Origin: a virus
Reading direction: 5' to 3' (one strand)
IMG/VR virus record: IMGVR_UViG_3300034093_001036
Span: 24,580-88,579 of that record
DNA: 64,000 bases
This document shows positions 1-64,000 of this stretch, one piece after another; position 1 is the stretch's first letter, and the number at the start of each line of letters is the position of its first letter. The notes beneath the pieces are model-generated. The model was not told the DNA's origin and did not search any database. It saw only the letters and a list, made by a program, of their open reading frames with translations. A program made the translations under genes and the position numbers.

Positions 1-3000
1 AAATGATGTGTTTTGAGAATAGTTATTGCATAGTGCATAAACATTTTCAAACATTGCTCTTGAAGATCCTCTTGTAAATAATGCTATGTTAGAATATATA
101 GGAAGTGGATCATTATCATCTACTGTTTTTATTAGTTTGCCGTTAATGTATAAGTAGAATCTTCTTGTCTTTCCTATGTCTTCATATTCTACTGCTAAAT
201 CATATACCGTTGGATTTTCCTCAGCAAAAACTCTTGACTGCCCAGTAAATCTTCCATCATCAACAGTAATTGTAGCAAGACCATCCCAAAGGCCAACAGG
301 AATTGCCTTACTATTATCAGATTTTATTTTGTAGAAAAAAACATTACTAACGCTTTGTCTATCTGTTTCTGACAAATTACCTAGTCCAAGTGCTGCTATC
401 TCAAAATAATATCCTACATTTGTTGTTGGATTTAACATTACTGCAATTCCAGCAGAACCACCCGCAACGTTAATATTTTTATCTGGTGTAGAACCATTTA
501 CAACATAGTAAGTTGAGGATCCATTGGTTGTCTGACCACGGTCTTCATTGCTTTCAATCTTACCAATAATTCTTAGTCTTGTTCCAAAGTGTTTATACTT
601 TTTTCCTTCTAATGATTTATGAACATATGAAATAAAATTTCTTGGCTTTTCTTTAGTAGCAAAGTTTGGGCCAGTCAAAGAAAGTGCTGATGATTGAACT
701 GAGCCTGGGACTTGTTGAGTATTTGTGGTTATCTCTCCCACAACAGAAGTTGACAGAAAGTTTTTAATAATTCCGCTTCTAGATGAAGTTCTTGCTAAAG
801 CATCAGAAGATATTCCAGAGTCAGTTAATTTTCCAGATAATGCAACGGTGGTTGCAGGTAAAGTTAAATCTTTTTGAAACAAATACTCTGATGACATGTA
901 ACAACCTTTAACATTGTCATCTGATTTCCAGTAATCAGCAATTCCAGCATTGTGTGCAACAACAGTAGTTCCAAATTGTCCACGACCATGCTTTTGAACT
1001 TCTCCATTTTGTAATCTAATAACACCAGATTGCTCAAAATATTTTGGTTCAGAATAAATTCTTACAAGGCCAGTTGGATATATCTTTCCATTGAATGGAA
1101 GTTTAGAAAAATAATTTTGATAGTCTTCTGTAGAAGTTATCCAAACATTTCCAAAACCAGTAACGTTGTATTGAACTGCATCATATTTTATAATTTCTCC
1201 TTGTGAATAAAAATATCCATTATATCTTGTAATCCAATACGCTGCTTCACCAAGACTAAATGTATTATTAATTACAATGTTATTTTTTACAATTGGCACA
1301 TCTGCTAAAAGATTAGAGTTTAGTGGTATAGCGCTAAGAACATATGCAGACTGCTTGTTTACTTCGTTATTTATTGACTTTGTATTTTCTGTTCCAGACA
1401 CTTCCCACAATAGAGCAGGCTTATAAGTGTAAAATCTTTCATCATCTAAGAGGCTTGCTTGTCTTAAAGAGCCAATAGATCTTTGTATATGTCTTGTTGT
1501 GTAATTAATTACTCCATCATTGTATACATTGTTTGTCTGGCTAGATACAGAAATCACATTTGCAAGTTTAGCATTTGCAAGTGTTTTATTTTTAATTTCA
1601 TTATCTTGAAACAGATCGTTAGTTCCCCTAAGTTCAAAGGTTGTTGGTCTTTGTTCTTTTGTTGGCATAATATAGTCTTTGCTCATCATAACAAAGTTAT
1701 TGTATTCATCAAAAAACATTGCAGTTTGAGTTGATACCGCTAAATCTTGAAGAATTTGTGCAACGCTGTTGTCTGGCCCAACAAAGAAATATGGAATTAT
1801 TGTTTCTTTTTCATTTGCCACTCTTCTAAATGTGTAATTAGAAAAACCAATATGGTCTAATAAAAGAGAAACAGCAGAACTTACAGATACTTCTGTCATT
1901 AATATTTGTGGTGCAGTTATTGATTCTAGATACCAATACATATCTCTTAAGGAAAGGGACACAGTTTTATTCATAAGATCCTGCTTGGGAAATGAATCGG
2001 CATATAGTGTTTTAATTGGAACCCAGTAATCCCAGCCTGCAACATCAACAATTACTTCATAAAACTTAAACTGAACATGTCTATTTATATATTTTGCTAT
2101 AATACTTGACTGATTGTTTTCATTAAATGCTTGATCATAATCAAATATATTAATATTTCCATTAGATGCAATTAACTGCCCAACTGGTAAACCACTTAGC
2201 CCAAGATCTGATGCACTCTTATTAATTGAATAGTCTAAAGTTTTATCAGATACATTTAAAACAAGTCTTGGAGATATTTCTATAAGGTCAAAGGTTGAGT
2301 CTTTTACATTCATTGAGTCAACGACAATTCTAATTCCAGAGATGTATTCAAATTCTCGGTACTGTTCTTTTCCATCTAAGGATTTAGTAAATACATTTGG
2401 AGATGTAGCATCTACAACAAAGTTTGTAAGTCTGTCTACTGTCTCATCTTGGATATACCAACCATACTTTGGGGTTATGATTGTATAATCTGTACCGTTC
2501 CAAATATAAAACTTGCCTATATCGTTTTCATTTTCTTTAATAAGATAAGCATATCCAACTACAGACTGCTCGGGAAGCAAAGAAATACTTGAGTATACTT
2601 CTGCAAAAACAAAATTTGCTTTCCATTCATCTGGAACAATTAGTCCATAGGCTATTTCAACATATCCATCACTCTTGATGACGGATGATCCGTCTGCTCT
2701 TCGTATTGCTGGATTAAAAGATATAACATCCTGCCAGTTTGAATCTTTTAGGAATTGAATTTTCCATCTAGTTGGAACCTTTTGATTTAACTCTCCAAAG
2801 AATGGATCTGAAAATGCTCCAGTTGGGGACGAAAAGGGGCCTAGATTTTCTGTTCCAGTATGAGTTTGCATCTTAACAACAACTCTATTGGCTGGAATCT
2901 TTTCTTTATAGACAACAAAAGGACAGGCATCTTCTATAGAGTTTTGAGAACCTCTTACCTTTGAGGCAATCCCGTATTCTTGACCAGACTCTGTTCTGTA

Positions 3001-3465
3001 TGAAGTCCAGTACTTAAACTTATCATTTTTATCTGGCATATAGTATCTTGGTCTGTCGGCCATGACTAGATTGGGGTGGTGCAGTTTCCCGTTCTCAAAG
3101 AACACTGCCTTGTTAATTCCAGACCTTGGTCTAAACTGATTAAAACATTCTTCTAAAGAATAAAGAGTTTTTAACTTTTCCTTCTTTGTCAAAAATGTTG
3201 TTGGAATGTCGTCATTGTCAAATGTTCCATCTACTAAAACATCTGCATCTGTCGCTCCTGTATAAAAATTTCCAGCATCATTAATATCAAAACTTGTTGG
3301 AAGTGAAGCATAAAGAGAAGAAGACTCTGTTGGTCTATATCTATAGTTACCAATATGTTTTATATTGGTTGGTATGTTCATGTTCCATTCTGCTGTTATT
3401 ATTGACTTGTTTCGTACCGTCGGAGAAGTCTCTAAAAATGTTTGCAGTTCTTTATCTTCAAACAT
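1..3465 (-). CDS. Large tail tip/baseplate hub-like virion protein, over 1150 aa, running off the window edge
   Basis: Missing from the ORF track, presumably because its stop lies outside the window. ATG at 3465 overlaps the upstream TAA (TAATG) and reads MFEDKELQTFLETSPTVRNKSIITAEWNMN. Position follows the tape measure and distal tail genes. Confidence 0.7.
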   Translation of the reverse strand, partial: MFEDKELQTFLETSPTVRNKSIITAEWNMNIPTNIKHIGNYRYRPTESSSLYASLPTSFDINDAGNFYTGATDADVLVDGTFDNDDIPTTFLTKKEKLKTLYSLEECFNQFRPRSGINKAVFFENGKLHHPNLVMADRPRYYMPDKNDKFKYWTSYRTESGQEYGIASKVRGSQNSIEDACPFVVYKEKIPANRVVVKMQTHTGTENLGPFSSPTGAFSDPFFGELNQKVPTRWKIQFLKDSNWQDVISFNPAIRRADGSSVIKSDGYVEIAYGLIVPDEWKANFVFAEVYSSISLLPEQSVVGYAYLIKENENDIGKFYIWNGTDYTIITPKYGWYIQDETVDRLTNFVVDATSPNVFTKSLDGKEQYREFEYISGIRIVVDSMNVKDSTFDLIEISPRLVLNVSDKTLDYSINKSASDLGLSGLPVGQLIASNGNINIFDYDQAFNENNQSSIIAKYINRHVQFKFYEVIVDVAGWDYWVPIKTLYADSFPKQDLMNKTVSLSLRDMYWYLESITAPQILMTEVSVSSAVSLLLDHIGFSNYTFRRVANEKETIIPYFFVGPDNSVAQILQDLAVSTQTAMFFDEYNNFVMMSKDYIMPTKEQRPTTFELRGTNDLFQDNEIKNKTLANAKLANVISVSSQTNNVYNDGVINYTTRHIQRSIGSLRQASLLDDERFYTYKPALLWEVSGTENTKSINNEVNKQSAYVLSAIPLNSNLLADVPIVKNNIVINNTFSLGEAAYWITRYNGYFYSQGEIIKYDAVQYNVTGFGNVWITSTEDYQNYFSKLPFNGKIYPTGLVRIYSEPKYFEQSGVIRLQNGEVQKHGRGQFGTTVVAHNAGIADYWKSDDNVKGCYMSSEYLFQKDLTLPATTVALSGKLTDSGISSDALARTSSRSGIIKNFLSTSVVGEITTNTQQVPGSVQSSALSLTGPNFATKEKPRNFISYVHKSLEGKKYKHFGTRLRIIGKIESNEDRGQTTNGSSTYYVVNGSTPDKNINVAGGSAGIAVMLNPTTNVGYYFEIAALGLGNLSETDRQSVSNVFFYKIKSDNSKAIPVGLWDGLATITVDDGRFTGQSRVFAEENPTVYDLAVEYEDIGKTRRFYLYINGKLIKTVDDNDPLPIYSNIALFTRGSSRAMFENVYALCNNYSQNTSF

Positions 3466-4100
3466 TATACTTCTTCCAAAGTTATTGAGACGTTCCAGTA
3501 ATCAAACTTAGTTCCTCTTTTTTCAACAGAATATGAAAAATCACTAATAAACATTTCTATAAGTTGATTGTATTGTCCAAGGTGGTCGTATGGTTCTGGT
3601 GTTCCACTAAATATACCCTTTCTATCGTAGGCAAGAAATACCCAAAAAGATCCTTTATGTGAGTCATACCACTCAAGCATATCTGCTCCACCTGCGCCTC
3701 CATCAGTTGTATAGGATACATATGGAGAAACTCCAGTAGCAGTATCAAAACTTGGAATGTTTGCATGGGATCTAGACGGAATTAAATTCCAACTTGTACT
3801 TAGTGTTATTTTATCTGCAATGTGATATGATCTCATGCGACCATTAATCATTCTTTCACGCTTTTCAATTCTTTCTTCTGAAAAATCAAGGGGCTGTCTA
3901 TTATCATCAGTAATAAACAAGAATTGATCTAGAAGGGTTTGATCTTCAACATCTTCTGGGTCTACTCCAACTTCATACCCATAGGGAATGTACAAACCAT
4001 CTTTAAGAGTGCCAGAGTTTTCAGACCACAGCATACCGCTTGGTCTGTTATATTTTTTACGACCCTGAACATAGGTGACTCTTGGATCAATTTCTGGCAT
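3465..4100 (-). CDS. Putative distal tail protein
   Basis: 211-aa ORF immediately downstream of the tape measure gene, ending WNVSITLEEV; function inferred from synteny. Confidence 0.55.
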   Translation of the reverse strand: MPEIDPRVTYVQGRKKYNRPSGMLWSENSGTLKDGLYIPYGYEVGVDPEDVEDQTLLDQFLFITDDNRQPLDFSEERIEKRERMINGRMRSYHIADKITLSTSWNLIPSRSHANIPSFDTATGVSPYVSYTTDGGAGGADMLEWYDSHKGSFWVFLAYDRKGIFSGTPEPYDHLGQYNQLIEMFISDFSYSVEKRGTKFDYWNVSITLEEV

Positions 4101-7100
4101 TTAATGACACCCCTCTAATTCTTCTATCATCAACTTGTTTAATTGTTGACATTACTGCTTGTGCAATTTCATTTGGATTAGCATTTGTTTTTGCATTAAC
4201 AGTTAATGTATATGTATTATTATACACTGCTCCACCAACTGATTCGCCATTATTTATTTTTCTCATAGTATCTACGCCATAAGTATCTACAGCATACTTA
4301 CTCATTATAAATTCTCCTGGAGTTAACATTGCTGGAACTGTATCTGTGCCTTTAGCAAATCCACCAAGAGAGAACATTTTAGGAATTATTCCACCATTCA
4401 TTCTTCCTACTCTGCCCTTAGCATTTATTGCTGCTTGCTCTGCTGCTAGATCTGCTGCTTCTTTTGCCTTAAATCTAGAAAGATTAGATGCTTGATTTTG
4501 TACACTAATTGCTTCTGCTGCAGCAATTGCTGCTGCTTTTATTTGTGATGCAATAGACAGGGCCCCGATTATTCCATTTTCCATTGCTGCATTAGCGCTT
4601 GGGTGAAATGCTGCTGCTGCAATAGCAGGTGCATAATCTGCAGCCTTTTCTAATGCTGCTTTATTAATATCTTCTGCTTTTTTATTTCCTTCAGTTGATG
4701 CTTTTGGATCTGGAACAAATGGACCTGGACCTTGTGTTGCAGTTGTACCAGAGTTGCTTGAAGTATTCCCTGGTTGAGCCTGATATGCTGCAATAAGTTT
4801 TGCTTGAGTCTCTAGTGCAAGTTTCATAGAATCAACAAATGCAGCACTCTTAATTAATGCAAGGTCTACTTGATTTTTAATTGCTTCCCAAGCATCTTTT
4901 GTTTTGCCAAGAACCGTAAGTCCTTCTATATCTTTGTCTAATATTATTTGTCTTAAACGAATAAACTCTTGTGCTGGTTCTAGTTTCTCTTCTTCAATTT
5001 TAAATATTTTATCTTGAAGATCTTTGATTTCTTTTTCAAGTTCTAGTCTAGTTTTTCCACCCTGAGTTTTTACTCTAGACAATTCATATTCTCTAGATTT
5101 CTCTACAGCATCTTTTTGTTTTGTTACTGCATCTGCTGCTGCTTGGGCTCTCATATCCTGTACGGCCTTTGCTGCTGCTGAAATATCTCCAGAGGTTAGG
5201 GCCTCAGCAAGAGTTAGTTGACCCTTTTGCTGATTAGAAATAGAAGAGTTTAACTTTTCTACTTCATCTAAAGCCTTAATTCTTTCATCATACTTATCAT
5301 TAATTTTTTGTTCTTGCTCTTCAATACCCTTTAGTGCTGCTTCTTTGTCATCTATTTCATATTGAATTGCTGCAATTGCATTTTGTGCCTCTTTAATTAC
5401 TGCATTTTGTGATTTTGTATCTATTTTAAATTGTATATTTAGGGCTGTCTCCTGAACATCAAAGGCCTGCATAGCATTGCTAAAACCTTTATCAAATAAG
5501 CCTTGCATGAATTCAACGGTAGACTTTAATTGATTTAGCCTTTCAGTAAAATCGTCAATTAAATCATTTAACTCTCCCTGGGCTTTAACAATAATTGCTG
5601 TTGGTGCTCCGTTTGCTATTAACTTATTTAATCTCGATTGTTGTGAAGCAATTTGGCTTTCCATTGATTGTAGGTTTTCATCGGATGAAATTGCAAAAGC
5701 ATCTTCTGCCCCATACTTTGATCTTAGTCTTGCTTCTTGAATTGTGTTTTTCTTAAATTGTGCGATATCTGTTTTTACTCCTTGAATTGCCGCTGACTTT
5801 TCTTGTGCTGCAGTTAAAAGTTTATAGTTAGAAATCAAAGTTCTAAGGCTTTTATCATTTACTCCATTGGCAATGGCTGCTGCCAAAGTTTTATCAGAAA
5901 TTAATTGGTATGCCTCTGCTACTGGAACTCCAAGGTTTGCCAACTTATTAAATGCAGTTGATTGATTTTCAATAGCCTTGAAGTCTGCTTCCATGCTAGA
6001 CTTCCAGTCACCCATAGTTATTGAGTTTAATGCTTCCTGAATGTTTTTAGCATCTTCTTTTAGTCCAACAATATTTTTCTTGTTGTCAAACTTAAACAAT
6101 GAGTTCTTTTTCTGTTCATATACCTTTGGATCCATGCCAACGATTAGTTCGATAAAGTCTTGGCTTGTACCTAAGCCTCTTAGATCATTTTCTATACCGC
6201 TAAATACATCAATAGTTTTGTTACCACCAAACAGTTTATCTAGTGCCTTACGAGAAGCACCCCAGCCTTCTGTGACCTTGATCTGGTTCATTCGTACATC
6301 TCTTAGTTTCTTTACTAAGTCATCTAGTGGTGAGGACTGGACTTTGTTTCCATCGGCAGGAGTGTTTCCTCCTACTGGAGCCTTTACTCCTACTGATAAG
6401 TTATCTGTAACGGCTTTGTATCCTTGGGCTTCTGTGTATTTTTGTATTTTATAAGAAAGACTTCCTGTTACTCCTTGTCCACCTCTTGGTGCAGGCTCCT
6501 TAAGCCACGCCTTATAGTCTTCGCTTGCTTCAATTTTTGGCTCTGGAATATTAACTAATGTTGAAATTGTAGTTGTATAAACCTTTTGCTGATCTTCAGT
6601 TAATGTGTTAAAGTATGCTTCATCAAATGCTGCTGTTCCCTTAACCTCTGGCATAATCTCATAAACAATTTTTGCAGTTAAATCTTTGCTACCTTCAATT
6701 GCGTCTAGCATTTTATTTAATGATGCGTATGCCTCTTGGCTTTCCTTGCTTTTGTCAGTATAGTAACTGACCATAACATCTGATGGGATAACTGTATTGA
6801 GACTGTTTAACTTAATTATATTTTTTGTAAAATCAAGAGCATCTGAGTCTTTTTCAAATGCTTCTACCCTGGTTATAAATTTTGTTTGAACTGTCTTGTT
6901 AATGGTACCCTTTGCATCAAGAATATTCTGTGCTGCTACACCTATTGACTCAGATGTTGCACCACTAAACTTTGTAATAATTTTCATCATCACTGGGGCC
7001 ATGTCTTTATTGTCTGTTGCCATTTGCAAAAGACTTCTGAATACTGCTGGAGGAATATCTCCACTTGCCATCTTTGCTTGAATTAAAAACTCTTGTCCAC

Positions 7101-10100
7101 TATCGATAAGACCATCTTTTCTTAGATTTTTTGATTGCTGATTTACAGTATCTATATATGCTAACTGGTTAGGATCATTTTTGTATTTTGCAGTTGTGGC
7201 TTTTTTCATTCCAGACATCATTGCTTCTTGAAGTCCACCAGCACTATTGTATTGAGATACTATGTCTCCTTGCATTTTTGCTTGGGCTGCAGTTAGTTGA
7301 TCTCTTTTTCCAACTTTGCCTTTTTCTTTATCTCCTAAATACTCTTTCTCTAGTTCTAACGCCTCATTAATTTTACCCTGCAGCCTTAACTCTTCAATTT
7401 TTTTCTGATAATACATATCAAGAGAGTCAAGCATTTGTTTATTTTGTTCCATTGCAATTTTAGCATCTACCGCATAGGTTGCTCCAAGAACTGCTGCCTC
7501 TTTTGCATATTTCTTTGAGGCAAAGTATCCACCAATTGCTCCTACTGCTGTTCCAATTCCAGCACCTATAATTGCTCCTGCTAGAGTTCCTGCAGGTCCT
7601 AGTGCTGTTCCAATTCCAGCACCTGCTGCTGCTCCACCAAGAGCCGAAGCGCCTATGCCTAGTCCTTGTGTTACTTTTTGTCCAGCAAGTTGTTGTAAAA
7701 CACCAGCATTTTTTACATTATCAGCACTAGTTTTCATATTCTTTGCATTTGCATTTACCATATTTATTCTAACATTTAATGGATCGTTAACAAGGTTTTC
7801 TCCGTTTGGTCCAAGCAAACTTTCTAATTGAGCAATAACCTTTATACCAATAGACATATCTCCTGCTTGTCTAGCAGCATTCATAGCCAAACTTTTTGCC
7901 TGTGACATATCCATAGCACCAGACATAATTGCTGCAGAAAGTTGGCCACCTAAATCTTTCACTGCAACATTTCCTTTACCGTCAGCGTTCTGTTTTGAAA
8001 TTCTTGCAGTCAAAGCCTTTCCTTCTGCTGTTTGAGCATATGCTTCTCCATAAGTAGTCTTACCAGTTGCTGCGCCAAGCATTGCAAAAGAATTTTTTCT
8101 TCTTAGGTCCATCTGTTCTGAGGCTGTTGTCTTACCACCAAATTTTGCTATAGTCTGTAATGCAGATGTAGATCCTTTAAACTTTTCACCCTCTTCTAAA
8201 ACCTGATCTGCTGCTTTATCAAATGACATTCTCAAGGCAGCAAATGATCCAACTGTTGCAAGAAGTCCTACTGCTAAGGCTGAAGCAGGACTTTTTAACA
8301 TTGGAATTATCATAGACAATCCCATAAGTGGCATCATTAATTTTTGTGAGATTTCTCCAACTTTACCTGGTACCATAGAACCAATCATTGCTGCACCTGC
8401 TGCCATTCCGACACCGCCAGCAATTCCCATACCACCCTTACCTGCTACTTTTGCATTTTGTCTATTATTTTTAAGTCTTTGCAATTTAGTGGTTTCAAAT
8501 TTACCATTTGCCATTGAAGGTCCCATTGGCGTTCCAGAAACTGAAGGTGCTGGTGTAAACTGTGCTGCTGCTCTTTCACTAATAATTCTTTTTTGATATG
8601 CTACAGAGTTTGCTAACTTAGTTCTTCTTTCCATTTGTCTACGCATAGACTTGGCATCTGCATCCATTGGCCCCATGCCGTATAGTTTAGTTCTTGATGC
8701 TGCCGTCTTTGCTTGTGTTTTTGCTTCTGCCCTTTGGCGCTTTTCCATTTGTCTACGTAAAGATTTAGCATCTGCATCTATTGATCCCGTTCCATACAAA
8801 GCAGTCCTTGATGATGCTGCTGCGGATTGAGATATTGTTTTTCCAATAGTGGCACCAGCAGCCTTGGCTTTTGCAACAGATCCTTTTACTCCCGCAAGAA
8901 TTGCGTTTACAGTTGCATTCTTTGATCCTGGGGCATTTGCTTTTCCAACAATTCTTCCCTTGGGGCCTTGACGAACCGATGAAGCAACACTCGCTGGAGC
9001 AAGTCTTGTATCCTTTATGCTGCCAGAGTCTGATTTTAACTTTCCGTTATTTGGCTTTGTTGGTATTGGCTTTAGGTTACCCTTTTTGTCTTCAAGTACT
9101 TCATCTGGCTTTACCAAAATTGAACGATGGAAGTTATAAACCTTTTTCCAGTCTGCGTTTAAACCAGCCTGAAGTCTCTTATACATATCTTCATAAACTT
9201 TTTTGGCTGGATCTCCAGCATCAAGTTTAAAACCATCTATAGTTTTTCTTAATTTTGGAAGAGTTCTATTAATCTCATCTTTTATTTTTCTTTCATATTC
9301 ATCTGCAGACTGAATATTTTGTGGAATATCAGCAGTGGCATTTCCAAACCAGAAAGGAGAGTTGTTGGCATTTGGACCTGAAACACCTTTAAGATTGTGC
9401 ATAGCAATTGCTTCCATAGATGGAAGTCCTGCTGAATAAGATCTTGTTCCAGAGGCTTTATCAAATACTCCTGCTGCTCCAACATCAGTTACAACATTGC
9501 CTCCAAGGTTGCCTTTCTTAAGATCTTTGTCTCCACGAAGGCTTGATGCTACTAATTGCTTAATATATTCTTTTTCAGTAAAAGTTTTTGGCATTGTGTT
9601 TGGATCAAATCTTGAATCATATGGAGATTCCAAAACAATAATCTTTCTTTTTTTCTTAACATCTGGTTCATCAATATCTGTAGGATCAATCATTGTTTTG
9701 ATTGTTTGTCTTGGTGCTAGTAAGCCCTGTGCTCTAGCAATCTCAGTTCCTCTTTTTTCTGCTATAGCGTCTAACTCACTTAGCATTGGTTTTACAAATA
9801 CTTTTGACCCATCTGGTTTTGTAAATACTCCGCCAATGGTTGACATAAAATTACTTCTACCAGAACTCTGTGTTTCTTGAACACCAAAGTTTGTAGGCTT
9901 CTTTGCTCCAAAGGCAGTTTGAGATGCCTCTATTGCAACTGCTCTTAGTTTTTCTTTGTGCTCCATTGCTTTTTCAAGATCAAGCAATTGTGGGGCTGAT
10001 GGCGGTGCTGCAACCTTTGCTTTCTTTGCTGCCTTTGTGCCTTGAGAAATTACAGGGGTTGTTCCTGCTCCAAGTCTGTTCATATTAACTACGGTTCCTT

Positions 10101-12954
10101 CTGGAACTTGAACTCCATGGTATGTGCCTGCTGGAAGAGTTATAGTTGATGATCCAGTTACTACTCTTTTTTTACTATTAACTCTTTCATCAATGCTGTA
10201 GTCTAAGATTAAACCTTGTCTTTTTGCCTCATCAAGAATTTTTCTACTTTCATCAGGTGTAGTTCCTAATCCCTTACCCATATTAAATCTATAGTCTGTT
10301 GCATACAGTCCTTGAGATTTTACATAGCCTGGGTCGTTTGGACTTATTATTTTTGGAATTTCTTTCTTATATAAATTGTCAACTATTGAATCATTTATAA
10401 ATGGGCTTTTAGATTCTTGAATTGACTTTAAGAATGCATTATCTAGCGCTTGTGCCTGTACTGCAGACATTCCAGATGGAGACCATTTGCCTGCTCCACC
10501 CTTAATCCATTCATCTATAAACTGTTGCTTAGGTACTCCACCAGTTAGGCTAGGCATTGCTTTATTCATCCACTCAGGGAAGTTGAACATAAGACTGTGC
10601 TTTGTTGTTGTTACTGGTGGCAAACCTTGTGATATTAGAACCTGTTCCATAGTTATAAGTTTTAACTTTTGATCGGGAGACATATTAGGATTGCTCTTAA
10701 TAATGTCTGATATTAGTCTTGGCTCGCTGCGTCCGCCTACGTGTGTTTCATTAATTGCAACTGATTTAGCATCTGTTGTTGCTGCTACTTCAGGAGCAAA
10801 TGCTAATCCTTGAACTCTTCCGCCTGCAACCATGTGTGCAATGGCTGGTCTATTTGCTGGATCCTGTGCTGATTGTTGAGGGATTACTGCTTCACCAGGA
10901 GTTAGGTCTGCGTTTACGCTATCTTTATTTCCAGTTCCTGGAACGCTTGTTGTTCCTTTACCATATTTTTTAGGTGTAGGCAAGCGCTTTCCAGCACTGG
11001 GACCCGTAAATCCTATTTGTGCTGCAATGGCTCTTCTGTATGCATTTGCCAACATGTTAACTGCTGCTGTTTCAGAAGTAAAGGTTTGTCTTAATCTTTG
11101 ATGAACTTGATCAAGTGATGCTGCAACTGCTGATGCCTCTAACTGTTCTTTAGTTAAATAGTTTGTCTGCTCTCCTAATATTTGACTTGATTGACCCGTT
11201 CTGTTGTACATAGATTTTAATCCTGCAAACATTTTAATTATATTAGCAACAGCGTTTGCAATCAAACCAAATCCCATTAAAAGAACTGGTCCAACACCAG
11301 CAAGAGCAACTGTAAGAATAGTTAAGAATTTTTTAGTACCATCTCCTAAGTTATTAAACTTGTCAAGAATTTTCCCAACAAACTCAACAATAGGGGTTAA
11401 TGCTTTTAAGAATTGTTCTCCTACTGGAGCAATAGCCAATTTTAAATCTTCCATTGATTTTTTAAATTTGTATGTTGTTGTATTCTGAATTTTATCCAAT
11501 TCTCGTTGTGACAAGATTGCAAGTTCTTCTGTAGTTGCTTTTGTTAATGATAAGACTCTCTGTGCTTGTGTACCCTGGGTTGTTACGTTTTGAAACAGTG
11601 TGGAAAGTCTTGAAAACTGGAACTTACCAAATAGTTGTTCAATAGCACGAGCACGGTTAAGTGGGTCAAGAGTATCAAGTGCTTGTGCGAACCCAACAAC
11701 AGTTGCTTTAATGTCTCCTTGGTTGGCTTCAACAATTCCTTTAATATTTACGCCAAGTTCTCCAAGAAACTTGCTTGCCTTTGTTGATGGATTAATTAAT
11801 GATGCAAGACCAGACTTAAGTGCGTTAGCGCCTTCGGATGCATTGATTCCACCTTCTTTCATTGCTGTAAGGAAAAATGCTAAGTCTTCAACGTTTCCAC
11901 CAAGTTGCTTAACAACTGGTCCAGCCTTTGGAATTGCTATTGTTAAATCTTCAATAGATACTACAGTTTGGTTTTCAACTGCGTTAAGGAAATCAATTTT
12001 GTTTGCAAGATCTTCTGCTGCAACGCCAAAAGCGTTAGTTACAGAAATTGTTGTCTCTAATGCCTGCGTTTGTTCTACTCCGCCAAGAACTGCAAGCCTT
12101 GTTGCCTGTACAACTTGTGCAACTAATTCTGCACCCATCTTGCCCATTGCTGCAGCATCTGCAGCCATTTTCATTGTGTCTTCTATTGCAACGCCATACT
12201 TAGTATATTCTGTTGCAAGTTTTTGAATTTGCTTAACCATTGCATCAGTTTCTGCTTGTGTTGTAAACATTTCTCCATACACACGCTTAAATCTAATTGC
12301 CTGCTCTTCAAGTTTCATGAATGTTTTTGAAGCAACTGTACCAAGCATTGCAAGTGGAACAGTAAAACCAACCATTAACTGACGTCCTGCCCACTGAGTA
12401 TTCTTACCAAAGTTTAGGAGATTGGTTGATCCTTGTCTTAATAATTGATTAAGTAGTTGTTGTCTCTGTGCAGCAATGGCTGTTTGTGTGCCCAGATTTT
12501 TCATATCAAGCGTTAGAGGTCTTACCGCAATTGCTTGTAGTGCTCCATTGGCACCTCTGCCCATTTTTACATACTGGGTCTGTATATCTTTTACACGCTC
12601 TCGTGCAACTTTATTTAATGTTTCAAATTCAGATCTAAACAGTCTTCCAAAAGTTTTTGTTGCTGCTCCAGTATATCTAAAATATTCTCTAGATGTTAAC
12701 TTGTTTCTTTCTAAAGCATTAGTAAAAGACTCTGTACTTGATGTTACTGTTCGCATAGATGCTTGGAATTTTCCAGTAGCATTTATGCTGTTCATCAAGT
12801 TCTGTGCTTGATTTGCTGCTACCGCTGAGGCTGCGGTACCAGACTTTGCCATTTGTGTATGGAAGGCTGATATTTGACGTTGTAGAAGTTTTAGACTTGC
12901 TAAAGCATCAGACGTATCAATATTTACATGAATATTGGATTCTACATCAGCCAT
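4087..12954 (-). CDS. Tail tape measure protein with internal accessory domains, including a kinase-like one
   Basis: 2955 aa with a TP901-type core (AVENQTVVSIEDL...EGANALKSGLASL), coiled coils, Gly/Ala-rich hydrophobic segments and a C-terminal DTVPAMLTPGEF motif. Confidence 0.93.
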   Translation of the reverse strand: MADVESNIHVNIDTSDALASLKLLQRQISAFHTQMAKSGTAASAVAANQAQNLMNSINATGKFQASMRTVTSSTESFTNALERNKLTSREYFRYTGAATKTFGRLFRSEFETLNKVARERVKDIQTQYVKMGRGANGALQAIAVRPLTLDMKNLGTQTAIAAQRQQLLNQLLRQGSTNLLNFGKNTQWAGRQLMVGFTVPLAMLGTVASKTFMKLEEQAIRFKRVYGEMFTTQAETDAMVKQIQKLATEYTKYGVAIEDTMKMAADAAAMGKMGAELVAQVVQATRLAVLGGVEQTQALETTISVTNAFGVAAEDLANKIDFLNAVENQTVVSIEDLTIAIPKAGPVVKQLGGNVEDLAFFLTAMKEGGINASEGANALKSGLASLINPSTKASKFLGELGVNIKGIVEANQGDIKATVVGFAQALDTLDPLNRARAIEQLFGKFQFSRLSTLFQNVTTQGTQAQRVLSLTKATTEELAILSQRELDKIQNTTTYKFKKSMEDLKLAIAPVGEQFLKALTPIVEFVGKILDKFNNLGDGTKKFLTILTVALAGVGPVLLMGFGLIANAVANIIKMFAGLKSMYNRTGQSSQILGEQTNYLTKEQLEASAVAASLDQVHQRLRQTFTSETAAVNMLANAYRRAIAAQIGFTGPSAGKRLPTPKKYGKGTTSVPGTGNKDSVNADLTPGEAVIPQQSAQDPANRPAIAHMVAGGRVQGLAFAPEVAATTDAKSVAINETHVGGRSEPRLISDIIKSNPNMSPDQKLKLITMEQVLISQGLPPVTTTKHSLMFNFPEWMNKAMPSLTGGVPKQQFIDEWIKGGAGKWSPSGMSAVQAQALDNAFLKSIQESKSPFINDSIVDNLYKKEIPKIISPNDPGYVKSQGLYATDYRFNMGKGLGTTPDESRKILDEAKRQGLILDYSIDERVNSKKRVVTGSSTITLPAGTYHGVQVPEGTVVNMNRLGAGTTPVISQGTKAAKKAKVAAPPSAPQLLDLEKAMEHKEKLRAVAIEASQTAFGAKKPTNFGVQETQSSGRSNFMSTIGGVFTKPDGSKVFVKPMLSELDAIAEKRGTEIARAQGLLAPRQTIKTMIDPTDIDEPDVKKKRKIIVLESPYDSRFDPNTMPKTFTEKEYIKQLVASSLRGDKDLKKGNLGGNVVTDVGAAGVFDKASGTRSYSAGLPSMEAIAMHNLKGVSGPNANNSPFWFGNATADIPQNIQSADEYERKIKDEINRTLPKLRKTIDGFKLDAGDPAKKVYEDMYKRLQAGLNADWKKVYNFHRSILVKPDEVLEDKKGNLKPIPTKPNNGKLKSDSGSIKDTRLAPASVASSVRQGPKGRIVGKANAPGSKNATVNAILAGVKGSVAKAKAAGATIGKTISQSAAASSRTALYGTGSIDADAKSLRRQMEKRQRAEAKTQAKTAASRTKLYGMGPMDADAKSMRRQMERRTKLANSVAYQKRIISERAAAQFTPAPSVSGTPMGPSMANGKFETTKLQRLKNNRQNAKVAGKGGMGIAGGVGMAAGAAMIGSMVPGKVGEISQKLMMPLMGLSMIIPMLKSPASALAVGLLATVGSFAALRMSFDKAADQVLEEGEKFKGSTSALQTIAKFGGKTTASEQMDLRRKNSFAMLGAATGKTTYGEAYAQTAEGKALTARISKQNADGKGNVAVKDLGGQLSAAIMSGAMDMSQAKSLAMNAARQAGDMSIGIKVIAQLESLLGPNGENLVNDPLNVRINMVNANAKNMKTSADNVKNAGVLQQLAGQKVTQGLGIGASALGGAAAGAGIGTALGPAGTLAGAIIGAGIGTAVGAIGGYFASKKYAKEAAVLGATYAVDAKIAMEQNKQMLDSLDMYYQKKIEELRLQGKINEALELEKEYLGDKEKGKVGKRDQLTAAQAKMQGDIVSQYNSAGGLQEAMMSGMKKATTAKYKNDPNQLAYIDTVNQQSKNLRKDGLIDSGQEFLIQAKMASGDIPPAVFRSLLQMATDNKDMAPVMMKIITKFSGATSESIGVAAQNILDAKGTINKTVQTKFITRVEAFEKDSDALDFTKNIIKLNSLNTVIPSDVMVSYYTDKSKESQEAYASLNKMLDAIEGSKDLTAKIVYEIMPEVKGTAAFDEAYFNTLTEDQQKVYTTTISTLVNIPEPKIEASEDYKAWLKEPAPRGGQGVTGSLSYKIQKYTEAQGYKAVTDNLSVGVKAPVGGNTPADGNKVQSSPLDDLVKKLRDVRMNQIKVTEGWGASRKALDKLFGGNKTIDVFSGIENDLRGLGTSQDFIELIVGMDPKVYEQKKNSLFKFDNKKNIVGLKEDAKNIQEALNSITMGDWKSSMEADFKAIENQSTAFNKLANLGVPVAEAYQLISDKTLAAAIANGVNDKSLRTLISNYKLLTAAQEKSAAIQGVKTDIAQFKKNTIQEARLRSKYGAEDAFAISSDENLQSMESQIASQQSRLNKLIANGAPTAIIVKAQGELNDLIDDFTERLNQLKSTVEFMQGLFDKGFSNAMQAFDVQETALNIQFKIDTKSQNAVIKEAQNAIAAIQYEIDDKEAALKGIEEQEQKINDKYDERIKALDEVEKLNSSISNQQKGQLTLAEALTSGDISAAAKAVQDMRAQAAADAVTKQKDAVEKSREYELSRVKTQGGKTRLELEKEIKDLQDKIFKIEEEKLEPAQEFIRLRQIILDKDIEGLTVLGKTKDAWEAIKNQVDLALIKSAAFVDSMKLALETQAKLIAAYQAQPGNTSSNSGTTATQGPGPFVPDPKASTEGNKKAEDINKAALEKAADYAPAIAAAAFHPSANAAMENGIIGALSIASQIKAAAIAAAEAISVQNQASNLSRFKAKEAADLAAEQAAINAKGRVGRMNGGIIPKMFSLGGFAKGTDTVPAMLTPGEFIMSKYAVDTYGVDTMRKINNGESVGGAVYNNTYTLTVNAKTNANPNEIAQAVMSTIKQVDDRRIRGVSLNARN

Positions 12955-12972
12955 CCATTAACACCTCTTTAT

Positions 12973-13296
12973 TTAGTTATTTGCAAGGTTGCCAAGTAGT
13001 GATGCGTCAGAAAGTTTAATTCCTGATGCCTCTTCGACAATCTTGTATACTGTTGGAAGATCTAGATTTTCTTCTAGGGCTTCCTTGTCTTCTGCCAATT
13101 CTGGCTTGTATTGTTTCATTGCGATTTGAACACAGTCCATTAACAAATCCATAGACTTTTCGTTATCTTCTGCGACCTTTGCAATGTCTTCAAACTTCTT
13201 CATAAACGGACGAAGTAGAGAAATCTTAAGTGGTCTTACCTTGATCTTTGTTCCATCGATCAGAGTTACTGTCTTTTCTTCAGTGGCGATTGCCAT
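12973..13296 (-). CDS. Tail assembly chaperone, short gpG-like form
   Basis: 107 aa between tail tube and tape measure genes, with AAGGAGG RBS and its own TGGTATAAT promoter at 13323-13331. Homologous to the N-terminal half of 13352-14032. Confidence 0.75.
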   Translation of the reverse strand: MAIATEEKTVTLIDGTKIKVRPLKISLLRPFMKKFEDIAKVAEDNEKSMDLLMDCVQIAMKQYKPELAEDKEALEENLDLPTVYKIVEEASGIKLSDASLLGNLANN

Positions 13297-13351
13297 TTAT
13301 TCCTCCTTATAAGGTTTAGTTAATTATACCATAGCGCAGGCTTATTTCTGG

Positions 13352-14032
13352 CTATTCGGAAACCTCATAATCAATACCCATGCCAATGCCAAACCCTGCT
13401 CTTTCAGCATTTACTCCTTGTAGGGCCAGAATATCATTTCCATTTCCTGTTGCACCCTTGCTAAATACTCTAGCCTTCATGTCTTCCCATTCATTACCGC
13501 TACCAGAATTTTTATCTAAATCTACACCTTGCATTGCTGCAGCAAACTTTTTATCACTGTAGTCTAATTCTCTTTTTATCTTTAGTGTGGCTGTTAGTTC
13601 TTGCATAGACATTGATGATTCTAACTGATCATAGTCTTTCCATATACCGATCAAAAAAACCTCTGACTCTAGTTTTGCCAAGTCTAAGGTTTCCCATGTT
13701 GATCCACTGTCAACTGCCTGATTTTTAACAGTGTCTTCTGACTTCTCATTAATTTTGATTCCCGCTGCAACATCAATAACATCATAGATAGTTGGTAAGT
13801 CTAGGCTGTCTTCTAAATCTTCAATAGTTTTAATTGATGGGCAATATTGTTGCATTGCAATAAGAGCGCATTGAGCCAAAATAGATATTGATTCATCATC
13901 ACTTTTTGCTTCTTTAATTTTTTCAAAGGTTTCTAAAAATTCTCTTAAGTATTTTATTTTTAATGGGGCAGCAATAATAACTCTATCATCTACTAGTGAT
14001 ATTTTTTTTGTTTCATATATTTTTGTTGCCAT
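13352..14032 (-). CDS. Tail assembly chaperone, long gpGT-like form
   Basis: Likely start ATG 14032 (MATKIYE), 6 nt after TGGTATACT. N-terminal half is paralogous to the 107-aa chaperone, followed by a C-terminal extension. Confidence 0.7.
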   Translation of the reverse strand: MATKIYETKKISLVDDRVIIAAPLKIKYLREFLETFEKIKEAKSDDESISILAQCALIAMQQYCPSIKTIEDLEDSLDLPTIYDVIDVAAGIKINEKSEDTVKNQAVDSGSTWETLDLAKLESEVFLIGIWKDYDQLESSMSMQELTATLKIKRELDYSDKKFAAAMQGVDLDKNSGSGNEWEDMKARVFSKGATGNGNDILALQGVNAERAGFGIGMGIDYEVSE

Positions 14033-14046
14033 TATATAAGTATACC

Positions 14047-14082
14047 AAACAGAAAGGCCCAACCCCGAAGGATTGAGCCTCT
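14047..14082 (-). terminator. Intrinsic terminator after the tail tube gene
   Basis: Minus strand reads AGGCTCAATCC-TTCG-GGGTTGGGCCT followed by TTCTGTTT. Confidence 0.8.
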
Positions 14083-14098
14083 CATATATTAAGTTGTA

Positions 14099-14758
14099 TT
14101 ATACTGCTGTTGCTAGTGTGCGGTCTACGATCTTACCGTATGACGCATTGTCGTTTGGAAGAAGACGGAATGAAACTTCAAACATTGAAGCCTCGTCACG
14201 CTTTGCAGATACTGTCACATTCTCAATTGATAGTGCACGGTATGCTACATAGATTCTTTCCTTGTTGATCGCTGCTGAACCAGATCCTGGTCCTACTGCT
14301 ACAATACCACGCTCTAGTGGAACGTCACCAATATCTCCTGCTGACATTCTTAGTGTCGATAGGTTGGATGCTGTTGCGATTTCCTCATTTGATGCAATTG
14401 CTACTAGAAGATTTTCTAGTGTTGCTTCTGCAAAAGATGTATTTAGATTAACTGTCATACCCTGCTTGAATAAACGAGCAACGTCGAGAAGTTGATCTAC
14501 TGCTACATCACCAAAGTCTGGCTGGAATGCGAGTTCCAAACCATTTGATGTGTATCCTATATTTGTGTAATCTTCGTCAAGTGACAAAGTTTCCTTATAG
14601 GATGTTGTGGATGCTGTAAGTGCTGGAAGATCAGTGCTTGCTTGTGTATCAGTGATCGCTCCTGTTGCGTCTACATATCCGATTGGGCCTGAATCATGCG
14701 TAAATAGTGCTGCTGCACCTACGATGATGTTACTACTTGAACCACGGCTGTATGCCAT
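14099..14758 (-). CDS. Major tail tube protein
   Basis: 219 aa with NIGYTSNGLELAFQP and SFAEATLENL motifs typical of siphophage tail tubes; lies upstream of the chaperones and is followed by a terminator. Confidence 0.8.
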   Translation of the reverse strand: MAYSRGSSSNIIVGAAALFTHDSGPIGYVDATGAITDTQASTDLPALTASTTSYKETLSLDEDYTNIGYTSNGLELAFQPDFGDVAVDQLLDVARLFKQGMTVNLNTSFAEATLENLLVAIASNEEIATASNLSTLRMSAGDIGDVPLERGIVAVGPGSGSAAINKERIYVAYRALSIENVTVSAKRDEASMFEVSFRLLPNDNASYGKIVDRTLATAV

Positions 14759-14830
14759 ATTTTCACCTCTTTCATTTTATTGGAAGGGGGTTGTTTCCTC
14801 ATGCTAATTATACTACCTCTTTATTATAAA

Positions 14831-15340
14831 TTAATTAGCATGCCAATCATAGTCTATGATGATTTTATTCCCCGCATAGGTACGGGCTGTTCCAAAGTCA
14901 ACTATATCTCTGGTTTCTTCTAGTTGGTAGATCTTAAAGTTATGGAAGAACATTGGCTTGGATTCTAGGTTCCAGGATGTAGGATTTTCTGCTGCCCATT
15001 CATTTAAATCTTTTGCTGAGTCATCTCCATTATCCAGAAGGTCACTTACCTGCTGCTGGGTTATGACCATATTCTTTTGTGCGTCATCACCTACTGAATA
15101 AAAATAGTATAGAAGTTGCTCACATTTAATGTATGGGAATGGGGTTCTTCTCATCTTAAACATTCTGTCGTATACCCCAAATACCCCATTGCTTTGTGGA
15201 AATGTTTCAGTTAGTGCATCAATTTCTGTTGGAAGAGTTGGGAAAAAATATGTTGTTCCTTGACCACTAAACCCAGGATTTATTTTTTCTGCTAGATAGG
15301 CGTTAATAATTGTAGGTGGATGATGAATTAATGCAGACAT
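14831..15340 (-). CDS. Putative tail terminator/completion protein
   Basis: 169 aa, last of the neck genes before the tail tube; synteny only. Confidence 0.5.
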   Translation of the reverse strand: MSALIHHPPTIINAYLAEKINPGFSGQGTTYFFPTLPTEIDALTETFPQSNGVFGVYDRMFKMRRTPFPYIKCEQLLYYFYSVGDDAQKNMVITQQQVSDLLDNGDDSAKDLNEWAAENPTSWNLESKPMFFHNFKIYQLEETRDIVDFGTARTYAGNKIIIDYDWHAN

Positions 15341-16014
15341 TATACACCCACTCCTGCGTTAGCAATCCAGCGATATCCAGTTGATAGGCCTTTAGACTTG
15401 CCAATTCTTTTTCCTGCTGGCATATCTTTTTTATATACTTTTGGATTTTCAAGATACCTTGCAACTCCACTTGTTCTTAAAAACGCTTGTGAGAAATACT
15501 TATTAAAAAACATGTCAAAGACTTTTTCGAAACCGCCTTCTACTTCTGTTCCTCCAGGGTTTAAAATTTCAACAGGACCTCTTGTAAACACTGTTTCTCC
15601 GTTATCATCAAACGCTAATACCTGTGCGACTCTTGGTCTAATTGTAACTGGAATTCCTTCTTCCATGATTCTTGCTTTATCGTAGAACGGTGTACGTGAT
15701 CCATCTTTAATAGATTTAGACTGACTAAAAGATGATCTAAAAGATAGTCCTAGATTGCTTGTTGTGTATGAAATATCGTATAGTCTTGCTTCTGGGCTTC
15801 CAGTCATAGTCCATTCGTAAACATGATGAAGCATTTGTGGATTAACTTTTGCGTTTGAGTCTATAAACTCTTTCATTATTTCTACTGTTTCCATTCCTAG
15901 AGTTTTTAGGAATACAGTCTTTCCTCTTTGGATACCCTCTAAAAATCCTACAGAATAATTAACAATATTGTTCATATCTTTTTTAAATTGTTTTGAATTA
16001 AATGTTGTTATCAT
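15340..16014 (-). CDS. Neck/tail completion protein
   Basis: 224 aa, translationally coupled within the neck gene run. Confidence 0.5.
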   Translation of the reverse strand: MITTFNSKQFKKDMNNIVNYSVGFLEGIQRGKTVFLKTLGMETVEIMKEFIDSNAKVNPQMLHHVYEWTMTGSPEARLYDISYTTSNLGLSFRSSFSQSKSIKDGSRTPFYDKARIMEEGIPVTIRPRVAQVLAFDDNGETVFTRGPVEILNPGGTEVEGGFEKVFDMFFNKYFSQAFLRTSGVARYLENPKVYKKDMPAGKRIGKSKGLSTGYRWIANAGVGV

Positions 16015-16460
16015 ACATCACCTGATTGATTTTCTGATCTTCTTATTACTACTTTATAAGATTCAATATTTCCAAATGGCCCTGTAAATGGTTCATAGGT
16101 TGCTAGTTCAAAAAGTGTTCCTTTGCCAGACCTAGGTCCTGATGTTTCCATATATATTAAGTTTCCTTCTTGGTCTTTAATATCTGTAATCAATATGTTT
16201 GTTAATGCGTTTTTGCTATCTAGCAAAGAAATTCTTATGTCAGATTTTACTCTTCCAACCAATATCGAGTTTTGTGTTATGTTTACATTTGGCTTTACTT
16301 CTTCTTTAAATGCTGAACCTCCAGAAGAAAAACTGCAAGCAAAGACTCTATCAAGAACCCATTGCTTTTTTATTGCTCCAAAATCACCCTGCTTAATTAT
16401 TGGATGATAAACAGATGCTTGCATTGGAAACATAAAGTCTGGGGTTTCGCAAACTGTCAT
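16011..16460 (-). CDS. Head closure/stopper protein
   Basis: 149 aa, beta-rich, follows the adaptor gene; ATGA and TAATG overlaps. Confidence 0.5.
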   Translation of the reverse strand: MTVCETPDFMFPMQASVYHPIIKQGDFGAIKKQWVLDRVFACSFSSGGSAFKEEVKPNVNITQNSILVGRVKSDIRISLLDSKNALTNILITDIKDQEGNLIYMETSGPRSGKGTLFELATYEPFTGPFGNIESYKVVIRRSENQSGDV

Positions 16461-17356
16461 TATAACACCCCAAGTTTTGTAATAGACTTAGCATACTTTG
16501 AAAGTATCTTGTCTACAATTATATTTCCCGTTCCTTCGAAAAGACCCTTGTCAAATTGAATTCTAAATTGATCTGTATTGTAAGAAGAAATAAATCTCTT
16601 GTAATAATCTAATTTGCCACACTCTATATCGTGAACAAGCATTTCTGTTGCTCTAACAATGTCTGATGGAACTGCAGTATATCCATGCTCAACAGTTACT
16701 AGATAATCCCAACCTCTTCCAAACCCTCTATAGATAAACTGAGGATCTAGGGAGTCAGATGCTGCTGCAGGCAAAACTAGTGGTGCTGATTCTGCTCTAT
16801 TAATGTTGTCTGTTGACTTTTCAATAATTGCTGTCTTGTCTGACGAGACTTCGTATTCTCTATCTTCTACTAATTTATTGTTTTCATATACCGTCAAAAC
16901 TTTTTTAACATCATCCCAAACTGGAAGATAATCTGCTCCAGTTCCTTCAAAGTGTAAAACTTTTTTCTTATAATAAAATCCTTCTGGAATTACAGAATCT
17001 ATTACCGCTCTTGCAATTTCTTCATTTACAGAGTATTTTGATATGTCTGATGCAGTGCTTGCTTTTGTTAATGGGTCAACGTATGGTCTTACAACTTCAT
17101 AAGTCTCATCTTGAAGAATTGCTTCTCCAACTGCCCCAAGATTTTTAACAATCTCAACCCTATAAGATGAATCATATTTACCTGGTAAAGATATGCTGAG
17201 ATTGTTTCCTGATACCTTATTTAAAAATGTTAATGTTGATACTGAGAGATCCGCCATATCAGTTATATTAACAGTTATAGTTGATGATGTTATTCCCGCA
17301 GGAACTACAAAATTAACAGGTATATCTGAATACGGCGAAACTCTCAATATCTCCAT
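16460..17356 (-). CDS. Head-to-tail adaptor
   Basis: 298 aa with the adaptor-like motif HGYTAVPSDIVRATEML and C-terminal TGNIIVDKILSKY. Confidence 0.65.
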   Translation of the reverse strand: MEILRVSPYSDIPVNFVVPAGITSSTITVNITDMADLSVSTLTFLNKVSGNNLSISLPGKYDSSYRVEIVKNLGAVGEAILQDETYEVVRPYVDPLTKASTASDISKYSVNEEIARAVIDSVIPEGFYYKKKVLHFEGTGADYLPVWDDVKKVLTVYENNKLVEDREYEVSSDKTAIIEKSTDNINRAESAPLVLPAAASDSLDPQFIYRGFGRGWDYLVTVEHGYTAVPSDIVRATEMLVHDIECGKLDYYKRFISSYNTDQFRIQFDKGLFEGTGNIIVDKILSKYAKSITKLGVL

Positions 17357-17362
17357 CTTTAA

Positions 17363-17779
17363 TTATCCGAAAGCCTTCTGGATTTCTTCTGGTGTAGCAA
17401 CTCTAACATGTGATCTAGTTAGCCACTTGTCTGCTTGCTTTTGTGTTACGATATTATATCCTCTGCTAAGAGTTCCAACTTCTTGCCAGTGAACGCTCTT
17501 TGTTGAGTGAAGCGCCACCTTTCCTGAAAGGTTTACATCTGTGTTAATTGTTTTACTTGCGCCGTCTGCTGCCATTGATCCAATAGCACCTGTCTCTGTA
17601 AAGCCTAGTGCTTGAACTGGCTCAACTACTGCTGGTGCTTCTACCACTGCTTCAACTACTGCTTCAACTACAGGTTCTACTGTAGGCTCTACTGCAACTT
17701 CTACTACTGGTGCTTCGACATAGTCATGCTCTTCTGCATTTTCTGCTGAAAACGGATTGTTATAATTATTATTTTCCAT
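17363..17779 (-). CDS. Hypothetical protein with acidic Val/Glu/Pro-rich N-terminus
   Basis: 138 aa with AAGGAGG RBS and own TGATATAAT promoter; follows the capsid gene. Confidence 0.7.
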   Translation of the reverse strand: MENNNYNNPFSAENAEEHDYVEAPVVEVAVEPTVEPVVEAVVEAVVEAPAVVEPVQALGFTETGAIGSMAADGASKTINTDVNLSGKVALHSTKSVHWQEVGTLSRGYNIVTQKQADKWLTRSHVRVATPEEIQKAFG

Positions 17780-17809
17780 TGTATCCTCCTTGTTTGTATT
17801 ATATCATTA

Positions 17810-17850
17810 AAGTATTAAGGGGGACAGGAGAGTGAACTCCCGCCCCCCAT
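17810..17850 (-). terminator. Terminator-like hairpin after the major capsid gene
   Basis: Minus strand reads GGGGGGCGGGAG-TTCACT-CTCCTGTCCCCC then TTAATACTTT. Confidence 0.65.
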
Positions 17851-17869
17851 TAAAGGTACTGATTACAGA

Positions 17870-19012
17870 TTATGAATCTGATGCAGAATCAGCGAATGCA
17901 ATTGCATCCTCTTCTTCCCACTGAATACCAAAGCGGACGAATACTGTGTACTCAATTGTGTCCTTCTTTGCTACGTACTCACGGTTTACAACGATGTCGC
18001 GCTGGAATCCCCATACACGGTTTGCAGGGAATGTCAAGTCGACAAAGCCTGCTGGGTAGTAAGGAACTTCCTGAACTTCAATTCCGAGAACACGTGTTGT
18101 ACGTGCTCCACCGAATGTCTGTCCGAGTCCATCTAGATAGTTCTGACGGTTTGACTGTGTGCTTCCTGGCATACGGCCAGTGAATGCTTCTGCAACTGCA
18201 TCTGCAAGGGTACCGTTATTCTTAACGATTCCTCCGAATACATCTGTACCTGCGTAGAACTTAAGATTGTTCTTAAGTGCACGGTACTTACGTGGCATTG
18301 CATTGATGATTCCCTGCATAACTTCAGGTGTCCAGGCGTTATCTGTTACAGTTACAACTGACTCGTGTGCTTGTCCAGCACCTGTTCCAGTCTTTTCCTT
18401 ATTGATAAATCCGTCCATGATTGACAAGAATGAGCCTGTCGCTCCGTCACCATTGATAGCGAGATCTTCGATATCATTTGCGAATGCGTTGGTCATTAAG
18501 CGTACCAAGTGATCTTCTAGAGCGTCACCTTCTACACCATCTTCCAATGATTCTGCTGTTACTTCCCAATCAAGACGAATCTTCTTGGTAGTAAGTTCGA
18601 CCTTAGAGAATGTTGCACCTGTGTTTGTGTATGTACCAATTGCTTGCGCTGCTGCACGAATTACACGCTCACCGACGTTTACCTTCTCAAGTTCCATAGA
18701 ATTAGCCTTCATTGTTACACGACGGCCATCCTTTGCTAATACTGTTGCGTCCCAAACATAGTCGATAAAACGACGTGCCTGCTCAGGGCGCAAAATTCCA
18801 GAAGCCGCTGAACCACTAGGGTTAACAGCGTTTGCTCCGCTTGTAGATCCAAGGGTTGCTGTTGGAATATTTCCAAGTGTACTTGCACCTGGTGTTGCTA
18901 CTCCACCAATACCACCTGATGCGAAAGCACCTTGACCCTGATACAGACCTGGAGTTTCTCCTCCTAGATTTGCTTCAGCGCCTGGCTGGTTTTTGATTAT
19001 TTCTTCTGACAT
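17870..19012 (-). CDS. Major capsid protein (HK97 fold)
   Basis: Start probably ATG 19012 after GGAGGTGA. Motifs GILRPEQARRFID, VELTTKKIRLDWEVTAESLED and AFANDIEDLAINGD. Confidence 0.9.
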   Translation of the reverse strand: MSEEIIKNQPGAEANLGGETPGLYQGQGAFASGGIGGVATPGASTLGNIPTATLGSTSGANAVNPSGSAASGILRPEQARRFIDYVWDATVLAKDGRRVTMKANSMELEKVNVGERVIRAAAQAIGTYTNTGATFSKVELTTKKIRLDWEVTAESLEDGVEGDALEDHLVRLMTNAFANDIEDLAINGDGATGSFLSIMDGFINKEKTGTGAGQAHESVVTVTDNAWTPEVMQGIINAMPRKYRALKNNLKFYAGTDVFGGIVKNNGTLADAVAEAFTGRMPGSTQSNRQNYLDGLGQTFGGARTTRVLGIEVQEVPYYPAGFVDLTFPANRVWGFQRDIVVNREYVAKKDTIEYTVFVRFGIQWEEEDAIAFADSASDS

Positions 19013-19035
19013 ATTGTCACCTCCTAGTGATTTTT

Positions 19036-20376
19036 TCATTTGAATAGATCGGCTGTTTTGAGGAAACTACCGCCCCATAGGGATTTTTCAACCATTTCAG
19101 GTTGAGACTGAAAGATATCGCCGATATCTCCAGACTTTCGGAATGCGGTGTCTGCTTCCACAGCGTCTACTCGTTTTCCAAATTCATTAAATTCACTTGA
19201 AACTGTTGCAATATCTTTTGCAACTGCTGTAAATGAATCCTTTACTGTATCAACGTCTACCTTTGAAGACTTAAGAAGTTCTACTTCTGCTTGCAAAGAT
19301 TTTACTGTTGACACTAGATCGCTAAAGGCTGATTCTAGAGTATTTTTCATTTCAGTAACTGCATCTGCAATTACCTCTTCTGACTTAGATACTTCTACAA
19401 CTGCTTCTGTTACTGTTTCGACTGCTTCAGCATCTTCTGCTTTAGCAATCTCTTCTGCTACAACTTCGTCTGCCTTGACAACATCTGTTGTCTCAACCTC
19501 TTCTGCCTTAGCAACTTCTTCAATAACTTCTGCAATTGATGCATCTGCCTCTGGAGCGACCATAACATCTTCAAGCACATCTGTTTTTTCAACTTGTGTT
19601 TTTGATTTTGTCATAGGTTGTACCTCCTTGTTAATCTTAGAAGTATTAATGCCTTTAGCACTATCAACTAAGAATTTTATCATTGTTGTTTTTTCATTAT
19701 CCGTTTTTTCAACGAAACCTATATTTTCCATAGCATTGCCTGTTGTAGGACTTACTTCTGACTCATTCTCTGAAATCTGTACTATACCAGACTCTCTATC
19801 ATAAAAAACATTTTCAAGTACGGTGGCATCTGCTTTAAACACATCGACTCCATCAACCTTTTCAACTGATACAATATTTGCAAACTGATTTGCTGGTGAA
19901 TCTACAAGACTCAACTCTATCAAATCATATTGCTTAATAATTCTAATTGCCTTGTCTGATTTTTCATCAAACCCGTCATCCCATTTATTCATTCTTCCAC
20001 CAATTGAAAAACCAGAAAGAGTTCCATCAAGGACCTTTTCCCAAGTATCTTGTGCACCCTTTGAAACATAAGCAGATACAAAAACACCGCTATAAAACTT
20101 TTTTGATTCTGGATCAAAATATTTTTCTGCTTTAAAGTCAACCATTTTACCAACTGCTAATGGCTGGTGCATCTCACGAATATTTCCTCGGAATTTTGCA
20201 AAGGCATCCATTGACGCTTCTGCTGTAACAATGTCATCTTGCTTGTCAATGTTGTCTAGAGATGCAAATCCAGATACGGTTCTTCGCTCTTTGTCTACCT
20301 TTGAAAAAGGCATTGAAAGACGCAAATTTTCCCCATTAGAGTTCCAATGGGCTTTGGATATATTACTCACTATCAT
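19036..20376 (-). CDS. HK97-family prohead protease fused to an acidic scaffold domain
   Basis: Protease motifs REMH, LSGFSIGG and ELSLVDSPAN, then an E/V/A-rich coiled tail. The start may be GTG at 20370. Confidence 0.88.
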   Translation of the reverse strand: MIVSNISKAHWNSNGENLRLSMPFSKVDKERRTVSGFASLDNIDKQDDIVTAEASMDAFAKFRGNIREMHQPLAVGKMVDFKAEKYFDPESKKFYSGVFVSAYVSKGAQDTWEKVLDGTLSGFSIGGRMNKWDDGFDEKSDKAIRIIKQYDLIELSLVDSPANQFANIVSVEKVDGVDVFKADATVLENVFYDRESGIVQISENESEVSPTTGNAMENIGFVEKTDNEKTTMIKFLVDSAKGINTSKINKEVQPMTKSKTQVEKTDVLEDVMVAPEADASIAEVIEEVAKAEEVETTDVVKADEVVAEEIAKAEDAEAVETVTEAVVEVSKSEEVIADAVTEMKNTLESAFSDLVSTVKSLQAEVELLKSSKVDVDTVKDSFTAVAKDIATVSSEFNEFGKRVDAVEADTAFRKSGDIGDIFQSQPEMVEKSLWGGSFLKTADLFK

Positions 20377-20425
20377 ATTATAAGCCCCCTTTTACACATA
20401 TATCACAATATGGACATATAGGACA

Positions 20426-22018
20426 TTAAGGAGTTTTTCTTCCCTCTCCCTTTGGTGCTCTTCCAGCAACTGTTGAAGTGCTGTCTGAATTATTATTTGT
20501 TCTTGCAGAGTCTCTGGCTCTTGTAGTTGTTGCTTCTGCTGCTGCGGTTGCTTTAAGATCTAAGACCTCGTCGCCACCTTCTCTTTGTGGCATATCCAAA
20601 AGAACTCTTGCCTCGTTTGGAGTCATAATTTGATTCTTAACATATCTTTCAAGAATTTGAGACTGTGCAATTTCATCTGTTAAGGTTAATTCATTAAAAA
20701 CAAACTCAAGAATATCGGTTTTTTCACGGACAATCTTGTTGATCATTTTTTCAATTTGTCTTTGTGCTGGTCTTGCAACCTGCTCCTTAAATGTGCGATC
20801 CTGTGCAAGTGCTGCTGCGATTGATGCAGAATCTCCGCCTCCAAGTTTAGACAATGGAACTTGATGTGCTACCAGAATGTCATCACGGTTTTGTTTACGA
20901 TACTCTTTAAAGGAGCCATCTTGTATCCCGTCTTCAATGGGATCCATTTTAAACTCTACCTTATTGTTTTCGCTATCTCCTGGTAATGGAATATATAGGG
21001 TTCTATGTGACTGCCCTCTGAGATTTGTCTGTAAGAATCGGAACATCTTATCTTCTGCGTCTCCAGAGAGTTTTGCACCCTTTAATGTTACAACATATCT
21101 TGGAACTGCTTTGTTTGCAAAGTAGTCAATATTGTATTGTGAAGCAAGTGAGTCTCCATGCAATGAGTTAATTGCCGACATAATGTCTGGCACTCCGTAA
21201 AATGTGTTTAATGGTGAGTATTGTTTAAAGTGAATAATTTCGTTTGGTCTAGCATCTGTAGTTAATGGGTTCTGATTCTTTGCTCCAAAGTTGCGGAAGT
21301 AAACAATCTTGTTTCCAATGATCTGAACATAGCCATCTTTAATTCTTCGAACACGCATTGTTGTTGCTGGTATATGTCCGACATACCCAATCTCTCCACG
21401 AGTAGTTCTTCCAATTTCTAGATAACCGTTACCAGTAGACTGAAGGTCTGTATAAACCTTTTCCATTGTTGCTGTAAATGAGTCGTCGTCATTAAGAGAT
21501 TCTAGCCAATCACGCATCTCAATCTTTGCTCGTTCAATTCTTTTTCTTGCCTTCTGTGTTGCACTATTATCTTCAGATGCTTCAAGTCTCATCATTGTTC
21601 TTTGAGAAACCTTAAACTCATAACCTAAGCCAACAATGTTTTCTACCTTAGCATCAATGGCTGCGTGGTTTGCAAAAGATGTGTCGTAATAGTTTGCTAA
21701 TTCATAAAGGTTCCAAGGTGGTGTGATAACGTCGAACATTCCATAGCCGTTTACATATACTAGGCCTGGGTTTATTTCTTTTGATTGTGCTCCATCAATA
21801 CCGCTTTTTCCAGCAAGTGCTGCAGTTGTGTATTGAGTTGTTGGTTCAACCATCTTTGTTGAAGATCTGCTTATGCGTCTTTTAAAGTTTGCTTCTAGTC
21901 CGTCAAGAGATTTTAATGAATCCCAATTTCCGTTAAATGGATCTGACTTTGAAAAAGTATCATCTTTCTTTATTGATTCATCAATCCTTGCACTAATCTC
22001 ATAATCGTTGTCTTCCAT
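20426..22018 (-). CDS. Portal protein
   Basis: 530 aa with STGNGYLEI, EIIHFK...FYGVPD, YFANKAVP, ILVAHQVP and MTPNEAR portal motifs. Confidence 0.92.
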   Translation of the reverse strand: MEDNDYEISARIDESIKKDDTFSKSDPFNGNWDSLKSLDGLEANFKRRISRSSTKMVEPTTQYTTAALAGKSGIDGAQSKEINPGLVYVNGYGMFDVITPPWNLYELANYYDTSFANHAAIDAKVENIVGLGYEFKVSQRTMMRLEASEDNSATQKARKRIERAKIEMRDWLESLNDDDSFTATMEKVYTDLQSTGNGYLEIGRTTRGEIGYVGHIPATTMRVRRIKDGYVQIIGNKIVYFRNFGAKNQNPLTTDARPNEIIHFKQYSPLNTFYGVPDIMSAINSLHGDSLASQYNIDYFANKAVPRYVVTLKGAKLSGDAEDKMFRFLQTNLRGQSHRTLYIPLPGDSENNKVEFKMDPIEDGIQDGSFKEYRKQNRDDILVAHQVPLSKLGGGDSASIAAALAQDRTFKEQVARPAQRQIEKMINKIVREKTDILEFVFNELTLTDEIAQSQILERYVKNQIMTPNEARVLLDMPQREGGDEVLDLKATAAAEATTTRARDSARTNNNSDSTSTVAGRAPKGEGRKTP

Positions 22019-22020
22019 GA

Positions 22021-22407
22021 TTATTCCTCATCCCCATACTTAGCAATTGTATCTTTTGCTGCTTGTACTGCTCCAAGGTCGTTTAGGTTTGGTATAAGTC
22101 CAGACTTCATGCGATCAACTTGCTCAGAATATTCTTCTTCTGAAACTCTTGTTAGCCCTGGAACAAATACGCATGTACCATCTCCTGGATCTCCGTAATG
22201 CATTGCAGTCTTTTTTAGTTCTGCCATTCTAGTAAAGTCGTTTTTATCTGAAGGTATATTGAGTACAGAACCGTTTCCATCTGTAAACCATTTACCATTT
22301 GCTTTCTTATACACATAAAGGCCCCAGTCATAGTTCTTTTCAATGACCTGACGTCTAACGTTTTTTACAATTGGTTGACCAGTTTTTGGGTCTATAAGGG
22401 AATCCAT
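22021..22407 (-). CDS. Hypothetical protein upstream of portal
   Basis: 128 aa, leaderless (TGGTATACT-7 nt-ATG). Confidence 0.75.
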   Translation of the reverse strand: MDSLIDPKTGQPIVKNVRRQVIEKNYDWGLYVYKKANGKWFTDGNGSVLNIPSDKNDFTRMAELKKTAMHYGDPGDGTCVFVPGLTRVSEEEYSEQVDRMKSGLIPNLNDLGAVQAAKDTIAKYGDEE

Positions 22408-22425
22408 AACTACAAGTATACCATA

Positions 22426-25400
22426 TTAGGCTGGGGTCTCTACGAACTGACTCCATTTTACGTCAGTAAATATAGTGTATGTATACTCTTCAAAACGAAC
22501 TGGTCTATCATCATCTACAATAATTTTGTTTGTGCCCGTATAACTCTTATAAACATCTGAAGGGTTTACACCATAATAACTTGTTTCTGATAAGACAAGA
22601 ACCTTATTCCAGTTAAAAGATGGACTATCCCAGAACTCCCAGTCAAGGGGCGAAGACCCCAAAACCTTAACTCTAAACCAAGGTCTTTCTGCTATGTTCT
22701 GAACTTCTTGTAGATTAGTAGACTGATAGTATGAAAGGCTGTTAAATAGTAGTGGTCCAGTTAATCTTACTGCCCCTTCAAAAAATGAAAAATTAAGACT
22801 GTTTGCAAAATTAATCCCAAGGAATCCCCACTCTTGAAGAGTTATTACTGGCTCTTTTACTATTTTTCCATTCCAATAAAATCCAATACCGTTTTGGACT
22901 AGGCCAGTATTTGCATCTATTGCGTAAATTTTTGCTCTGCGTCCAGAAGGATCATTAGCAACCATGTAAAATTTTATGTAAGAATCTTTGCTTTGGATTT
23001 CAAATATCTGTGTTGGTGCATATGGGAAATAGTCTCCGTCAAACCTTACGGCCATTTGCATTGCTATAGCCTTAAATCCTTCGGCTCTGCTTTCATTTAC
23101 AGGAATCATAAGACCTCTATTAACTAATGGATCATACCTTCCTTTTAATTGAATTCCGCTTGTTTTGGTTAAATAAAGATACGGAGATGATCCTGTATAG
23201 ATTGCAAAAGGATTATTCTTTTTAAAGTTATAATAAATTCCAGTCTTTGTATATGGATAAACAGATGTTCCAAACCTTGTTCCAATTGGACTAGCATCAG
23301 ATTCATTAAATGCTTGTGATGCATAAGAAAGTTTTTTAATTAATACATTGTTTGTTTCTGAATTTTTTACATTCATTTCTATGTGTGTAACAATAGACAA
23401 GTCATTGAAGTCTACTCCAGTTGGTGGGTATATAATCATATTATCTACAACTTCATATTTTGTTGTCATCCAGTCTGAACCAGGAACTAATACTCCATCT
23501 CTTGAAGGTCTTTCTGTTTTTGTAAAATAATAGTATGTTTGGTTTGCACCCAATTCTGTATATTGAAAAGTTACATAACTTTTTACAATTGATCCATCTG
23601 TGTCATATTTATATTCTTTTGCTATTTTATTTTTTAAATCATCGTAATCATTGTATCCAGTAAAAAGGTAATTGTCTAGTGATGTGTATGTTCTTTGAAC
23701 TGGGGTTCCGTATTCATCTGATAACTCTGCATATGTCCAAGCCTCTGGATCTGTTTCTATTGCTACAGTCTTTGATGGTATTGGGTAATCAATATTAAAC
23801 TGAATAAAGTCAAGATCAAAATATTGGTCCCCTCGTTTATCAAGAACGGATTCAGCAAAATATGTTAGTGGAAGTTGATCTTCCCAATATGCGCTTGCAG
23901 ATACAGCAAGTTTGTATGTATCAAAAACTATCTCTGGTAAAAGAGTATAACTTGCAACATGGTCTAAAAGGGAATCCTCTTCAGCAACAACCACACTACC
24001 GCCAGTAAGTGCTCCATTTGCTGTGTCTGTTGTACCTCCATAAGGTGGCATAGAAGTTGTATCTATTCCTCCGTCTATGTTGATTAACTGGTTATTTTGG
24101 TAAATAGCAAACAAGTCTTCATTCCATACTGGAACACCTATCTCATTAAACAAAGATCTAATTTTTTGAAAGTTATATGCTGTACATAGTCCTACATTGT
24201 ATATTTTTCCAGTAAAAGTTGATAGACCGTTCTTGTCTCCACCAACATACATTCTTAGGTCTGATAAAGATCCAAAAAAGTCTGATGCTGGGTTTCCAAA
24301 TCTTGATACAAATGCTGGAATGTTTAAACCTATGTCTACTAGTTCTCCTGGCTCCGCAACTAAAGGAGAATAGATGGTTTCTGATATTCCGTTATAATTA
24401 ATAATATAAGATATTTGATTATTTAAAAGTTGTATCTTGAAATAACTATTTGTATTTTCTTTTTCTATTTTAAAAAGTGTTTGGGCTGAACTTGAGGTTT
24501 GTGGTAATCTAAAACAACCGTAGAAAGCAGATACTGGGGTTTTTATAAAATCAAAATTTTTAAAGAAAAGATGACCAGAAACATTATTCCAAGAAGTGTT
24601 TGGTCTAAAGGAAAAAAAGTTTCTTGTATCTGATGATTGAACTAGACCACAATCTGACAAAAGTTCTTTTTCTGTTTTTGATGACAAGACTGTTTCTGGA
24701 AGTGGGTGAGATAAAACAGAAAGAGACTTATTTACAATTGATGTATTATCATTAAAGGCTTGACTCCACGAACCTACCTTTGGATATGAGTAGTTTGAGG
24801 TGTAGTCTGCAAATGAATAATCAATAAAAACAGATGTTCCACTATAAGATGTATTAATGTTTTCTGGAATATCAACGCCTTGCCCAAACACAAACCTTCT
24901 TTTTGCAACAGCAGTTGCAACAATGTATGGATAAATTCCAACGCAGTCAACCTCTATTGGATATATATCATTATATGCGTAAAAGCCTATCCAGTCTTGA
25001 TCTTTAAGACTTTCATTTAACATAGAAGGTAAAGAAAGTGACTCAGTTAAATAGTTTAAAGAAACAACTTCTTGGCCATTTATTACAAGAGATGCAGTGT
25101 CTTTGCCAACACGCATGTGAACCAGCATTGGCCTTGTCCACTCACCAACATAATATGCACCATAGTTATCTCCTATCTTTAATCCTATTGATGGTCCATC
25201 AACATATATTCCATCTTCTGATGCAATTGGACCAATAATTCTTTTCCTGTCATTACTATATGAATTTATTCTAAGCCAGGTTTCAAAAGTATACTGCTTA
25301 AATTTTCCAGACTCATTTAAAAATCCAGAACCAGGAACTATAAGGGAGGGCAAATCTGTATTTGGATATATAGTTGTAAGACCAGATGTTCCATAGACAA

Positions 25401-26142
25401 TTGGAATACCTGAATTTTTTGCCTTAAGCATATTATCGGAAACTAAATAATATGCGTCTAACTCTTGCAGTCCGTAACATTTTGACACAACGCCCTTTTG
25501 TGGTGCAATAGATATAGTGGATGGTATATCAATTGACTCAACTCCAAGGGATGTAGATGCAAACTCTTCTGACCATTGACCAAGACTTATTCCGTTTACT
25601 AAAAACACATCATCTGTTTCTGATCCACCAATAAAGTTAATCTTAAAAACTAGTCTTATATCTGTATCATCTGGTGGCGTATCAAAAGTTTCTGATATAA
25701 AAATCCAGTTGCTATTTATTACTGTGTCATAGTTTTTTAAATGAACTATGTCATCTCCACTTGTTGTGTCTGTGTATTGATAACCAATTTCAAGACCAGC
25801 AATATATGCGCTTTCAGAATAAAAATATCCACCTACAGAAAATGTTCTTAAATAAGTATTAAAGTCTCTTAGGCTCATTATTTCATTACTTGTTGCAATT
25901 ATAGAAGCCAACTCGTTGTCTGTTGGTGTAGCGGTAATTTTACCCACATAACTATTTATAAATGGTTCGTCTATTGATTGAGAATAGTCTTGATATGTAC
26001 CGCCAACAATTGTCCAATTTGACAAATTTCTTTGCGACTCTGAAAGTAAAGAAATGTAATCTGCTGTATCATCTAAAGCCCATAGACCAGTCGGATGCTC
26101 AGCAAAGACTTTTTCGGCATATAGGTTTGATGGATTAGACAT
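22426..26142 (-). CDS. Large virion protein with LamG/concanavalin A-like domain(s)
   Basis: 1238 aa; N-terminal VFAEHPTGLWALDD and internal YTFETWLRIN...LVINGQEV are LamG-like; beta-rich throughout. Confidence 0.6.
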   Translation of the reverse strand: MSNPSNLYAEKVFAEHPTGLWALDDTADYISLLSESQRNLSNWTIVGGTYQDYSQSIDEPFINSYVGKITATPTDNELASIIATSNEIMSLRDFNTYLRTFSVGGYFYSESAYIAGLEIGYQYTDTTSGDDIVHLKNYDTVINSNWIFISETFDTPPDDTDIRLVFKINFIGGSETDDVFLVNGISLGQWSEEFASTSLGVESIDIPSTISIAPQKGVVSKCYGLQELDAYYLVSDNMLKAKNSGIPIVYGTSGLTTIYPNTDLPSLIVPGSGFLNESGKFKQYTFETWLRINSYSNDRKRIIGPIASEDGIYVDGPSIGLKIGDNYGAYYVGEWTRPMLVHMRVGKDTASLVINGQEVVSLNYLTESLSLPSMLNESLKDQDWIGFYAYNDIYPIEVDCVGIYPYIVATAVAKRRFVFGQGVDIPENINTSYSGTSVFIDYSFADYTSNYSYPKVGSWSQAFNDNTSIVNKSLSVLSHPLPETVLSSKTEKELLSDCGLVQSSDTRNFFSFRPNTSWNNVSGHLFFKNFDFIKTPVSAFYGCFRLPQTSSSAQTLFKIEKENTNSYFKIQLLNNQISYIINYNGISETIYSPLVAEPGELVDIGLNIPAFVSRFGNPASDFFGSLSDLRMYVGGDKNGLSTFTGKIYNVGLCTAYNFQKIRSLFNEIGVPVWNEDLFAIYQNNQLINIDGGIDTTSMPPYGGTTDTANGALTGGSVVVAEEDSLLDHVASYTLLPEIVFDTYKLAVSASAYWEDQLPLTYFAESVLDKRGDQYFDLDFIQFNIDYPIPSKTVAIETDPEAWTYAELSDEYGTPVQRTYTSLDNYLFTGYNDYDDLKNKIAKEYKYDTDGSIVKSYVTFQYTELGANQTYYYFTKTERPSRDGVLVPGSDWMTTKYEVVDNMIIYPPTGVDFNDLSIVTHIEMNVKNSETNNVLIKKLSYASQAFNESDASPIGTRFGTSVYPYTKTGIYYNFKKNNPFAIYTGSSPYLYLTKTSGIQLKGRYDPLVNRGLMIPVNESRAEGFKAIAMQMAVRFDGDYFPYAPTQIFEIQSKDSYIKFYMVANDPSGRRAKIYAIDANTGLVQNGIGFYWNGKIVKEPVITLQEWGFLGINFANSLNFSFFEGAVRLTGPLLFNSLSYYQSTNLQEVQNIAERPWFRVKVLGSSPLDWEFWDSPSFNWNKVLVLSETSYYGVNPSDVYKSYTGTNKIIVDDDRPVRFEEYTYTIFTDVKWSQFVETPA

Positions 26143-26167
26143 TATAGGTCTATTTTACCACAGAAGA

Positions 26168-28201
26168 CTACTTGTTTATTTTAATTTCGCAATAATCTGT
26201 TGTGCAATACATCTCTCCCTGAGCCTCAAGATTTTCTGCTCCATCATAAATTGCAGCAAAATCAATGTGCTTTAACTTGCCAATATATGACTCGTATTGC
26301 TCTTCAGTAATACCTGTGTAGGGTTGCTGTGGATAAACTGTATTTCCCATTGGAAGGAATGAGACAGCCTTTAATTGTCCTTCGTACATATTGAGTGCTG
26401 GAACAATATGCTTTGACTCTGTTTCCTTGTCAAATGAAAGTGTTACAGAAACGCCATTGTCAGACCAATACTTTTGAGCAGTTGCAGCAAGTGCAATCTT
26501 TTCAAATAGTGTTACATCTTTTTCAGATCTTGGATGACCTGATTTAATTGGGAAGTAAACTACTGATGTGTTTGCTGATACAACATCGTCTTCAACTGTA
26601 TACCCTGCTGCTTTAAACAAATGCATCATTGGATCTGTGTTTCCAAAACGAACGGCACGAAGGAAGAACTCTCCTCCAGGACCCCAGTGAACTCCAGGAG
26701 TTGCACCAGAAAGAATTGAAACTGATCCTGATGGCTTAACTGTTGTTACACGAATTGATTCACGAACACATAACCATTCAGAGTACTGATGATCATAATG
26801 ACGAATCTTGTTGTATCCTTCATCCATCCACTCACGAACCGTTGGCAAACCCTTTTGATCTGCAAATGATGCAATACCAGTAAGTGATGTGCCAATACGA
26901 CGGTTGCGTTGCATGATACCGTTTGTTTGTGGCCAATGTGTTGGAACAAGTGTTACAGTCTTTCCATAAAGGTATGCAAACTTCAGGGTACGCAGGAAGT
27001 CTTCCTTAGATTCATGACGATTCAAGTGCACTTCTACAAGTGTACATAATTCGTATGACTCTAATGGCTGCTCCGCACAGGGATTAAAGCCCATCACACG
27101 ATAGTCTTTTCCATCTGGCGCATCCTTTAGTCTGCCATAGTTACGAGCAACATCAAGCCAGATAAAACCTGGCTCTCCATTTTCTGTAACTAAATCTACA
27201 TAGTCTTCGTACTTTGTTCCTACTTCTGCTGAAATAGAATTATTAGACATCCAAGCCCAACCTGGATTCTCTGGATCAAATGAGTTACGCTCTGGGAATA
27301 ACTCTGAGTTCTTTAGATTCATAAATGTTTCATCCCCTGCATTACCCAAAGCAAGGGTTGCTGATCTACGAACATTGCCTGATACCACACAGGTACCAAT
27401 AAGATTTACAAGGTCTACGATAGCACGAGAGTCTAGTGTTTCACCTGCTCTGGAGCCTATTACACGGTCTATATGGTCATGCAACTTGATAAGGGGTGCA
27501 GGACCTGATGCAACGCCTCCAAAGCCCTTAATAGGGGCTCCAAGAGGTCTTATCAAATCATAGTTAAATTTTTGAATGCTTTGGTTTGCTCTTAGATATG
27601 AGTTGATAAGAAGTCTAACTGACTCTACCCATCCCTCACGAGTGTCTGGGATTTCGAACACCTGTTCTGGTTCTGTTGGGGCATAGATTGCAAAATGCTT
27701 ATCCTGTCCCACTGTATCAAACCCTACACCAATACCAAGCATAAGGGCATCCATAACCCAAGCAAACAGGGCTCCTGGATCATTCTTGTCAAGGTCCTTT
27801 GTAGAAACCATTGCACAATTCTGTAGTGCTGCCGAGTTCTTTTTTTCCATTACCATTGGAGTTCCAAAAGCCCACATACCTCGTCCTGGTGGTGTCCACT
27901 TTAATTCAAACATTCTTTGGAATGCTTCTTGTGCAGACTTCTGAGCCTTATAATCATTCCATGGTAGACGGTTTTCTTTAGCATGATTCTTTTGAACTGA
28001 ATACATACCCTCGATTACTCGACGACAAACTTCGTGCCAACGCTCTTTAGTTCCATCCTCCTTCATACGAGAATAAGTACGGATAAATGTAATCTCTCCT
28101 AAAGAGTTTTCTGCTGCATCCTTAAAACCAAAAGGGCTTGGAGCAGAAACATATTTACCTATAAAATCTTCTGGAAGTCTAAAACTAAAAAAATCTGACA
28201 T
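26168..28201 (-). CDS. nrdJ: Class II (adenosylcobalamin-dependent) ribonucleoside-triphosphate reductase
   Basis: 677 aa with WTPPGRG, ALQNC, NVRRSA, GFNPCAEQ..ELCTLVE, TTVKPSGS and the C-terminal Cys pair CTTDYC. Confidence 0.93.
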   Translation of the reverse strand: MSDFFSFRLPEDFIGKYVSAPSPFGFKDAAENSLGEITFIRTYSRMKEDGTKERWHEVCRRVIEGMYSVQKNHAKENRLPWNDYKAQKSAQEAFQRMFELKWTPPGRGMWAFGTPMVMEKKNSAALQNCAMVSTKDLDKNDPGALFAWVMDALMLGIGVGFDTVGQDKHFAIYAPTEPEQVFEIPDTREGWVESVRLLINSYLRANQSIQKFNYDLIRPLGAPIKGFGGVASGPAPLIKLHDHIDRVIGSRAGETLDSRAIVDLVNLIGTCVVSGNVRRSATLALGNAGDETFMNLKNSELFPERNSFDPENPGWAWMSNNSISAEVGTKYEDYVDLVTENGEPGFIWLDVARNYGRLKDAPDGKDYRVMGFNPCAEQPLESYELCTLVEVHLNRHESKEDFLRTLKFAYLYGKTVTLVPTHWPQTNGIMQRNRRIGTSLTGIASFADQKGLPTVREWMDEGYNKIRHYDHQYSEWLCVRESIRVTTVKPSGSVSILSGATPGVHWGPGGEFFLRAVRFGNTDPMMHLFKAAGYTVEDDVVSANTSVVYFPIKSGHPRSEKDVTLFEKIALAATAQKYWSDNGVSVTLSFDKETESKHIVPALNMYEGQLKAVSFLPMGNTVYPQQPYTGITEEQYESYIGKLKHIDFAAIYDGAENLEAQGEMYCTTDYCEIKINK

Positions 28202-28304
28202 GTGTATCGTCCTTTCAAAAACGGAATAGTCCTAAGTATAGCAGAGTTTTATGAAAAGCAAAACTCTCTATCTTATGTATAAGTTGATATTTAAAAATCT
28301 ATGG

Positions 28305-29075
28305 TTAAGACGTTAACTTTTTCCACTCTTCTTTTTGAATGGCTTGCTCAATTCTTACTTGTTTTTCTTCTTCTTTCCACTTATCAATAGTTTCTTGACT
28401 ATATTCAATTTCAAAATAATCCCAAAAAGAAACCATAGTATATCTTGTGCCTTCTAATATTTTACTAACACCATGCACATTTTCTATTCCTCCAGGAAAT
28501 ACATAGTAAGAGTATGCATTTGGTTTAAAGGATAAATAGATGTCCCACTTTTCTCCTTCTGAATTTATTTCAAAGTCTTCTTTTTCTTTACAAAAGAAAA
28601 GATCTCCACCTTCATAGTCGTTATTAAGATATAGAATACCCACATACTTATTTATTTCAAAAGCGTTTGGGACCCCGTCATTATCTGAGTTGTCAGAATG
28701 AGGAGAAGCAAAACCGCCAACATCCCACTTCTGTGCATGAGATGTATTGGCTCTAACTTTTCTTTCAAAAACCAGTTCAACTGCTTCTTTAAACTTTTCT
28801 CTAAGGTCATCAAAAAATGTTAGCGTTAGACCATGTTCTTCAAGTCCTGGATCGTTTGCCATTAATCCCATACCTAGAGATCCATAAAACGCTATGTCTC
28901 CCCAGTTTTCTCCTTTTGACTCTACATAATTAATTAGACATTGGCTTGTTTTTTCATCTATAAAATTAGGAATTTCAACAATTCTGTTGTGAGTTATACC
29001 TAAAACACCCTTATTATTTAATTCATCTTTTAAATATTTAAAGTTATCTTTATTAAGTTGATTAATGATAGTCAT
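28305..29075 (-). CDS. 2OG-Fe(II) oxygenase, prolyl 4-hydroxylase-like
   Basis: PHSD...LYLNNDYEGG...HGV.....GTRY. Confidence 0.88.
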   Translation of the reverse strand: MTIINQLNKDNFKYLKDELNNKGVLGITHNRIVEIPNFIDEKTSQCLINYVESKGENWGDIAFYGSLGMGLMANDPGLEEHGLTLTFFDDLREKFKEAVELVFERKVRANTSHAQKWDVGGFASPHSDNSDNDGVPNAFEINKYVGILYLNNDYEGGDLFFCKEKEDFEINSEGEKWDIYLSFKPNAYSYYVFPGGIENVHGVSKILEGTRYTMVSFWDYFEIEYSQETIDKWKEEEKQVRIEQAIQKEEWKKLTS

Positions 29076-29874
29076 TTTTTATGTAAACCCCGCTGCTTCT
29101 TTCAATGTTCATTCTGTCTTTTTCCATTTGCATCCATGTATCTGGTCCATATTTTTTTTGATTCTCAATCCAAGCATCTGATGCTTGTTCATCTACATAC
29201 CAAAAAGATCTAACAAAATACTTTTCTCCTTCAGTAGTTTCTCTTACTCCATGCCAGTACGGTGGCCTTGACGGAAAGATAATTACATCTCCTTCTTCTG
29301 GCTTATAAGTAATTCTTGTAAAAGAATCTTTATTGGAAAATACTTTAAATTCAATTTCTCCGCCATTATAGTTACTATTTAAATACATATTGCAAGTCAG
29401 GGCTTGTTTTTCTCCTGGACCCTCTGCATCTTCTTGTGGATAGTCTGTATGAAAAGACATAGAATATCTTGAATTGTTGTTTTCAATATGTGGAGAGTCA
29501 CTTTCAGCCTTTGTAGAATCTTTTGAATTATAGTATTTGCATATGTCAGCCTTTAAAAATACTAAGTCCTCTAAGGATAGACCCGTTGTATCAACATAAT
29601 GCTTTGTTGTTTTATAAAAAACATCAAGTATATCCTTGTGTTGATCTGATACAAGAAAAGATTCTATGTATAAAGACCATTCTTGATCTGAAGGAAAAGA
29701 TTTAGATCGATAAAAATTGTTATTGAAAATTTTATAAATATCCCCAAAGTCATACCACTTTTCCCAAGTTGCGGAATCTAGAGAATCCAGAAGGCCACGC
29801 AAATCTTTAAATGGGTTCTTATATACAAAAATGTTTTGGTCTATTTTATTAAAATTAATATTTTTAATTGTCAC
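29062..29874 (-). CDS. 2OG-Fe(II) oxygenase, prolyl 4-hydroxylase-like
   Basis: FHTD...MYLNSNYNGGEI...HGV.....GEKY. Confidence 0.88.
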   Translation of the reverse strand: MTIKNINFNKIDQNIFVYKNPFKDLRGLLDSLDSATWEKWYDFGDIYKIFNNNFYRSKSFPSDQEWSLYIESFLVSDQHKDILDVFYKTTKHYVDTTGLSLEDLVFLKADICKYYNSKDSTKAESDSPHIENNNSRYSMSFHTDYPQEDAEGPGEKQALTCNMYLNSNYNGGEIEFKVFSNKDSFTRITYKPEEGDVIIFPSRPPYWHGVRETTEGEKYFVRSFWYVDEQASDAWIENQKKYGPDTWMQMEKDRMNIERSSGVYIKNDYH

Positions 29875-30707
29875 ATTGCTACCTTAGATTCATCTATACC
29901 CTTTTTAATATTTGGCTTTTTGAAATCGTGATACCTGTCACCTCTATCAATTCTTTCTTTTTCCATCTTTGCCCATTCTTCAACACCAAATTTTTCTTGA
30001 TTATCGTGCCACTCTTTTGTTCCAGCAAATGGAATTTGATAAAAGCATCTAATAAGATATTTGTCAATATTTCTAATTCTTTTAACACCGTGAAGGTATC
30101 TTCCCTCTTGAGATAATAAATCTGGATGGCCTGAAGGAAAAACCAAAACATCTCCAGCCTCTGGTTTATAATCTATAACCGTTTTATTCCCAGTTAAAAA
30201 TGTTATACCTCCATCGCCATAGTCATCATTCAAATACATTGTGCATGTTAATGCAAATTGTGCTCCTGGGCAATCTGTTTCAAGGGCTTTATAGTCTGAG
30301 TGATGGATCATTTCTAAAGAATCTTTATCGCTATTTGGATCATTGTCATGAGTATATTTTGAAATTGATGGGCCCATAATAATCCAGTCCTCTCCTATTT
30401 TAAGATTATGGGCAGACATAAAATTTTCGGTTGCATAACCAAATGCATGCTGTATTGTTTCTAATGCCTCAACCTCTTCTAAATATAGTGTGTTATTAAT
30501 ATTAGGATCATCTTCATTTAGAAAATTACCAATGACATATACATAGTGTCCAAACCTACTCCATGGTTGCCAATCGTCAAATAAAAAACTAGTTCCTTTG
30601 TTTAATTCAGACTGCTTAAATAATTCTACAATCCTTTTATTGTTTGGAATTAACCCTTTGTAAACATAAATGTTTTCATCTAATTGTTTAACTGTAATAT
30701 TATTCAT
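29871..30707 (-). CDS. 2OG-Fe(II) oxygenase, prolyl 4-hydroxylase-like
   Basis: HHSD...MYLNDDYGDGG...HGV.....DKY. Confidence 0.88.
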   Translation of the reverse strand: MNNITVKQLDENIYVYKGLIPNNKRIVELFKQSELNKGTSFLFDDWQPWSRFGHYVYVIGNFLNEDDPNINNTLYLEEVEALETIQHAFGYATENFMSAHNLKIGEDWIIMGPSISKYTHDNDPNSDKDSLEMIHHSDYKALETDCPGAQFALTCTMYLNDDYGDGGITFLTGNKTVIDYKPEAGDVLVFPSGHPDLLSQEGRYLHGVKRIRNIDKYLIRCFYQIPFAGTKEWHDNQEKFGVEEWAKMEKERIDRGDRYHDFKKPNIKKGIDESKVAM

Positions 30708-30746
30708 TTTTTGTCCCCCATTGGATTATCTTTAAACATATAATTA

Positions 30747-31301
30747 TTATACCACCTTGTCTCCAAATAAAATTGCAAAACCAAATCTAGGGGTTATGGG
30801 TTCAACATAGTGGTAAGTTCCACCAGGTATATACAATAGATCTCCTTCTTCTAATATAACATCCATAAAAGGTTGATCATTTTCAACAGAATCATAAAGT
30901 CTCCAACGTGTTTTACCTTTACATTGCCAATGTATATTGTTTTCCCTGTCTTCATGTTTGCCAATAACTTGTCCGCTATCTTCAAGTTTAAGTGAACCAA
31001 ATAACTGACATGTTACAACCTTTAAATCTTTAAAACAAGGATAAAATCTAGAATGAACTTCTTTTACAAATAAATTTACTGAACTTATAATCTGTGCCTC
31101 ATCATAAAATAATGCGTATGGATTAGGCAAAATCTTTTTACCAGTTTTTTTGTGCTCATAATCATTTACAAACTGAAGCACTTCATCCCAGGTAACTTCA
31201 GGCATTGATATTTTTGGAAAAAGAGTTGCTACTTTATTATTATAAGCATTTAAAAAATTATCTTGATCTAAAAAATTAAAATCAAAACTTTTATTTTTCA
31301 T
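30747..31301 (-). CDS. JmjC/cupin 2OG oxygenase (RoxA/cupin_4-like)
   Basis: KHED....WQCKGKTRWRLY...LEEGDLLYIPGGTYH. Confidence 0.85.
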   Translation of the reverse strand: MKNKSFDFNFLDQDNFLNAYNNKVATLFPKISMPEVTWDEVLQFVNDYEHKKTGKKILPNPYALFYDEAQIISSVNLFVKEVHSRFYPCFKDLKVVTCQLFGSLKLEDSGQVIGKHEDRENNIHWQCKGKTRWRLYDSVENDQPFMDVILEEGDLLYIPGGTYHYVEPITPRFGFAILFGDKVV

Positions 31302-31972
31302 TTTGATTTTCCATGTGAACGAATTGTAAAGAAAAAAGGAATAACATATCTAATTCCTTTTTTAATTTCTCTTACTCCGTGAATATAATTTAAATCTCCA
31401 GGGAAGAAATATGCAGAACCCGCTTTTGGCTTAAACTCAATTCCTTGATTTGGGAAATATAACTCTCCACCTTCATAGTCATCATTAAGATAAAAAAGAC
31501 CTGCAATATCATACCAAGGAAAATCATTTGGCTTTCCTACATTGTCTCCTTCGTGCAACTCTTTATCTGCATGTGGGTTTTGTAGTTGTCCTGGAAGCCA
31601 TCTAACAATTGCTGTTGCTGTGGGCCAGGCGTCAATATTAAAAAAATCATTTACTTCTTCTGTAAGCCTGTCTTGAAGGCTTTTAATTACTGGGTTTATA
31701 TTTTTATTATTTTGATCTAATCTATCTCCAGTGCAGACTCTGTCATCCCAATATTTAGAATCATAAATAACAGTTCCTTCTTCGTTATAGTGAGTTTCAG
31801 TAATATCCCAAATTGTAATATTTTTTGCTGATTCTGATAAAAAAGATAGTTCTTCGTCGGTCATAAAATTGTTTCGTGCTTGGATCATATCTGCACTTTT
31901 ACCAAAAAATCCAGAGGGAGTTATTGAAAATCTATCTTTATCTTGGTGATTAGAGTACTCTATTTTTTTCAT
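31298..31972 (-). CDS. 2OG-Fe(II) oxygenase, prolyl 4-hydroxylase-like
   Basis: PHAD...FYLNDDYEGGELYF...HGV.....GIRY; leaderless promoter. Confidence 0.88.
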   Translation of the reverse strand: MKKIEYSNHQDKDRFSITPSGFFGKSADMIQARNNFMTDEELSFLSESAKNITIWDITETHYNEEGTVIYDSKYWDDRVCTGDRLDQNNKNINPVIKSLQDRLTEEVNDFFNIDAWPTATAIVRWLPGQLQNPHADKELHEGDNVGKPNDFPWYDIAGLFYLNDDYEGGELYFPNQGIEFKPKAGSAYFFPGDLNYIHGVREIKKGIRYVIPFFFTIRSHGKSK

Positions 31973-31992
31973 ACAGTTAGTATATCATCTTT

Positions 31993-32727
31993 CTATTCAT
32001 ATTTGCGCTGCTCCCAGATTTCATTTTTATATATTCCGCCATTTGGTTTTCTATAAATTTGATAATTTTCTATTGATTGCTTCATTAGTTCAACTGCATT
32101 ATCTTGTTCTATTATTTCAGAAGTCCAGGATTCTCTTTTAAATGGCAGAAGTTGAGCATACGCTGTTCCTTCTGGAATAATTCCCTCAAAACCCTCACAA
32201 ATAAAAAATGGAAAAGATCCAGGCATATGAACTTTGTCGTTATCCACAATTCCACTAGTTAGCAAAAATGGTAACTCAAATCTGTTAAATGGCTGAGTAT
32301 ACAATACGCTATATCCTGGAGGAGTTTTTATTTGCCAATCTGGAGTTATTGCAAAATGATTTTTGTAATACCCGCGGGGGTGTTCAAACTGTGGCATTTC
32401 TGATCTTTCTTCAATTAAGTTTTTATATTTTACATTTAAAACTTTATGTTTTAGTCCAGAATCAGTCATGTAGAATTCAATATCGCAAGGAAGATTAAGA
32501 GAATATCCAGAACCCATAATATCAAAAATTGCAGGACAGGCCTTCCATGTAGGAACTTTTCCACCATCCTCTCCTATATAAAAAGAATTGTCTGTTGGTA
32601 ATTTTGCAAACCTATCTGCTTTTCTAAACCATTCAGGAATTGTTCTTATAATTGGAGTTGGTGCTGACTTGCTTTCTTTTGAAAGCCAAATTTTATTTGC
32701 AATAAAAGATATTTTTTCTGTATTCAT
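31993..32727 (-). CDS. Conserved phage protein, probably related to DUF6065
   Basis: 244 aa with KACPAIFD..GSGY, WQIKTPPGYS, SGIVDND and IPEGTAYAQLLPFKR; same layout as the neighbouring DUF6065-like gene. Confidence 0.55.
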   Translation of the reverse strand: MNTEKISFIANKIWLSKESKSAPTPIIRTIPEWFRKADRFAKLPTDNSFYIGEDGGKVPTWKACPAIFDIMGSGYSLNLPCDIEFYMTDSGLKHKVLNVKYKNLIEERSEMPQFEHPRGYYKNHFAITPDWQIKTPPGYSVLYTQPFNRFELPFLLTSGIVDNDKVHMPGSFPFFICEGFEGIIPEGTAYAQLLPFKRESWTSEIIEQDNAVELMKQSIENYQIYRKPNGGIYKNEIWEQRKYE

Positions 32728-33437
32728 TACTTGTCACTTTGATATTTATTAATTGAAAGTTTTAAGGATTTTACTTCGTGCTCTCCAAGGCTATTTCCTA
32801 AATGGTCAACAGCATCTCTATAAAAGTTTGTCCATTGTCCAGACTGAGTTATTTCTCCAGAGGCTTTTCCATATTCAGAAAGATTCTTTTCAAAATCTTG
32901 ATCTTTTACATAGTCGTACAGATTTACTTCTGTTGCTTGGAGTTTTTTTAAACTAATTGGCATAATACAAACAATTGGTGTTCCTGCTGGTATTGTTATT
33001 ACTTCATTTGCCCTTGTTATTTTCCATGCATATGGAAGTGGAGCAAGATGGACAACTGGACTAATTACACTTGAGAATCCTTGAACACCATCAATAAATT
33101 GATTTGGAACTGGAAGGAGCAGTAGACTAATCTCATCAGTACTTTTAAAATATAAACCACTATTAAAACTTATAGTTCCGTTAGCCCTGTTTGCATGAAC
33201 ATACTTTTCTCCAGAAAGAATTTCAAGGTCTTCAGATCTAGAGTTTGGATCTGTTCCTTTCCAAATAAAAGAAATGTCTTCTGGAAAAGAAAATGTCCAT
33301 CCTGTTGTGTTTGCCAACGATACTGGGAAGCAATGATAGGCGTGTTTGTCAAAAGTTTCATCCATCCAGTTTCTTCTAACTTTTAAAGTATCAAAAGTTA
33401 CATCAGAATGTGGTGTTTGATAAACATCTATAGACAT
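32727..33437 (-). CDS. DUF6065-like protein
   Basis: RRNWMDET..HAYHCFPVSLANTTGW motif, recognised from memory of the family. Confidence 0.65.
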   Translation of the reverse strand: MSIDVYQTPHSDVTFDTLKVRRNWMDETFDKHAYHCFPVSLANTTGWTFSFPEDISFIWKGTDPNSRSEDLEILSGEKYVHANRANGTISFNSGLYFKSTDEISLLLLPVPNQFIDGVQGFSSVISPVVHLAPLPYAWKITRANEVITIPAGTPIVCIMPISLKKLQATEVNLYDYVKDQDFEKNLSEYGKASGEITQSGQWTNFYRDAVDHLGNSLGEHEVKSLKLSINKYQSDK

Positions 33438-33438
33438 G

Positions 33439-34125
33439 TTAGTTTCCTGTTTCTAAAAACATCTCTGGTCCATGGAATTTTGCGCTGTAGTCTAGCATTG
33501 TTACAATTGAATATTTAGTTCCGCTAGTAACTGGCATTGCTCTATGAGAATACATATATGTTGATGGGAAAATATACAAATCTCCAGCACGTGGTTTTAC
33601 TAATAAATCTTGGTGTTGAAAATGTAAACCACCGTCGACGTAGTCGTCATTTGGGTATGCAACCAAAGACACTGTACAGTTATAAGAAAATCCATGATCA
33701 TGATGATATTGGAAATGCTGACCCTCATGGTATCTAATAAAATTCATTGCTTCCCAAAACCTTAGTTCTGCAATATTAAACATTTTACGATAGTGCTCAA
33801 CTGCTGGACTTTTTCTATCGTAGCAGTCTTGCCAAAGTTGTTGAAGCGCTAAAGATGCTTCTCCTGGTCTTTGTGCCATATCTTTCTTTGTAAACTTAAA
33901 GTCAACACAATCTCTATATTCTGGCATGCTTTCTTGATAGCCAACAAACGCTTCCATCCAGTGAAATGGGTTGCTTTGGTCTTCAAGAACAGACTCTAAT
34001 CTGTTAATAATATCCAGTTCTTTAGGTAAAACATCTCTATAGACAAAAATTCCACTCCCTAGATCTTCAAAAGACGACCAGGTTTGCTCTATAGGGGTTG
34101 TCTCAGTTTGAACATGTTTTTGCAT
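33439..34125 (-). CDS. 2OG-Fe(II) oxygenase, prolyl 4-hydroxylase-like
   Basis: YHHDHG...AYPNDDYVDGG...HRAMPVTSGTKY. Confidence 0.88.
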   Translation of the reverse strand: MQKHVQTETTPIEQTWSSFEDLGSGIFVYRDVLPKELDIINRLESVLEDQSNPFHWMEAFVGYQESMPEYRDCVDFKFTKKDMAQRPGEASLALQQLWQDCYDRKSPAVEHYRKMFNIAELRFWEAMNFIRYHEGQHFQYHHDHGFSYNCTVSLVAYPNDDYVDGGLHFQHQDLLVKPRAGDLYIFPSTYMYSHRAMPVTSGTKYSIVTMLDYSAKFHGPEMFLETGN

Positions 34126-34160
34126 TTTTTCCTGCTTTCTACTATGTATATATTATAGCA

Positions 34161-34865
34161 CTAGTTATTCTTATGATGTAAATCGTTATAGTCTGTCATA
34201 ATTACAACAGAATACTTTATACCCTGCAATAATTCACAAGAGGCATGCTCATAAACAAAATTTGATGGGAAAAGAACAATGTCTCCAGCCTGGGGCTTAA
34301 TCTTTAATTCTTGTCTTGGAAACTCTAATTCTCCACCAACATAGTCATCATTAAGATATAGTATTGCAGATATTGTACATGCATAGAATGGGCCATGGTC
34401 ACCATGAAGTTTAAAATATTTCCCAGGTAGATACTTAACAAAATTAAAGGCTTCTTTGTATTTCATCTGAAGATGCCATAAAGACTCATAATCATTTAGG
34501 CAGACATCTAATGCGTCTTCTACCTCTTTGTGTATGTCAAACATGTCTTGATTAAAAGATATCCCAGACTTTCCAAGCATATCTCTTTTATATTTTATAT
34601 CAATGCAGTTCCTAACATAATCTAAATTTTCTACATCATTAACCATTGCTGTAGACCAAGAAAGGTTACAGTCTGGATCGTTTGCTGAGTTTTCTAGTCT
34701 TTTAATTATACTATCACACTGGCTTCTATTTATGGCATTTTTATATACATTAATACCGTAGCCAATATTTAAAACCTCTATGTTATTTGACATTGATCTA
34801 GACTTTAGCCTACTGTCTGCTTTTTCTAATCTTGGTAAATCAAGCCACCCAAAGTTATTTGTCAT
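34161..34865 (-). CDS. 2OG-Fe(II) oxygenase, prolyl 4-hydroxylase-like
   Basis: LHGDHG...LYLNDDYVGGELEF...HAS.....GIKY; paralog of 33439-34125. Confidence 0.88.
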   Translation of the reverse strand: MTNNFGWLDLPRLEKADSRLKSRSMSNNIEVLNIGYGINVYKNAINRSQCDSIIKRLENSANDPDCNLSWSTAMVNDVENLDYVRNCIDIKYKRDMLGKSGISFNQDMFDIHKEVEDALDVCLNDYESLWHLQMKYKEAFNFVKYLPGKYFKLHGDHGPFYACTISAILYLNDDYVGGELEFPRQELKIKPQAGDIVLFPSNFVYEHASCELLQGIKYSVVIMTDYNDLHHKNN

Positions 34866-34909
34866 TCTAATATTATAGCATATCTACATATTTATACAAA
34901 ATATTAATT

Positions 34910-35587
34910 TTAAATTTGATATATGTAAATTTCTGCAAAATCATAAATTGGATCTTTTTTAAGCAATTCTTTAAAAATATAATCATTTTCAAAATGAAAA
35001 ACAAAAAAGGATTTAGATTTTGATAAAATTTCCCATTTATCTAATATTAATTTATTAAAAATTTCAGGCAGCAATGGGTAATAAAAATAATAAACACACT
35101 TTTCTTCTGAAAAATGATAATCATTTATATCACTATTTATAAAATCAACTTCTTTATCTATTTCTATATTAATTGTTTTTAAATTATTTAAAGCAATATT
35201 GTTGAATTGATCGTCTATCTCTACACCTACATACTTCTTATACGGTGCATTTGAGATTAACTGATGTAAAATTGTTTTTCCCTTACCGCTACCTATATCT
35301 AAAAAGGTATACTCCTCAATTCCTTCAATATCTTTCATAAAATTATTCACCATGTCTAAAATTTTTAAAGGTGAGTTCTGTAAACCCATTGATCCTGGAA
35401 ACCTATCATTATTATCAATACTGCCTGGCACATATTCACCAGAACCATCTGAGGCTAAAGGAGTTGGATGCCAAGTGTCTACATTATATTTTTCATCAAA
35501 AAATTTGAATAATGAAGCGTCTTCTCTTCTAATTTTTTTTAATACATCTAAATTCTTTATTGTACTTTTGTCTACACCTTTATGCAT
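34910..35587 (-). CDS. Class I SAM-dependent methyltransferase
   Basis: Motif I FLDIGSGKGK, then YVGVEID and YYFYYP. Confidence 0.85.
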   Translation of the reverse strand: MHKGVDKSTIKNLDVLKKIRREDASLFKFFDEKYNVDTWHPTPLASDGSGEYVPGSIDNNDRFPGSMGLQNSPLKILDMVNNFMKDIEGIEEYTFLDIGSGKGKTILHQLISNAPYKKYVGVEIDDQFNNIALNNLKTINIEIDKEVDFINSDINDYHFSEEKCVYYFYYPLLPEIFNKLILDKWEILSKSKSFFVFHFENDYIFKELLKKDPIYDFAEIYIYQI

Positions 35588-36167
35588 TTTTTGCTCCTAA
35601 ATATTTGTTTGGCATGATATCAATTATAGCATGGATTCTGTCATGGTCACTATCGTTTATTACTGAGTGTGGAATAATATTATTAATCTCATACCAATTT
35701 CCAACCTCAAGATACTTTTTTTCTTCAAATACTTCAAATATGACTTTTGGATTTGTTATTAGTGGAATATGTATTCTTCTACCGAGTTGTAGCATTACCC
35801 CGCCATCAACGTGAGATTTTATTCCAGAGCGCTTATTCATTTGAATTATCTCACTCCTAATAACTTTGCCATCGTACAAGTTTTCTAAATATTCATAAAT
35901 AGCATTAAGGCTTTCATTAGATTGTTTATTTTTAAAATAATTTATATCATAAGATGTATTGCCTTGTCCAATTTCCCAATGATAAGACATAAACCTTAGT
36001 TGAAACATTTTTGTATCTTTGTGCGTTGCCAACTTGTCTTGACGAGAAGTATCCAGTAGCCACTCATTTTCAAAAGAGTTAACTTCTTGAATTATTGAAG
36101 ATAGATCAACTGGTAAAGATCCATATTGATAGTTCCAAGAAGTATTCTTATCTGGTAGTTTTAACAT
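35580..36167 (-). CDS. Aspartyl/asparaginyl beta-hydroxylase-family 2OG oxygenase
   Basis: IKSHVD...RIHIPLITNP...EINN..PHSVIN....RIHAIID. Confidence 0.88.
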   Translation of the reverse strand: MLKLPDKNTSWNYQYGSLPVDLSSIIQEVNSFENEWLLDTSRQDKLATHKDTKMFQLRFMSYHWEIGQGNTSYDINYFKNKQSNESLNAIYEYLENLYDGKVIRSEIIQMNKRSGIKSHVDGGVMLQLGRRIHIPLITNPKVIFEVFEEKKYLEVGNWYEINNIIPHSVINDSDHDRIHAIIDIMPNKYLGAKNA

Positions 36168-36834
36168 AATCGTAAATTTCCATATCTAAATTGTTTAATT
36201 CTTCAATTTTATTTTTCATTGAATCTGATATTTTAATAGTTTGAAAATTTTCATTAATAGCATTTTTATTTGAAAAACTATAAAACCCATATGCCTGATA
36301 ACATAGATCATTTAACCTTGATATAAAAGATGAATGATTGTCTAATGTATCTATTAGAGCCATTGAGTCTATAAGGTCTTTTACTTCTTTTATATCTACG
36401 CTACCTTCTTCAAGGCACCAACTTTCATTGGCTCTTTGAATTCCGTGGTCTAAAGAATTATAAAAATCTTCGTTTAAACTTTTATTTAAACTTCTAGCCT
36501 GAAGGTTATGGTGTTTTGAATTTTCCACCCATTTTTCAAGTTGAGCCTCTAAGTGAGCACCTTTAAAAGATGGATGTAAATAAATAAAGTTGCTTATAAA
36601 TCTATCTAATGGATTTCTAACCAAGCCTATATTTATTAAGTCGTCTCTATACTTTAATGCAGTCAGACCAAAGTGCCCTGAAATAAACCGTTTATCAACA
36701 AAGGTTTTTGGAAAAACCTCTCCGTGGTTTGTAGCAAAGTATGGAATCTTCCTAATCTTTAGATCATTAACAATATGAGTCTTTATATATATACCCGAAC
36801 ATCTTGGGATATGTATATGATTTATTGAACTCAT
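36148..36834 (-). CDS. Sulfotransferase-family protein
   Basis: 5'-PSB-like HIHIPRCSG, ISGHF, 3'-PB-like VRNPLDRFIS and C-terminal N.LD.EIY. Confidence 0.78.
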   Translation of the reverse strand: MSSINHIHIPRCSGIYIKTHIVNDLKIRKIPYFATNHGEVFPKTFVDKRFISGHFGLTALKYRDDLINIGLVRNPLDRFISNFIYLHPSFKGAHLEAQLEKWVENSKHHNLQARSLNKSLNEDFYNSLDHGIQRANESWCLEEGSVDIKEVKDLIDSMALIDTLDNHSSFISRLNDLCYQAYGFYSFSNKNAINENFQTIKISDSMKNKIEELNNLDMEIYDYVKTTR

Positions 36835-36835
36835 A

Positions 36836-38200
36836 CTACTGAGAATCTCTGATAGTTAAGCCTTGGAAGGCACCCTTCTTATTATGAGAGATTAGATCTC
36901 CTGCAATAAAGAGTGAATAAGGATTTACAGTGATGTCATAAACATCTGTTGTTTCATCAATATATTCAACAACTTCAACAAGGGTATCAACTGCTTGATT
37001 ATTGATATCGGATACTAGGTAGTCTCCAACTTTAACGACGCCAGCCTGTACGAATGCATAGACTCCATCTCTCTTAACAAGCATCAAGTGCTCCATAGAG
37101 AATCGTTTTTCGTTGGTGCTATTGAATGCTACTGTAGTTGCAACATCTCTAGCCTTGATTGCTCCGATAACTGTTTCAACAACTGATGATCCAGTTAGAG
37201 TATCAGATACCCATGTCTCAGCAAAATCAACAGATGAGTTATCTGGTAATTCATTGAAACTGTAGGATACTAGACTTTGTCCAATAGCCAGGTCTCTTGC
37301 TTTAACATATCCACTAGTTGTTCTTACAAGAACATCACCTTGTACGCAGAATACTGGTGGGAAGAACGGACAGAATACTGGTGGGAAGAACGGACAGAAT
37401 ACTGGTGGGAAGAACGGACAAAAACGTGGTGGGAAGAACGGACAGAATACTGGTGGGAAGAACGGTGGGAAGAATGGGAAGAACGGACAAAAACGTGGTG
37501 GGAAGAACGGTGGGAAGAACGGTGGGAAGAATGGGAAGAACGGTGGGAAGAATGGTGGGAAGAATGGGAAGAACGGTGGGAAAAATGGAGGGAAGAAAGG
37601 AGGTGTTGTTGTAACGTTGTTAGAACTATTACCGTATAGTCCATCTCCATTAGCATTTATAGCAAGAACCTGATAACTCTGTGATGTATCTCCAGTTTCT
37701 GCTACAGTTGTTGACAAAACATTTCCTACAACATAAACTGGACCATCAGAAGACTTTACACGATATCCAGTAATTGCAGATCCGCCAGTTGCAGGTGCTG
37801 TCCAAGATACTGTATCTAAGTTAACGGCTGTAGTTGCTGTTGGAGCATTTGGAGCAGCAGGAACTGTTGTTGCCAATACTCCTGCTGATGCAGAAGATGC
37901 TGCTGATGTTCCCGCAGCATTAGTTCCTGTTACTGTAAATGTGTAAGAAGTATTTGATGCAAGACCATCAACGGTAATTGGAGAGGCAGAAGAACTTCCT
38001 GTAAACCCTCCTGGAGAAGATGTTACTGTAAATGATGTTGCTGCTGGAGAATCTCCTGGTAATGAAAAACTAACACTTATGGCACCATTGTTAAACGCAC
38101 GTGAAGTTCCTACGTTTGTGCCTACAACAGATATGGGTGGTTTTGGCTCTAATGAGTCATTCTGTTGTAAAGATTTAGATCCTAGTTCTTTTTTTGCCAT
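36836..38200 (-). CDS. Fibronectin type III + PPFF/Cys repeat + Hint-domain protein (copy A)
   Basis: Two FN3-like domains (GLASNTSYTFTVTGTNAAG; VSWTAPATGGSAITGY), about 85 aa of PPFF/PPVFC repeats, then a Hint domain CVQGD...SMEH...VYDITV...SHN at 36881-37348. Confidence 0.88.
   Translation of the reverse strand: MAKKELGSKSLQQNDSLEPKPPISVVGTNVGTSRAFNNGAISVSFSLPGDSPAATSFTVTSSPGGFTGSSSASPITVDGLASNTSYTFTVTGTNAAGTSAASSASAGVLATTVPAAPNAPTATTAVNLDTVSWTAPATGGSAITGYRVKSSDGPVYVVGNVLSTTVAETGDTSQSYQVLAINANGDGLYGNSSNNVTTTPPFFPPFFPPFFPFFPPFFPPFFPFFPPFFPPFFPPRFCPFFPFFPPFFPPVFCPFFPPRFCPFFPPVFCPFFPPVFCPFFPPVFCVQGDVLVRTTSGYVKARDLAIGQSLVSYSFNELPDNSSVDFAETWVSDTLTGSSVVETVIGAIKARDVATTVAFNSTNEKRFSMEHLMLVKRDGVYAFVQAGVVKVGDYLVSDINNQAVDTLVEVVEYIDETTDVYDITVNPYSLFIAGDLISHNKKGAFQGLTIRDSQ
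37349..37603 (-). repeat. Tandem 9/12/24-nt repeats encoding PFF, PPFF and PP(V/R)FCPFF
   Basis: Plus strand units ggtgggaagaac and ggtgggaagaacggacagaatact. Confidence 0.95.
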
Positions 38201-38230
38201 TTTTTATTTCTCCAATTTTCTTTGTATTTT

Positions 38231-40948
38231 TTATGCTGTGAGATCTCCAACAACAACCCAAGAGTCTGTTGCTCTCTTCATTAATGTTGCTGATGACCAC
38301 TGTGTACGAAGTTTTAATCCTGGAGTTGCATTAACTGTTACTCCTACTGCTCCAGCAATTGTTACTTGTCCCGCACCAGTTTGAAGGATATCAATTGATG
38401 ATCCTATTGGAAAGGCTGTTGTTGCATTTGTTGGAATTGTAACTGTTACTCCAGTAGCAGAAGAAACTTCAATTAATGAATCTCTTTCATTAAGTGCTGC
38501 AAGTGTGTAGCCTGCTGTTTTTTGTATAATTGTTGTACGTGATGGAACGCCTTCTTTTGTTTGTGTTCCATCTGTGAATTGTACTCCGCCTGCTGGAACA
38601 GTTATTCCTACGCCAGTAAATATTGGGGAAGCAAGTGGTGCATATGTATTTGCTGCTGTTGATGAAGCAAGTTTTAGGTCTAAAGCAGTTTGTGTAGCAG
38701 TTGAAACTGGCTTGTTAGCGTCGGAAGTATTTTCTACGTTTCCAAGACCAACCATTGTTGCTGAAATACCTGAAACTGTTCCACTAAATGCTGGGGAACT
38801 AAGTGGTGCATACCCTGAAATGCTTGCGCCTGTAGGAATTGTTACTTCTCCAGTAAATGTTGGTGAGGCTAGTGGTGCATACCCTGAAATGCTTGCGCCT
38901 GCAGGAATTGTTACTGATCCAGTAAATGTTGGTGCATGCAATGGTGCCTTATAACCAAGTACTGTGTGTGTAGCAGTTGAAACTGGCTTATCTGCATCTG
39001 CTGTATTATCAACAGATCCTAGGCCTACCATTGACTTTGTTACACCAGACACAGTTCCTGTGAATGTTGGTGAAGCAATTGGTGCCTTAGCAGCAAGGTC
39101 AGATGTTAAACCTGAAATCTTAGACTGTGCAATTGCGGCTGATGCGTTAACGTCTGCGTCTACAATTGTTCCATCAAGTATCAGCGATGAAGTTATTGCC
39201 CCAGTTGAAATAGAAACTTCGTTACCTGATACAGTTACTCCAGTTCCTGCTGTAATTGTTCCTGAACCTGAGAACTGGAATACATCAATGTTATCCGTTC
39301 CAACAACAAATGTTGCAGGGTCTGCAACTACCTGAATCCATCCTGTTCCAGCGTTTGTTCCATCTTGTACGAATATGTATGCGCCTGGAATCTCTGATGC
39401 TTCATCACAATATGTACAACGAGTAAGAACATATGGTGTTGATGCAGATCCCATGTCTGAAACATAGTATCTACCATTTTGAGCCTTATTGGTTTGATTC
39501 TTTACAAGAATACCCTTGTAAAGTGCCCAACCTGATGCGCCACCTGATTCTGCAGGAAATGCTCCATTGGTGTTATGTGTAAGAGTTGCTCCTACACCTG
39601 CTGTACCATTATTGTATGTAGCATCAATATTTGCTGTTGTTGCTCCAAGAACCTGTGGCTTTGCAATAACTCCTGATGCTGTATTATCAACATACTGCTT
39701 AGTTGCTGCATGTAGTGATGATGATGGATCTGCAGAAAGTGTAAGTGCTCCTGTCATTGTACCGCCAGCAAGCGCTAACTTAGAAGATAGGTCGTCAGTA
39801 AGTCCTGAAATCTTTGATTGTGCAATTGCTGCAGACTCATTAATGTCTGCGTTTACGATTGCTCCATCAAGGATCATTCCTGAAGTAACTGTTCCAGTTG
39901 GTAGAGTTACTGTTCCTGTAAATGTTGGAGAAGCAAGATTTGCCTTTAGATCAAGTGCTGCTTGTGCAGCAGTTGAAACTGGCTTGTTAACATCAGATGT
40001 GTTGTCTACGTTTCCAAGATCAACCATTGCCTTTGTAATACCAGAAACTGTACCTGTAAATGTAGGTGAAGCAAGTGGTGACTTTAGATCAAGTGCTGTT
40101 TGAGTATCACTAGATATTGGCTTATTTGCATCAGAAGTATTATCTGCATCTGCAAGTCCAACCATATCTTTTGTAACTGCACCAGTTGCAATTTTAGCAT
40201 TTGTAACTGCTTGATCTGCAATTTTTGCAGTAGTTACTGCTTCTGCTCCAATTTTTCCTGCTGTAACTGCTGTATCGGCAATGTCTGCTGTCACAATAGT
40301 TCCTTCAGCAATCATTCCACTTGTAACTGTTCCTGATGGAAGATTTACTGTACCAATAAATGTTGGTGAATCAAGGTTTGCCTTAAAATCAAGGGCTGTT
40401 TGAGTTGCTGTTGAAACTGGCTTATTAGCATCTGTTGTATTGTTAACTGATCCTAAGCCAACATCTGACGCTGTTATTCCTAAAGGAGTTACAAAAGTTT
40501 TGTTAGTTAATGTTTGTGTTCCTGATAGTGTTGCAAGAACTAGCGTGTCTGTAATACCATGAACATTTGATGTATCTGTATTATGGTTTGAAAGAATTGT
40601 TGTTGTTACTAAATCTGCTGTATTTGTAATACCATGGATATCAGTTGTGTCTGTAGCATGGTTTGTCAAGTTTGTTGCTATTGTTGTTAAGAATGCTGGG
40701 TTGTCTCCCATGGCTGCTGCTAATTCATTAAGTGTATCAAGAGTTGCTGGTAAATCAATTCCAGAAAGACCACCCAAGATTGACTCTGCATCTGTAAAGT
40801 ACTTGAGGGATGCCCATGCAGAAGAACCGTTACCTACTTTAAATTTAACTGTGTCGGTTTCAAAACCAATTTCTCCTGCTGCCAAAGTTGGGTTTGCAGC
40901 CGTCCATTGCGCTGCTGTTCCTCTGCGCTGTTGCATTCTTGTTGCCAT
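38231..40948 (-). CDS. Tail fibre-like protein with Mtd/hyaluronidase-type N-terminal domain
   Basis: N-terminus MQQRRGTAAQWTAANPTLAAGEIGFETDT.KFKVG, about five GLGNVDNTSD.NKPVSTATQTALDLKA repeats and many ASPTFTG repeats. Confidence 0.8.
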   Translation of the reverse strand: MATRMQQRRGTAAQWTAANPTLAAGEIGFETDTVKFKVGNGSSAWASLKYFTDAESILGGLSGIDLPATLDTLNELAAAMGDNPAFLTTIATNLTNHATDTTDIHGITNTADLVTTTILSNHNTDTSNVHGITDTLVLATLSGTQTLTNKTFVTPLGITASDVGLGSVNNTTDANKPVSTATQTALDFKANLDSPTFIGTVNLPSGTVTSGMIAEGTIVTADIADTAVTAGKIGAEAVTTAKIADQAVTNAKIATGAVTKDMVGLADADNTSDANKPISSDTQTALDLKSPLASPTFTGTVSGITKAMVDLGNVDNTSDVNKPVSTAAQAALDLKANLASPTFTGTVTLPTGTVTSGMILDGAIVNADINESAAIAQSKISGLTDDLSSKLALAGGTMTGALTLSADPSSSLHAATKQYVDNTASGVIAKPQVLGATTANIDATYNNGTAGVGATLTHNTNGAFPAESGGASGWALYKGILVKNQTNKAQNGRYYVSDMGSASTPYVLTRCTYCDEASEIPGAYIFVQDGTNAGTGWIQVVADPATFVVGTDNIDVFQFSGSGTITAGTGVTVSGNEVSISTGAITSSLILDGTIVDADVNASAAIAQSKISGLTSDLAAKAPIASPTFTGTVSGVTKSMVGLGSVDNTADADKPVSTATHTVLGYKAPLHAPTFTGSVTIPAGASISGYAPLASPTFTGEVTIPTGASISGYAPLSSPAFSGTVSGISATMVGLGNVENTSDANKPVSTATQTALDLKLASSTAANTYAPLASPIFTGVGITVPAGGVQFTDGTQTKEGVPSRTTIIQKTAGYTLAALNERDSLIEVSSATGVTVTIPTNATTAFPIGSSIDILQTGAGQVTIAGAVGVTVNATPGLKLRTQWSSATLMKRATDSWVVVGDLTA

Positions 40949-41007
40949 ATTTTATTTCTCCTTTATGGGGGCTGCCCATTAACTTATCTTATTATAACAC
41001 CCAATTT

Positions 41008-41457
41008 TTAATTGAAGTTATCTACTACACTACCGCCATCGAATACAACTGTCCACTCTGTTGAAGAGGGGCTGCCTGCATCCAAACCTACACCCAATGG
41101 GCTATTGAATGATCCACCTTCATAGAACTGGGATACTATGAAACCAGTTCCATCAATTGCGGTATCGTGAATATGTTGTGGTAAATTATTTGTATCATCA
41201 ATAGTGGCCTGGGTATACCATGCTCCATCATAATAGAAATTAACTCTGTTTGTTGCAGTGTCTAACCACATTGTTCCATTAGTTGGTGAAGAGGGAGCAG
41301 TAGAGCCTACGGCCATTGAACGACTATCGACATACTCCTTGGTTGCTGCGTGGGCATTGATAGTAGGAGTTCCTACTGTTACTGCGCCTCCGAATGTACC
41401 GCCGTTTGCTACGACTAATCCATTCTTGACCTTGAAGTCTTTATCGACTATTGCCAT
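41008..41457 (-). CDS. Small fibre-associated virion protein
   Basis: 149 aa; N-terminal DKDFKVKNGL shared with the neighbour, plus HAATKEYVD and APSSPTNGTMWLDT. Confidence 0.6.
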   Translation of the reverse strand: MAIVDKDFKVKNGLVVANGGTFGGAVTVGTPTINAHAATKEYVDSRSMAVGSTAPSSPTNGTMWLDTATNRVNFYYDGAWYTQATIDDTNNLPQHIHDTAIDGTGFIVSQFYEGGSFNSPLGVGLDAGSPSSTEWTVVFDGGSVVDNFN

Positions 41458-41492
41458 TTACTACTCCTTCTTCCAACTATTTTTATTTTTTA

Positions 41493-43559
41493 TTAAACTA
41501 GAAGTGTTCCCATAACAGTAACTGTTGAGTCATTGTTAGCGGTTGTTACCTGTAGTTGTACGTTTGCTCCTGAAATACCTGCTGAAATTGATGACGCTGA
41601 GCCATTTGTTCCAACAATTCCGTATTCAGTGATTGCAATGTTATCTGAAGAGTCAAGTGTCAAAAGGACCTTTGATATTTCAGTATGTGTTCCGTAGGCA
41701 ACCTTTACAAGGTATTCTGCTGAACGGTAGTCAGCCTTTGCGAAGGCGTGTGCTACTTGAATTCCTGCTGTAGGTGCTGAAAGTGTTGCTGCAACCTGCT
41801 TAGCAACTGAGTTTAACTCAACTGCTGTGAAGTTTGGAACAACTGCTTCAAGAGCGTCTACTGCTCTTTGTGCTGTGAAGTAAAGGTTATTTGCTCCACC
41901 AGCACCAGTATTGTCTGTTCCTTCTGCAAGATCATTAGTATCAGAATCTGCTACACCGTTTTCTGCGGTAATAGTAAGTCCTGAACCTGTGCCTGAGATT
42001 GTAATATTTGTTAGTGTTGCACCAGTCAAAAGGGCTGCTGCTGAAGTCTTGGCACGAGCATCTGTAAAGTAAAGGTTTGTTGAGCCCTCTTCAATATCAT
42101 CTGTGTCAATAAGATCAATCTGATCTTCAATTGTTCCACCAACAGCGTCAATTGCTCGCTGGTTTGTGAAGTAGAGGTTTGCTGAACCTTCTGCTACATC
42201 GTCTGTTATAAGGCTGTTTGCTACATCAGTTGCTGCTTGCTGTGCAATACTAATTTCTGTTGCTGTCTTATATGCTGACCAAACCTCTGTTGAAAGGTTT
42301 GATGCATCATTGATCAAGTCATCTGCATAGTCCTTAGCATCTTGCTCTGCATCATCAGCATATGACTCATAAGCAGTTGTTATTGCTGTCTCACGGCCAT
42401 CTGTGTAAGAATTTGCATCAGATTCTGCTGTATTAGCATAACCCTGTGCTGTTGTAAGAGCAGTTGTAATTTCTCCATCTACATAACCCTTATTTGCTGC
42501 ATCAGTTGAAGATGTTGGTGCTCCAAGGCTTGTAACCTTATTTGTTCCACCAAAGTCAAGGTTTCCGCTCATGCTGTCGCCAGCCTTTGCTACCTTTTCT
42601 CCAATTGATGTTGTAACTGTTGTAATAAAGTCTTCGTCATCACCAATTGCTTGGGCCAACTCATTAAGAGTGTCTAGCAGTTCTGGTGCTCCGTTAATTA
42701 AGTCTGCAACTGCTGTATCAACGTATGACTTTGTTGCTGCATCTTGGTTTGCTGAAGGATTTAGAAGACCAGATACCTTGTAACCACCAGCAGCAAGATC
42801 GCTACCAAGTGTCTTATTAGAAAGTGTCTGTGTATCTGTTGTACCAACAACATTACCAGTTACTCCGTGTGCTGAAGTGTCTAATTCGTGTGTTGAAAGA
42901 TCTCCTGCTACTGTACCAACAATTCCATCAGCATAAGACTTTGCATCAGCCTCTGCTGTGTCTGCGTATGATTCATAAGCAGTTGTAATTAATCCTTCAC
43001 GAGTATCTGTGTAAGCCTTAGCATCTACTTCTGCTTGGTCAGCGTATGCTTCATAAGCAGTTGTAATTAATCCTTCACGAGTATCTGTGTAAGCCTTAGC
43101 ATCTACTTCTGCTTGGTCAGCGTATGCTTCATAAGCAGTTGTAATTAATCCTTCACGAGCATCTGTGTAATCTTCAGCGTTTGATTGTGCTGTTGCTGCT
43201 GCTCCAACTGTATCCCAAAGACCAGTGTTAGCATCAATCGCTCTCTGGTTTGTAAAATACTTATTTGTTGCATTTTCTGCAAGGTCTGCAGTGTCATGGT
43301 TTGAAAGTGAAGAAACTGTTCCAGTTACGTTACCAATCAAGTCTGCTGTAATATCACCAGCAGCAAAATCTCCATTAGCATCACGCTTTACAACTGTGTT
43401 TGCTGTGTTAGCAGATGTTGCTGTACCACCAATAAGATCAATAATATAATTTTGATCTGCTGTTTTCTTTGTAAGAACGTCAAAACCGTTAACTGTCGCT
43501 GTTGTACCTTCAACGATTAAACCACTCTTAATTTTAAAATCTTTATTTACTGTTGCCAT
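41493..43559 (-). CDS. Fibre-like virion protein
   Basis: 688 aa with EG..NLYFT..RA repeats, DAATKSYVD, LDTLNELA and 26-aa tandem repeats. Confidence 0.75.
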   Translation of the reverse strand: MATVNKDFKIKSGLIVEGTTATVNGFDVLTKKTADQNYIIDLIGGTATSANTANTVVKRDANGDFAAGDITADLIGNVTGTVSSLSNHDTADLAENATNKYFTNQRAIDANTGLWDTVGAAATAQSNAEDYTDAREGLITTAYEAYADQAEVDAKAYTDTREGLITTAYEAYADQAEVDAKAYTDTREGLITTAYESYADTAEADAKSYADGIVGTVAGDLSTHELDTSAHGVTGNVVGTTDTQTLSNKTLGSDLAAGGYKVSGLLNPSANQDAATKSYVDTAVADLINGAPELLDTLNELAQAIGDDEDFITTVTTSIGEKVAKAGDSMSGNLDFGGTNKVTSLGAPTSSTDAANKGYVDGEITTALTTAQGYANTAESDANSYTDGRETAITTAYESYADDAEQDAKDYADDLINDASNLSTEVWSAYKTATEISIAQQAATDVANSLITDDVAEGSANLYFTNQRAIDAVGGTIEDQIDLIDTDDIEEGSTNLYFTDARAKTSAAALLTGATLTNITISGTGSGLTITAENGVADSDTNDLAEGTDNTGAGGANNLYFTAQRAVDALEAVVPNFTAVELNSVAKQVAATLSAPTAGIQVAHAFAKADYRSAEYLVKVAYGTHTEISKVLLTLDSSDNIAITEYGIVGTNGSASSISAGISGANVQLQVTTANNDSTVTVMGTLLV
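42940..43170 (-). repeat. Three tandem 78-nt repeats encoding YTDTREGLITTAYEAYADQAEVDAKA
   Basis: Near-identical DNA copies visible (ataagcagttgtaattaatccttcacgag). Confidence 0.9.
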
Positions 43560-43577
43560 TTTTTATATCTCCTTTTA

Positions 43578-44024
43578 TTACGCCTTAAGTCCAATTCGTG
43601 CGTAACGAACTGTGACTGGCTTGATCGCAGGATCTGGAGTGACTGTAATAGCCACGGTATTTCCAGTGCGAGAGACATCAATGGTGCCAATATTCCCATC
43701 ATTGTCGATAGTGCCGTACTCGCTGACTGATACATTTGTACCGTCAACAAGAATTGTTAATTCAGTTGCATAGAACTTGTTGTCCCCTGCAGAGGTCTTT
43801 GATATTGAAATAATATACTTGACCATGCGCCAAACTGTAGCATCAAAGTTATCAATGACAGTTACATTTTCAATGCCGTTGACTTCATTTTCGTTGTTAC
43901 CCTTTGATCCCAAATCTGTTGCTTGGGCTGAAGCGGTATCAATTAAGTCTACGTAATTTTCTTGAGTTGGTCTATCACCTGTTTGGAATAAACCTTTTAC
44001 ATCTGAAATTGATATTTTAGCCAT
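43578..44024 (-). CDS. Virion protein similar to the C-terminal domain of 41493-43559
   Basis: FQTGDRPTQENYVDLIDT; KY.I....TEL....DG....SEYG resembles EYLV....SKV....D.....TEYG in the neighbour. Confidence 0.65.
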   Translation of the reverse strand: MAKISISDVKGLFQTGDRPTQENYVDLIDTASAQATDLGSKGNNENEVNGIENVTVIDNFDATVWRMVKYIISISKTSAGDNKFYATELTILVDGTNVSVSEYGTIDNDGNIGTIDVSRTGNTVAITVTPDPAIKPVTVRYARIGLKA

Positions 44025-44056
44025 GTGGTAATTATATCACCCTTTTAATTATCTAA

Positions 44057-44281
44057 TTAGAGAATATAGTTGCTGTAGCCAATAACCTGTAGTGGGATTG
44101 CTGGAGTATTACCTAAACCAATAGCCACAATCTGAATGGCTGAAAACTTAACTCTAAAAGGAAGTATATCTGTAATCAAAGTGTTTCTTGTAAAGTCTTC
44201 TACCTGAATTAATGGATAGTCAATAGGAAAAATTTGTTTTGTTTTGCCGTTAAGTTTATCAAGTATTAATGCTGTGGCCAT
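44057..44281 (-). CDS. Hypothetical protein
   Basis: 74 aa, TAATG-coupled to the upstream gene. Confidence 0.7.
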   Translation of the reverse strand: MATALILDKLNGKTKQIFPIDYPLIQVEDFTRNTLITDILPFRVKFSAIQIVAIGLGNTPAIPLQVIGYSNYIL

Positions 44282-44691
44282 TAATCTGTTACATCTTCAA
44301 GAATTTTTAGGCTACCCTGAGCAACCGTCCAAACTCTTGTAGGGTCTGACACTTGAATGTCAAAGATGTCTCCTGTTTGAAGTTGTACTGACTCTGCTGC
44401 TGTTAGCCAAACTGTAAACTCTCCAACTAGGTCATCTTCATCTGCAACTGGATATAAATTTAAAACTAGTGTCGCAGCATCTGTAATAATTCCAGGGGTT
44501 GAAGTAGGTCTTTTAATCTTCATAGCAATATCCCATTCAGATCCCGCGCCTTTTAGGATCAAAGGAACTTTAGCATCATCTGTTACATAAACCTTAAACC
44601 CAGAAGTATCTCCACGAACTACAGTCCAAATAACTGTTGGCGGTGCATTGCCAATATCGTATGATGTTTGAGATCCTCTTAAAGTTGCCAT
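44281..44691 (-). CDS. BppU-N-like beta-sandwich virion protein
   Basis: WTVVRGDTS...FDIQV....WTVAQG; paralog of 53654-54034 and 51241-51696. Confidence 0.55.
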   Translation of the reverse strand: MATLRGSQTSYDIGNAPPTVIWTVVRGDTSGFKVYVTDDAKVPLILKGAGSEWDIAMKIKRPTSTPGIITDAATLVLNLYPVADEDDLVGEFTVWLTAAESVQLQTGDIFDIQVSDPTRVWTVAQGSLKILEDVTD

Positions 44692-44702
44692 AGTTTATTA
44701 TA

Positions 44703-45239
44703 TCACGACAGGCCGTCTTTGAGAGCGCCCCAAGTGCCGTTTCCTTTTGTTTGAACTATTAACATACCGCTAACTGACTGAATGGCAACAACGGCTACAT
44801 ATCTTGCTGGTCCTGTACTTGGACGGGTTGAAACAAGTGTTCCACTTTCATCAACATAAACCCTTGTGCCAGGAAGACCAAGACCTGTTGTATTCATTTC
44901 TAAAACACCAGAAACAATTACAAGCCCATTTGTATTATTTGCAATACTGCTTTTTACTAACCCTAATATTGGAATATCTGGATTGTGAGATACACTTGAT
45001 GGATTATATTTTTCTATTAATGATTTTCCACTAAGACTTCCGCTAATAAAAACTGGTGTACCAGTATCAATTGCTGCTCCTGTAGTATTTCTAGCATCAA
45101 GATATGCTGCGCCATAGCCTAGTGGAGGCAAAATATCATTTAAAGCATCAACTAATACTTTAAAGTCTCCGTGTACGTTCACGGGATCAGAAGCAATAGG
45201 ATATTTCATAGTAGGATAATTAGATGATGATTGCGCCAT
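44703..45239 (-). CDS. Putative capsid decoration/cement-like protein
   Basis: 178 aa with IDTGTPVFISG, GLVIVSG and GTRVYV; leaderless start. Confidence 0.5.
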   Translation of the reverse strand: MAQSSSNYPTMKYPIASDPVNVHGDFKVLVDALNDILPPLGYGAAYLDARNTTGAAIDTGTPVFISGSLSGKSLIEKYNPSSVSHNPDIPILGLVKSSIANNTNGLVIVSGVLEMNTTGLGLPGTRVYVDESGTLVSTRPSTGPARYVAVVAIQSVSGMLIVQTKGNGTWGALKDGLS

Positions 45240-45265
45240 AATTTCTATTATACCACCCTCTAAAG

Positions 45266-45295
45266 TTGACTTTTGACAAATTTTTATGTTATACT
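45266..45295 (+). promoter_or_regulatory. Sigma70/SigA-type promoter for the lysozyme-like gene
   Basis: TTGACT-18 nt-TATACT with TG extension and an internal TGACA. Confidence 0.7.
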
Positions 45296-45342
45296 AGTAA
45301 GTAACACCTACCAAGGTGTTGTTGTTTTCTAAGGAGGAAACT

Positions 45343-45906
45343 ATGATTAAATTTATCGAAAGAAACAAAGAGATCATTAGCACACTCAGTATCGTAGCAC
45401 TAGTAACAGTTATGTCTAATTCTGCTAATGCTATTTCAGATTTTGATACTAAGAATAACCTTAGCCTGAAACAGGCTCAGACATCGGAAACCACCTCGAA
45501 AGAGGTTTTTTTGGTTTCTAAAGCAAAAAAGTTAGAGAGTTTTGAAAATAAGGTTTCTCTAACAGATTTAGAACTAAAGGAACTGCTTTCCCTAGTTGGC
45601 TTCAAGGGTAAAGACCTTGTTGTGGCTTGGGCAGTAGCAAAGAAAGAATCTAATGGACGACCATTGGCCTTTAATGGCAATCACAAGACTGGGGATTCGT
45701 CTTATGGTATGTTCCAAATTAATATGATTGATACACTTGGTCCTGATCGTAGGGACAAGTTTGATCTTGACTCTAACGCTGAATTATTTAATCCCGTCAA
45801 GAATGCTGAAATTGCATACTACATGACAAAGGGTGGGGACGACTGGTCTTCTTGGAAAGGCATCACTCCAAAGACTAAGGAATGGATGGCTAAGTTTCCT
45901 CGCTAA
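45343..45906 (+). CDS. Lytic transglycosylase/lysozyme-like protein with N-terminal signal or anchor
   Basis: ATG 45343 after AAGGAGG; hydrophobic N-terminus; AVAKKES, YGMFQIN, LFNP..NA and WSSW motifs. Confidence 0.82.
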   Translation: MIKFIERNKEIISTLSIVALVTVMSNSANAISDFDTKNNLSLKQAQTSETTSKEVFLVSKAKKLESFENKVSLTDLELKELLSLVGFKGKDLVVAWAVAKKESNGRPLAFNGNHKTGDSSYGMFQINMIDTLGPDRRDKFDLDSNAELFNPVKNAEIAYYMTKGGDDWSSWKGITPKTKEWMAKFPR

Positions 45907-46856
45907 TTCCTTCTTGGTGGCATGCCAAGTGCCCTAGGCTCAACTACAACATGTGAACTGTAGTTTGGAATAAAGTCTGTGTATTTTGTGTCTATACCAG
46001 ACTCTTTAAGAAAATTGTAAACTTTTTCTTTTGGAATTTCTAATTGACCAGACATTAGCATAGACAGTCTATTAGTTGATTCTTCAACATGGCTCCAGTA
46101 GTGTTCTTTTCTGCCGTCTGCCCAAGGCCTAAGCGTTTCTCTTGTTACAGATCCATTTGCCTGTCCATGCGACTGATTGTGAAAAACATCCCTTGTGCCA
46201 ATAGAGTAAATTTTCCAATCTTTTGCATAAGTTCTTAAAGATAAAGCAAACTCTTCAGTATTGAATGATTCTTTACCGCTAATACCAACTTCATCAATCC
46301 ATTGCTTGGGTGCAAAAAGGTAACAACATGTAGCCCAATACGAACGAACTATTTCCTCTATTTCTAAAACCCTGTATCCTGGAAACTGAAATCCTGGAAC
46401 TAAATTATTAAATAAAAATCCATACAGTGATACTTTACAGTCTGTAACAAAATTAATTGACCCGTCTGACATTATTTTATACTCTGCTGGGGCATATGCA
46501 ATAATAAATTTTTCATTATTAATATTTAATTTTTCATATCTTTCAACAGCAAACCTATCCCATTCTGGTGCTGCATAGGTGTGTGAATCAAACTGTATAA
46601 AATAGTTATAATCTACATTAACTTGAGTTGCCAAGTTTCTAGCCCAACAGACACCACCCCTATACTCTGAAAGATCAAAGTGCCTATATAATAACTGTTC
46701 TTTTGGTATAAAAGATAAATCATATTTAGTATTATCTTCTGAAACTATAGAAAAATACAGATCCTCTTTATTTTTTGCCTGATGCCACAAAGAAAACATT
46801 GTAGAATAAAACTCTGGGTCACAATAATTGACAACACTAACTAATATTTTTTTCAT
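45903..46856 (-). CDS. GT60-like glycosyltransferase (Skp1 hydroxyproline GlcNAc-transferase family)
   Basis: ILVSVVNYCDPE, GVCWARN, YFIQFDSH...WD and EEFALSLR motifs. Confidence 0.78.
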   Translation of the reverse strand: MKKILVSVVNYCDPEFYSTMFSLWHQAKNKEDLYFSIVSEDNTKYDLSFIPKEQLLYRHFDLSEYRGGVCWARNLATQVNVDYNYFIQFDSHTYAAPEWDRFAVERYEKLNINNEKFIIAYAPAEYKIMSDGSINFVTDCKVSLYGFLFNNLVPGFQFPGYRVLEIEEIVRSYWATCCYLFAPKQWIDEVGISGKESFNTEEFALSLRTYAKDWKIYSIGTRDVFHNQSHGQANGSVTRETLRPWADGRKEHYWSHVEESTNRLSMLMSGQLEIPKEKVYNFLKESGIDTKYTDFIPNYSSHVVVEPRALGMPPRRN

Positions 46857-47413
46857 CCCTTATTTCTTATTCCAGTATATAAATGTTGTGGGCCTTTTGT
46901 AAAAAACCAATGATCTGGCTCTACATAAAAGAAAAAAGCATTTGCAACTAGGTTATTCTTTGGGTCAGGGAATTCCTCTCTCCAGTGTTGTTGATCATTC
47001 CCGTATGAAATAACCATATCATTTTCTTCTGGTTGAAACTTTATTCCTTCAACATAAAAATCCCAAGGTGTTTTATGAAAAATTGTATAATTCATATGGT
47101 ATGTACAAGCATTATCATCAACATGTTTCCAAAGTCTAGCCTTTTCTCCTTCATAGATACTTAATAAACACCAGGAAGGAAGTAATGTTTCTGATTCAAA
47201 TTCTTCTTTTGCCAGTGGTAGAAGCATCTGATGAAATTTTCTAAGTGGTATTATATTTTCTCTATGTGTTCCGTCCCAAATTGCCCATTGATGTCTACCA
47301 AAACCTTCGTCAAATGTACTTTTATCTGTTGACCAAAGATGCATTGCTAGATCTTGTAATTCCTTATGTTCTTTTTCTGGAAGAACGGTTTTTAATAAAT
47401 ATGGCGCTTTCAT
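46853..47413 (-). CDS. 2OG-Fe(II) oxygenase (phage type)
   Basis: SIY......LWKHVDDNAC...DMVISYG..QQHWRE. Confidence 0.78.
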   Translation of the reverse strand: MKAPYLLKTVLPEKEHKELQDLAMHLWSTDKSTFDEGFGRHQWAIWDGTHRENIIPLRKFHQMLLPLAKEEFESETLLPSWCLLSIYEGEKARLWKHVDDNACTYHMNYTIFHKTPWDFYVEGIKFQPEENDMVISYGNDQQHWREEFPDPKNNLVANAFFFYVEPDHWFFTKGPQHLYTGIRNKG

Positions 47414-47925
47414 CGTAGAAAACTAACTACTGCATATTTATCGCCTTCAATAATTGGGGATACTGAGTGATTATAAACATATATAGATGGAAATATAATT
47501 ATTTGATTAGTTTTTGGTTTAAGTTTAATATTAAATCTTGGAAAGTTTATTTCTCCACCAATATAATCATCATTTAAATAATATACAACTGAAACTCTTC
47601 TATGATATTCGGTTCCGTCATCTACATGATTAATAAAACCTTGTCCTGGACTATATTTCATTATTCCGTATACGTCATGCCATTCAGGAAATATCTTATA
47701 ATACTCTTTATAGTCTTTCTCTATTGGATCAAAATGATCAAAGAACAACCTGTTTAATTTTAAAGAAGTTATTTTTTCTAAATCTTCAACTTCTGCATAA
47801 GACCATTTAGGTGTAATCCATTTAGAATCCATCATCAATTTTTGAATTTCTTTATATAAAAAAACATTATCTGGAATTACATTATCATATACAACAATTC
47901 CTGGAGCAATTTCTTCTTTTATCAT
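47410..47925 (-). CDS. 2OG-Fe(II) oxygenase, prolyl 4-hydroxylase-like
   Basis: Likely start ATG 47925 (TAATG overlap); NHVD...YYLNDDYIGGEINF...HSVSPIIEGDKY. Confidence 0.88.
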   Translation of the reverse strand: MIKEEIAPGIVVYDNVIPDNVFLYKEIQKLMMDSKWITPKWSYAEVEDLEKITSLKLNRLFFDHFDPIEKDYKEYYKIFPEWHDVYGIMKYSPGQGFINHVDDGTEYHRRVSVVYYLNDDYIGGEINFPRFNIKLKPKTNQIIIFPSIYVYNHSVSPIIEGDKYAVVSFLR

Positions 47926-48122
47926 TACCATTTTCCTAACGGACACGATGCTGCTTCTAACATTACTTTTGCTTTCATAAAACATCCACATTTTTTACAT
48001 TGTTTTGTTAATTTTATTAGTTCTGGACATTGTTTGCATATATTAAATCTTTGATTAGAGAGATCTGATTCCTTTACATAATTTTTTAAATTAAGCATGT
48101 GTAAAGGATTTACTTCGTTCAT
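47925..48122 (-). CDS. Small Cys-rich protein (DUF6171-like)
   Basis: R..ICKQC......QCKKCGCFMKAK......CPLGKW. Confidence 0.75.
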   Translation of the reverse strand: MNEVNPLHMLNLKNYVKESDLSNQRFNICKQCPELIKLTKQCKKCGCFMKAKVMLEAASCPLGKW

Positions 48123-48123
48123 T

Positions 48124-49845
48124 TTATTCTGAATCTCTTTGTGTTAGGCCTTGGAAGACACCCTTCTTATTATGAGAGATTAGATCTCCTGCAATAAAGA
48201 GTGAATAAGGATTTACAGTGATGTCATAAACATCTGTTGTTTCATCAACATAACCCAATACTTCAACAAGTACATCTGTTGCTTGATTATTTATGTCATA
48301 AACTAAATAGTCGCCAAGTTTAATTACACCAGCCTGAATAAATGCGTATACTCCATCTCTCTTAACTAGCATTAAGTGCTCTAGAGAGAATCTTCTTTGC
48401 TTACTACCATTAAACATTACAGTAGTTGCAACATCTCTTGCCTTAATTGCACTAATAGTTGTTTCAACAACTGATGATCCAGTTAGAGTATCAGATACCC
48501 ATGTCTCAGCAAAATCAACAGATGAGTTATCTGGTAATTCATTGAAACTGTAGGATACTAGACTTTGTCCTATAAACAAATCTCTTGCTTTAACATATCC
48601 ACTAGTTGTTCTTACAAGAACATCACCCTGTACACATCCATCAATTGGTGCAACTGGTGTTGGTTCAGTTGGAGTTGGGGTAAATACTGGTGGGAAGAAT
48701 GGACAGAATACTGGTGGGAAGAATGGACAGAATACTGGTGGGAAGAACGGACAGAATGATGGTGGGAAGAACGGTGGGAAGAACGGTGGGAAGAACGGTG
48801 GGAAGAATGGTCCTGTTGCTGGAGGCGTACAGTCTTGTGTGTCCGAATCTGTTCCTGTTGTAACAATTGGGGCTGGGTTTGGAGAACATCCACTTGCAGT
48901 TTCTGTTATAGTATACGATCTAGTTCTTGTTTGTGCATATTCATCTGGGCCACCAACTCTTACACAAGCACCCCAAGGACCCCACTCACCGTAAGTTGTT
49001 GTTGTTGTCCAGGTTGGTACACATGTTGGTGCAACTGGTGCAACTGGTGCAACTGGTGCAACTGGTGCAGTTGGTGTAGGTGTTGTACAAGTTACTGATG
49101 GATATCCTGAAGAACTTGCTGCAGTAATATTGGTTGCAGTTGGATATGTTGCTAATAAATTATCTAATGCCTGTCCTGATGTTGCTCCTGTGTCAGTAAC
49201 CGTAGTTCCACCAACACAACCAGAGATATACCAAGTTGTTGCAACAGGTGTTGGAGTAGGTGTTGTACAAGTTACTGATGGATATCCTGAAGAACTTGCT
49301 GCAGTAATATTGGTTGCAGTTGGGTGAACTTCTAGAAGATTATCAAGGGCTCTTCCTGATGTTGGACCTTCTCCATAAACAGGACTTCCATTAACGCAAC
49401 CAGAGATGTACCAAGTAACAGGTGTTGGTGTTGGTGTTGGTACACATGCTGCAGGAATTCCCAATAAAGTAACAATTTCAGCACTTGACAAGTTTGATAT
49501 TGTAGTTGTTCCTGTAATGTTTGTAATTCCTGATCCTGTAGGAGGTGTTCCATAAGCGCCTGAATAAGCAGTCGTTGATCCGTTACATGTTACATAAATA
49601 TCATAAATTGTAACCTCTGGTGTTGGTGTTACAGGAGTAGGTGCTACAGGAGTAGGTTCTACAGGAGTAGGTGCTACAGGAGTAGGTGCTACAGGAGTAG
49701 GTGCTACAGGAGTAGGTGCTACAGGAGTAGGTGCTACAGGAGTAGGTTCTACAGGAGTAGGTGCTACAGGAGTAGGTGCTACAGGAGTAGGAGTTGCTGC
49801 TAAAAATATTCCTATACCACTTGGGCCACGAAATAATGGACTCAT
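48124..49845 (-). CDS. Pro/Thr-rich repeat + TSP1-like + PPFF/Cys repeat + Hint-domain protein (copy B)
   Basis: PTPVA repeats, two 60-aa Cys-bounded repeats, WGPWGAC...QTRTR, PPFF/PPVFC repeats at 48682-48810 and a Hint domain at 48169-48636. Confidence 0.88.
   Translation of the reverse strand: MSPLFRGPSGIGIFLAATPTPVAPTPVAPTPVEPTPVAPTPVAPTPVAPTPVAPTPVAPTPVEPTPVAPTPVTPTPEVTIYDIYVTCNGSTTAYSGAYGTPPTGSGITNITGTTTISNLSSAEIVTLLGIPAACVPTPTPTPVTWYISGCVNGSPVYGEGPTSGRALDNLLEVHPTATNITAASSSGYPSVTCTTPTPTPVATTWYISGCVGGTTVTDTGATSGQALDNLLATYPTATNITAASSSGYPSVTCTTPTPTAPVAPVAPVAPVAPTCVPTWTTTTTYGEWGPWGACVRVGGPDEYAQTRTRSYTITETASGCSPNPAPIVTTGTDSDTQDCTPPATGPFFPPFFPPFFPPFFPPSFCPFFPPVFCPFFPPVFCPFFPPVFTPTPTEPTPVAPIDGCVQGDVLVRTTSGYVKARDLFIGQSLVSYSFNELPDNSSVDFAETWVSDTLTGSSVVETTISAIKARDVATTVMFNGSKQRRFSLEHLMLVKRDGVYAFIQAGVIKLGDYLVYDINNQATDVLVEVLGYVDETTDVYDITVNPYSLFIAGDLISHNKKGVFQGLTQRDSE
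49620..49795 (-). repeat. About eleven tandem 15-nt repeats encoding PTPV(A/E)
   Basis: Plus strand unit acaggagtaggtgct. Confidence 0.95.
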
Positions 49846-49863
49846 GATTCTACCTGTTTACTA

Positions 49864-50622
49864 CTAAGCAAACTTGTTCTGTGATGCAAGAGCAGTAAAT
49901 GTTTCTGCACCTGTTTTCCTAATTGTATAAACATAAACATCTGTTGAGTTAATGTTTCCTGAAGAAGGGGCTATTCCACCTAACCATTTAGGAGTTACTG
50001 ATGCACCATCAACAGTAAGTGCTGTTGGGTAATATGCAGTTCCACTTTGAGGAGATTCAAATACAACAGAGATTTGCTGACCTGTTGCCATTAATGAATT
50101 AAGAGTAGTTGTTGCATTGCCACGAATATTTATTGTCCAATTTGCGACGGCATTGGAAGTACGAATATCAATAGAAGAAGTAGCAACATCAATATCAATT
50201 GCTCCAGTTGCTGCTGTTGCAGAAATAGTTGTTAATTCTTTTGGTGATACAAGTGAAGATTTATCAACTCCGTCTACATAAGACTTTGTTGCTAAAAGAG
50301 AAGTATCTGCTATGCCATGGACATTTGTTGTAGATGAATTATGTGTTGTAATTGCAGCATTTCTGGCTAATACTTCTGCTGCATCTGCTGCAGTTCTATT
50401 TACTACTTCAAGAGCATCTGCATCTACAAGATTCTGTAAATGTTTTGCAATAGATGGGGTTAAAAGGTTTGCGGTATTTGTATTTGAACCGTCATAGGCA
50501 TAAGATCCATAGTGGTAAAGTCTTAGCGCTGCTTGAATATCGGCTGCATCTGAAAGTCCAGGTATTTTGGCATTGAATAGCCCAGTACCACCAACGGTAT
50601 TGTCAATATTCTCTGCTGCCAC
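49864..50622 (-). CDS. Fibre-like virion protein
   Basis: 252 aa; HNSSTTNVHGIADTSLLATKSYVD resembles a segment of 38231-40948; GTG start after AAGGGTGA. Confidence 0.65.
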   Translation of the reverse strand: MAAENIDNTVGGTGLFNAKIPGLSDAADIQAALRLYHYGSYAYDGSNTNTANLLTPSIAKHLQNLVDADALEVVNRTAADAAEVLARNAAITTHNSSTTNVHGIADTSLLATKSYVDGVDKSSLVSPKELTTISATAATGAIDIDVATSSIDIRTSNAVANWTINIRGNATTTLNSLMATGQQISVVFESPQSGTAYYPTALTVDGASVTPKWLGGIAPSSGNINSTDVYVYTIRKTGAETFTALASQNKFA

Positions 50623-50641
50623 TATAAATCACCCTTTTTCA

Positions 50642-51238
50642 TTATACCACCGTAATAAATAGGTGGACACGCTTAGTACCAGTTATCGGTCCCCAAGTTG
50701 TTCCATCATATTCTACACCCTCTATTTCAAGTGGTAGTGCTCTAATGCTTCCGCTATCTACTACATCTTTTACTACAAGATTTGTTGCTAATGGTCCAGC
50801 AGTATCTGGAGATGAAATAGAATACTGAATACTAAAACTTGCAGATGTAAGGTTTACGTCGCTTGCAATTTCTGTTACGTTAATTGGTGGAATAGTTAGT
50901 TTTCCATTTGCAGCAGTTACATCTTTTACAGCAGAATAAAAATTTGTTTTTAAACTAAGCATTTCAGTCCACTGTGTTCCAGTTGTTGTCGCTATTCTTT
51001 GAAATACTGTTTTATATGTATCTGAGTATGGATTATAGTCAATTGCAATATCTAGCGCTTCAATTCCTGTTGGAAGGTTAAGGATATCTGCATGAACATT
51101 TGCATCTTGTGGATTTCCGTTTGATCCCACAATAATACTTCCACGATCACCCTGTGGCCCTATGTCTAGGTCAAGACTTATTTCTACTGGACCACCAAAA
51201 ACTGTTAAATCGTCATTTGATACTAATATATCTGCCAT
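50642..51238 (-). CDS. Virion protein with short collagen-like motif
   Basis: 198 aa with GPQGDRGS; lies in the fibre gene run. Confidence 0.6.
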   Translation of the reverse strand: MADILVSNDDLTVFGGPVEISLDLDIGPQGDRGSIIVGSNGNPQDANVHADILNLPTGIEALDIAIDYNPYSDTYKTVFQRIATTTGTQWTEMLSLKTNFYSAVKDVTAANGKLTIPPINVTEIASDVNLTSASFSIQYSISSPDTAGPLATNLVVKDVVDSGSIRALPLEIEGVEYDGTTWGPITGTKRVHLFITVV

Positions 51239-51240
51239 TG

Positions 51241-51696
51241 TTAATCTCCAGGGACTGGATCTCGTGTGACTTGATCAGTAACTGTGATTGTTCCAGTCAT
51301 AAGTGTAATTACTTTTTCATAAAATGGGCTATCTGGTCCTCCAGCAGGATATCTTACTTCAACATCATAAACATATTCTGTGCCAGCAACAAGTTGATTT
51401 CCTTCTGTTGGTCTAATTGCACATTGGACAAAAGTATTAGTCTCAACATCAACTCTAGCAAAACATTTAATTGTTGCTGATTCTGCACTTCCTCTTGCTG
51501 TGGCAATTGAAAACCTTGCTTGCTCATATGGAGCGACTCCAGTAACACCATCAATAGTGTTTGTGTTATATAGAATATTGCTGTCATAAAATGGACTTAG
51601 GTCAAAAACCGTTCCATCGTTCTTTTTCGGGTAGATACGAAACTCAAAGGTGTCACCCTTATAGTAATTAAAGTCGTAGGTTGCTGGAAATGCCAT
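51241..51696 (-). CDS. BppU-N-like beta-sandwich virion protein
   Basis: YYKGDTF...FDLS...YVYDVEV...LMTGTITV. Confidence 0.55.
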   Translation of the reverse strand: MAFPATYDFNYYKGDTFEFRIYPKKNDGTVFDLSPFYDSNILYNTNTIDGVTGVAPYEQARFSIATARGSAESATIKCFARVDVETNTFVQCAIRPTEGNQLVAGTEYVYDVEVRYPAGGPDSPFYEKVITLMTGTITVTDQVTRDPVPGD

Positions 51697-51703
51697 GGTT
51701 TTA

Positions 51704-52435
51704 TTATACCACGCTGACGTAGACAGAATTGAATATTACAGATGAATCAAAGTCTGTTCTAATTTGTGGAACAGCGCCATTGCCCCACATTGCTTGGTTT
51801 TCAATAAATATTTGTTGAGTGACTGAAAGATTATAAGTATTCTGATATTTAAATGATCCTACTAATTGTACAAACTCCTGATCATTGCTTGCAAAATAGG
51901 TTCTTAGCCAAACCTCTGTATTTGAGGTATATGTGGTTAGTTCAAAGTTATATGTTACGGATACTTGGGAGCCTTCTTTTATACCGTGAAAGTTTAAGGC
52001 TCTCTGGTGGCTATTCCAAAGACTGGTACAGCCTGCTGGAAGGTATTTTTCATTTTGACTCTTATCTTTTGTGTCTAATAAAAGAGTTACCCAACCATCG
52101 TCTCCTTGAGAGATACCAAGTTTGATTGGTTTTTCAATAGTGTTTGTATATGAGGCCCAACCTGCTTGTTGTCCAGATGATGACAATGAACTTTGGCCAT
52201 TGACTCCTGCTGGACCACGATCTCCTTTAGGGCCAGGATTTCCCTGTGCTCCTTGCAATCCTTGTTCGCCATTTCTGCCATCTCTACCTGCAGGTCCTTG
52301 TGGTCCGACTGGGCCAGGGACTGGAAGAAATGAAATAGCATTATCTACAGTAGGATATGTTTGACTTTGTTCTACTTGTGCAGCATAAGAAGATTTTTTT
52401 GCACCTGGGAAATCCATAGATTTAGAAACAGCCAT
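51704..52435 (-). CDS. Collagen-like (Gly-X-Y) fibre protein
   Basis: About 13 triplets, GPVGPQGPAGRDGRNGEQGLQGAQGNPGPKGDRGPAGVNG. Confidence 0.8.
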   Translation of the reverse strand: MAVSKSMDFPGAKKSSYAAQVEQSQTYPTVDNAISFLPVPGPVGPQGPAGRDGRNGEQGLQGAQGNPGPKGDRGPAGVNGQSSLSSSGQQAGWASYTNTIEKPIKLGISQGDDGWVTLLLDTKDKSQNEKYLPAGCTSLWNSHQRALNFHGIKEGSQVSVTYNFELTTYTSNTEVWLRTYFASNDQEFVQLVGSFKYQNTYNLSVTQQIFIENQAMWGNGAVPQIRTDFDSSVIFNSVYVSVV

Positions 52436-52455
52436 GGAGTTATTATCTCACTATA

Positions 52456-53280
52456 TTAAGTCAGTGACTCTATAGATGTAATGATTCCGTTGGTAACTGT
52501 AACCATCTTGCTATCTGAGGTTTGGAATGTTCCTGTTGCTCCCGTTGGTAAATCACCAATAGTTGCAATTTGATTATCAGCAACAGTTGGATCATCTAAG
52601 AATTCTCCACCATCTCCAGATATAACAACAGTGTCAGGAGCAAGTAAAAATAAAGGATCTGCATCTTTACCATAAAGTCCATTAACTTTTATTAAACTGT
52701 CTGGTGCTGGGCCAGTTAATAATCCATCAGATCCAAATACCCATTGGTTTTCAGATACTTCTTCTCCAGGCGGTCTTGTGCTTACCAATACTAATCTTTC
52801 TTCATCAGAAACAAGAACTTTATTTCTTTCTCCACCAATAACAAAAGTGCTGTTTTTAGAGAAAATGTCCCACTCGGCAGTGTTACCAACTGGATCTGCT
52901 AAACCACCATTTGCTTTTGCAATGTATAGATTGTTATCGCTTCCTCTTACAACTGCAAGATCTGTAATGTATCCATTACCTGAAATATAGTTTCCTAAGT
53001 ATACAAGTCCGCTAGAACCATTTGTTCCATCTGCACCTTTTGCTGCAAGCAAGTTCCAGATAAATCCTTGTGCAGGTGTGTCTCCAACGTTTCCACCATT
53101 TGCATTAGCACGGTACCAAAGTTGTCCATCGTATGTTGCTAAATCTCCAACAGCATATGCTGCGCCACCACTGTATTCTCCAGTGTAATTCCAAATAGCA
53201 TCTGCCCCATCTTCTCCTGGTGTACCAGGTGCTCCTGGAGTCCCGTCTCCGCTACCACCTGTTGTAGTAAAACGTGCCAT
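52456..53280 (-). CDS. Fibre protein with short collagen repeats and CBM5/12-like modules
   Basis: GDGTPGAPGTPGEDGADA; YAVGDLATYDGQLWY, plus a degenerate second copy. Confidence 0.6.
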   Translation of the reverse strand: MARFTTTGGSGDGTPGAPGTPGEDGADAIWNYTGEYSGGAAYAVGDLATYDGQLWYRANANGGNVGDTPAQGFIWNLLAAKGADGTNGSSGLVYLGNYISGNGYITDLAVVRGSDNNLYIAKANGGLADPVGNTAEWDIFSKNSTFVIGGERNKVLVSDEERLVLVSTRPPGEEVSENQWVFGSDGLLTGPAPDSLIKVNGLYGKDADPLFLLAPDTVVISGDGGEFLDDPTVADNQIATIGDLPTGATGTFQTSDSKMVTVTNGIITSIESLT

Positions 53281-53282
53281 GA

Positions 53283-53555
53283 TTAATCAAGTCCCATTTT
53301 AAATAATGCAACTTTAGAGTTGTTGGTATCTGTGATTGCATATAGCGCATCTAGTCCAGGTAGTTCTACAGACCATGCTGAGCCAGGGGCAAGACGGTAT
53401 CCGTAATCAGATGCTGTCACTCCTTCTCCTCCAAGGTATACATATGCAGAAGCATCTACATTTTGAATTGTAATATCCATTCCAGAATGCATTCCGTTTG
53501 GAGTTAGTCTGGTAGCAGAAGCGCTACTAAGAGTTGTAAGGGCATGAGTTGTCAT
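53283..53555 (-). CDS. Small virion protein
   Basis: 90 aa with ITIQN.....VYLGG..V....YGYRL; leaderless. Confidence 0.65.
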   Translation of the reverse strand: MTTHALTTLSSASATRLTPNGMHSGMDITIQNVDASAYVYLGGEGVTASDYGYRLAPGSAWSVELPGLDALYAITDTNNSKVALFKMGLD

Positions 53556-53567
53556 GCCTAGATTATA

Positions 53568-53654
53568 TCACCTATTTACTTTGAAAGTTTTATCTTTAAT
53601 TCTAACCAGCGTGGGCAACTCAGGTCTTGGAGTTGATATTTTAACTACTGCCAT
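53568..53654 (-). CDS. 28-aa microprotein MAVVKISTPRPELPTLVRIKDKTFKVNR
   Basis: TAATG-coupled to 53654-54034 and fills the gap; mirrors the arrangement at 44281. Confidence 0.55.
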   Translation of the reverse strand: MAVVKISTPRPELPTLVRIKDKTFKVNR

Positions 53655-54034
53655 TAGAGACTACCTGTTACATCTCCAATTACTGAGATGGTTCCAATCA
53701 AAGGTGTCCAAATTGTTTCTACGTCAATAGTTACTTGAAGGTCAAAAGTTAATTCTGTTACAACTGATTTATAACCAGTACCCCATAATTCAGTAATAGA
53801 TGCTGGAGCCATAATGTCTACATATCCACTTCCTGCCGTAACTTCCAGGGTATCAAGAGCATCAGACTGAGGATCATAAGTAGTAGCCTCAAAGGTCCAA
53901 TCAGAAGTATCAAAATATGTTACTTCGTCATCTTCTAAAAATTCAACACGAAGCGGGGAGGTATCTCCTCTAACGATTTGCCATTTAATTCTGGCTGGAT
54001 CTGCTCCAAAAACTTCTGGTCCATGCATAGTCAT
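53654..54034 (-). CDS. BppU-N-like beta-sandwich virion protein
   Basis: WQIVRGDTS...FDLQV....WTPLIGTI..IGDVT; paralog of 44281-44691. Confidence 0.6.
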   Translation of the reverse strand: MTMHGPEVFGADPARIKWQIVRGDTSPLRVEFLEDDEVTYFDTSDWTFEATTYDPQSDALDTLEVTAGSGYVDIMAPASITELWGTGYKSVVTELTFDLQVTIDVETIWTPLIGTISVIGDVTGSL

Positions 54035-54050
54035 AATGTGATTATACCAT

Positions 54051-54101
54051 AAAAAAGACTAATACCTTGATTGGTGGGTATAGGACAAACCAAGGTATTA
54101 G
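54051..54101 (-). terminator. Hairpin followed by a T-tract
   Basis: 11-bp inverted repeat CTAATACCTTG (54059-54069) / CAAGGTATTAG (54091-54101), then TTTTTT on the minus strand. Confidence 0.55.
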
Positions 54102-54300
54102 CCAGTAATAAAAGTATACCATAATAGACAAAACGGACATAACATTTAAAGTTATCAAATTGTTATAATAGACAATGTCCGATTTGTTACCATATGTCTT
54201 TTATGCCAGGTATTGAATAGTGTATACTAAATATATATAAGAAAAAAAAGAACTATCTTTATAGTTTTACAAACTATCTTTATATATAGTATATAGCAAA

Positions 54301-54567
54301 TTATTTATCATTAGCAGCAATGTGCTTAATTAGAATTTCGTACATTTCGTCAAGTTTCTTTTCTTGGCGATCTCTAGATTTGATAGAGTCAATTCTCTGT
54401 TCGTCAACAGCACTTTCTAATCTATTAATTTGATCTTTTACCGATGATCCGCCATTAGTTTTAAGTTCGTAAAGATAATGCTTTACAAGCCACTTGATTC
54501 CAAAGGCAATTGATGATACAATTGTAAGTATTGCTACTATTAAGGAAGCCCAGTCTTGAATTGTCAT
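54301..54567 (-). CDS. Holin-like membrane protein
   Basis: One N-terminal TM helix, then ELKTNGGSSVKDQINRLE and a coiled coil, as in actinophage membrane proteins; likely start 54567. Confidence 0.55.
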   Translation of the reverse strand: MTIQDWASLIVAILTIVSSIAFGIKWLVKHYLYELKTNGGSSVKDQINRLESAVDEQRIDSIKSRDRQEKKLDEMYEILIKHIAANDK

Positions 54568-54599
54568 AACTATATTATTATACATGGAGTTTATTAAAA

Positions 54600-55370
54600 A
54601 TGAAGACAGACATACTCAATACATTAGAGCATTCGACGAATCTTATTATATCCCCTGACATGGATGGCTTTATGACCGCAAAATTATTAGAGCGTTTTAA
54701 CGGTTCGCAAATAGTAGGCTCATACGACAAAAATATTTTATGTCTCGCCGACGGGATCAATCCAGAAGAATGTCTGTTTGTCGACTGCGATATGAATCGG
54801 CAAGAGTATGTATCTCTCGGCAATCATATGCGACTCTTGGAAGATAATATGTCCGTCGAGTCGTTTAATCCAAATGTTCACTTTGGCGTCACGACATATA
54901 GCGACAAGTTTCCTTTCGCAACCGCCTTTTTGATAAGTTTCGCAACAGAGGTTCAAACCTCCAATCTTGACCTCATACGCATGGCTTTCGCTGACTCAAC
55001 TCTCAAGAACATGGAGAAATATAGCGAGAACATGCGAAATTGGTCAACACGGATGGATCATCCTGCAGTACAGTACATAATGGACAATTCGGACATTGCA
55101 AGAAAAAATGATGCACAGGCAAGGTTTGATTATGTTGATCAATCATTTACTTCTAAACGATACGGCAAGCAACGATACCTGGATACCCTTAATAACGCCC
55201 TAGAAGGTCAGGGTATGAAGTTTAAACCACTAACTATGGGTAGTAAGTACATATGCGACAAAGTTGGCAAAGAAACCGTTATAAGGTATAATAGAGATAT
55301 CATCTCTTATGCAGAGATATTTACAGGAGAGTATTCTGTAACTTACAACCAAGAAAAGGAATGGGTATGA
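54600..55370 (+). CDS. Hypothetical protein, possibly DHH phosphoesterase-like
   Basis: 256 aa; SPDMDG, LFVDCD and LGNH occupy the positions of DHH motifs I-III, but the DHH triad itself is absent. Confidence 0.4.
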   Translation: MKTDILNTLEHSTNLIISPDMDGFMTAKLLERFNGSQIVGSYDKNILCLADGINPEECLFVDCDMNRQEYVSLGNHMRLLEDNMSVESFNPNVHFGVTTYSDKFPFATAFLISFATEVQTSNLDLIRMAFADSTLKNMEKYSENMRNWSTRMDHPAVQYIMDNSDIARKNDAQARFDYVDQSFTSKRYGKQRYLDTLNNALEGQGMKFKPLTMGSKYICDKVGKETVIRYNRDIISYAEIFTGEYSVTYNQEKEWV

Positions 55371-55552
55371 ATAAAGAAGAAATTATTGACATGATGGTAG
55401 AGAGTATTACTGCTGATAACAGAGAACTTTGCAAGCAAAACAATATGAGCGATGAAGAAGCAGAAGCGCAAATTTCACAAGTACATCCAACGTTAGTATA
55501 CATGGCTTCAAATATTTACACAAAATTGAAAGAAGGTGGCGCACTTGCCTAA
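55361..55552 (+). CDS. Hypothetical protein
   Basis: About 61-63 aa, overlaps both neighbours. Confidence 0.65.
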   Translation: MGMNKEEIIDMMVESITADNRELCKQNNMSDEEAEAQISQVHPTLVYMASNIYTKLKEGGALA

Positions 55553-55748
55553 ATATTATTACAAACCAATTTTTGAAAAAGTCCAAGAAGCATATCTGGC
55601 AAATGCCAAAAAAGACTACGAGCCAGGAATTTATATTGAGTCTAATGTGGATATTGTTGTAAATGCAGATTCAGAAGAGCATGCAAATATGATTTGCTAT
55701 GGGTTTATTGATGTAGGTATGTGGAAATTATATCAAATTAAGGATTAA
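55536..55748 (+). CDS. Hypothetical protein
   Basis: About 67-70 aa, overlaps the upstream stop. Confidence 0.6.
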   Translation: MAHLPKYYYKPIFEKVQEAYLANAKKDYEPGIYIESNVDIVVNADSEEHANMICYGFIDVGMWKLYQIKD

Positions 55749-55751
55749 GGT

Positions 55752-55922
55752 TTAGGCCATATTTTTTACAAATTGGGCTATCTCATGTGCTGCTTCATGA
55801 TGTGTACCGTGAAATTTTAACTCGATCTGGTTTGCAATATGTTGTCTAAGTCTTTGCTCAATATTAAATAGCAAAACCGCTTGTTTTTGTTCTGGAGTTA
55901 ACTCTTGATGATCGCTATTCAT
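55752..55922 (-). CDS. 56-aa hypothetical protein
   Basis: Translated by hand: MNSDHQELTPEQKQAVLLFNIEQRLRQHIANQIELKFHGTHHEAAHEIAQFVKNMA; overlaps the upstream stop. Confidence 0.65.
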   Translation of the reverse strand: MNSDHQELTPEQKQAVLLFNIEQRLRQHIANQIELKFHGTHHEAAHEIAQFVKNMA

Positions 55923-56082
55923 TTTTGCAAGAACATCCTGAGCAACAAGTTTCTGAAAATATTTTTACAGCCAACGAAGAGTAGTCTGTAGGTCTGCCCA
56001 TATTGTCTGTTGATTGCATAGGTTTGGATTCGAATAAGAAATTTTCATCCCAGGCATTTTCTAGATTGTCCAGAATTCCCAT
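55915..56082 (-). CDS. 55-aa protein ending in CCSGCSC
   Basis: Translated by hand: MGILDNLENAWDENF...SETCCSGCSCKNE. Confidence 0.65.
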   Translation of the reverse strand: MGILDNLENAWDENFLFESKPMQSTDNMGRPTDYSSLAVKIFSETCCSGCSCKNE

Positions 56083-56086
56083 TTAA

Positions 56087-56170
56087 TTATTCCTGTGGTG
56101 CACTCATATGAGGATTAGTGCATGTGCATGCTTTGCAGCAGTTATCGCCATCATAATTTGTTTCGGTCAT
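56087..56170 (-). CDS. 27-aa Cys-rich microprotein MTETNYDGDNCCKACTCTNPHMSAPQE
   Basis: Leaderless start, TGCTATAAT-6 nt-ATG. Confidence 0.6.
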   Translation of the reverse strand: MTETNYDGDNCCKACTCTNPHMSAPQE

Positions 56171-56198
56171 AGATCTATTATAGCACCATTCTGAAAAA

Positions 56199-56795
56199 TT
56201 ATTTTTTTAAGTAATCTATCATTCTTTGAAGGATCTCTACGCTGTCTTTGGCATTACCTAGCGCAGCATTACAGTGATGACACAACAAACCTCTAATACA
56301 ATTACCACAGGCCCTAGTTCCAGGACAGCAGGAATGATTATGGTCTACAGATAGGCGCTTTCTAAATGTACTTTCTTTTAAACCACAAATCCTACAACTA
56401 TAGTCTTGATCTTCTAGCATTTTATGATATTGCTCCATTGTCAAACCATATCTTTCAATATTTCTTGTATGTCTAAGTATGGGAGCACAAGTAATACAAT
56501 ATGATAATTCTTTATATTTAACGTTTTTAGATTGCTTCATTTCCTCTTGAGGAAAATACTCTCCACAGTTGCGACAATGAATATTGCCAGAAGAGTCTAA
56601 TTTTCTAGGAAATATACGTGTGGCATCATTTTCTTTAATGTCATATGCCTTTACACAAACCTTGCACCAAGGCTTTAGTTTATCTTGTGCTTTAGAGTAC
56701 TTGTGAAAATGTAATAGGTTTTTATATTCCCTGCAATTTGTACATTGTTTTTGATTTTTGTCATTGTATTGAACTTTTGTGTATTCTTTTCTCAT
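56199..56795 (-). CDS. Endonuclease VII-family (His-Me) nuclease with N-terminal zinc fingers
   Basis: YGLT.EQY..ML..Q...CRIC...LSVDHNH...IRGLLC..CN.ALG...D; two CxxC-CxxC modules upstream. Confidence 0.88.
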   Translation of the reverse strand: MRKEYTKVQYNDKNQKQCTNCREYKNLLHFHKYSKAQDKLKPWCKVCVKAYDIKENDATRIFPRKLDSSGNIHCRNCGEYFPQEEMKQSKNVKYKELSYCITCAPILRHTRNIERYGLTMEQYHKMLEDQDYSCRICGLKESTFRKRLSVDHNHSCCPGTRACGNCIRGLLCHHCNAALGNAKDSVEILQRMIDYLKK

Positions 56796-56900
56796 ATTAT
56801 AAGTATATCATAAAATTCAGATTTATTCAGATTTCTATATTTACACTTTTTGGAATATTTTATTCAGATGTACGATACACACTATACAGAAAATACACAC

Positions 56901-56932
56901 AAAAAAATAGTGCGCCCATAACAGACGCACTA
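56901..56932 (-). terminator. Intrinsic terminator of the leftward early transcript
   Basis: TAGTGCG...CGCACTA stem followed by TTTTTTT on the minus strand. Confidence 0.7.
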
Positions 56933-56949
56933 GATCTTGGGAAAACCTT

Positions 56950-57132
56950 CTACTTCATTCTACCCTGTATCCATCCATTGTGTATACCTATGATGGGTGC
57001 ATCAATACATACCGCCACACCTTGGTGTAGGGTGCTTCCCATCAATTCAATGAACTCGTGTACATGCTCCTTGGTATCGAATTCCATACCCCGCGTTGTA
57101 CCGCTTGTTGTTGTTAGTGTTAATTTAATCAT
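56950..57132 (-). CDS. Hypothetical early protein, paralog of 58865-59050
   Basis: 60 aa, ATGA-coupled. Confidence 0.75.
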   Translation of the reverse strand: MIKLTLTTTSGTTRGMEFDTKEHVHEFIELMGSTLHQGVAVCIDAPIIGIHNGWIQGRMK

Positions 57133-57278
57133 TGTGTTACCTTTCGCATGTGTGCTACTACATTGACAGAAACCTTTTGTAGGTCTGCTACTACCTTGTT
57201 CATTTCATCTGCTGAGTTAGCAGTAAGCCCTGCGCCTAGTAATTGTGCGCCGTCCCATAGTGAGTAAGTGATAGTCAT
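57129..57278 (-). CDS. 49-aa hypothetical protein
   Basis: Translated by hand: MTITYSLWDGAQLLGAGLTANSADEMNKVVADLQKVSVNVVAHMRKVTQ; ATGA overlaps at both ends. Confidence 0.7.
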   Translation of the reverse strand: MTITYSLWDGAQLLGAGLTANSADEMNKVVADLQKVSVNVVAHMRKVTQ

Positions 57279-57451
57279 TTGATAAGCCCTCTTTTCTTTA
57301 GTAATTCTTGAGCCTTAGCGATTTGCTCAGGTGTAGCGTTGCGATAAGCGTTAATTGTTTCTCTTATCCATGGTGACTTAGCCATAGCCTTCTCATGGGC
57401 TTCATGGCGAGCAATCGCTTGCTCGGCTTGTATTCTATTTAGTGTATTCAT
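57275..57451 (-). CDS. Hypothetical early protein
   Basis: ATG 57451 after GAAAGG; promoter TTGACT..TGTTATACT upstream. Confidence 0.7.
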   Translation of the reverse strand: MNTLNRIQAEQAIARHEAHEKAMAKSPWIRETINAYRNATPEQIAKAQELLKKRGLIK

Positions 57452-57479
57452 CTTGAACACCTTTCTTTATTTTGTATAC

Positions 57480-57710
57480 TGCAAGTATAACAGAGAAATG
57501 TCAAAAAGTCAAGTCCTAGCACGGCGTGTCGCATGTGATGTCCGTCACACGGCACGTGTCAAATCGACACACCGATAACCTCACTATTGTTACGCAATCG
57601 TTATAATTCCCCCTACTAATGTGACCTACCTCTCATGTGATACACCTCATAATGTCCCTAATGTCCGTTTTGCACCCCTCAATTTGTCAGACCCCCCTGC
57701 TATACTTACA
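57480..57710. promoter_or_regulatory. Divergent early promoter region dense in regulator-like boxes
   Basis: Leftward TGTTATACT and rightward TGCTATACT; perfect TGTGA-N6-TCACA at 57534-57549 and two near matches; GACAC motifs; GTTAC-N6-GTTAT. Confidence 0.7.
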
Positions 57711-57762
57711 GTATAAAGAAACACAAGCGGTAAAGAAATCCGCTAAAGAAAGGTGGTCATAA

Positions 57763-57945
57763 ATGACTACATTAGATAAAACAACAGTATGCGTAGAGCA
57801 TAACCCTTATTTCACCGCTATCTCAGAGGTAGCCGATGTGCAATACACATTCTGCCAAGATTGCGAACAGAATATAGACCGCTTTTGGCTAGACTATGGA
57901 ATGGAACGACTACCAGAGTGGTCAGATTGGTCGGTTACTAAATGA
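57763..57945 (+). CDS. Hypothetical Zn-finger-like early protein
   Basis: 60 aa with CVEH...FCQDCEQ; GAAAGGTGG RBS. Confidence 0.75.
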   Translation: MTTLDKTTVCVEHNPYFTAISEVADVQYTFCQDCEQNIDRFWLDYGMERLPEWSDWSVTK

Positions 57946-58109
57946 GTATTTGGACTAGAATTGCTACCACTAGCAATTACCCAAAGGGCATGATGAACCT
58001 ATGCCCATGTGGTCAGGTGGTATTAGCCCCTGCGCTATACCATGAGGGGCAGTCATACATGACTAACCCTAACAAATGTAAAGACTTATTCGAAGGAGTA
58101 AATAAATGA
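57942..58109 (+). CDS. 55-aa hypothetical protein
   Basis: MSIWTRIATT...LCPCGQ...; ATGA overlaps. Confidence 0.65.
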   Translation: MSIWTRIATTSNYPKGMMNLCPCGQVVLAPALYHEGQSYMTNPNKCKDLFEGVNK

Positions 58110-58270
58110 GTACCTATGTACCTATCAAATCCGTATGTGGTGCGGTAACTACCACAATCGACCAGTATGACTATGACCTAAACCCTCATGGTGTTATCTG
58201 TTGCGATAACTGTAACTCTATCGTGTTATGCCGTAAGGCTTGGGATTTTCTATACAAGGAGGTTAAGTAA
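58106..58270 (+). CDS. 54-aa Cys-rich hypothetical protein
   Basis: MSTYVPIKSVCG...ICCDNCNSIVLCRK; GAAGGAG RBS. Confidence 0.7.
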   Translation: MSTYVPIKSVCGAVTTTIDQYDYDLNPHGVICCDNCNSIVLCRKAWDFLYKEVK

Positions 58271-58419
58271 TGAATAACTATGAGTTTAATGTCTATGTAA
58301 CAGTAGAGGCAGAGTCCTATGATGAGGCCATTGATGTATTTGAGTTTCAATTAAAATACGGAATGAATAAAGATAATGTTTATTGTGCAGATATAAAAGA
58401 TTTGGGGATAAGCGAATGA
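58270..58419 (+). CDS. 49-aa hypothetical protein
   Basis: MNNYEFNVYVTVEAESYDEAID...; AAGGAGG RBS and TAATG overlap. Confidence 0.7.
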   Translation: MNNYEFNVYVTVEAESYDEAIDVFEFQLKYGMNKDNVYCADIKDLGISE

Positions 58420-58505
58420 AAACACTTCAAGAAAAACTTGACGCAGTAGCGTTAGAGTTAGAGCCAGTACTTTGGGAATTACTAAATGAAATCGAGGATA
58501 AATAA
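58416..58505 (+). CDS. 29-aa acidic helical microprotein
   Basis: MKTLQEKLDAVALELEPVLWELLNEIEDK; ATGA overlap. Confidence 0.55.
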   Translation: MKTLQEKLDAVALELEPVLWELLNEIEDK

Positions 58506-58596
58506 ATTGTTATTAGTTTTAATTGCAATGATTGTGTTTGGCTTTTTGTATTCACTCTAGTAGTAAAGATCGCATGGATAAATACCCTGCGATTTT

Positions 58597-58831
58597 TGCA
58601 CGTGGCGGTTATCCACAGGGGGTGTGTATAACTAATGTGTTTAAGGTCACACAATTATTTCCCCCATTTACGGCGTGTCGATTTGCTTTTTTGACATTTC
58701 TTTGCTATACTTCTAGTATAACAATTAAATAATGACTAATAAAGCAATGAGCCTTAGCAAATAAATGTGACGAGTATCACAGTGAGCCTAAGCAAATAAG
58801 TGCCCAATTTGTCAGACCCCCCTGTTATACT
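58597..58831 (+). promoter_or_regulatory. Regulatory module: TGCACGTG, inverted DnaA-box pair, CRP-like boxes and two promoters
   Basis: TTATCCACA 58609-58617, TGTGTATAA 58623-58631, TGTGA-N6-TCACA 58766-58781, TATACT at 58706 and 58826. Confidence 0.7.
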
Positions 58832-58864
58832 TATATTAACAAACAAACGAAAGGTAGTCACTAA

Positions 58865-59050
58865 ATGACTTACACTATAAAACTCGAAACCTATTCAGGT
58901 TCCGTAAAAAATATCCCCCTATCAACTAAAGGACAGGTTGCAGATTTTATCTCTAACTATCCTAATGCGTTACCTGTTGGCGTATCTGTTAAAGTATCTT
59001 GCGACATGCTAGGTATTCGTGGAACACTTAGAGGAAAGGCACTTATCTAA
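58865..59050 (+). CDS. Hypothetical early protein, paralog of 56950-57132
   Basis: 61 aa with GAAAGG RBS. Confidence 0.75.
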   Translation: MTYTIKLETYSGSVKNIPLSTKGQVADFISNYPNALPVGVSVKVSCDMLGIRGTLRGKALI

Positions 59051-59205
59051 TGATAAACTCAGTACTCTCTATCCCTTGCGAAGAATGCCACGCAACAGGT
59101 TTAATCTTTTTTGGCGATGAAGATAATTTCGATGTAGAATCTTGCGTATGCGATTTTGGCATGGAGCAAGACCTTAATTTATTCAATACACCCGAATCAA
59201 ACTAA
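59050..59205 (+). CDS. 51-aa Zn-ribbon-like protein
   Basis: MINSVLSIPCEECHATG...ESCVCD; TAATG overlap. Confidence 0.7.
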   Translation: MINSVLSIPCEECHATGLIFFGDEDNFDVESCVCDFGMEQDLNLFNTPESN

Positions 59206-59223
59206 AGAATAGGAAATAAAAAA

Positions 59224-59433
59224 ATGACAGTATCAATCGAACACAACCTAAAGTTTATCACAGAGGTAGACGAGACTCACCCCGTAGGAATGCAACTGCT
59301 TAGACTTTCAGAGTCAATGCAAATTGTAATGCTTGAAGGAATGCTAAAAGAGTTACTTGCTCCCCGCATTCAACCCGCCATTGATGAATTAAATGCTAAT
59401 GGTTCATATGCAATTCTTAAGGTGGTCAAATAA
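59224..59433 (+). CDS. Hypothetical protein
   Basis: 69-aa ORF in the coupled early operon. Confidence 0.75.
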   Translation: MTVSIEHNLKFITEVDETHPVGMQLLRLSESMQIVMLEGMLKELLAPRIQPAIDELNANGSYAILKVVK

Positions 59434-59618
59434 TGATGACACGCAAAGACTATGTAGCAACCGCAGAAATCCTGCACGGATTTAAAGATTTAATCGGTGA
59501 CCAATTAGTTTTTGAAGATTTGGTCGATGAGTTTTCGCTAATGTTTGAAAGCGATAACGAAAGATTTGACCATGTAAAGTTTTTCAATGCTTGCCATAAG
59601 GAAATGGAGTTAGTGTAA
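59433..59618 (+). CDS. Conserved phage hypothetical protein
   Basis: MTRKDYVATAEIL...DNERFD..KF..AC. Confidence 0.75.
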   Translation: MMTRKDYVATAEILHGFKDLIGDQLVFEDLVDEFSLMFESDNERFDHVKFFNACHKEMELV

Positions 59619-59911
59619 TGACAACAACAACAACGACAACTACATCAACAAACCCAGCAACAGTTACAACTACTGCAACTGCAACTCTCTTGCCATGGAA
59701 TGGATTTGCAATTTCGGGCTTTGTTCTTTCACTTACTATTTGGCCAATGGCTTTTATCTTTAGTCCAATAGCACTTAGCCAATTTAAAAGAAATGGTGAA
59801 AACTGGAACAGAGGTAAAGGTCTTGCAACTGCAGGTTTAATTATTGCAATAGTGCAAGCAGTTTTTACTGTTTTGTTTTGGGATTATCTTCTTAGCGATA
59901 TGGAATACTAA
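59618..59911 (+). CDS. DUF4190-like membrane protein
   Basis: NGFAISGFVLSL...IALSQFKR....GKGLATAGLII; Thr-rich N-terminus. Confidence 0.7.
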   Translation: MTTTTTTTTSTNPATVTTTATATLLPWNGFAISGFVLSLTIWPMAFIFSPIALSQFKRNGENWNRGKGLATAGLIIAIVQAVFTVLFWDYLLSDMEY

Positions 59912-59970
59912 TCCTATAATAAATTATCCTGAGCATGATTTAAAACTGCTCGATCTTTTAACAAAAAAAA

Positions 59971-60155
59971 TGCACGTGTGACTTATCCACAGGCTGTGTA
60001 TAACTTTAAGTAGCATGTGATTTTTCTCACACTCTCTGAGCGTCTCATTATTTAAGACTACTCGCTAGTAGGTTGATAATTTATGACTAATAGGCTAGAC
60101 TTACATAGTAAGAAAAAATAAATAAGCAAGATTTGTCAGACCCCTATGGTAGGAT
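59971..60155 (+). promoter_or_regulatory. Regulatory module: TGCACGTG, inverted DnaA-box pair, CRP-like box and promoter
   Basis: TTATCCACA 59983-59991, TGTGTATAA 59995-60003, TGTGA-N6-TCACA 60016-60031, TGTCAG-N10-TAGGAT 60134-60155. Confidence 0.7.
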
Positions 60156-60189
60156 AAAGTTAATAACAAAAAAAGAAAGAGGTTGCCCA

Positions 60190-60396
60190 ATGGCTACTAA
60201 ACTATACACAATACAGGATTTACTAATTGGTAAAAACTATCGTTCCCGTAATCGTCACTTTGAGGGAGAAATTATTTCTGCCTCTCCACGCCCTGCAATT
60301 TGGTATGGAGAAAATACTGAGGCGTATGTCGTTGAAGTCTATGACCGCACTTTGCGAAGTAAGTTTGCAACAGTAGCAGTAAAGGTTGGTGAGTAA
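60190..60396 (+). CDS. Hypothetical protein, possible SH3-like barrel
   Basis: ATG 60190 after GAAAGAGG; MATKLYTIQDLLIGKNY. Confidence 0.7.
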   Translation: MATKLYTIQDLLIGKNYRSRNRHFEGEIISASPRPAIWYGENTEAYVVEVYDRTLRSKFATVAVKVGE

Positions 60397-60617
60397 TGAA
60401 TAACGAATACCTATACGCAGTAACAGTATCGTATGATAGTAACCCCGTTCATTGGACGGGTCGTTACTCTGATGCACTAAGTGCAGTTAATGCTTTCAAC
60501 GAAATTGTTGATTGGGGATTTGCTGATGAATATTCAACAGTTAATTTATCTGAACCAAGTGGAAAGATGCACACCCGCACTTTCTATCGTGAAGGACGAA
60601 AGGTCGTAACAAAATAA
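60396..60617 (+). CDS. Hypothetical protein
   Basis: 73 aa, TAATG coupling. Confidence 0.75.
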   Translation: MNNEYLYAVTVSYDSNPVHWTGRYSDALSAVNAFNEIVDWGFADEYSTVNLSEPSGKMHTRTFYREGRKVVTK

Positions 60618-60886
60618 TGGGAAGCGTAACTGCACTCGGTATTCAAGATACCGTACTTGATTTAGAAACACAATTAGCATATCACTTGCAGGGTAATCAC
60701 TATCCTCCAGTACCGCTATCTATGGTGCAACCTTGCATAGATGCTATTGACGCATACTATGATGAGGACTACCGCAGAGAGATAGATTTGCCTCAAGGAG
60801 TGTTGTGGCGTGGGCAGGTTACTGCACCAGCAGATGCAATAATTGAGCAACACCATTTATCTTTTTGGCTACCAGAGGAGGACTAA
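60617..60886 (+). CDS. Hypothetical protein
   Basis: 89 aa with HLQGNHYPPVP and IIEQHHL. Confidence 0.75.
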   Translation: MGSVTALGIQDTVLDLETQLAYHLQGNHYPPVPLSMVQPCIDAIDAYYDEDYRREIDLPQGVLWRGQVTAPADAIIEQHHLSFWLPEED

Positions 60887-61120
60887 ATGTCTGATACAAT
60901 AAACAATATGGAACTTAGATTTGCTGATAACTTAAAACCATCTCAACTTATAGAAGGCGATCTAATTAAGGTTGATGATGAATATGTAACTATTGAAACC
61001 ATTACAGAAAATGAAGATGGATTTAATATTTATACTAGAAATGATTTTAACGAAGAGGGTCACATTTATTTATTTGATGATGAAACTATTGAGTGGTATG
61101 TATTCTTTGAAGAAGACTAA
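60887..61120 (+). CDS. Acidic hypothetical protein
   Basis: 77 aa with GAGGAGG RBS. Confidence 0.7.
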   Translation: MSDTINNMELRFADNLKPSQLIEGDLIKVDDEYVTIETITENEDGFNIYTRNDFNEEGHIYLFDDETIEWYVFFEED

Positions 61121-61232
61121 TCACTAAAGTATTTTTATGTGCTTCCCCGCATAAAAATGCACGTGGCGCCTGTGTGAGATTTATCACATTTAAGATATTG
61201 ACATTTTTTCCCATGTATGCTAAGATTAATTT

Positions 61233-61376
61233 ATGAAGAAAACACCAGAGGAATTACGCAGGCTTATGGAATTACGCCGTAGCAATGCGGCCTCTGCCGT
61301 GCCCTCTAAGAAATCCTATAACCGTAGGAAATGTCAGTCCGAAATGCTACAATTAAAACAACAAGAAGGAGAATAG
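61233..61376 (+). CDS. 47-aa basic microprotein
   Basis: MKKTPEELRRLMELRRSNAASAVPSKKSYNRRK...; leaderless after TTGACA..TGCTAAGAT. Confidence 0.65.
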   Translation: MKKTPEELRRLMELRRSNAASAVPSKKSYNRRKCQSEMLQLKQQEGE

Positions 61377-61380
61377 CCCC

Positions 61381-61557
61381 ATGGGAAATATCGCAGATGA
61401 ATTCTATGATGAATACTATGCAACAACCTGCCCTGAATGTAAAGAAAATGCGGTAGACGCATATGAAGAAAAATGCACTCATTGTTTACTAGAAGAAATG
61501 TCCGCAACCTATAACGAAGACATTGCTCTAGAAATGAGTCTTGGCCTTGACTACTAA
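61381..61557 (+). CDS. 58-aa acidic Zn-finger protein
   Basis: CPEC...CTHC; GAAGGAG RBS. Confidence 0.7.
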   Translation: MGNIADEFYDEYYATTCPECKENAVDAYEEKCTHCLLEEMSATYNEDIALEMSLGLDY

Positions 61558-62281
61558 TACACTTAAACTAAAACGCTCTAAAGATAGAAAGGTTGCTAAT
61601 GCCGTCACACCTAATGGAAAACAAGCAAGTATCGCAAATACCTTTGGCCTCCCTGCTGGAAAGGCTTTCTCGTGTCCTGGTGCCACGAGTGTATGTGAAT
61701 CCGTATGCTATGCAGGAAAACTCGAAAAGATCTTCCCAACCGTAAAAGTTAACCTGCTACACAATTGGGCCCTGCTAAAAGACGCAGACTATTTAACTAT
61801 GCTTAATCTCATTGCTGAGATGATTGCAGACTTCAAGGCTGATTGTATAAAGAAAGACGCCCCCATGCTATTCCGCATTCACTGGGACGGTGACTTCTTT
61901 AATGATACTTATACCACTGCATGGTCCGATGTAATCAAACTTAATCCTGATATTCAATTTTGGGTATACACTCGTGTAAAATCTGCAGCCCTCCTACTTA
62001 AGGACATTGATAATCTTAGTCTTTATTTTTCTGCTGATAGTGAGAATGTAAAAACTGCCGTTGATTTAAAAATTAACAGTGGTGTACGCATGGCATACCT
62101 TGCTAAGAATTTTGCAATTGGTAAGGCAGACATAAAAGAAATGATTGGTAAGCCTGCTGCTAAGTGTCCTGAGAATAATAAACAGATTCCACTTATCTCA
62201 ACAAATGGAAGCGCTTGCGTTTCTTGCTCACTTTGTGTATACTCTAAGAGTGACATAATTTTTTCATCGAGTAAGAAATGA
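61541..62281 (+). CDS. GP88-like protein (radical SAM-like Cys cluster)
   Basis: FGLPAG..SCPGATSVCESVCYA, FRIHWDGDF, FWVYTR and C-terminal CP...CVSCSLC. Confidence 0.75.
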   Translation: MALTTNTLKLKRSKDRKVANAVTPNGKQASIANTFGLPAGKAFSCPGATSVCESVCYAGKLEKIFPTVKVNLLHNWALLKDADYLTMLNLIAEMIADFKADCIKKDAPMLFRIHWDGDFFNDTYTTAWSDVIKLNPDIQFWVYTRVKSAALLLKDIDNLSLYFSADSENVKTAVDLKINSGVRMAYLAKNFAIGKADIKEMIGKPAAKCPENNKQIPLISTNGSACVSCSLCVYSKSDIIFSSSKK

Positions 62282-62520
62282 GATAACATGCGTAGTACTC
62301 AAGTTATACTTTTATTTTGGTTGTTGCTTCTTTTATTTTTCCATCAATAAAATAAAAGGGTGCACGTCGCAAAGATCCAGGTTTGTCAAGTTTATGATAG
62401 GCTTTTAAGATGTGATTAAGGACACACCGCAAATCCCCCGCTGGATTGGTATTTATGACATTTTTATGCTAAAATTATACTATAAGCAATTAACCCCCAC
62501 AACAGAAAGGCAAGACCCAA

Positions 62521-62691
62521 ATGACACTACACGGATACACTTACCAAATTGGTGATTTATTCACAACAAGCAAGACAGGCGTTACAGGTCGTATCGCAGG
62601 ATTTACACCAATGTCTAATAAGGTTACTAGAGTTAGCCTCATCTTGGCAAATGGCGCACAACGCCTTGCTATGGTTAAGACCTCTAAGTAA
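62521..62691 (+). CDS. 56-aa SH3/KOW-like small protein
   Basis: Translated by hand: MTLHGYTYQIGDLFTTSKTGVTGRIAGF...; GAAAGG RBS and own promoter. Confidence 0.7.
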   Translation: MTLHGYTYQIGDLFTTSKTGVTGRIAGFTPMSNKVTRVSLILANGAQRLAMVKTSK

Positions 62692-62797
62692 TCTCACAAT
62701 GTGAGAAATGTTAAGTTTCGATTTGACATTTCTACAACCAAAATGTTATACTTAGGTATAACTAAATAACAACCCCTAAACAGAAAAGAGAAAAACA

Positions 62798-62962
62798 ATG
62801 TCAGTAGCAACAGCAACATACAAGGTCGGCGATACTTTCACGACACAGAAGTCAAAGGTAACAGGAGTTATCCAAGAAATTAACCCACTACCAAATGGTA
62901 ATGTGCGAGTTAAGTTAGATGTAAATGGTTCAGCCCGTTACACAACTTGGACGGCTAAGTAA
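62798..62962 (+). CDS. 54-aa SH3/KOW-like small protein, paralog of 62521-62691
   Basis: Translated by hand: MSVATATYKVGDTFTTQKSKVTGVIQEI...; TTGACA..TGTTATACT promoter. Confidence 0.7.
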   Translation: MSVATATYKVGDTFTTQKSKVTGVIQEINPLPNGNVRVKLDVNGSARYTTWTAK

Positions 62963-63044
62963 TCTAATTACTAATTCCTGAGTAGGAATACAAACTGCTC
63001 AACCTCCCCCAACTAATACCCCATAAAAGAAAAGAGATAAACAG

Positions 63045-63467
63045 ATGGCTAGAGCAAAAGCAATAAATGTAAAAATCCCAACAGTTCGAGTAATCGCAGG
63101 ACTAGAGCAAGCACTTGCTACACTAGAAACAGACTACGCAACACAAGAAGCAAAAGAAGCAAAGTATGAAATTGCTCGCAAGGCATGGCAGGAAGCACTT
63201 TGTGCCTATGCCGTAGCAAACATCTCAAAGGCAGAAAACTTCCGTACTAACTATCGTCATTGGTCAAACAATCTTAACATTGACTTTGACTTAACAGTTA
63301 CAGAAAAAGAAATGCCAACAGAGCCTGAGAAGGACTTTGAGACAATTCACATTAGCACTTATCGTGAGTCAAAGAAAGAAATAACAAACGCAATTCGTCT
63401 GTTAAAGATGACAGATGAGGAAACAGTTAATACCTCAACCTACAACGCAATCGCACAGTACCTATAA
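63045..63467 (+). CDS. Hypothetical protein
   Basis: 140-aa ORF with purine-rich RBS. Confidence 0.8.
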   Translation: MARAKAINVKIPTVRVIAGLEQALATLETDYATQEAKEAKYEIARKAWQEALCAYAVANISKAENFRTNYRHWSNNLNIDFDLTVTEKEMPTEPEKDFETIHISTYRESKKEITNAIRLLKMTDEETVNTSTYNAIAQYL

Positions 63468-63472
63468 ATGAA

Positions 63473-63506
63473 ATTGGGGGAGGCGTAAAAACCTCCCTCA
63501 ACTTTC
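63473..63506 (+). terminator. Strong hairpin after 63045-63467
   Basis: GGGGAGG-CGTAAAA-CCTCCCC followed by a weak T-tract. Confidence 0.5.
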
Positions 63507-63675
63507 GCCAGGCTGATTAGGGCGATAATAGAAATACTATAGAGCAAGGCTCCTGCAGGCCTAAAGAAGCAGACATCCTGAGCACGATCCAAAAAGGCTC
63601 ACCCTTAAGGGGACTTGACAAATGTCAGTGGTGCCCTGTACAATTAAATTAAACCAACTACAGAAAGAGGCCCCC

Positions 63676-64000
63676 ATGGACCAAACAGAAGAATCAGTAA
63701 CAGTAATACCAAACACAACGCAAGAATTCCTTTTATCTCAGATTAAAATAAAAGATGAGCGTATTGCTCAACTTGAAGAGCACACTCAAAAAGTAACCCA
63801 GCGCTCTTATTCCGATTCAGCAGACCGTAACCGTATGGTTGAGGGAATGAAGGACTGGACCCTTAGTGAATTAAGTAATGAAGACATCACTGAATCTCAA
63901 GCAGAACAAATTGCTGAAATCATGGGCTTTGAATTAACAACAGAGTTTGAATTGGAAGTTACAGTTCTTTATTCAGTTACTGTTAATGCTCGTGATGAAG
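63676..64000 (+). CDS. Hypothetical protein, truncated by the window end
   Basis: MDQTEESVTVIPNTTQEFLLSQIK...; GAAAGAGG RBS and TTGACA-18 nt-TACAAT promoter. Confidence 0.75.
   Translation, partial: MDQTEESVTVIPNTTQEFLLSQIKIKDERIAQLEEHTQKVTQRSYSDSADRNRMVEGMKDWTLSELSNEDITESQAEQIAEIMGFELTTEFELEVTVLYSVTVNARDE

Follow-up and report, generated by a model that had tools for sequence, protein, structure and literature searches.

A domain with a predicted protein-kinase-like (PKL) fold lies inside the giant tape measure protein (TMP) encoded in the 64,000-nucleotide stretch of viral DNA analyzed here (the window). The best explanation of the data, toward which we lean without holding it firmly, is that TMP residues ~1010–1285 constitute a complete PKL-fold kinase that bears the full set of phosphotransfer residues and would be both active and delivered by the virion. 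An earlier note on this DNA had proposed a kinase of this kind; its kinase-like fold and the conservation of its key residues are borne out below, whereas the eight-residue spacing that it took as a family signature is not.

The tape measure protein

The TMP gene occupies positions 4087–12954 of the window on the minus strand, as do all features described below, and the open reading frame list and translation give a single unbroken frame of 2,955 residues. The source of the protein is an uncultured lake phage. PF10145 matches at aa 244–443 (E 1.5e-24, 87.4 bits against a cut-off of 33.2), TIGR01760 matches with 103.8 bits (cut-off 28.8), and nine TMP PHROGs match, the best being phrog_10030 (E 4.6e-100). 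The neighboring genes encode an Ig-domain major-tail-type protein, two phrog_10504 proteins and a minor tail protein, in an order syntenic with that of Streptomyces phage Tomas. By family models and gene position, the 2,955-residue protein is a phage tail tape measure protein.

The N-terminal core (aa 1–700, positions 10855–12954), delimited by tblastn, BLASTP and homologue comparison, matches 279 GenBank phage records in tblastn searches, the best of them Tomas with 31% identity over aa 17–697, and is common to the kinase-less TMPs of cultured actinophages and close uncultured relatives. It contains a hydrophobic segment (aa 541–577, 11224–11334; Kyte-Doolittle value of at least 1.5 in a 19-residue window) and, located by motif search, an internal LTPGE motif (aa 684–688, 10891–10905), which marks the end of the core and the left edge of a variable slot. 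This slot spans about aa 700–1400, between the conserved core and the long C-terminal part of the protein. Upstream of the kinase module it holds a second insert recognized by homologue comparison, domain A (aa 720–1005, 9940–10797), which is present in only 9 of the 150 homologues listed and has no match in Pfam, PHROG, NCBIfam or the ESM atlas. Near the right edge of the slot a regular expression search locates two copies of a 19-residue peptide (aa 1386–1404 and 1424–1442, within 8629–8799). The peptide DADAKS..RR was considered as a general fence between modules and rejected because it is confined to the closest relatives.

Farther along the protein, hydropathy analysis identifies hydrophobic, glycine-rich segments at aa 1510–1578 (8221–8427) and a glycine-zipper-like hydrophobic segment at aa 1788–1812 (7519–7593), the latter with a weak match to PF13488 that is below the cut-off (E 0.0039). 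A second LTPGE motif, also found by motif search, lies near the C-terminus (aa 2877–2881, 4312–4326), and the stretch flanking it, GE[FY].M.K.AV..YG.D.M..IN, aligns with the Tomas TMP in BLASTP.

Location and motifs of the kinase-fold domain

The kinase-fold domain is placed at aa 1010–1285 (9100–9927) by the span of its homologues, the AlphaFold2 (AF2) model and the structural matches, giving a module of ~275 residues and ~31 kDa; homologue matches cover about residues 25–298 of the query segment used for the domain. The earlier note had listed five kinase-like motifs within window positions 9120–9870, corresponding to aa 1029–1279, and all five occur there in the order given and in one open frame. 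Exact location places IGGVFTKPDG at aa 1040–1049 (9808–9837), VFVKP, which includes K1055, at aa 1052–1056 (9787–9801), AEKR, which includes E1066, at aa 1065–1068 (9751–9762), GDKDLKKGNL, which includes D1142, D1144 and N1149, at aa 1141–1150 (9505–9534), and the DFG equivalent DVG (D1157-V-G1159) at aa 1157–1159 (9478–9486). D1157 is eight residues past the loop residue N1149, as had been noted.

The motif string alone is not significant, because residue shuffles of the TMP often contain it: a loosely written regular expression covering all the motifs in sequence matches 288 of 2,000 shuffles, and the core pattern D-x4-N-x5-20-D-x-G matches 785 of 2,000. The domain is taken as real because of its conservation and predicted fold. 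A separately made free kinase was considered and rejected, since the sole in-frame ATG (aa 997) is not preceded by a Shine-Dalgarno sequence and no Shine-Dalgarno-led in-frame start was found ahead of the domain.

Conservation and selection

The domain alignment comprises 127 spanning homologues and the query, 128 sequences in all after 23 partial ones were left out, and reaches down to 29% identity. All 128 sequences retain G1032, G1042, K1055, E1066, P1081, Q1133, N1149, D1157 and F1203. D1144 and S1034 are each present in 127, G1159 in 125 and G1041 in 104, and D1142 is present in 123 with Asn in the other five. Loss of the Lys, Asp and Asn residues from homologues had been named beforehand as a finding that would count against a kinase; instead they are invariant or nearly so, as are the Glu and the DxG Asp. 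Codon alignments with five relatives give dN/dS values of 0.09–0.18 across 276 core codons, and the kinase-fold domain is under purifying selection.

These data bear on the idea that the domain is catalytically dead and has a structural part only, as a spacer or plug giving the TMP bulk or a binding surface. Although half of the relatives can dispense with the module (see below), the near-invariance of the catalytic residues in sequences this divergent and the low dN/dS make this very improbable, pseudokinases usually having lost some catalytic residues.

Predicted fold and structural relatives

A single-sequence AF2 prediction of aa 986–1318 (pLDDT 39.7) was replaced by a prediction from a 45-row alignment, which has a pLDDT of 88.9 and a pTM of 0.87. 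The model (cited here in its own residue numbering) runs in order through three N-lobe strands, the helix bearing E1066, two strands, a helix, the catalytic loop, a hairpin, the DxG motif and a helical C-lobe of about 110 residues, the helices after DxG being 175–182, 197–201, 212–236, 244–261 and 264–273. In the model the domain has the two-lobed PKL fold, with an N-lobe sheet and one helix, and a helical C-lobe. Structure prediction had been proposed as a check that could overturn the kinase interpretation, and both the model and the structure searches are kinase-like.

Order, spacing and the secondary structure of the model together suggest roles for the conserved residues. K1055 (9790–9792), at the end of model strand 46–51, and E1066 (9757–9759), inside model helix 55–70, would be the beta-3 Lys and alpha-C Glu pair of PKL enzymes for the ATP phosphates. 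The conserved stretch D1142-K-D1144-L-K-K-G-N1149 (9508–9531), directly after model helix 122–135, would be the PKL catalytic loop, with D1144 and, five residues on, N1149 as its functional residues, and D1157-x-G1159, following the short model hairpin 145–150, would be the metal-binding DFG-like motif. G1032-R-S1034 (9853–9861), in the loop between model strands 20–24 and 37–40, is a candidate nucleotide-binding loop, and the conserved G1041-G1042 (9829–9834) lies at the start of the second strand. The gap from the loop Asn to the DxG Asp is 13–18 residues in ePKs, PI3Ks and HipA. That of the domain, eight residues spanned by a short hairpin in the model, is shorter than in these known kinases, so it does not serve as the signature of PI3/PI4-kinases, HipA and CtkA for which it had been taken.

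In a VIA-align search of 48,161 representative chains, all 50 matches listed are kinases or kinase-fold proteins as judged by their titles, and the top Z scores of 9–11 are moderate, only a few units above the stated background of 7–8. The nearest solved structures belong to the PI3/PI4-kinase, HipA and CtkA classes that the earlier note had named, with CotH in addition. CotH of Bacillus cereus (5jda/5jd9) is the best match (Z 11.4, 218 aligned residues, rmsd 4.6 Å, model residues 8–265). Both proteins are bilobal kinase folds, but they are only 10% identical, and CotH is a free bacterial protein whereas the present domain is embedded in a phage TMP. CtkA, a secreted Ser/Thr kinase of Helicobacter pylori (3akj/3akk/3akl) similar in size to the domain at about 280 residues, matches with Z 9.8–11.1 over ~200 residues (3akk_B, Z 11.1), yet the 12–14% identity is not detected at the sequence level, and organism and context differ. 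Lipid kinases, at 9–10% identity, include a type II PI 4-kinase (PI4KII-alpha, 4pla, Z 10.2), Legionella MavQ (7m7a, Z 10.1) and Vps34 (Z 8.9–9.1). The HipA/HipT toxin kinases follow (HipA 4pu3, Z 9.3; HipT 7ab3, Z 8.2; 8ezr, Z 9.0), but the HipB- or HipS-type partner of these systems is absent here.

Foldseek against the PDB places CtkA in the top six rows (E 4e-4 to 1.4e-3, probability 0.99–1.0), although with moderate TM values of 0.33–0.37. The best BFVD matches are large phage proteins, some of them labeled as PI3K/PI4K catalytic domains, and in the ESM atlas the only named clusters near the domain are LepB_N (0.94–0.95). SidJ is at rank 8 among the Foldseek matches, and Bud32 and RIO proteins have VIA-align Z scores of 6.5–7.8. 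Kinase-fold enzymes can have other chemistry, and these matches point to AMPylation, SidJ-like glutamylation or a Bud32/RIO-like ATPase switch; such a function is improbable, however, given that the top structural matches are true phosphotransferases and that the canonical elements (Lys/Glu, D-x4-N, DxG) are all present in canonical order.

Sequence-family searches

Sequence models do not detect the domain. Pfam-A hmmscan of aa 986–1318 at E ≤ 10 yields only a chance Tup_N row (E 0.14), matching neither PF08757, which we take to be CotH, nor LepB_N (PF18640). Searches of the entire virus record at E ≤ 10 with PF00454 (PI3_PI4_kinase) and PF07804 (HipA_C) give no match, whereas control genomes are matched by the latter. 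PHROG and NCBIfam searches with the domain return nothing, a phmmer search of the PDB returns no kinase, and a PDB profile search returns four chance rows, none of them a kinase. In hhalign the domain scores a probability of 0.1% against Escherichia coli HipA alone and a non-significant 0.86% (E 0.064) against a 19-row HipA alignment. The greedy alignment obtained in this second, non-significant comparison pairs K1055, D1144 and N1149 with what is presumably the HipA Lys, with D309 and with the residue five further on, which we take to be the HipA Asn; it was not used for residue roles because it pairs the DxG Asp with a non-conserved Asp. The likeness to CotH and LepB_N is thus one of structure or language-model features only. 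Undetected by the sequence models of Pfam, NCBIfam, PHROGs and the PDB, the domain represents a new sequence family within the protein-kinase-like fold.

Distribution of an optional module

Homologues of the domain number 155 representative proteins at E ≤ 1e-3 and 118 at E ≤ 1e-30. Of the 150 homologues in the list, 124 reach a length of 1,500 residues or more, and the N-terminal TMP core is found in 108 of these 124; PF10145 is present in all three divergent family members checked. Six kinase-bearing proteins in which the core was not detected have no informative Pfam match and may be fragments or divergent TMPs. IMG/VR contains 242 loci encoding the kinase-fold domain, whereas tblastn of 50,697 GenBank phage records gives no match at E ≤ 1e-3. 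Outside the giant TMPs of uncultured phages, the domain is almost never found. No account of a kinase inside a tape measure protein turned up in the article texts searched.

Complete TMPs whose N-terminal cores are closest to this one, 64 in number, divide equally: 32 contain the module, and 32 have other sequence in the same slot. Collinearity with kinase-less TMPs is lost at aa 664–827 and regained at aa 1352–1500, and the slot sequence of six kinase-less TMPs has no Pfam match above cut-off. The kinase-fold module is therefore optional, and because half of the closest TMPs lack it, neither tail construction nor DNA entry requires it.

By an indirect assignment, the phage probably infects an actinobacterium. 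GTDB genomes give no firm host because they contain only two loci of the domain, both on MAG contigs. A WhiB search reaches 13.4 bits, below its cut-off, and the window contains no tRNAs.

Proposed delivery by the virion and alternative functions

The domain is quite likely to be an active ATP-dependent phosphotransferase, and its delivery is suggested by what is known of TMPs and by one precedent. The best such precedent, by analogy, is gp96 of Thermus phage P23-45, described as a TMP fused to a virion RNA polymerase that enters with the DNA and transcribes pre-early genes (Chaban et al., 2024; PMC10770324). As described there, it resembles the present protein in being a giant TMP with a cytoplasm-acting enzyme in the same polypeptide, but its enzyme is in the N-terminal portion and has an experimentally demonstrated function (PMC10770324), whereas the kinase-fold module occupies an internal variable slot and is known from sequence and model. 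Kinase-fold domains predicted to be injected with the DNA, as parts of large virion proteins with several domains, are likewise described from the polyvalent proteins of phages and plasmids (Iyer et al., 2017; PMC5512222). [quoted passage not shown] The domain also has no detected sequence relation to the T7 protein kinase (gp0.7), which is the product of an early gene made after entry and is not known to be carried in the virion. The T7 enzyme is described as phosphorylating host proteins, among them translation factors (PMC5512222), and its phosphorylation reportedly disarms defences (PMC13645617).

Delivery by the route envisaged here is in our estimate an evenly balanced proposition. The TMP-borne domain would become part of the tail, probably stretched out rather than natively folded, and would exit the virion ahead of the DNA. 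Flanked by its hydrophobic segments, it would then refold at the cytoplasmic membrane or across it and meet ATP there. A host component would then be phosphorylated prior to any phage gene expression, for which a few copies per virion would suffice, the agent being an enzyme. The likeliest target would be a protein Ser/Thr, with host shut-off or anti-defence as the outcome, as for HipA, CtkA, CotH and the T7 kinase; a membrane lipid or sugar would be the second choice. The lumen of a siphophage tail tube is roughly 4 nm, and three folded 31-kDa domains are too big for it, so the domains would have to be carried unfolded or otherwise accommodated, or be removed during assembly. ATP is absent outside the cytoplasm, and this, together with the lack of the module in half of the closest TMPs, counts against a delivered kinase.

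The alternative that survives best, although it is unlikely, is that the kinase acts in the producing cell, phosphorylating the TMP itself or other tail proteins and so controlling tail assembly or later ejection, after which it would be an inert passenger or be clipped. ATP is certainly present while the TMP is folded with chaperones in the cytoplasm, the domain is followed by a linker rich in Ser, Thr and Lys (about aa 1290–1400), the folded domain is too large for a lumen of the size given above, and CotH, the top structural match, bears the title of a Bacillus kinase; CotH phosphorylates spore-coat assembly proteins. Against this, assembly does not need the module, since 32 of the 64 closest complete TMPs lack it and are otherwise collinear, and modules that are optional and exchangeable are seen more typically in conflict functions. 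A non-systematic look also found no co-varying candidate substrate motif.

Next in probability, and also unlikely, is a delivered lipid or sugar kinase that phosphorylates a component of the membrane where the phage enters, such as phosphatidylinositol, and thereby aids channel formation or alters the membrane. Lipid kinases account for several of the closest structures (PI4KII-alpha, MavQ and Vps34), LepB_N is the only named family among the ESM atlas matches, the domain sits between hydrophobic segments, and the probable host is an actinobacterium, a group that has phosphatidylinositol lipids. Protein kinases are nevertheless equal within error as structural matches (CotH 11.4, CtkA 11.1, HipA 9.3), and the host assignment is indirect. 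A toxin against protists grazing on infected bacteria or phage particles, which the earlier note had also entertained, is scarcely credible: the only point in its favor is that some structural neighbors (MavQ, LepB_N and CtkA) come from bacteria that act on eukaryotic cells, whereas no eukaryote-directed signal or motif was found and the domain is integral to a tail protein whose known route leads into the bacterial envelope.

Implications

A broader form of virion delivery can be entertained tentatively, although we consider it more doubtful than the kinase itself. The TMPs of a large and abundant group of uncultured freshwater, probably actinobacterial, phages may be delivery vehicles with an exchangeable payload slot, half of them carrying an active atypical kinase that would be threaded unfolded through the tail, refold at the inner face of the host membrane and phosphorylate a host target within seconds of adsorption, before phage genes are read. 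Proteins of defence or translation, or a phosphoinositide of the membrane, would be the targets. If this is true, pre-packaged phosphorylation would be a first strike in host takeover or anti-defence, and the TMP would be a general scaffold for effector injection.

TMPs are usually viewed as rulers and channel formers, with P23-45 as the one studied case that carries an RNA polymerase, and to our knowledge the enzymes commonly found in TMPs are cell-wall hydrolases only. With a conserved and apparently active kinase present in hundreds of uncultured phages, TMP cargo would widen to signaling and modification enzymes. Such cargo would act ahead of phage gene expression, in an interval that a transcription block imposed by host defence cannot pre-empt. 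The domain also adds a new, compact kinase-fold sequence family in which no cellular members were found, and it offers a natural system for how a globular enzyme passes a 4-nm tube. Once the host is cultured, it would give an experimental handle on these freshwater, probably actinobacterial, phages.

Results

The minus strand of the window carries at 4087–12954 one open frame of 2,955 codons, as read from the ORF list and its translation, and the product is a tail tape measure protein (TMP): PF10145 matches at aa 244–443 with an E value of 1.5e-24, TIGR01760 scores 103.8 bits, and nine TMP PHROGs match the first 600–700 residues. The neighbouring genes encode a portal, a major-capsid-type protein, an Ig-domain major-tail-type protein, two phrog_10504 proteins, and a large minor tail protein, and the gene order around the TMP is the same in Streptomyces phage Tomas, with which the structural module is syntenic. 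The phrog_10504 genes adjoin each other upstream of the TMP gene (window 12973–13296 and 13352–14062, minus strand); the longer also matches phrog_10474, and the two have the appearance of duplicated tail-chaperone genes, not of a G/GT pair with a frameshift. Distant from the tail module, window 38231–40948 (minus strand) encodes a 905-aa protein with repeated stretches that match many tail-fibre/minor-tail PHROGs (34 families). The source record, of which the window represents bases 24580–88579, is 88.6 kb long and ∼81% complete by CheckV estimate.

An earlier note had proposed that a kinase-like domain is embedded in this protein at window 9120–9870, which corresponds to TMP aa 1029–1279, and all of the kinase motifs it named are found at their exact locations in the TMP translation. 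By itself the motif string is not above chance: of 2,000 shuffles of the TMP, 288 satisfy a loose regular expression covering the full order of motifs, and 785 contain the core D-x4-N-x5-20-D-x-G. Since shuffles so often contain the string, the case rests on homologues and on fold.

With aa 986–1318 as query, 1.84 billion representative proteins were searched exhaustively with HMMER. Homologues of the domain number 155 at E ≤ 1e-3, of which 118 reach E ≤ 1e-30, and the region matched is in nearly all cases query residues ∼25–298, or TMP aa ∼1010–1283. Among the best 150 of these 155, 124 have a length of 1,500 aa or more, and the core of the TMP N-terminus is shared at E ≤ 1e-5 by 108 of the 124; PF10145 is present in all three divergent homologues scanned. 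Conservation was assessed in an alignment of the query and 127 domain-spanning matches (128 rows, identity down to 29%), with 23 partial matches left out. Residues G1032, G1042, K1055, E1066, P1081, Q1133, N1149, D1157, and F1203 are invariant in all 128 sequences, D1144 and S1034 are retained in 127, G1159 in 125, and D1142 in 123, the other five having Asn. Conservation thus extends to the Lys, Asp, and Asn residues singled out beforehand, K1055, D1144, D1157, and N1149. The dN/dS values against five close relatives are 0.09–0.18 over 276 core codons. The domain is encoded by 242 IMG/VR loci; none was detected in 50,697 GenBank phage records at E ≤ 1e-3, and the representative genomes of 185,579 prokaryote species contain two, both on MAG contigs.

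Searches against described families gave no assignment. The sole row returned by hmmscan of the segment against all Pfam-A at E ≤ 10 is Tup_N, a chance match; PHROGs and NCBIfam yield nothing over the kinase domain, sequence and profile searches of the PDB with the domain yield no kinase, and the PI3_PI4_kinase and HipA_C models have no match anywhere in the record at E ≤ 10. Comparison by hhalign of the 128-row family alignment with a 19-row HipA alignment drawn from E. coli K-12 and actinobacterial genomes is not significant (probability 0.86%, E 0.064). In the greedy form of this alignment K1055, D1144, and N1149 stand opposite the HipA Lys, D309, and the Asn five residues on. The domain lies outside every described sequence family searched and is a new sequence family of kinase fold.

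AlphaFold2 applied to the segment alone, without an alignment, produced a useless model (pLDDT 39.7); with a 45-row alignment of IMG/VR loci and short database fragments, aa 1006–1292 were modeled with a pLDDT of 88.9 and a pTM of 0.87. The predicted elements follow one another in kinase order. In model numbering, where residue 1 is aa 1006, N-lobe strands at 20–24, 37–40, and 46–51, with K1055 at 50, precede a helix at 55–70 with E1066 at 61, strands at 79–84 and 99–106, and a helix at 122–135; a loop bearing D1144 (139) and N1149 (144) then leads through a tight hairpin (145–150) to D1157 (152) and into a helical C-lobe that extends to residue 273.

The kinase-like fold anticipated for aa ∼1030–1280 is borne out by this model and by structure searches. 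The top six rows of a Foldseek search against the PDB are CtkA of Helicobacter pylori (E 4e-4 to 1.4e-3, probability 0.99–1.0), followed by eukaryotic-type kinases, SidJ, HipA, PIK3C3, CotH, actin-fragmin kinase, and Rio. With the independent aligner VIA-align and 48,161 representative chains, all 50 of the 50 matches listed are by title kinases or kinase-fold proteins, and only 19 chains reach a Z score of 8; CotH 5jda scores 11.4 (218 aligned, rmsd 4.6), PI4KII-alpha 10.2, MavQ 10.1, CtkA 9.8, HipA 9.3, ATM 9.0, and Fam20C 8.9, and CtkA 3akk_B scores up to 11.1 on re-examination of Foldseek's best 1,000 chains. The structural scores are of moderate size and differ by no more than about two units; the fold class of the module is clear, the nearest subfamily is not. 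That the module has a kinase fold is, on this prediction, highly probable. Among predicted viral structures (BFVD) large phage proteins match best, and some of them carry the label PI3K/PI4K catalytic domain or are fused to portal/head-morphogenesis domains; in the ESM atlas unnamed clusters match at 0.96, with LepB_N (0.94–0.95) as the sole named family.

The N-terminal 700 residues (N-core) match the TMPs of 279 cultured phages at ∼30% identity, including 127 Streptomyces and 87 Gordonia phages. The best cultured match, the 2,094-aa TMP of Streptomyces phage Tomas, aligns at aa 50–697 and again weakly near the C-terminus; the kinase family profile finds nothing in the Tomas genome at E ≤ 1, and matches in two MAGs at 1e-119 to 1e-130. 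From at least 595 N-core relatives in IMG/VR the best 80 were sampled (N-core identity 65–100%), and the 64 whose TMP frame is closed and reaches 2,000 aa or more were used, 16 truncated or shorter ones being left out; the kinase domain is present in 32 of these 64 complete TMPs and absent from 32. In six kinase-less TMPs (L155, L160, L165, L174, L186, and L193) collinearity with the TMP studied here ends at aa 664–827 and restarts at aa 1352–1500, and the same slot holds unrelated stretches of 194–789 residues, which have no Pfam match above cut-off and may represent further kinds of cargo. An exchangeable slot in the TMP is therefore the site of the kinase module and, in the studied phage, of domain A as well.

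An internal LTPGE motif closes the N-core (aa 684–688, window 10891–10905, minus strand), and the slot begins just past it. The motif recurs in similar context near the C-terminus (aa 2877–2881, window 4312–4326, minus strand), so that the first 700 residues resemble an entire small TMP extended by the slot and by a long second part. The open frame is unbroken across the slot, and ahead of the kinase domain it has no in-frame start led by a Shine-Dalgarno sequence. Hydrophobic segments flank the slot, at aa 541–577 on one side and aa 1510–1578 and 1788–1812 on the other.

Two further features lie in this region. Domain A (aa 720–1005, window 9940–10797, minus strand) is a second insert that lies immediately upstream of the module. 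It is not helix-rich in composition, occurs in only 9 of the best 150 of the 155 kinase-bearing homologues, and has no match in Pfam, PHROG, NCBIfam, or the ESM atlas. By the right edge of the slot a peptide of 19 residues, LYG.G..DADAKS.RRQME, is present twice (aa 1386–1404 and 1424–1442, window 8743–8799 and 8629–8685, minus strand); it is confined to the closest relatives, which have one copy or two.

Streptomyces, Gordonia, Rhodococcus, and Tsukamurella phages make up most of the cultured relatives of the N-core (228 of 279 records, going by the first word of the name), and the two kinase-bearing MAG contigs are labelled Acidimicrobiaceae and Bifidobacterium; these relatives and labels, together with the synteny with Tomas, point indirectly to an Actinomycetota host. 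A WhiB search remained below cut-off. In the Acidimicrobiaceae-labelled MAG (G002), contigs C65 and C43 (loci L088 and L090) each have a kinase-bearing open frame of ∼2,900 aa; both probably derive from phages and were co-binned, and the host hint they provide is weak.

Discussion

Inside the TMP lies a kinase-fold domain that is optional, represents a new sequence family, has a complete catalytic set, and is under purifying selection. The fold is already known, as are enzymes carried in virion proteins; of a kinase-fold module within a TMP, a literature search of article full text found no published description. The text of Iyer et al. 2017 (PMC5512222) does not contain the term "tape measure". 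The module is likely to be active as a phosphotransferase.

A TMP fills the tail tube, leaves first at infection, and helps to form a channel through the envelope. An active phosphotransferase brought in with it would reach a target at or inside the host membrane before phage gene expression. The main difficulty is geometric: the lumen of the tail tube is ∼4 nm, and three folded 31-kDa domains would not fit, so that the module would travel unfolded, sit elsewhere, or be removed. Action in the producing cell, during tail assembly, is an alternative that we consider unlikely. Slightly less likely still is a lipid or sugar substrate. Chemistry other than that of a kinase on the same fold, for a module with every catalytic position conserved, is improbable, and a dead structural module, given dN/dS values this low, very improbable. 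The toxin against protists envisaged in the earlier note is scarcely credible.

For a cytoplasm-acting enzyme carried in a TMP the strongest precedent is Thermus phage P23-45: the N-terminal part of its 5,002-residue TMP is described as a virion RNA polymerase responsible for transcription of pre-early genes (PMC10770324). Polyvalent proteins that are injected have likewise been predicted to contain kinase domains (PMC5512222), although the kinases described there are of a type lacking the C-lobe, whereas the TMP module keeps a helical C-lobe in the model. The T7 kinase is reported to disarm defences through broad phosphorylation (PMC13645617). Delivery of the module is proposed from TMP biology and the P23-45 precedent, and we consider delivery and a host target, taken separately from activity, an even call. 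On balance the most likely reading, held with modest confidence, is that the module would be an active phosphotransferase that enters with the TMP and acts on a host target before phage genes are expressed.

What the first reader, a model, noticed from the sequence alone, without database searches (positions are those of the whole stretch)
28305..49845. Candidate new system: PPFF/Cys-repeat Hint-domain proteins paired with dedicated tailoring-enzyme clusters
Seen: the same minus-strand architecture occurs twice, fibre gene then Pro-Pro-Phe-Phe/Cys repeat + Hint gene then modifying enzymes. Copy A (36836-38200) is followed by a sulfotransferase, an AspH-like hydroxylase, a methyltransferase, six P4H-like oxygenases, a JmjC oxygenase and two DUF6065-like genes. 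Copy B (48124-49845) is followed by a DUF6171-like Cys protein, two oxygenases and a GT60-like transferase. Known: prolyl hydroxylation followed by GT60 GlcNAc transfer is the protist Skp1 pathway, and Hint domains self-cleave through a Cys1 thioester. Inference: this is a phage-encoded, RiPP-like assembly line that hydroxylates, glycosylates, methylates and sulfates Pro/Phe repeats. The product would be either a displayed virion appendage (adhesion, camouflage, grazer interaction) or a released peptide. I cannot confirm novelty without a search.
Basis: partly seen in the sequence, partly recalled or inferred. Interest (0 to 1): 0.92.

Follow-up and report, generated by a model that had tools for sequence, protein, structure and literature searches.

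The report
Phage proline-repeat fibre proteins with hydroxylase arrays
A lake-water phage encodes two tail-fibre-linked proteins made of odd proline-rich repeats, each followed by a row of protein-hydroxylase-type and sugar- or sulfate-adding enzymes, which may show what the many unexplained viral prolyl hydroxylase genes act on.

Summary

The pairing is real but wider than "PPFF-Hint". In 76 of 80 related viral contigs, an fn3 + (P)PFF-repeat protein follows an Mtd_N tail fibre. It is followed by 4-9 P4H-like oxygenases plus a DUF6065 pair. All 80 contigs belong to one uncultured lake-phage lineage.

Only 11 of 57 distinct PFF proteins carry the C-terminal Hint domain. That domain is closest to bacterial intein-like domains.

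At a second site, PTPVA/Cys-module fibre proteins are followed by DUF6171, P4H, an unknown gene and GT60.

Support from outside the lineage:
- A probable jumbo phage has fibre, then a poly-proline protein, then P4H and DUF6065.
- DUF6065 is fused to P4H or sulfotransferase domains, and DUF6171 is fused to GT60.

Best reading (about 0.5): phage-encoded modification of proline-rich virion fibre appendages, with Hint as a self-removing C-terminal domain. The RiPP reading is unlikely.

The scan had only first-reader notes on this same DNA, plus one withheld follow-up report.

The parts
38231..40948 (-). Tail fibre protein (905 aa) directly upstream of copy A
   Evidence: Pfam Mtd_N E 7.6e-15. 37 PHROG families match; the named ones among the 25 shown are mostly tail fibre or minor tail. 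The same gene precedes the PFF protein in 74 of 74 related loci that have an upstream gene.
36836..38200 (-). Copy A: fn3 + (P)PFF/Cys repeat + C-terminal Hint (BIL-like) protein, 454 aa
   Evidence: Translation. fn3 at 39 bits; Intein_splicing at 24.8 bits, below its cut-off of 35.8. 358+ viral relatives.
37347..37597 (-). DNA tandem array encoding the PFF/PPFF/CPFFPPVF repeat of copy A
   Evidence: TRF periods 12/24/33/45/69. 16 PFF units.
36836..37348 (-). Hint/BIL-like domain of copy A. It has Cys1 (C285), an S-x-x-H block, and ends HN (N440) followed by Lys and a 14-aa tail.
   Evidence: Alignment A5. As a profile, its best solved match is 2lwy, a bacterial intein-like domain (E 3.6e-9). 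The single sequence matches the MJ0781 intein at 6.8e-5.
36148..36834 (-). Sulfotransferase-like protein; it starts 1 nt after copy A ends
   Evidence: Pfam Sulfotransfer_2, 24.6 bits, cut-off 22. Orthologues follow the Hint-bearing PFF proteins of L004, L008 and L010, and site-2 proteins of L120, L124 and L125.
35580..36167 (-). Asp/Asn beta-hydroxylase-like 2OG oxygenase
   Evidence: Pfam Asp_Arg_Hydrox E 2.1e-10, 41.1 bits, cut-off 22.6.
34910..35587 (-). Probable class-I SAM methyltransferase (weak)
   Evidence: Seven methyltransferase families match at E 3e-4 to 8e-3, all below cut-off. A GxGxG-type motif is visible in the translation.
34161..34865 (-). P4H-like oxygenase 6 (core of the array)
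   Evidence: 2OG-FeII_Oxy_3, 45 bits. H-D-H kept in 55 of 57 distinct orthologues; the other 2 have a gap at the third position.
33439..34125 (-). P4H-like oxygenase 5 (core)
   Evidence: 2OG-FeII_Oxy_3, 47 bits. H-D-H kept in 55 of 55.
32727..33437 (-). DUF6065 protein (core)
   Evidence: PF19541 E 2.8e-28. In other proteins this domain is fused to 2OG-FeII_Oxy_3 or Sulfotransfer_1 and to Cupin_8/JmjC_2 (Atlas cluster).
31993..32727 (-). Distant DUF6065 paralogue (core)
   Evidence: No Pfam hit. hhalign against the DUF6065 alignment gives 97.3%, E 2.2e-11.
31298..31972 (-). P4H-like oxygenase 4 (core)
   Evidence: 2OG-FeII_Oxy_3, 36.4 bits. H-D-H kept in 55 of 56; the other has a gap.
30747..31301 (-). 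JmjC/cupin oxygenase
   Evidence: JmjC_2 at 38.2 bits (cut-off 22); Cupin_8 at 30.1 bits.
29871..30707 (-). P4H-like oxygenase 3
   Evidence: 2OG-FeII_Oxy_3, 29.4 bits. H-D-H kept in 25 of 25.
29062..29874 (-). P4H-like oxygenase 2
   Evidence: 2OG-FeII_Oxy_3, 44.5 bits. H-D-H kept in 6 of 6.
28305..29075 (-). P4H-like oxygenase 1 (last gene of the array; the RNR gene follows after 103 nt)
   Evidence: 2OG-FeII_Oxy_3, 28.6 bits. H-D-H kept in 49 of 49.
49864..50622 (-). Fibre-like N-terminal module upstream of copy B
   Evidence: phrog_5906, unknown function. In L006, L121, L122 and L124 the same N-terminal sequence is fused in one ORF to the Pro-rich repeat/Cys-module protein.
48124..49845 (-). 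Copy B: PTPVA repeats, two 60-aa modules, a Cys-rich W..W..C module, a PFF/Cys array and Hint (573 aa)
   Evidence: Translation. TRF arrays at 49625-49791, 49070-49416 and 48683-48811. The Hint domain (48124-48636) is 148/170 aa and 443/513 nt identical to that of copy A.
47925..48122 (-). DUF6171 small Cys-rich protein (65 aa)
   Evidence: PF19668, 33.5 bits, cut-off 27. Present upstream of GT60 in 10 of 11 GT60 loci. Fused to GT60 in P0386.
47410..47991 (-). P4H-like oxygenase B (the real start is probably near 47928, because the ORF overlaps DUF6171)
   Evidence: 2OG-FeII_Oxy_3, 51 bits. H-D-H kept in 14 of 14.
46853..47413 (-). Unknown 186-aa protein that always precedes GT60; possibly a divergent oxygenase
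   Evidence: No Pfam hit. H97, D99, H143 and R145 are invariant in 6 sequences. hhalign against the P4H paralogues gives 1%. The nearest named Atlas clusters are 2OG-FeII_Oxy_3 at 0.90-0.91, which is a lead only.
45903..46856 (-). GT60-type glycosyltransferase
   Evidence: PF11397, 73.6 bits, cut-off 21. 144 homologues at E<=1e-5; all 120 listed carry PF11397.

Best explanation
The window comes from an uncultured lake-water siphophage. Its portal is 47% identical to those of Streptomyces cluster phages such as Coruscant.

The phage encodes two fibre-associated appendage proteins built from proline-rich low-complexity repeats. Copy A carries (P)PFF and CPFFPPVF units. Copy B carries PTPVA linkers, Cys modules and a short PFF array.

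I propose that the enzyme genes packed directly downstream of each one modify these proteins, and possibly neighbouring fibre proteins, after translation and before or during virion assembly. The steps would be:
- hydroxylation by the P4H-like, AspH-like and JmjC 2OG oxygenases, with the DUF6065 pair as partner proteins;
- O-glycosylation by GT60 with its DUF6171 zinc-ribbon-like partner;
- in this phage, also sulfation and methylation.

The C-terminal Hint domain is an optional cassette related to bacterial intein-like domains. With Cys1 and a terminal His-Asn but Lys at +1, it cannot splice canonically. I infer that it cleaves itself off at Cys1. That makes it a self-removing C-terminal pro-domain for a repetitive fibre, and possibly a way to pass the fibre's new C-terminus to a nucleophile.

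Shown here: gene content, family membership, conserved catalytic residues, conserved and repeated gene neighbourhoods, and domain fusions.

Inferred: that the repeat proteins are the substrates, which residues are modified, that the proteins are in the virion, and that the Hint domain is active.
For: 1. Families. Seven 2OG-FeII_Oxy_3 genes score above cut-off.
- A profile of them matches 54 solved sequences at E<=0.01. Nearly all are protein prolyl or lysyl hydroxylases: prolyl 4-hydroxylases 3itq, 5hv0 and 5c5t, P3H1, EGLN1 and LH3. A few are PiuC-type hydroxylases.
- The H-x-D...H triad is kept in 259 of 262 distinct orthologues. The other 3 have a gap at the third position.

2. Tight packing on one strand (coordinates):
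- 30 nt from fibre to copy A.
- 1 nt from copy A to the sulfotransferase.
- Overlaps, or gaps of at most 44 nt, through the whole array.

3. Lineage-wide conservation:
- 76 of 80 fetched loci hold a full PFF ORF (57 distinct proteins).
- 74 of 74 are preceded by the Mtd_N fibre.
- 67 of 68 loci with at least 3 kb downstream have a P4H-like gene within four ORFs.
- 51 of 51 loci with at least 6 kb downstream hold o6, o5, DUF6065 and its paralogue.
- 36 complete arrays hold 4-9 P4H-like genes.

4. The same enzyme kinds stand next to a second, different Pro-rich fibre protein at site 2.
- DUF6171 and the unknown gene precede GT60 in 10 of 11 GT60 loci.
- The sulfotransferase directly follows the repeat protein at site 1 (window, L004, L008, L010) and at site 2 (L120, L124, L125).

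5. Other phages.
- L128 and L130-L134 (GC 0.32; the 80-kb record is rated 34% complete; the window's portal was not found in it) have this order: an 1878-aa fibre with Peptidase_S74, a 369-aa protein with proline runs of 32, 19 and 13, P4H-like (10-nt gap), an unknown gene, DUF6065, an unknown gene, a methyltransferase, a sugar epimerase/dehydratase, and a GT7 gene.
- GT60 directly follows a SPVGV-repeat + Hint fibre protein in L135, and stands two ORFs after a poly-Thr protein in L137.

6. Fusions.
- I picked 10 DUF6065 representatives because they were long. Seven also carry 2OG-FeII_Oxy_3 and one carries Sulfotransfer_1.
- An Atlas cluster joins DUF6065 to Cupin_8/JmjC_2.
- P0386 joins DUF6171 to GT60.

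7. Structural role.
- Copy A has an fn3 domain.
- The site-2 protein is fused to the fibre-like N-terminal module in L006, L121, L122 and L124.
- The L135 protein has PASTA domains.

8. Hint.
- The 11-sequence profile best matches a bacterial intein-like domain (E 3.6e-9).
- Dickeya phage AD1 gp108, annotated 'virion structural protein' in a tail module, has collagen repeats followed by a C-terminal Hint.

9. Precedent. The PBCV-1 prolyl 4-hydroxylase hydroxylates virus-encoded Pro-Ala-Pro-Lys repeats (passage in PMC3634087).
Against: - All 80 + 11 loci with the window's gene order belong to one phage lineage. Their synteny may be inherited rather than selected.
- The array abuts a ribonucleotide reductase gene. 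In relatives it also holds short-chain dehydrogenases (43 ORFs in 38 loci) and a glutathione-peroxidase-like gene. That looks like an auxiliary-gene island.
- In the second lineage, only 1 of 6 P4H-like genes of record G204 is next to the poly-proline gene. The other five lie in a separate island with DUF6171, and no ORF there exceeds 12% proline in 18.5 kb.
- L126 and L129 (short contigs) show DUF6065 and P4H with no Pro-rich ORF. In L127 the poly-proline ORF is 4 kb away.
- GT60 occurs without a recognisable P4H in L115 and L117-L121 (6 of the 10 GT60 loci that reach upstream; L116 is cut at GT60), and in L135 and L137. Hydroxyproline is therefore not a required acceptor.
- Bacterial stand-alone DUF6065 genes have no consistent neighbourhood. 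Of 10 neighbours scanned, 7 had family hits, all different, and 3 had none.
- Hint variants in relatives lack Cys1 (L067, L073, L077) or the block-B His (L011, L029, L013). Self-cleavage cannot be general.
- There is no mass spectrometry, expression or structural evidence. PF13640 enzymes can also act on non-protein substrates.
Confidence: 0.5

Rival explanations
1. The arrays are auxiliary or host-takeover islands that merely sit beside the fibre genes. Under this reading, the oxygenases, DUF6065, DUF6171, sulfotransferase, dehydrogenase and glycosyltransferases act on one of three things: host proteins (for example translation factors or ribosomal proteins), host envelope glycans, or small molecules. 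The repeat proteins are unmodified neighbours.
For: - The array lies between the fibre genes and a ribonucleotide reductase gene.
- Relatives add short-chain dehydrogenases and a glutathione-peroxidase-like gene.
- In G204, five P4H-like genes and DUF6171 form an island with no Pro-rich ORF.
- L126 and L129 have DUF6065 and P4H without a Pro-rich neighbour.
- P4HA is reported among the commonest viral 'auxiliary metabolic genes' in Baltic water. The authors write that its use by viruses remains cryptic (passages in PMC9301287).
- All synteny evidence within the lineage is phylogenetically non-independent.
Against: - Site 2 enzymes are embedded inside the fibre module, not at its edge.
- The same enzyme kinds stand next to Pro-rich proteins at two sites and in a second lineage. 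In that lineage the gap between the poly-proline gene and the P4H gene is 10 nt.
- GT60 stands directly after, or two ORFs after, three different low-complexity tail proteins.
- The solved relatives of the oxygenases are mainly protein hydroxylases.
Confidence: 0.27
2. This is a RiPP-like assembly line. The repeat region is a precursor, it is tailored by the enzymes, and the Hint thioester releases or cyclises it to give a free peptide.
For: - A Cys1 Hint domain directly follows the repeat. In copy A the F|C junction is repeated upstream.
- Many tailoring-type enzymes are clustered.
- The C-termini of relatives are polymorphic: short Cys-rich tails, Hint, or neither.
Against: - Hint cleavage at Cys1 would leave the repeat attached to a 200-aa fn3 N-terminal part, not free it.
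- No leader peptide, peptidase, exporter or RiPP recognition element family was found among the genes at 28305-50622.
- 46 of 57 distinct PFF proteins have no Hint-like domain.
- In copy B the Hint junction is ...APIDG|C, not the repeat.
- Site-2 proteins are 400-980 aa multi-module proteins fused to a fibre-like domain.
Confidence: 0.05
3. The enzymes do modify virion proteins, but not the PFF/PTPVA repeats. Their substrates would be other fibre or tail proteins, such as the Mtd_N fibre, the 688-aa fibre or the Cys modules. The repeats would be plain structural spacers.
For: - Several oxygenase kinds present here (AspH-like, JmjC) are known, from my recall of those families, to act on Asp/Asn/Arg/His in folded domains rather than on proline.
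- The PFF repeat offers only Pro, Phe and Cys, yet 7 or more different hydroxylases are kept.
- Cys-rich modules abound in site-2 proteins.
Against: - In the second lineage, the gene immediately before the P4H gene is specifically the poly-proline protein.
- The enzyme genes follow the repeat proteins, not the large fibres, at both sites.
Confidence: 0.13

Closest known systems
Chlorella virus PBCV-1 prolyl 4-hydroxylase with virus-encoded proline-rich repeats (Eriksson et al. 1999, as described in PMC3634087)
   Same: A virus encodes both a P4H-family 2OG oxygenase and proteins with short proline-rich tandem repeats that serve as its substrates. The profile of the window's paralogues matches solved prolyl 4-hydroxylases best. 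That entry 5c5t is the PBCV-1 enzyme is my recall, not stated in the table.
   Different: Here the virus is a bacteriophage. The arrays hold 4-9 paralogues plus DUF6065, JmjC, AspH-like, sulfotransferase and GT60 genes. The repeats are (P)PFF and PTPVA, not PAPK. The candidate substrate gene is directly adjacent. No enzyme activity has been shown.
Skp1 prolyl hydroxylation/glycosylation pathway of Dictyostelium and Toxoplasma (PhyA then Gnt1, GT60)
   Same: A P4H-family gene and a PF11397/GT60 gene lie side by side. In the known pathway, hydroxylated Skp1 is the substrate of Gnt1 (passage in PMC3515798).
   Different: There is no Skp1-like target. GT60 occurs without a recognisable P4H in 6 of the 10 GT60 loci that reach upstream, and in L135 and L137. 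It stands beside Thr/Ser/Pro-rich tracts, so the acceptor may be Thr or Ser. It also has a DUF6171 partner, fused to it in P0386.
Bacterial intein-like (BIL) domains and other non-splicing Hint domains
   Same: The profile of the 11 C-terminal domains best matches solved BIL domain 2lwy (E 3.6e-9), followed by mini-inteins. Cys1, an (S/T)xxH block and a terminal His-Asn are present, and the +1 residue is not a nucleophile. Titles in the reference list of PMC4031507 describe auto-cleavage of BIL domains that lack a C'-flanking nucleophile.
   Different: The domain sits at the very C-terminus of phage fibre-associated repeat proteins, with a tail of 1-14 residues. Relatives have lost Cys1 or the block-B His. 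The Pfam intein and Hint models score below cut-off.
Self-cleaving C-terminal intramolecular chaperone domains of phage tail fibres and spikes (Peptidase_S74) and the collagen C-propeptide (function recalled, not from a call)
   Same: Both are C-terminal domains of a fibrous, repetitive tail protein that could be removed by autoproteolysis after assembly. The second-lineage fibre next to the poly-proline gene carries Peptidase_S74. AD1 gp108 joins collagen repeats to a C-terminal Hint.
   Different: The fold and chemistry differ: a Hint thioester or Asn cyclisation rather than a Ser-Lys dyad. The chaperone role is my inference and is untested.
Virion glycosylation in mycobacteriophages (Freeman et al. 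2023; seen only as a reference-list entry in PMC12801897; content recalled; the paper is not held)
   Same: Phage-encoded glycosyltransferases next to structural genes modify virion proteins of actinobacteriophages.
   Different: That system, as I recall it, glycosylates capsid and tail-tube proteins and involves no oxygenases, sulfotransferase, DUF6065, DUF6171 or Hint domains.

Membership tests
2OG-Fe(II) oxygenase, P4H-like branch (PF13640) | Family profile match above the curated cut-off | tested here: met
   7 of 7 genes score 28.6-51 bits against a cut-off of 27.
2OG-Fe(II) oxygenase, P4H-like branch (PF13640) | H-x-D...H iron triad and a distal basic residue for 2-oxoglutarate | tested here: met
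   The triad is invariant in the 7 paralogues, each with K or R two residues before a conserved Tyr. It is kept in 259 of 262 distinct orthologues.
2OG-Fe(II) oxygenase, P4H-like branch (PF13640) | Hydroxylation of peptidyl proline | not testable with these tools
   The only indication is that the nearest solved relatives are prolyl and lysyl hydroxylases.
Hint / intein superfamily (BIL-like) | Sequence similarity to Hint or intein domains | tested here: met
   Profile A5 against solved structures: 2lwy (BIL) 3.6e-9, MJ0781 intein 9.2e-8, 18 hits at E<=0.01. The Pfam models alone score below cut-off (24.8 and 18.3 bits against 35.8).
Hint / intein superfamily (BIL-like) | N-terminal nucleophile (Cys1), block-B (T/S)xxH, C-terminal His-Asn | tested here: met
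   All three are present in window copies A and B, L008, L010 and L135. They are incomplete in L011, L029 and L013 (no block-B His) and in L067, L073 and L077 (no Cys1).
Canonical splicing intein | Cys/Ser/Thr at +1 and a C-extein to ligate | tested here: not met
   Lys follows His-Asn in both copies, and only 14 residues follow.
GT60 glycosyltransferase (PF11397) | Family profile match above cut-off | tested here: met
   73.6 bits against 21, E 2.6e-20.
Skp1-type Hyp-GlcNAc pathway | Obligate pairing of P4H and GT60 on a hydroxyproline acceptor | tested here: not met
   A recognisable P4H lies upstream of GT60 in only 4 of the 10 GT60 loci that reach upstream (L116 is cut at GT60). None is seen in L135 or L137, nor in the held fragments of their records.
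RiPP biosynthetic cluster | Short precursor with leader and core; leader peptidase, exporter or recognition element | tested here: not met
   The precursor candidates are 454 and 573 aa multi-domain proteins. No such families were hit among the genes at 28305-50622. Only Pfam was scanned for this, so distant versions could be missed.
Collagen-like triple helix | Gly at every third residue | tested here: not met
   The PFF/PPFF array contains no Gly. Collagen repeats are found only in the analogue AD1 gp108.
DUF6065 (PF19541) | Family profile match | tested here: met
   32727-33437 matches at E 2.8e-28. 31993-32727 matches only by profile-profile comparison, at 97.3%.
Sulfotransferase (PF03567) | Family profile match above cut-off | tested here: met
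   24.6 bits against 22, which is marginal. The site-2 orthologue in L124 scores 20.8 bits, below cut-off.

The most novel reading that the evidence does not exclude
Phages build their own extracellular-matrix-like material. Under this reading, an array of up to nine hydroxylase paralogues, with DUF6065 and DUF6171 partners, a sulfotransferase and GT60, converts an all-Pro/Phe(/Cys) polymer and PTPVA linkers on the tail fibre into a heavily hydroxylated, glycosylated and sulfated adhesive or camouflaging appendage. The C-terminal Hint thioester is then used not just for self-removal but to ligate the fibre's end covalently, either to the upstream repeat cysteines, to another virion protein, or to the host wall. 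This would also assign a substrate class to the abundant viral P4H 'auxiliary' genes of aquatic viromes.
Probability: 0.15. Interest if true: 0.9.

Novelty: new variant of a known kind. Interest (0 to 1): 0.72.

Why it matters
Prolyl-4-hydroxylase-type genes are among the commonest 'auxiliary' genes in aquatic viromes, and their use by viruses is called cryptic (PMC9301287).

This locus, its 358+ relatives and a second lineage place such genes directly after phage-encoded proline-rich, fibre-linked proteins. That gives concrete candidate substrates which can be tested by co-expression and mass spectrometry.

It also defines three things I found no description of:
- A (P)PFF repeat protein family. 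Searches found no description of it.
- A functional link between DUF6065 and DUF6171 and protein hydroxylases, sulfotransferases and GT60. A search for DUF6065 returned 0 papers.
- A recurring architecture of a repetitive phage fibre capped by a C-terminal Hint domain.

If virion fibres are hydroxylated, glycosylated and sulfated, this bears on host recognition, particle stability and the oxygen dependence of phage production in lakes.

Tried and rejected
- Nucleotide search of the 21.5-kb region against cultured phages gave one 38-nt chance match. The DUF6065 protein has no match in cultured phages. GT60 matches only two Xanthomonas jumbo phages (not followed up).
- BLASTP of copy A against copy B returned nothing useful, probably because of compositional adjustment. 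A MAFFT alignment in a script showed the shared cassette.
- BLASTP of the two DUF6065-like genes was insignificant. Profile comparison settled the question.
- The DUF6065 profile against solved structures gave only weak hits: a WSSV dUTPase-like protein at E 0.15 and LPMOs at 1.9. No fold was assigned.
- The profile of the unknown gene 46853-47413 found nothing. hhalign against the P4H paralogues gave 1%.
- The promoter and terminator scan was at chance level: 69 promoter-like sites against 76.6 expected, and 16 terminator-like sites against 10.4 expected. I make no operon claim from it.
- Bacterial neighbourhoods of DUF6065 were uninformative. My ORF picking there is crude for high-GC DNA.
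- The genome collection scan for PFF proteins gave 3 hits, all short MAG contigs labelled with three different bacterial families, so there is no host signal.
- Sequencing runs: 20 lake-water metagenome runs hold the stretch, and any of them may be its source. No RNA holder is listed.
- Laying contigs showed only that unitigs break at the Hint domain and the repeat, and that word depth rises about 30-fold over the PFF array. That fits many genomes sharing the repeat words, but it is not a measurement.
- P0201 found nothing in viral contigs.
- Papers PMC3556154 and PMC5259590 mention Hint only for terminase inteins.
- Complex prediction was not used, because enzyme-substrate pairs are poor cases for it.
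- Supplementary files of papers were not consulted.

Full report
**What is in the window.** The 64-kb window is part of an 88.6-kb IMG/VR virus record rated 81% complete. Nearly all of its genes are on the minus strand.
- It is a siphovirus-type genome. It has a 2955-aa tape measure protein, a major head protein, a protease and a portal.
- The portal is 47% identical to those of Streptomyces phages such as Coruscant.
- Twenty lake-water metagenome runs hold nearly all sampled words of the stretch 33000-38300. Any of them may be its source.

Copy A (36836-38200) has three parts:
- an fn3 domain;
- an 85-residue array of PPFF/PFF units grading into CPFFPP(V/R)F octamers;
- a 170-residue C-terminal Hint-like domain.

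Copy A follows an Mtd_N tail fibre. The genes after it are, in order:
- a sulfotransferase-like gene;
- an Asp/Asn-hydroxylase-like gene;
- a weak methyltransferase;
- two P4H-like genes;
- DUF6065;
- a distant DUF6065 paralogue (hhalign 97.3%);
- a P4H-like gene;
- a JmjC gene;
- three more P4H-like genes.

Gaps between these genes are 1-44 nt, or the genes overlap (coordinates).

Copy B (48124-49845) has PTPVA repeats, Cys-bounded modules, a short PFF/Cys array and a Hint domain. That Hint domain is 148/170 aa identical to the one in copy A. The genes after copy B are:
- DUF6171;
- one P4H-like gene;
- an unassigned 186-aa gene;
- GT60.

The unassigned gene keeps H, D, H and R invariant in six homologues. 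It could not be tied to oxygenases: hhalign gave 1% and the Atlas gave a lead only.

**How general it is.** The pattern scan found 358 or more viral contigs that encode relatives of copy A, and 80 were fetched. My ORF-picking step scored 76 of them. Two of the other four are cut at a contig end and two were dropped by that step.

Among the 76 scored loci there are 57 distinct PFF proteins:
- 74 of 74 with an upstream gene follow the Mtd_N fibre.
- 67 of 68 with at least 3 kb downstream have a P4H-like gene within four ORFs.
- 51 of 51 with at least 6 kb downstream hold oxygenases 6 and 5, DUF6065 and its paralogue.
- 36 complete arrays hold 4-9 P4H-like genes (median 7).

The iron-binding triad is kept in 259 of 262 distinct orthologues.

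The repeat number varies from 6 to 49 PFF units, and the C-terminus is polymorphic:
- 22 proteins end in short Cys-rich tails.
- 24 end in short tails with fewer than three Cys.
- 7 end in Hint domains with Cys1 and His-Asn.
- 4 end in degenerate Hint-like domains.

The Hint domain is thus an optional cassette, not a defining part. The sulfotransferase/AspH/methyltransferase trio occurs only with the window's Hint type (window, L004, L008, L010). That may reflect a single evolutionary event.

All of these contigs share the window's gene order and structural genes. They are one lineage, so their synteny is not independent evidence.

**The second site.** Upstream of the lysozyme-like gene at 45316-45906, relatives carry a second Pro-rich protein. 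It has VTPA, PT or PTPVA linkers, small Cys-rich modules, sometimes PFF units, and the same kinds of Cys-rich tails. It is often fused in one ORF to the homologue of 49864-50622.

In the 11 loci found with GT60:
- DUF6171 and the unassigned gene precede GT60 in 10. The eleventh locus is cut.
- A recognisable P4H is present in 4.
- A sulfotransferase-like gene directly follows the repeat protein in 3.

The enzymes at this site therefore pair with Pro-rich linker proteins in general. The same enzyme kinds appear beside repeat proteins at both sites.

**Evidence from outside the lineage.** A distant DUF6065 fusion protein used as query led to nine further loci.

Six of them are L128 and L130-L134. 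Their GC is 0.31-0.32. The L130 record is 80 kb, rated 34% complete, and shows no match to the window's portal. In L130-L132 and L134 the gene order is:
- an 1878-aa fibre with a Peptidase_S74 chaperone domain;
- a 369-aa protein with three proline runs of 32, 19 and 13 residues between globular parts;
- 10 nt later, a P4H-like gene;
- an unknown gene;
- DUF6065;
- an unknown gene;
- a methyltransferase;
- a sugar epimerase/dehydratase;
- an unknown gene;
- a GT7 + laminin-G protein.

L128 begins within the Pro-rich ORF, and L133 begins with a cut ORF before the P4H gene.

This is the best independent support, but it has limits:
- The same record has five more P4H-like genes, with DUF6171, in an island that has no Pro-rich ORF.
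- L126 and L129 show no Pro-rich neighbour.
- L127 has a poly-proline ORF 4 kb from the P4H gene.

GT60 in other contexts:
- In L135 it directly follows a 908-aa protein with PASTA domains, SPVGV repeats and a C-terminal Hint. This phage's portal is related to the window's.
- In L137 it stands two ORFs after a protein with a poly-Thr tract, and there GT60 is fused to DUF6171.

The held fragment of the L135 record has no P4H-like gene, no DUF6065 and no PFF protein where the window has them. It is a fragment rated 46% complete, so this is only a hint of joint absence.

**Domain fusions.**
- I chose ten DUF6065 representatives because they were long. Seven also carry 2OG-FeII_Oxy_3, one carries Sulfotransfer_1, one carries an integrase arm-binding domain and one carries nothing else.
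- An Atlas cluster joins DUF6065 to Cupin_8/JmjC_2.
- DUF6065 also occurs in bacteria. Twenty-nine of 201 genomes of one order matched the fusion query, and in 24 the match covered the DUF6065 half. Their neighbourhoods were uninformative.

These fusions tie DUF6065 and DUF6171 functionally to the hydroxylases, the sulfotransferase and GT60, whatever the substrate is.

**The Hint domain.** Eleven C-terminal domains align over their whole length. As a profile, their best solved match is a bacterial intein-like domain, followed by mini-inteins.

Window copies A and B, L008, L010 and L135 have Cys1, an (S/T)xxH block and a terminal His-Asn. The +1 residue is Lys, or Ala in L135, so canonical splicing is excluded. 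Other relatives lack Cys1 or the block-B His.

Dickeya phage AD1 gp108, annotated as a virion structural protein in a tail module, joins collagen repeats to a C-terminal Hint. A Hint cap on a repetitive phage fibre therefore recurs with four different repeat types. I infer a self-removing C-terminal pro-domain. A ligating role for the thioester is possible but untested.

**Weighing the readings.**
- Modification of the Pro-rich fibre appendages is the best fit (about 0.5).
- An auxiliary island acting on host targets remains a serious rival (about 0.27). It is supported by the RNR neighbour, by dehydrogenase and peroxidase genes in relatives, and by the separate island in G204.
- Modification of other virion proteins (about 0.13) cannot be separated from the best reading without mass spectrometry.
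- The RiPP reading (about 0.05) conflicts with the protein architecture.

**Comparison with what is known, and novelty.** The nearest precedent is the PBCV-1 prolyl 4-hydroxylase with its PAPK repeats (passage in PMC3634087). The Skp1 PhyA/Gnt1 pathway shares the enzyme families but not the obligate coupling (passage in PMC3515798).

I found nothing in print on the following:
- DUF6065 (0 papers);
- Pro-Phe-Phe repeats in phages (9 unrelated papers);
- freshwater actinophage oxygenases (0 papers);
- phage tail-fibre hydroxyproline systems (the papers listed do not describe one).

These searches cover only the held open-access library. One paper names P4HA among the commonest viral auxiliary genes and calls its use cryptic.

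I rate this a new variant of a known kind. It is widespread and undescribed, and its mechanism is inferred.

**Limits.** There is therefore no structural model of the PFF array, DUF6065 or the unassigned gene. There is also no context for most metagenomic DUF6065 fusions.

Noticed in passing
window 4087-12954 (-): The tape measure protein is 2955 aa, which is very long for a genome of about 110 kb and implies an unusually long tail (PHROG tape-measure families).
   Followed up: no
window 22426-26142 (-): A 1238-aa ORF between the portal and RNR genes has no Pfam or PHROG match. It is conserved in relatives, with E = 0 in several loci.
   Followed up: no
window 26168-28201 (-): A ribonucleotide reductase gene sits between the oxygenase array and the head genes. 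Some relatives show it in pieces; L074 has three RNR fragments.
   Followed up: no
window 45316-45906 (+): The only plus-strand gene inside the fibre region is an SLT_3 lysozyme-like protein with a hydrophobic N-terminal segment. It marks the end of site 2 in all relatives.
   Followed up: partly
window 48829-49420 (-), copy B: Copy B has two 60-aa WYISGC...YPSVTC modules (180-nt period) and a W..W..C module. Site-2 proteins of relatives string many different small Cys-rich modules between (A)PTPV linkers.
   Followed up: partly
window 36836-37348 and 48124-48636: The PFF/Cys array plus Hint cassette is shared by the two otherwise unrelated proteins, at 86% nt and 87% aa identity. Close relatives of copy B (L115, L117) end without Hint. 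This suggests recent copying of the cassette within this phage.
   Followed up: partly
L135:7275-9998: A fibre-type protein with a Listeria-Bacteroides repeat, two PASTA domains, long SPVGV repeats and a C-terminal Hint is followed directly by GT60. PASTA domains hint at binding to a Gram-positive cell wall.
   Followed up: partly
L137:7983-9206 (= P0386): DUF6171 and GT60 are fused in one 402-aa protein, two ORFs after a protein with a poly-Thr tract, in a different phage.
   Followed up: partly
L138 (G204:C1:1-18500): This island holds five P4H-like genes, DUF6171 and several unassigned ORFs, with no Pro-rich ORF. One ORF has a GGGxxG-type N-terminus and another resembles a sulfotransferase P-loop by eye; neither was tested.
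   Followed up: partly
related loci, e.g. L047:18044-18736 and L082:9694-10497: Many relatives end the oxygenase array with a short-chain dehydrogenase (43 ORFs in 38 loci). Some carry a glutathione-peroxidase-like gene inside it.
   Followed up: partly
L114:2999-4438 (Dickeya phage AD1 gp108): An annotated virion structural protein in a cultured jumbo phage has collagen G-X-Y repeats followed by a C-terminal Hint with Cys1, THEH and HN-T. Thirty-three cultured Erwinia, Dickeya and Yersinia phage records share this Hint.
   Followed up: partly
control genomes of the genome search: Caulobacter vibrioides is the only one of 14 control genomes with a DUF6065 gene above cut-off. A model organism in which the family could be studied therefore exists.
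   Followed up: no
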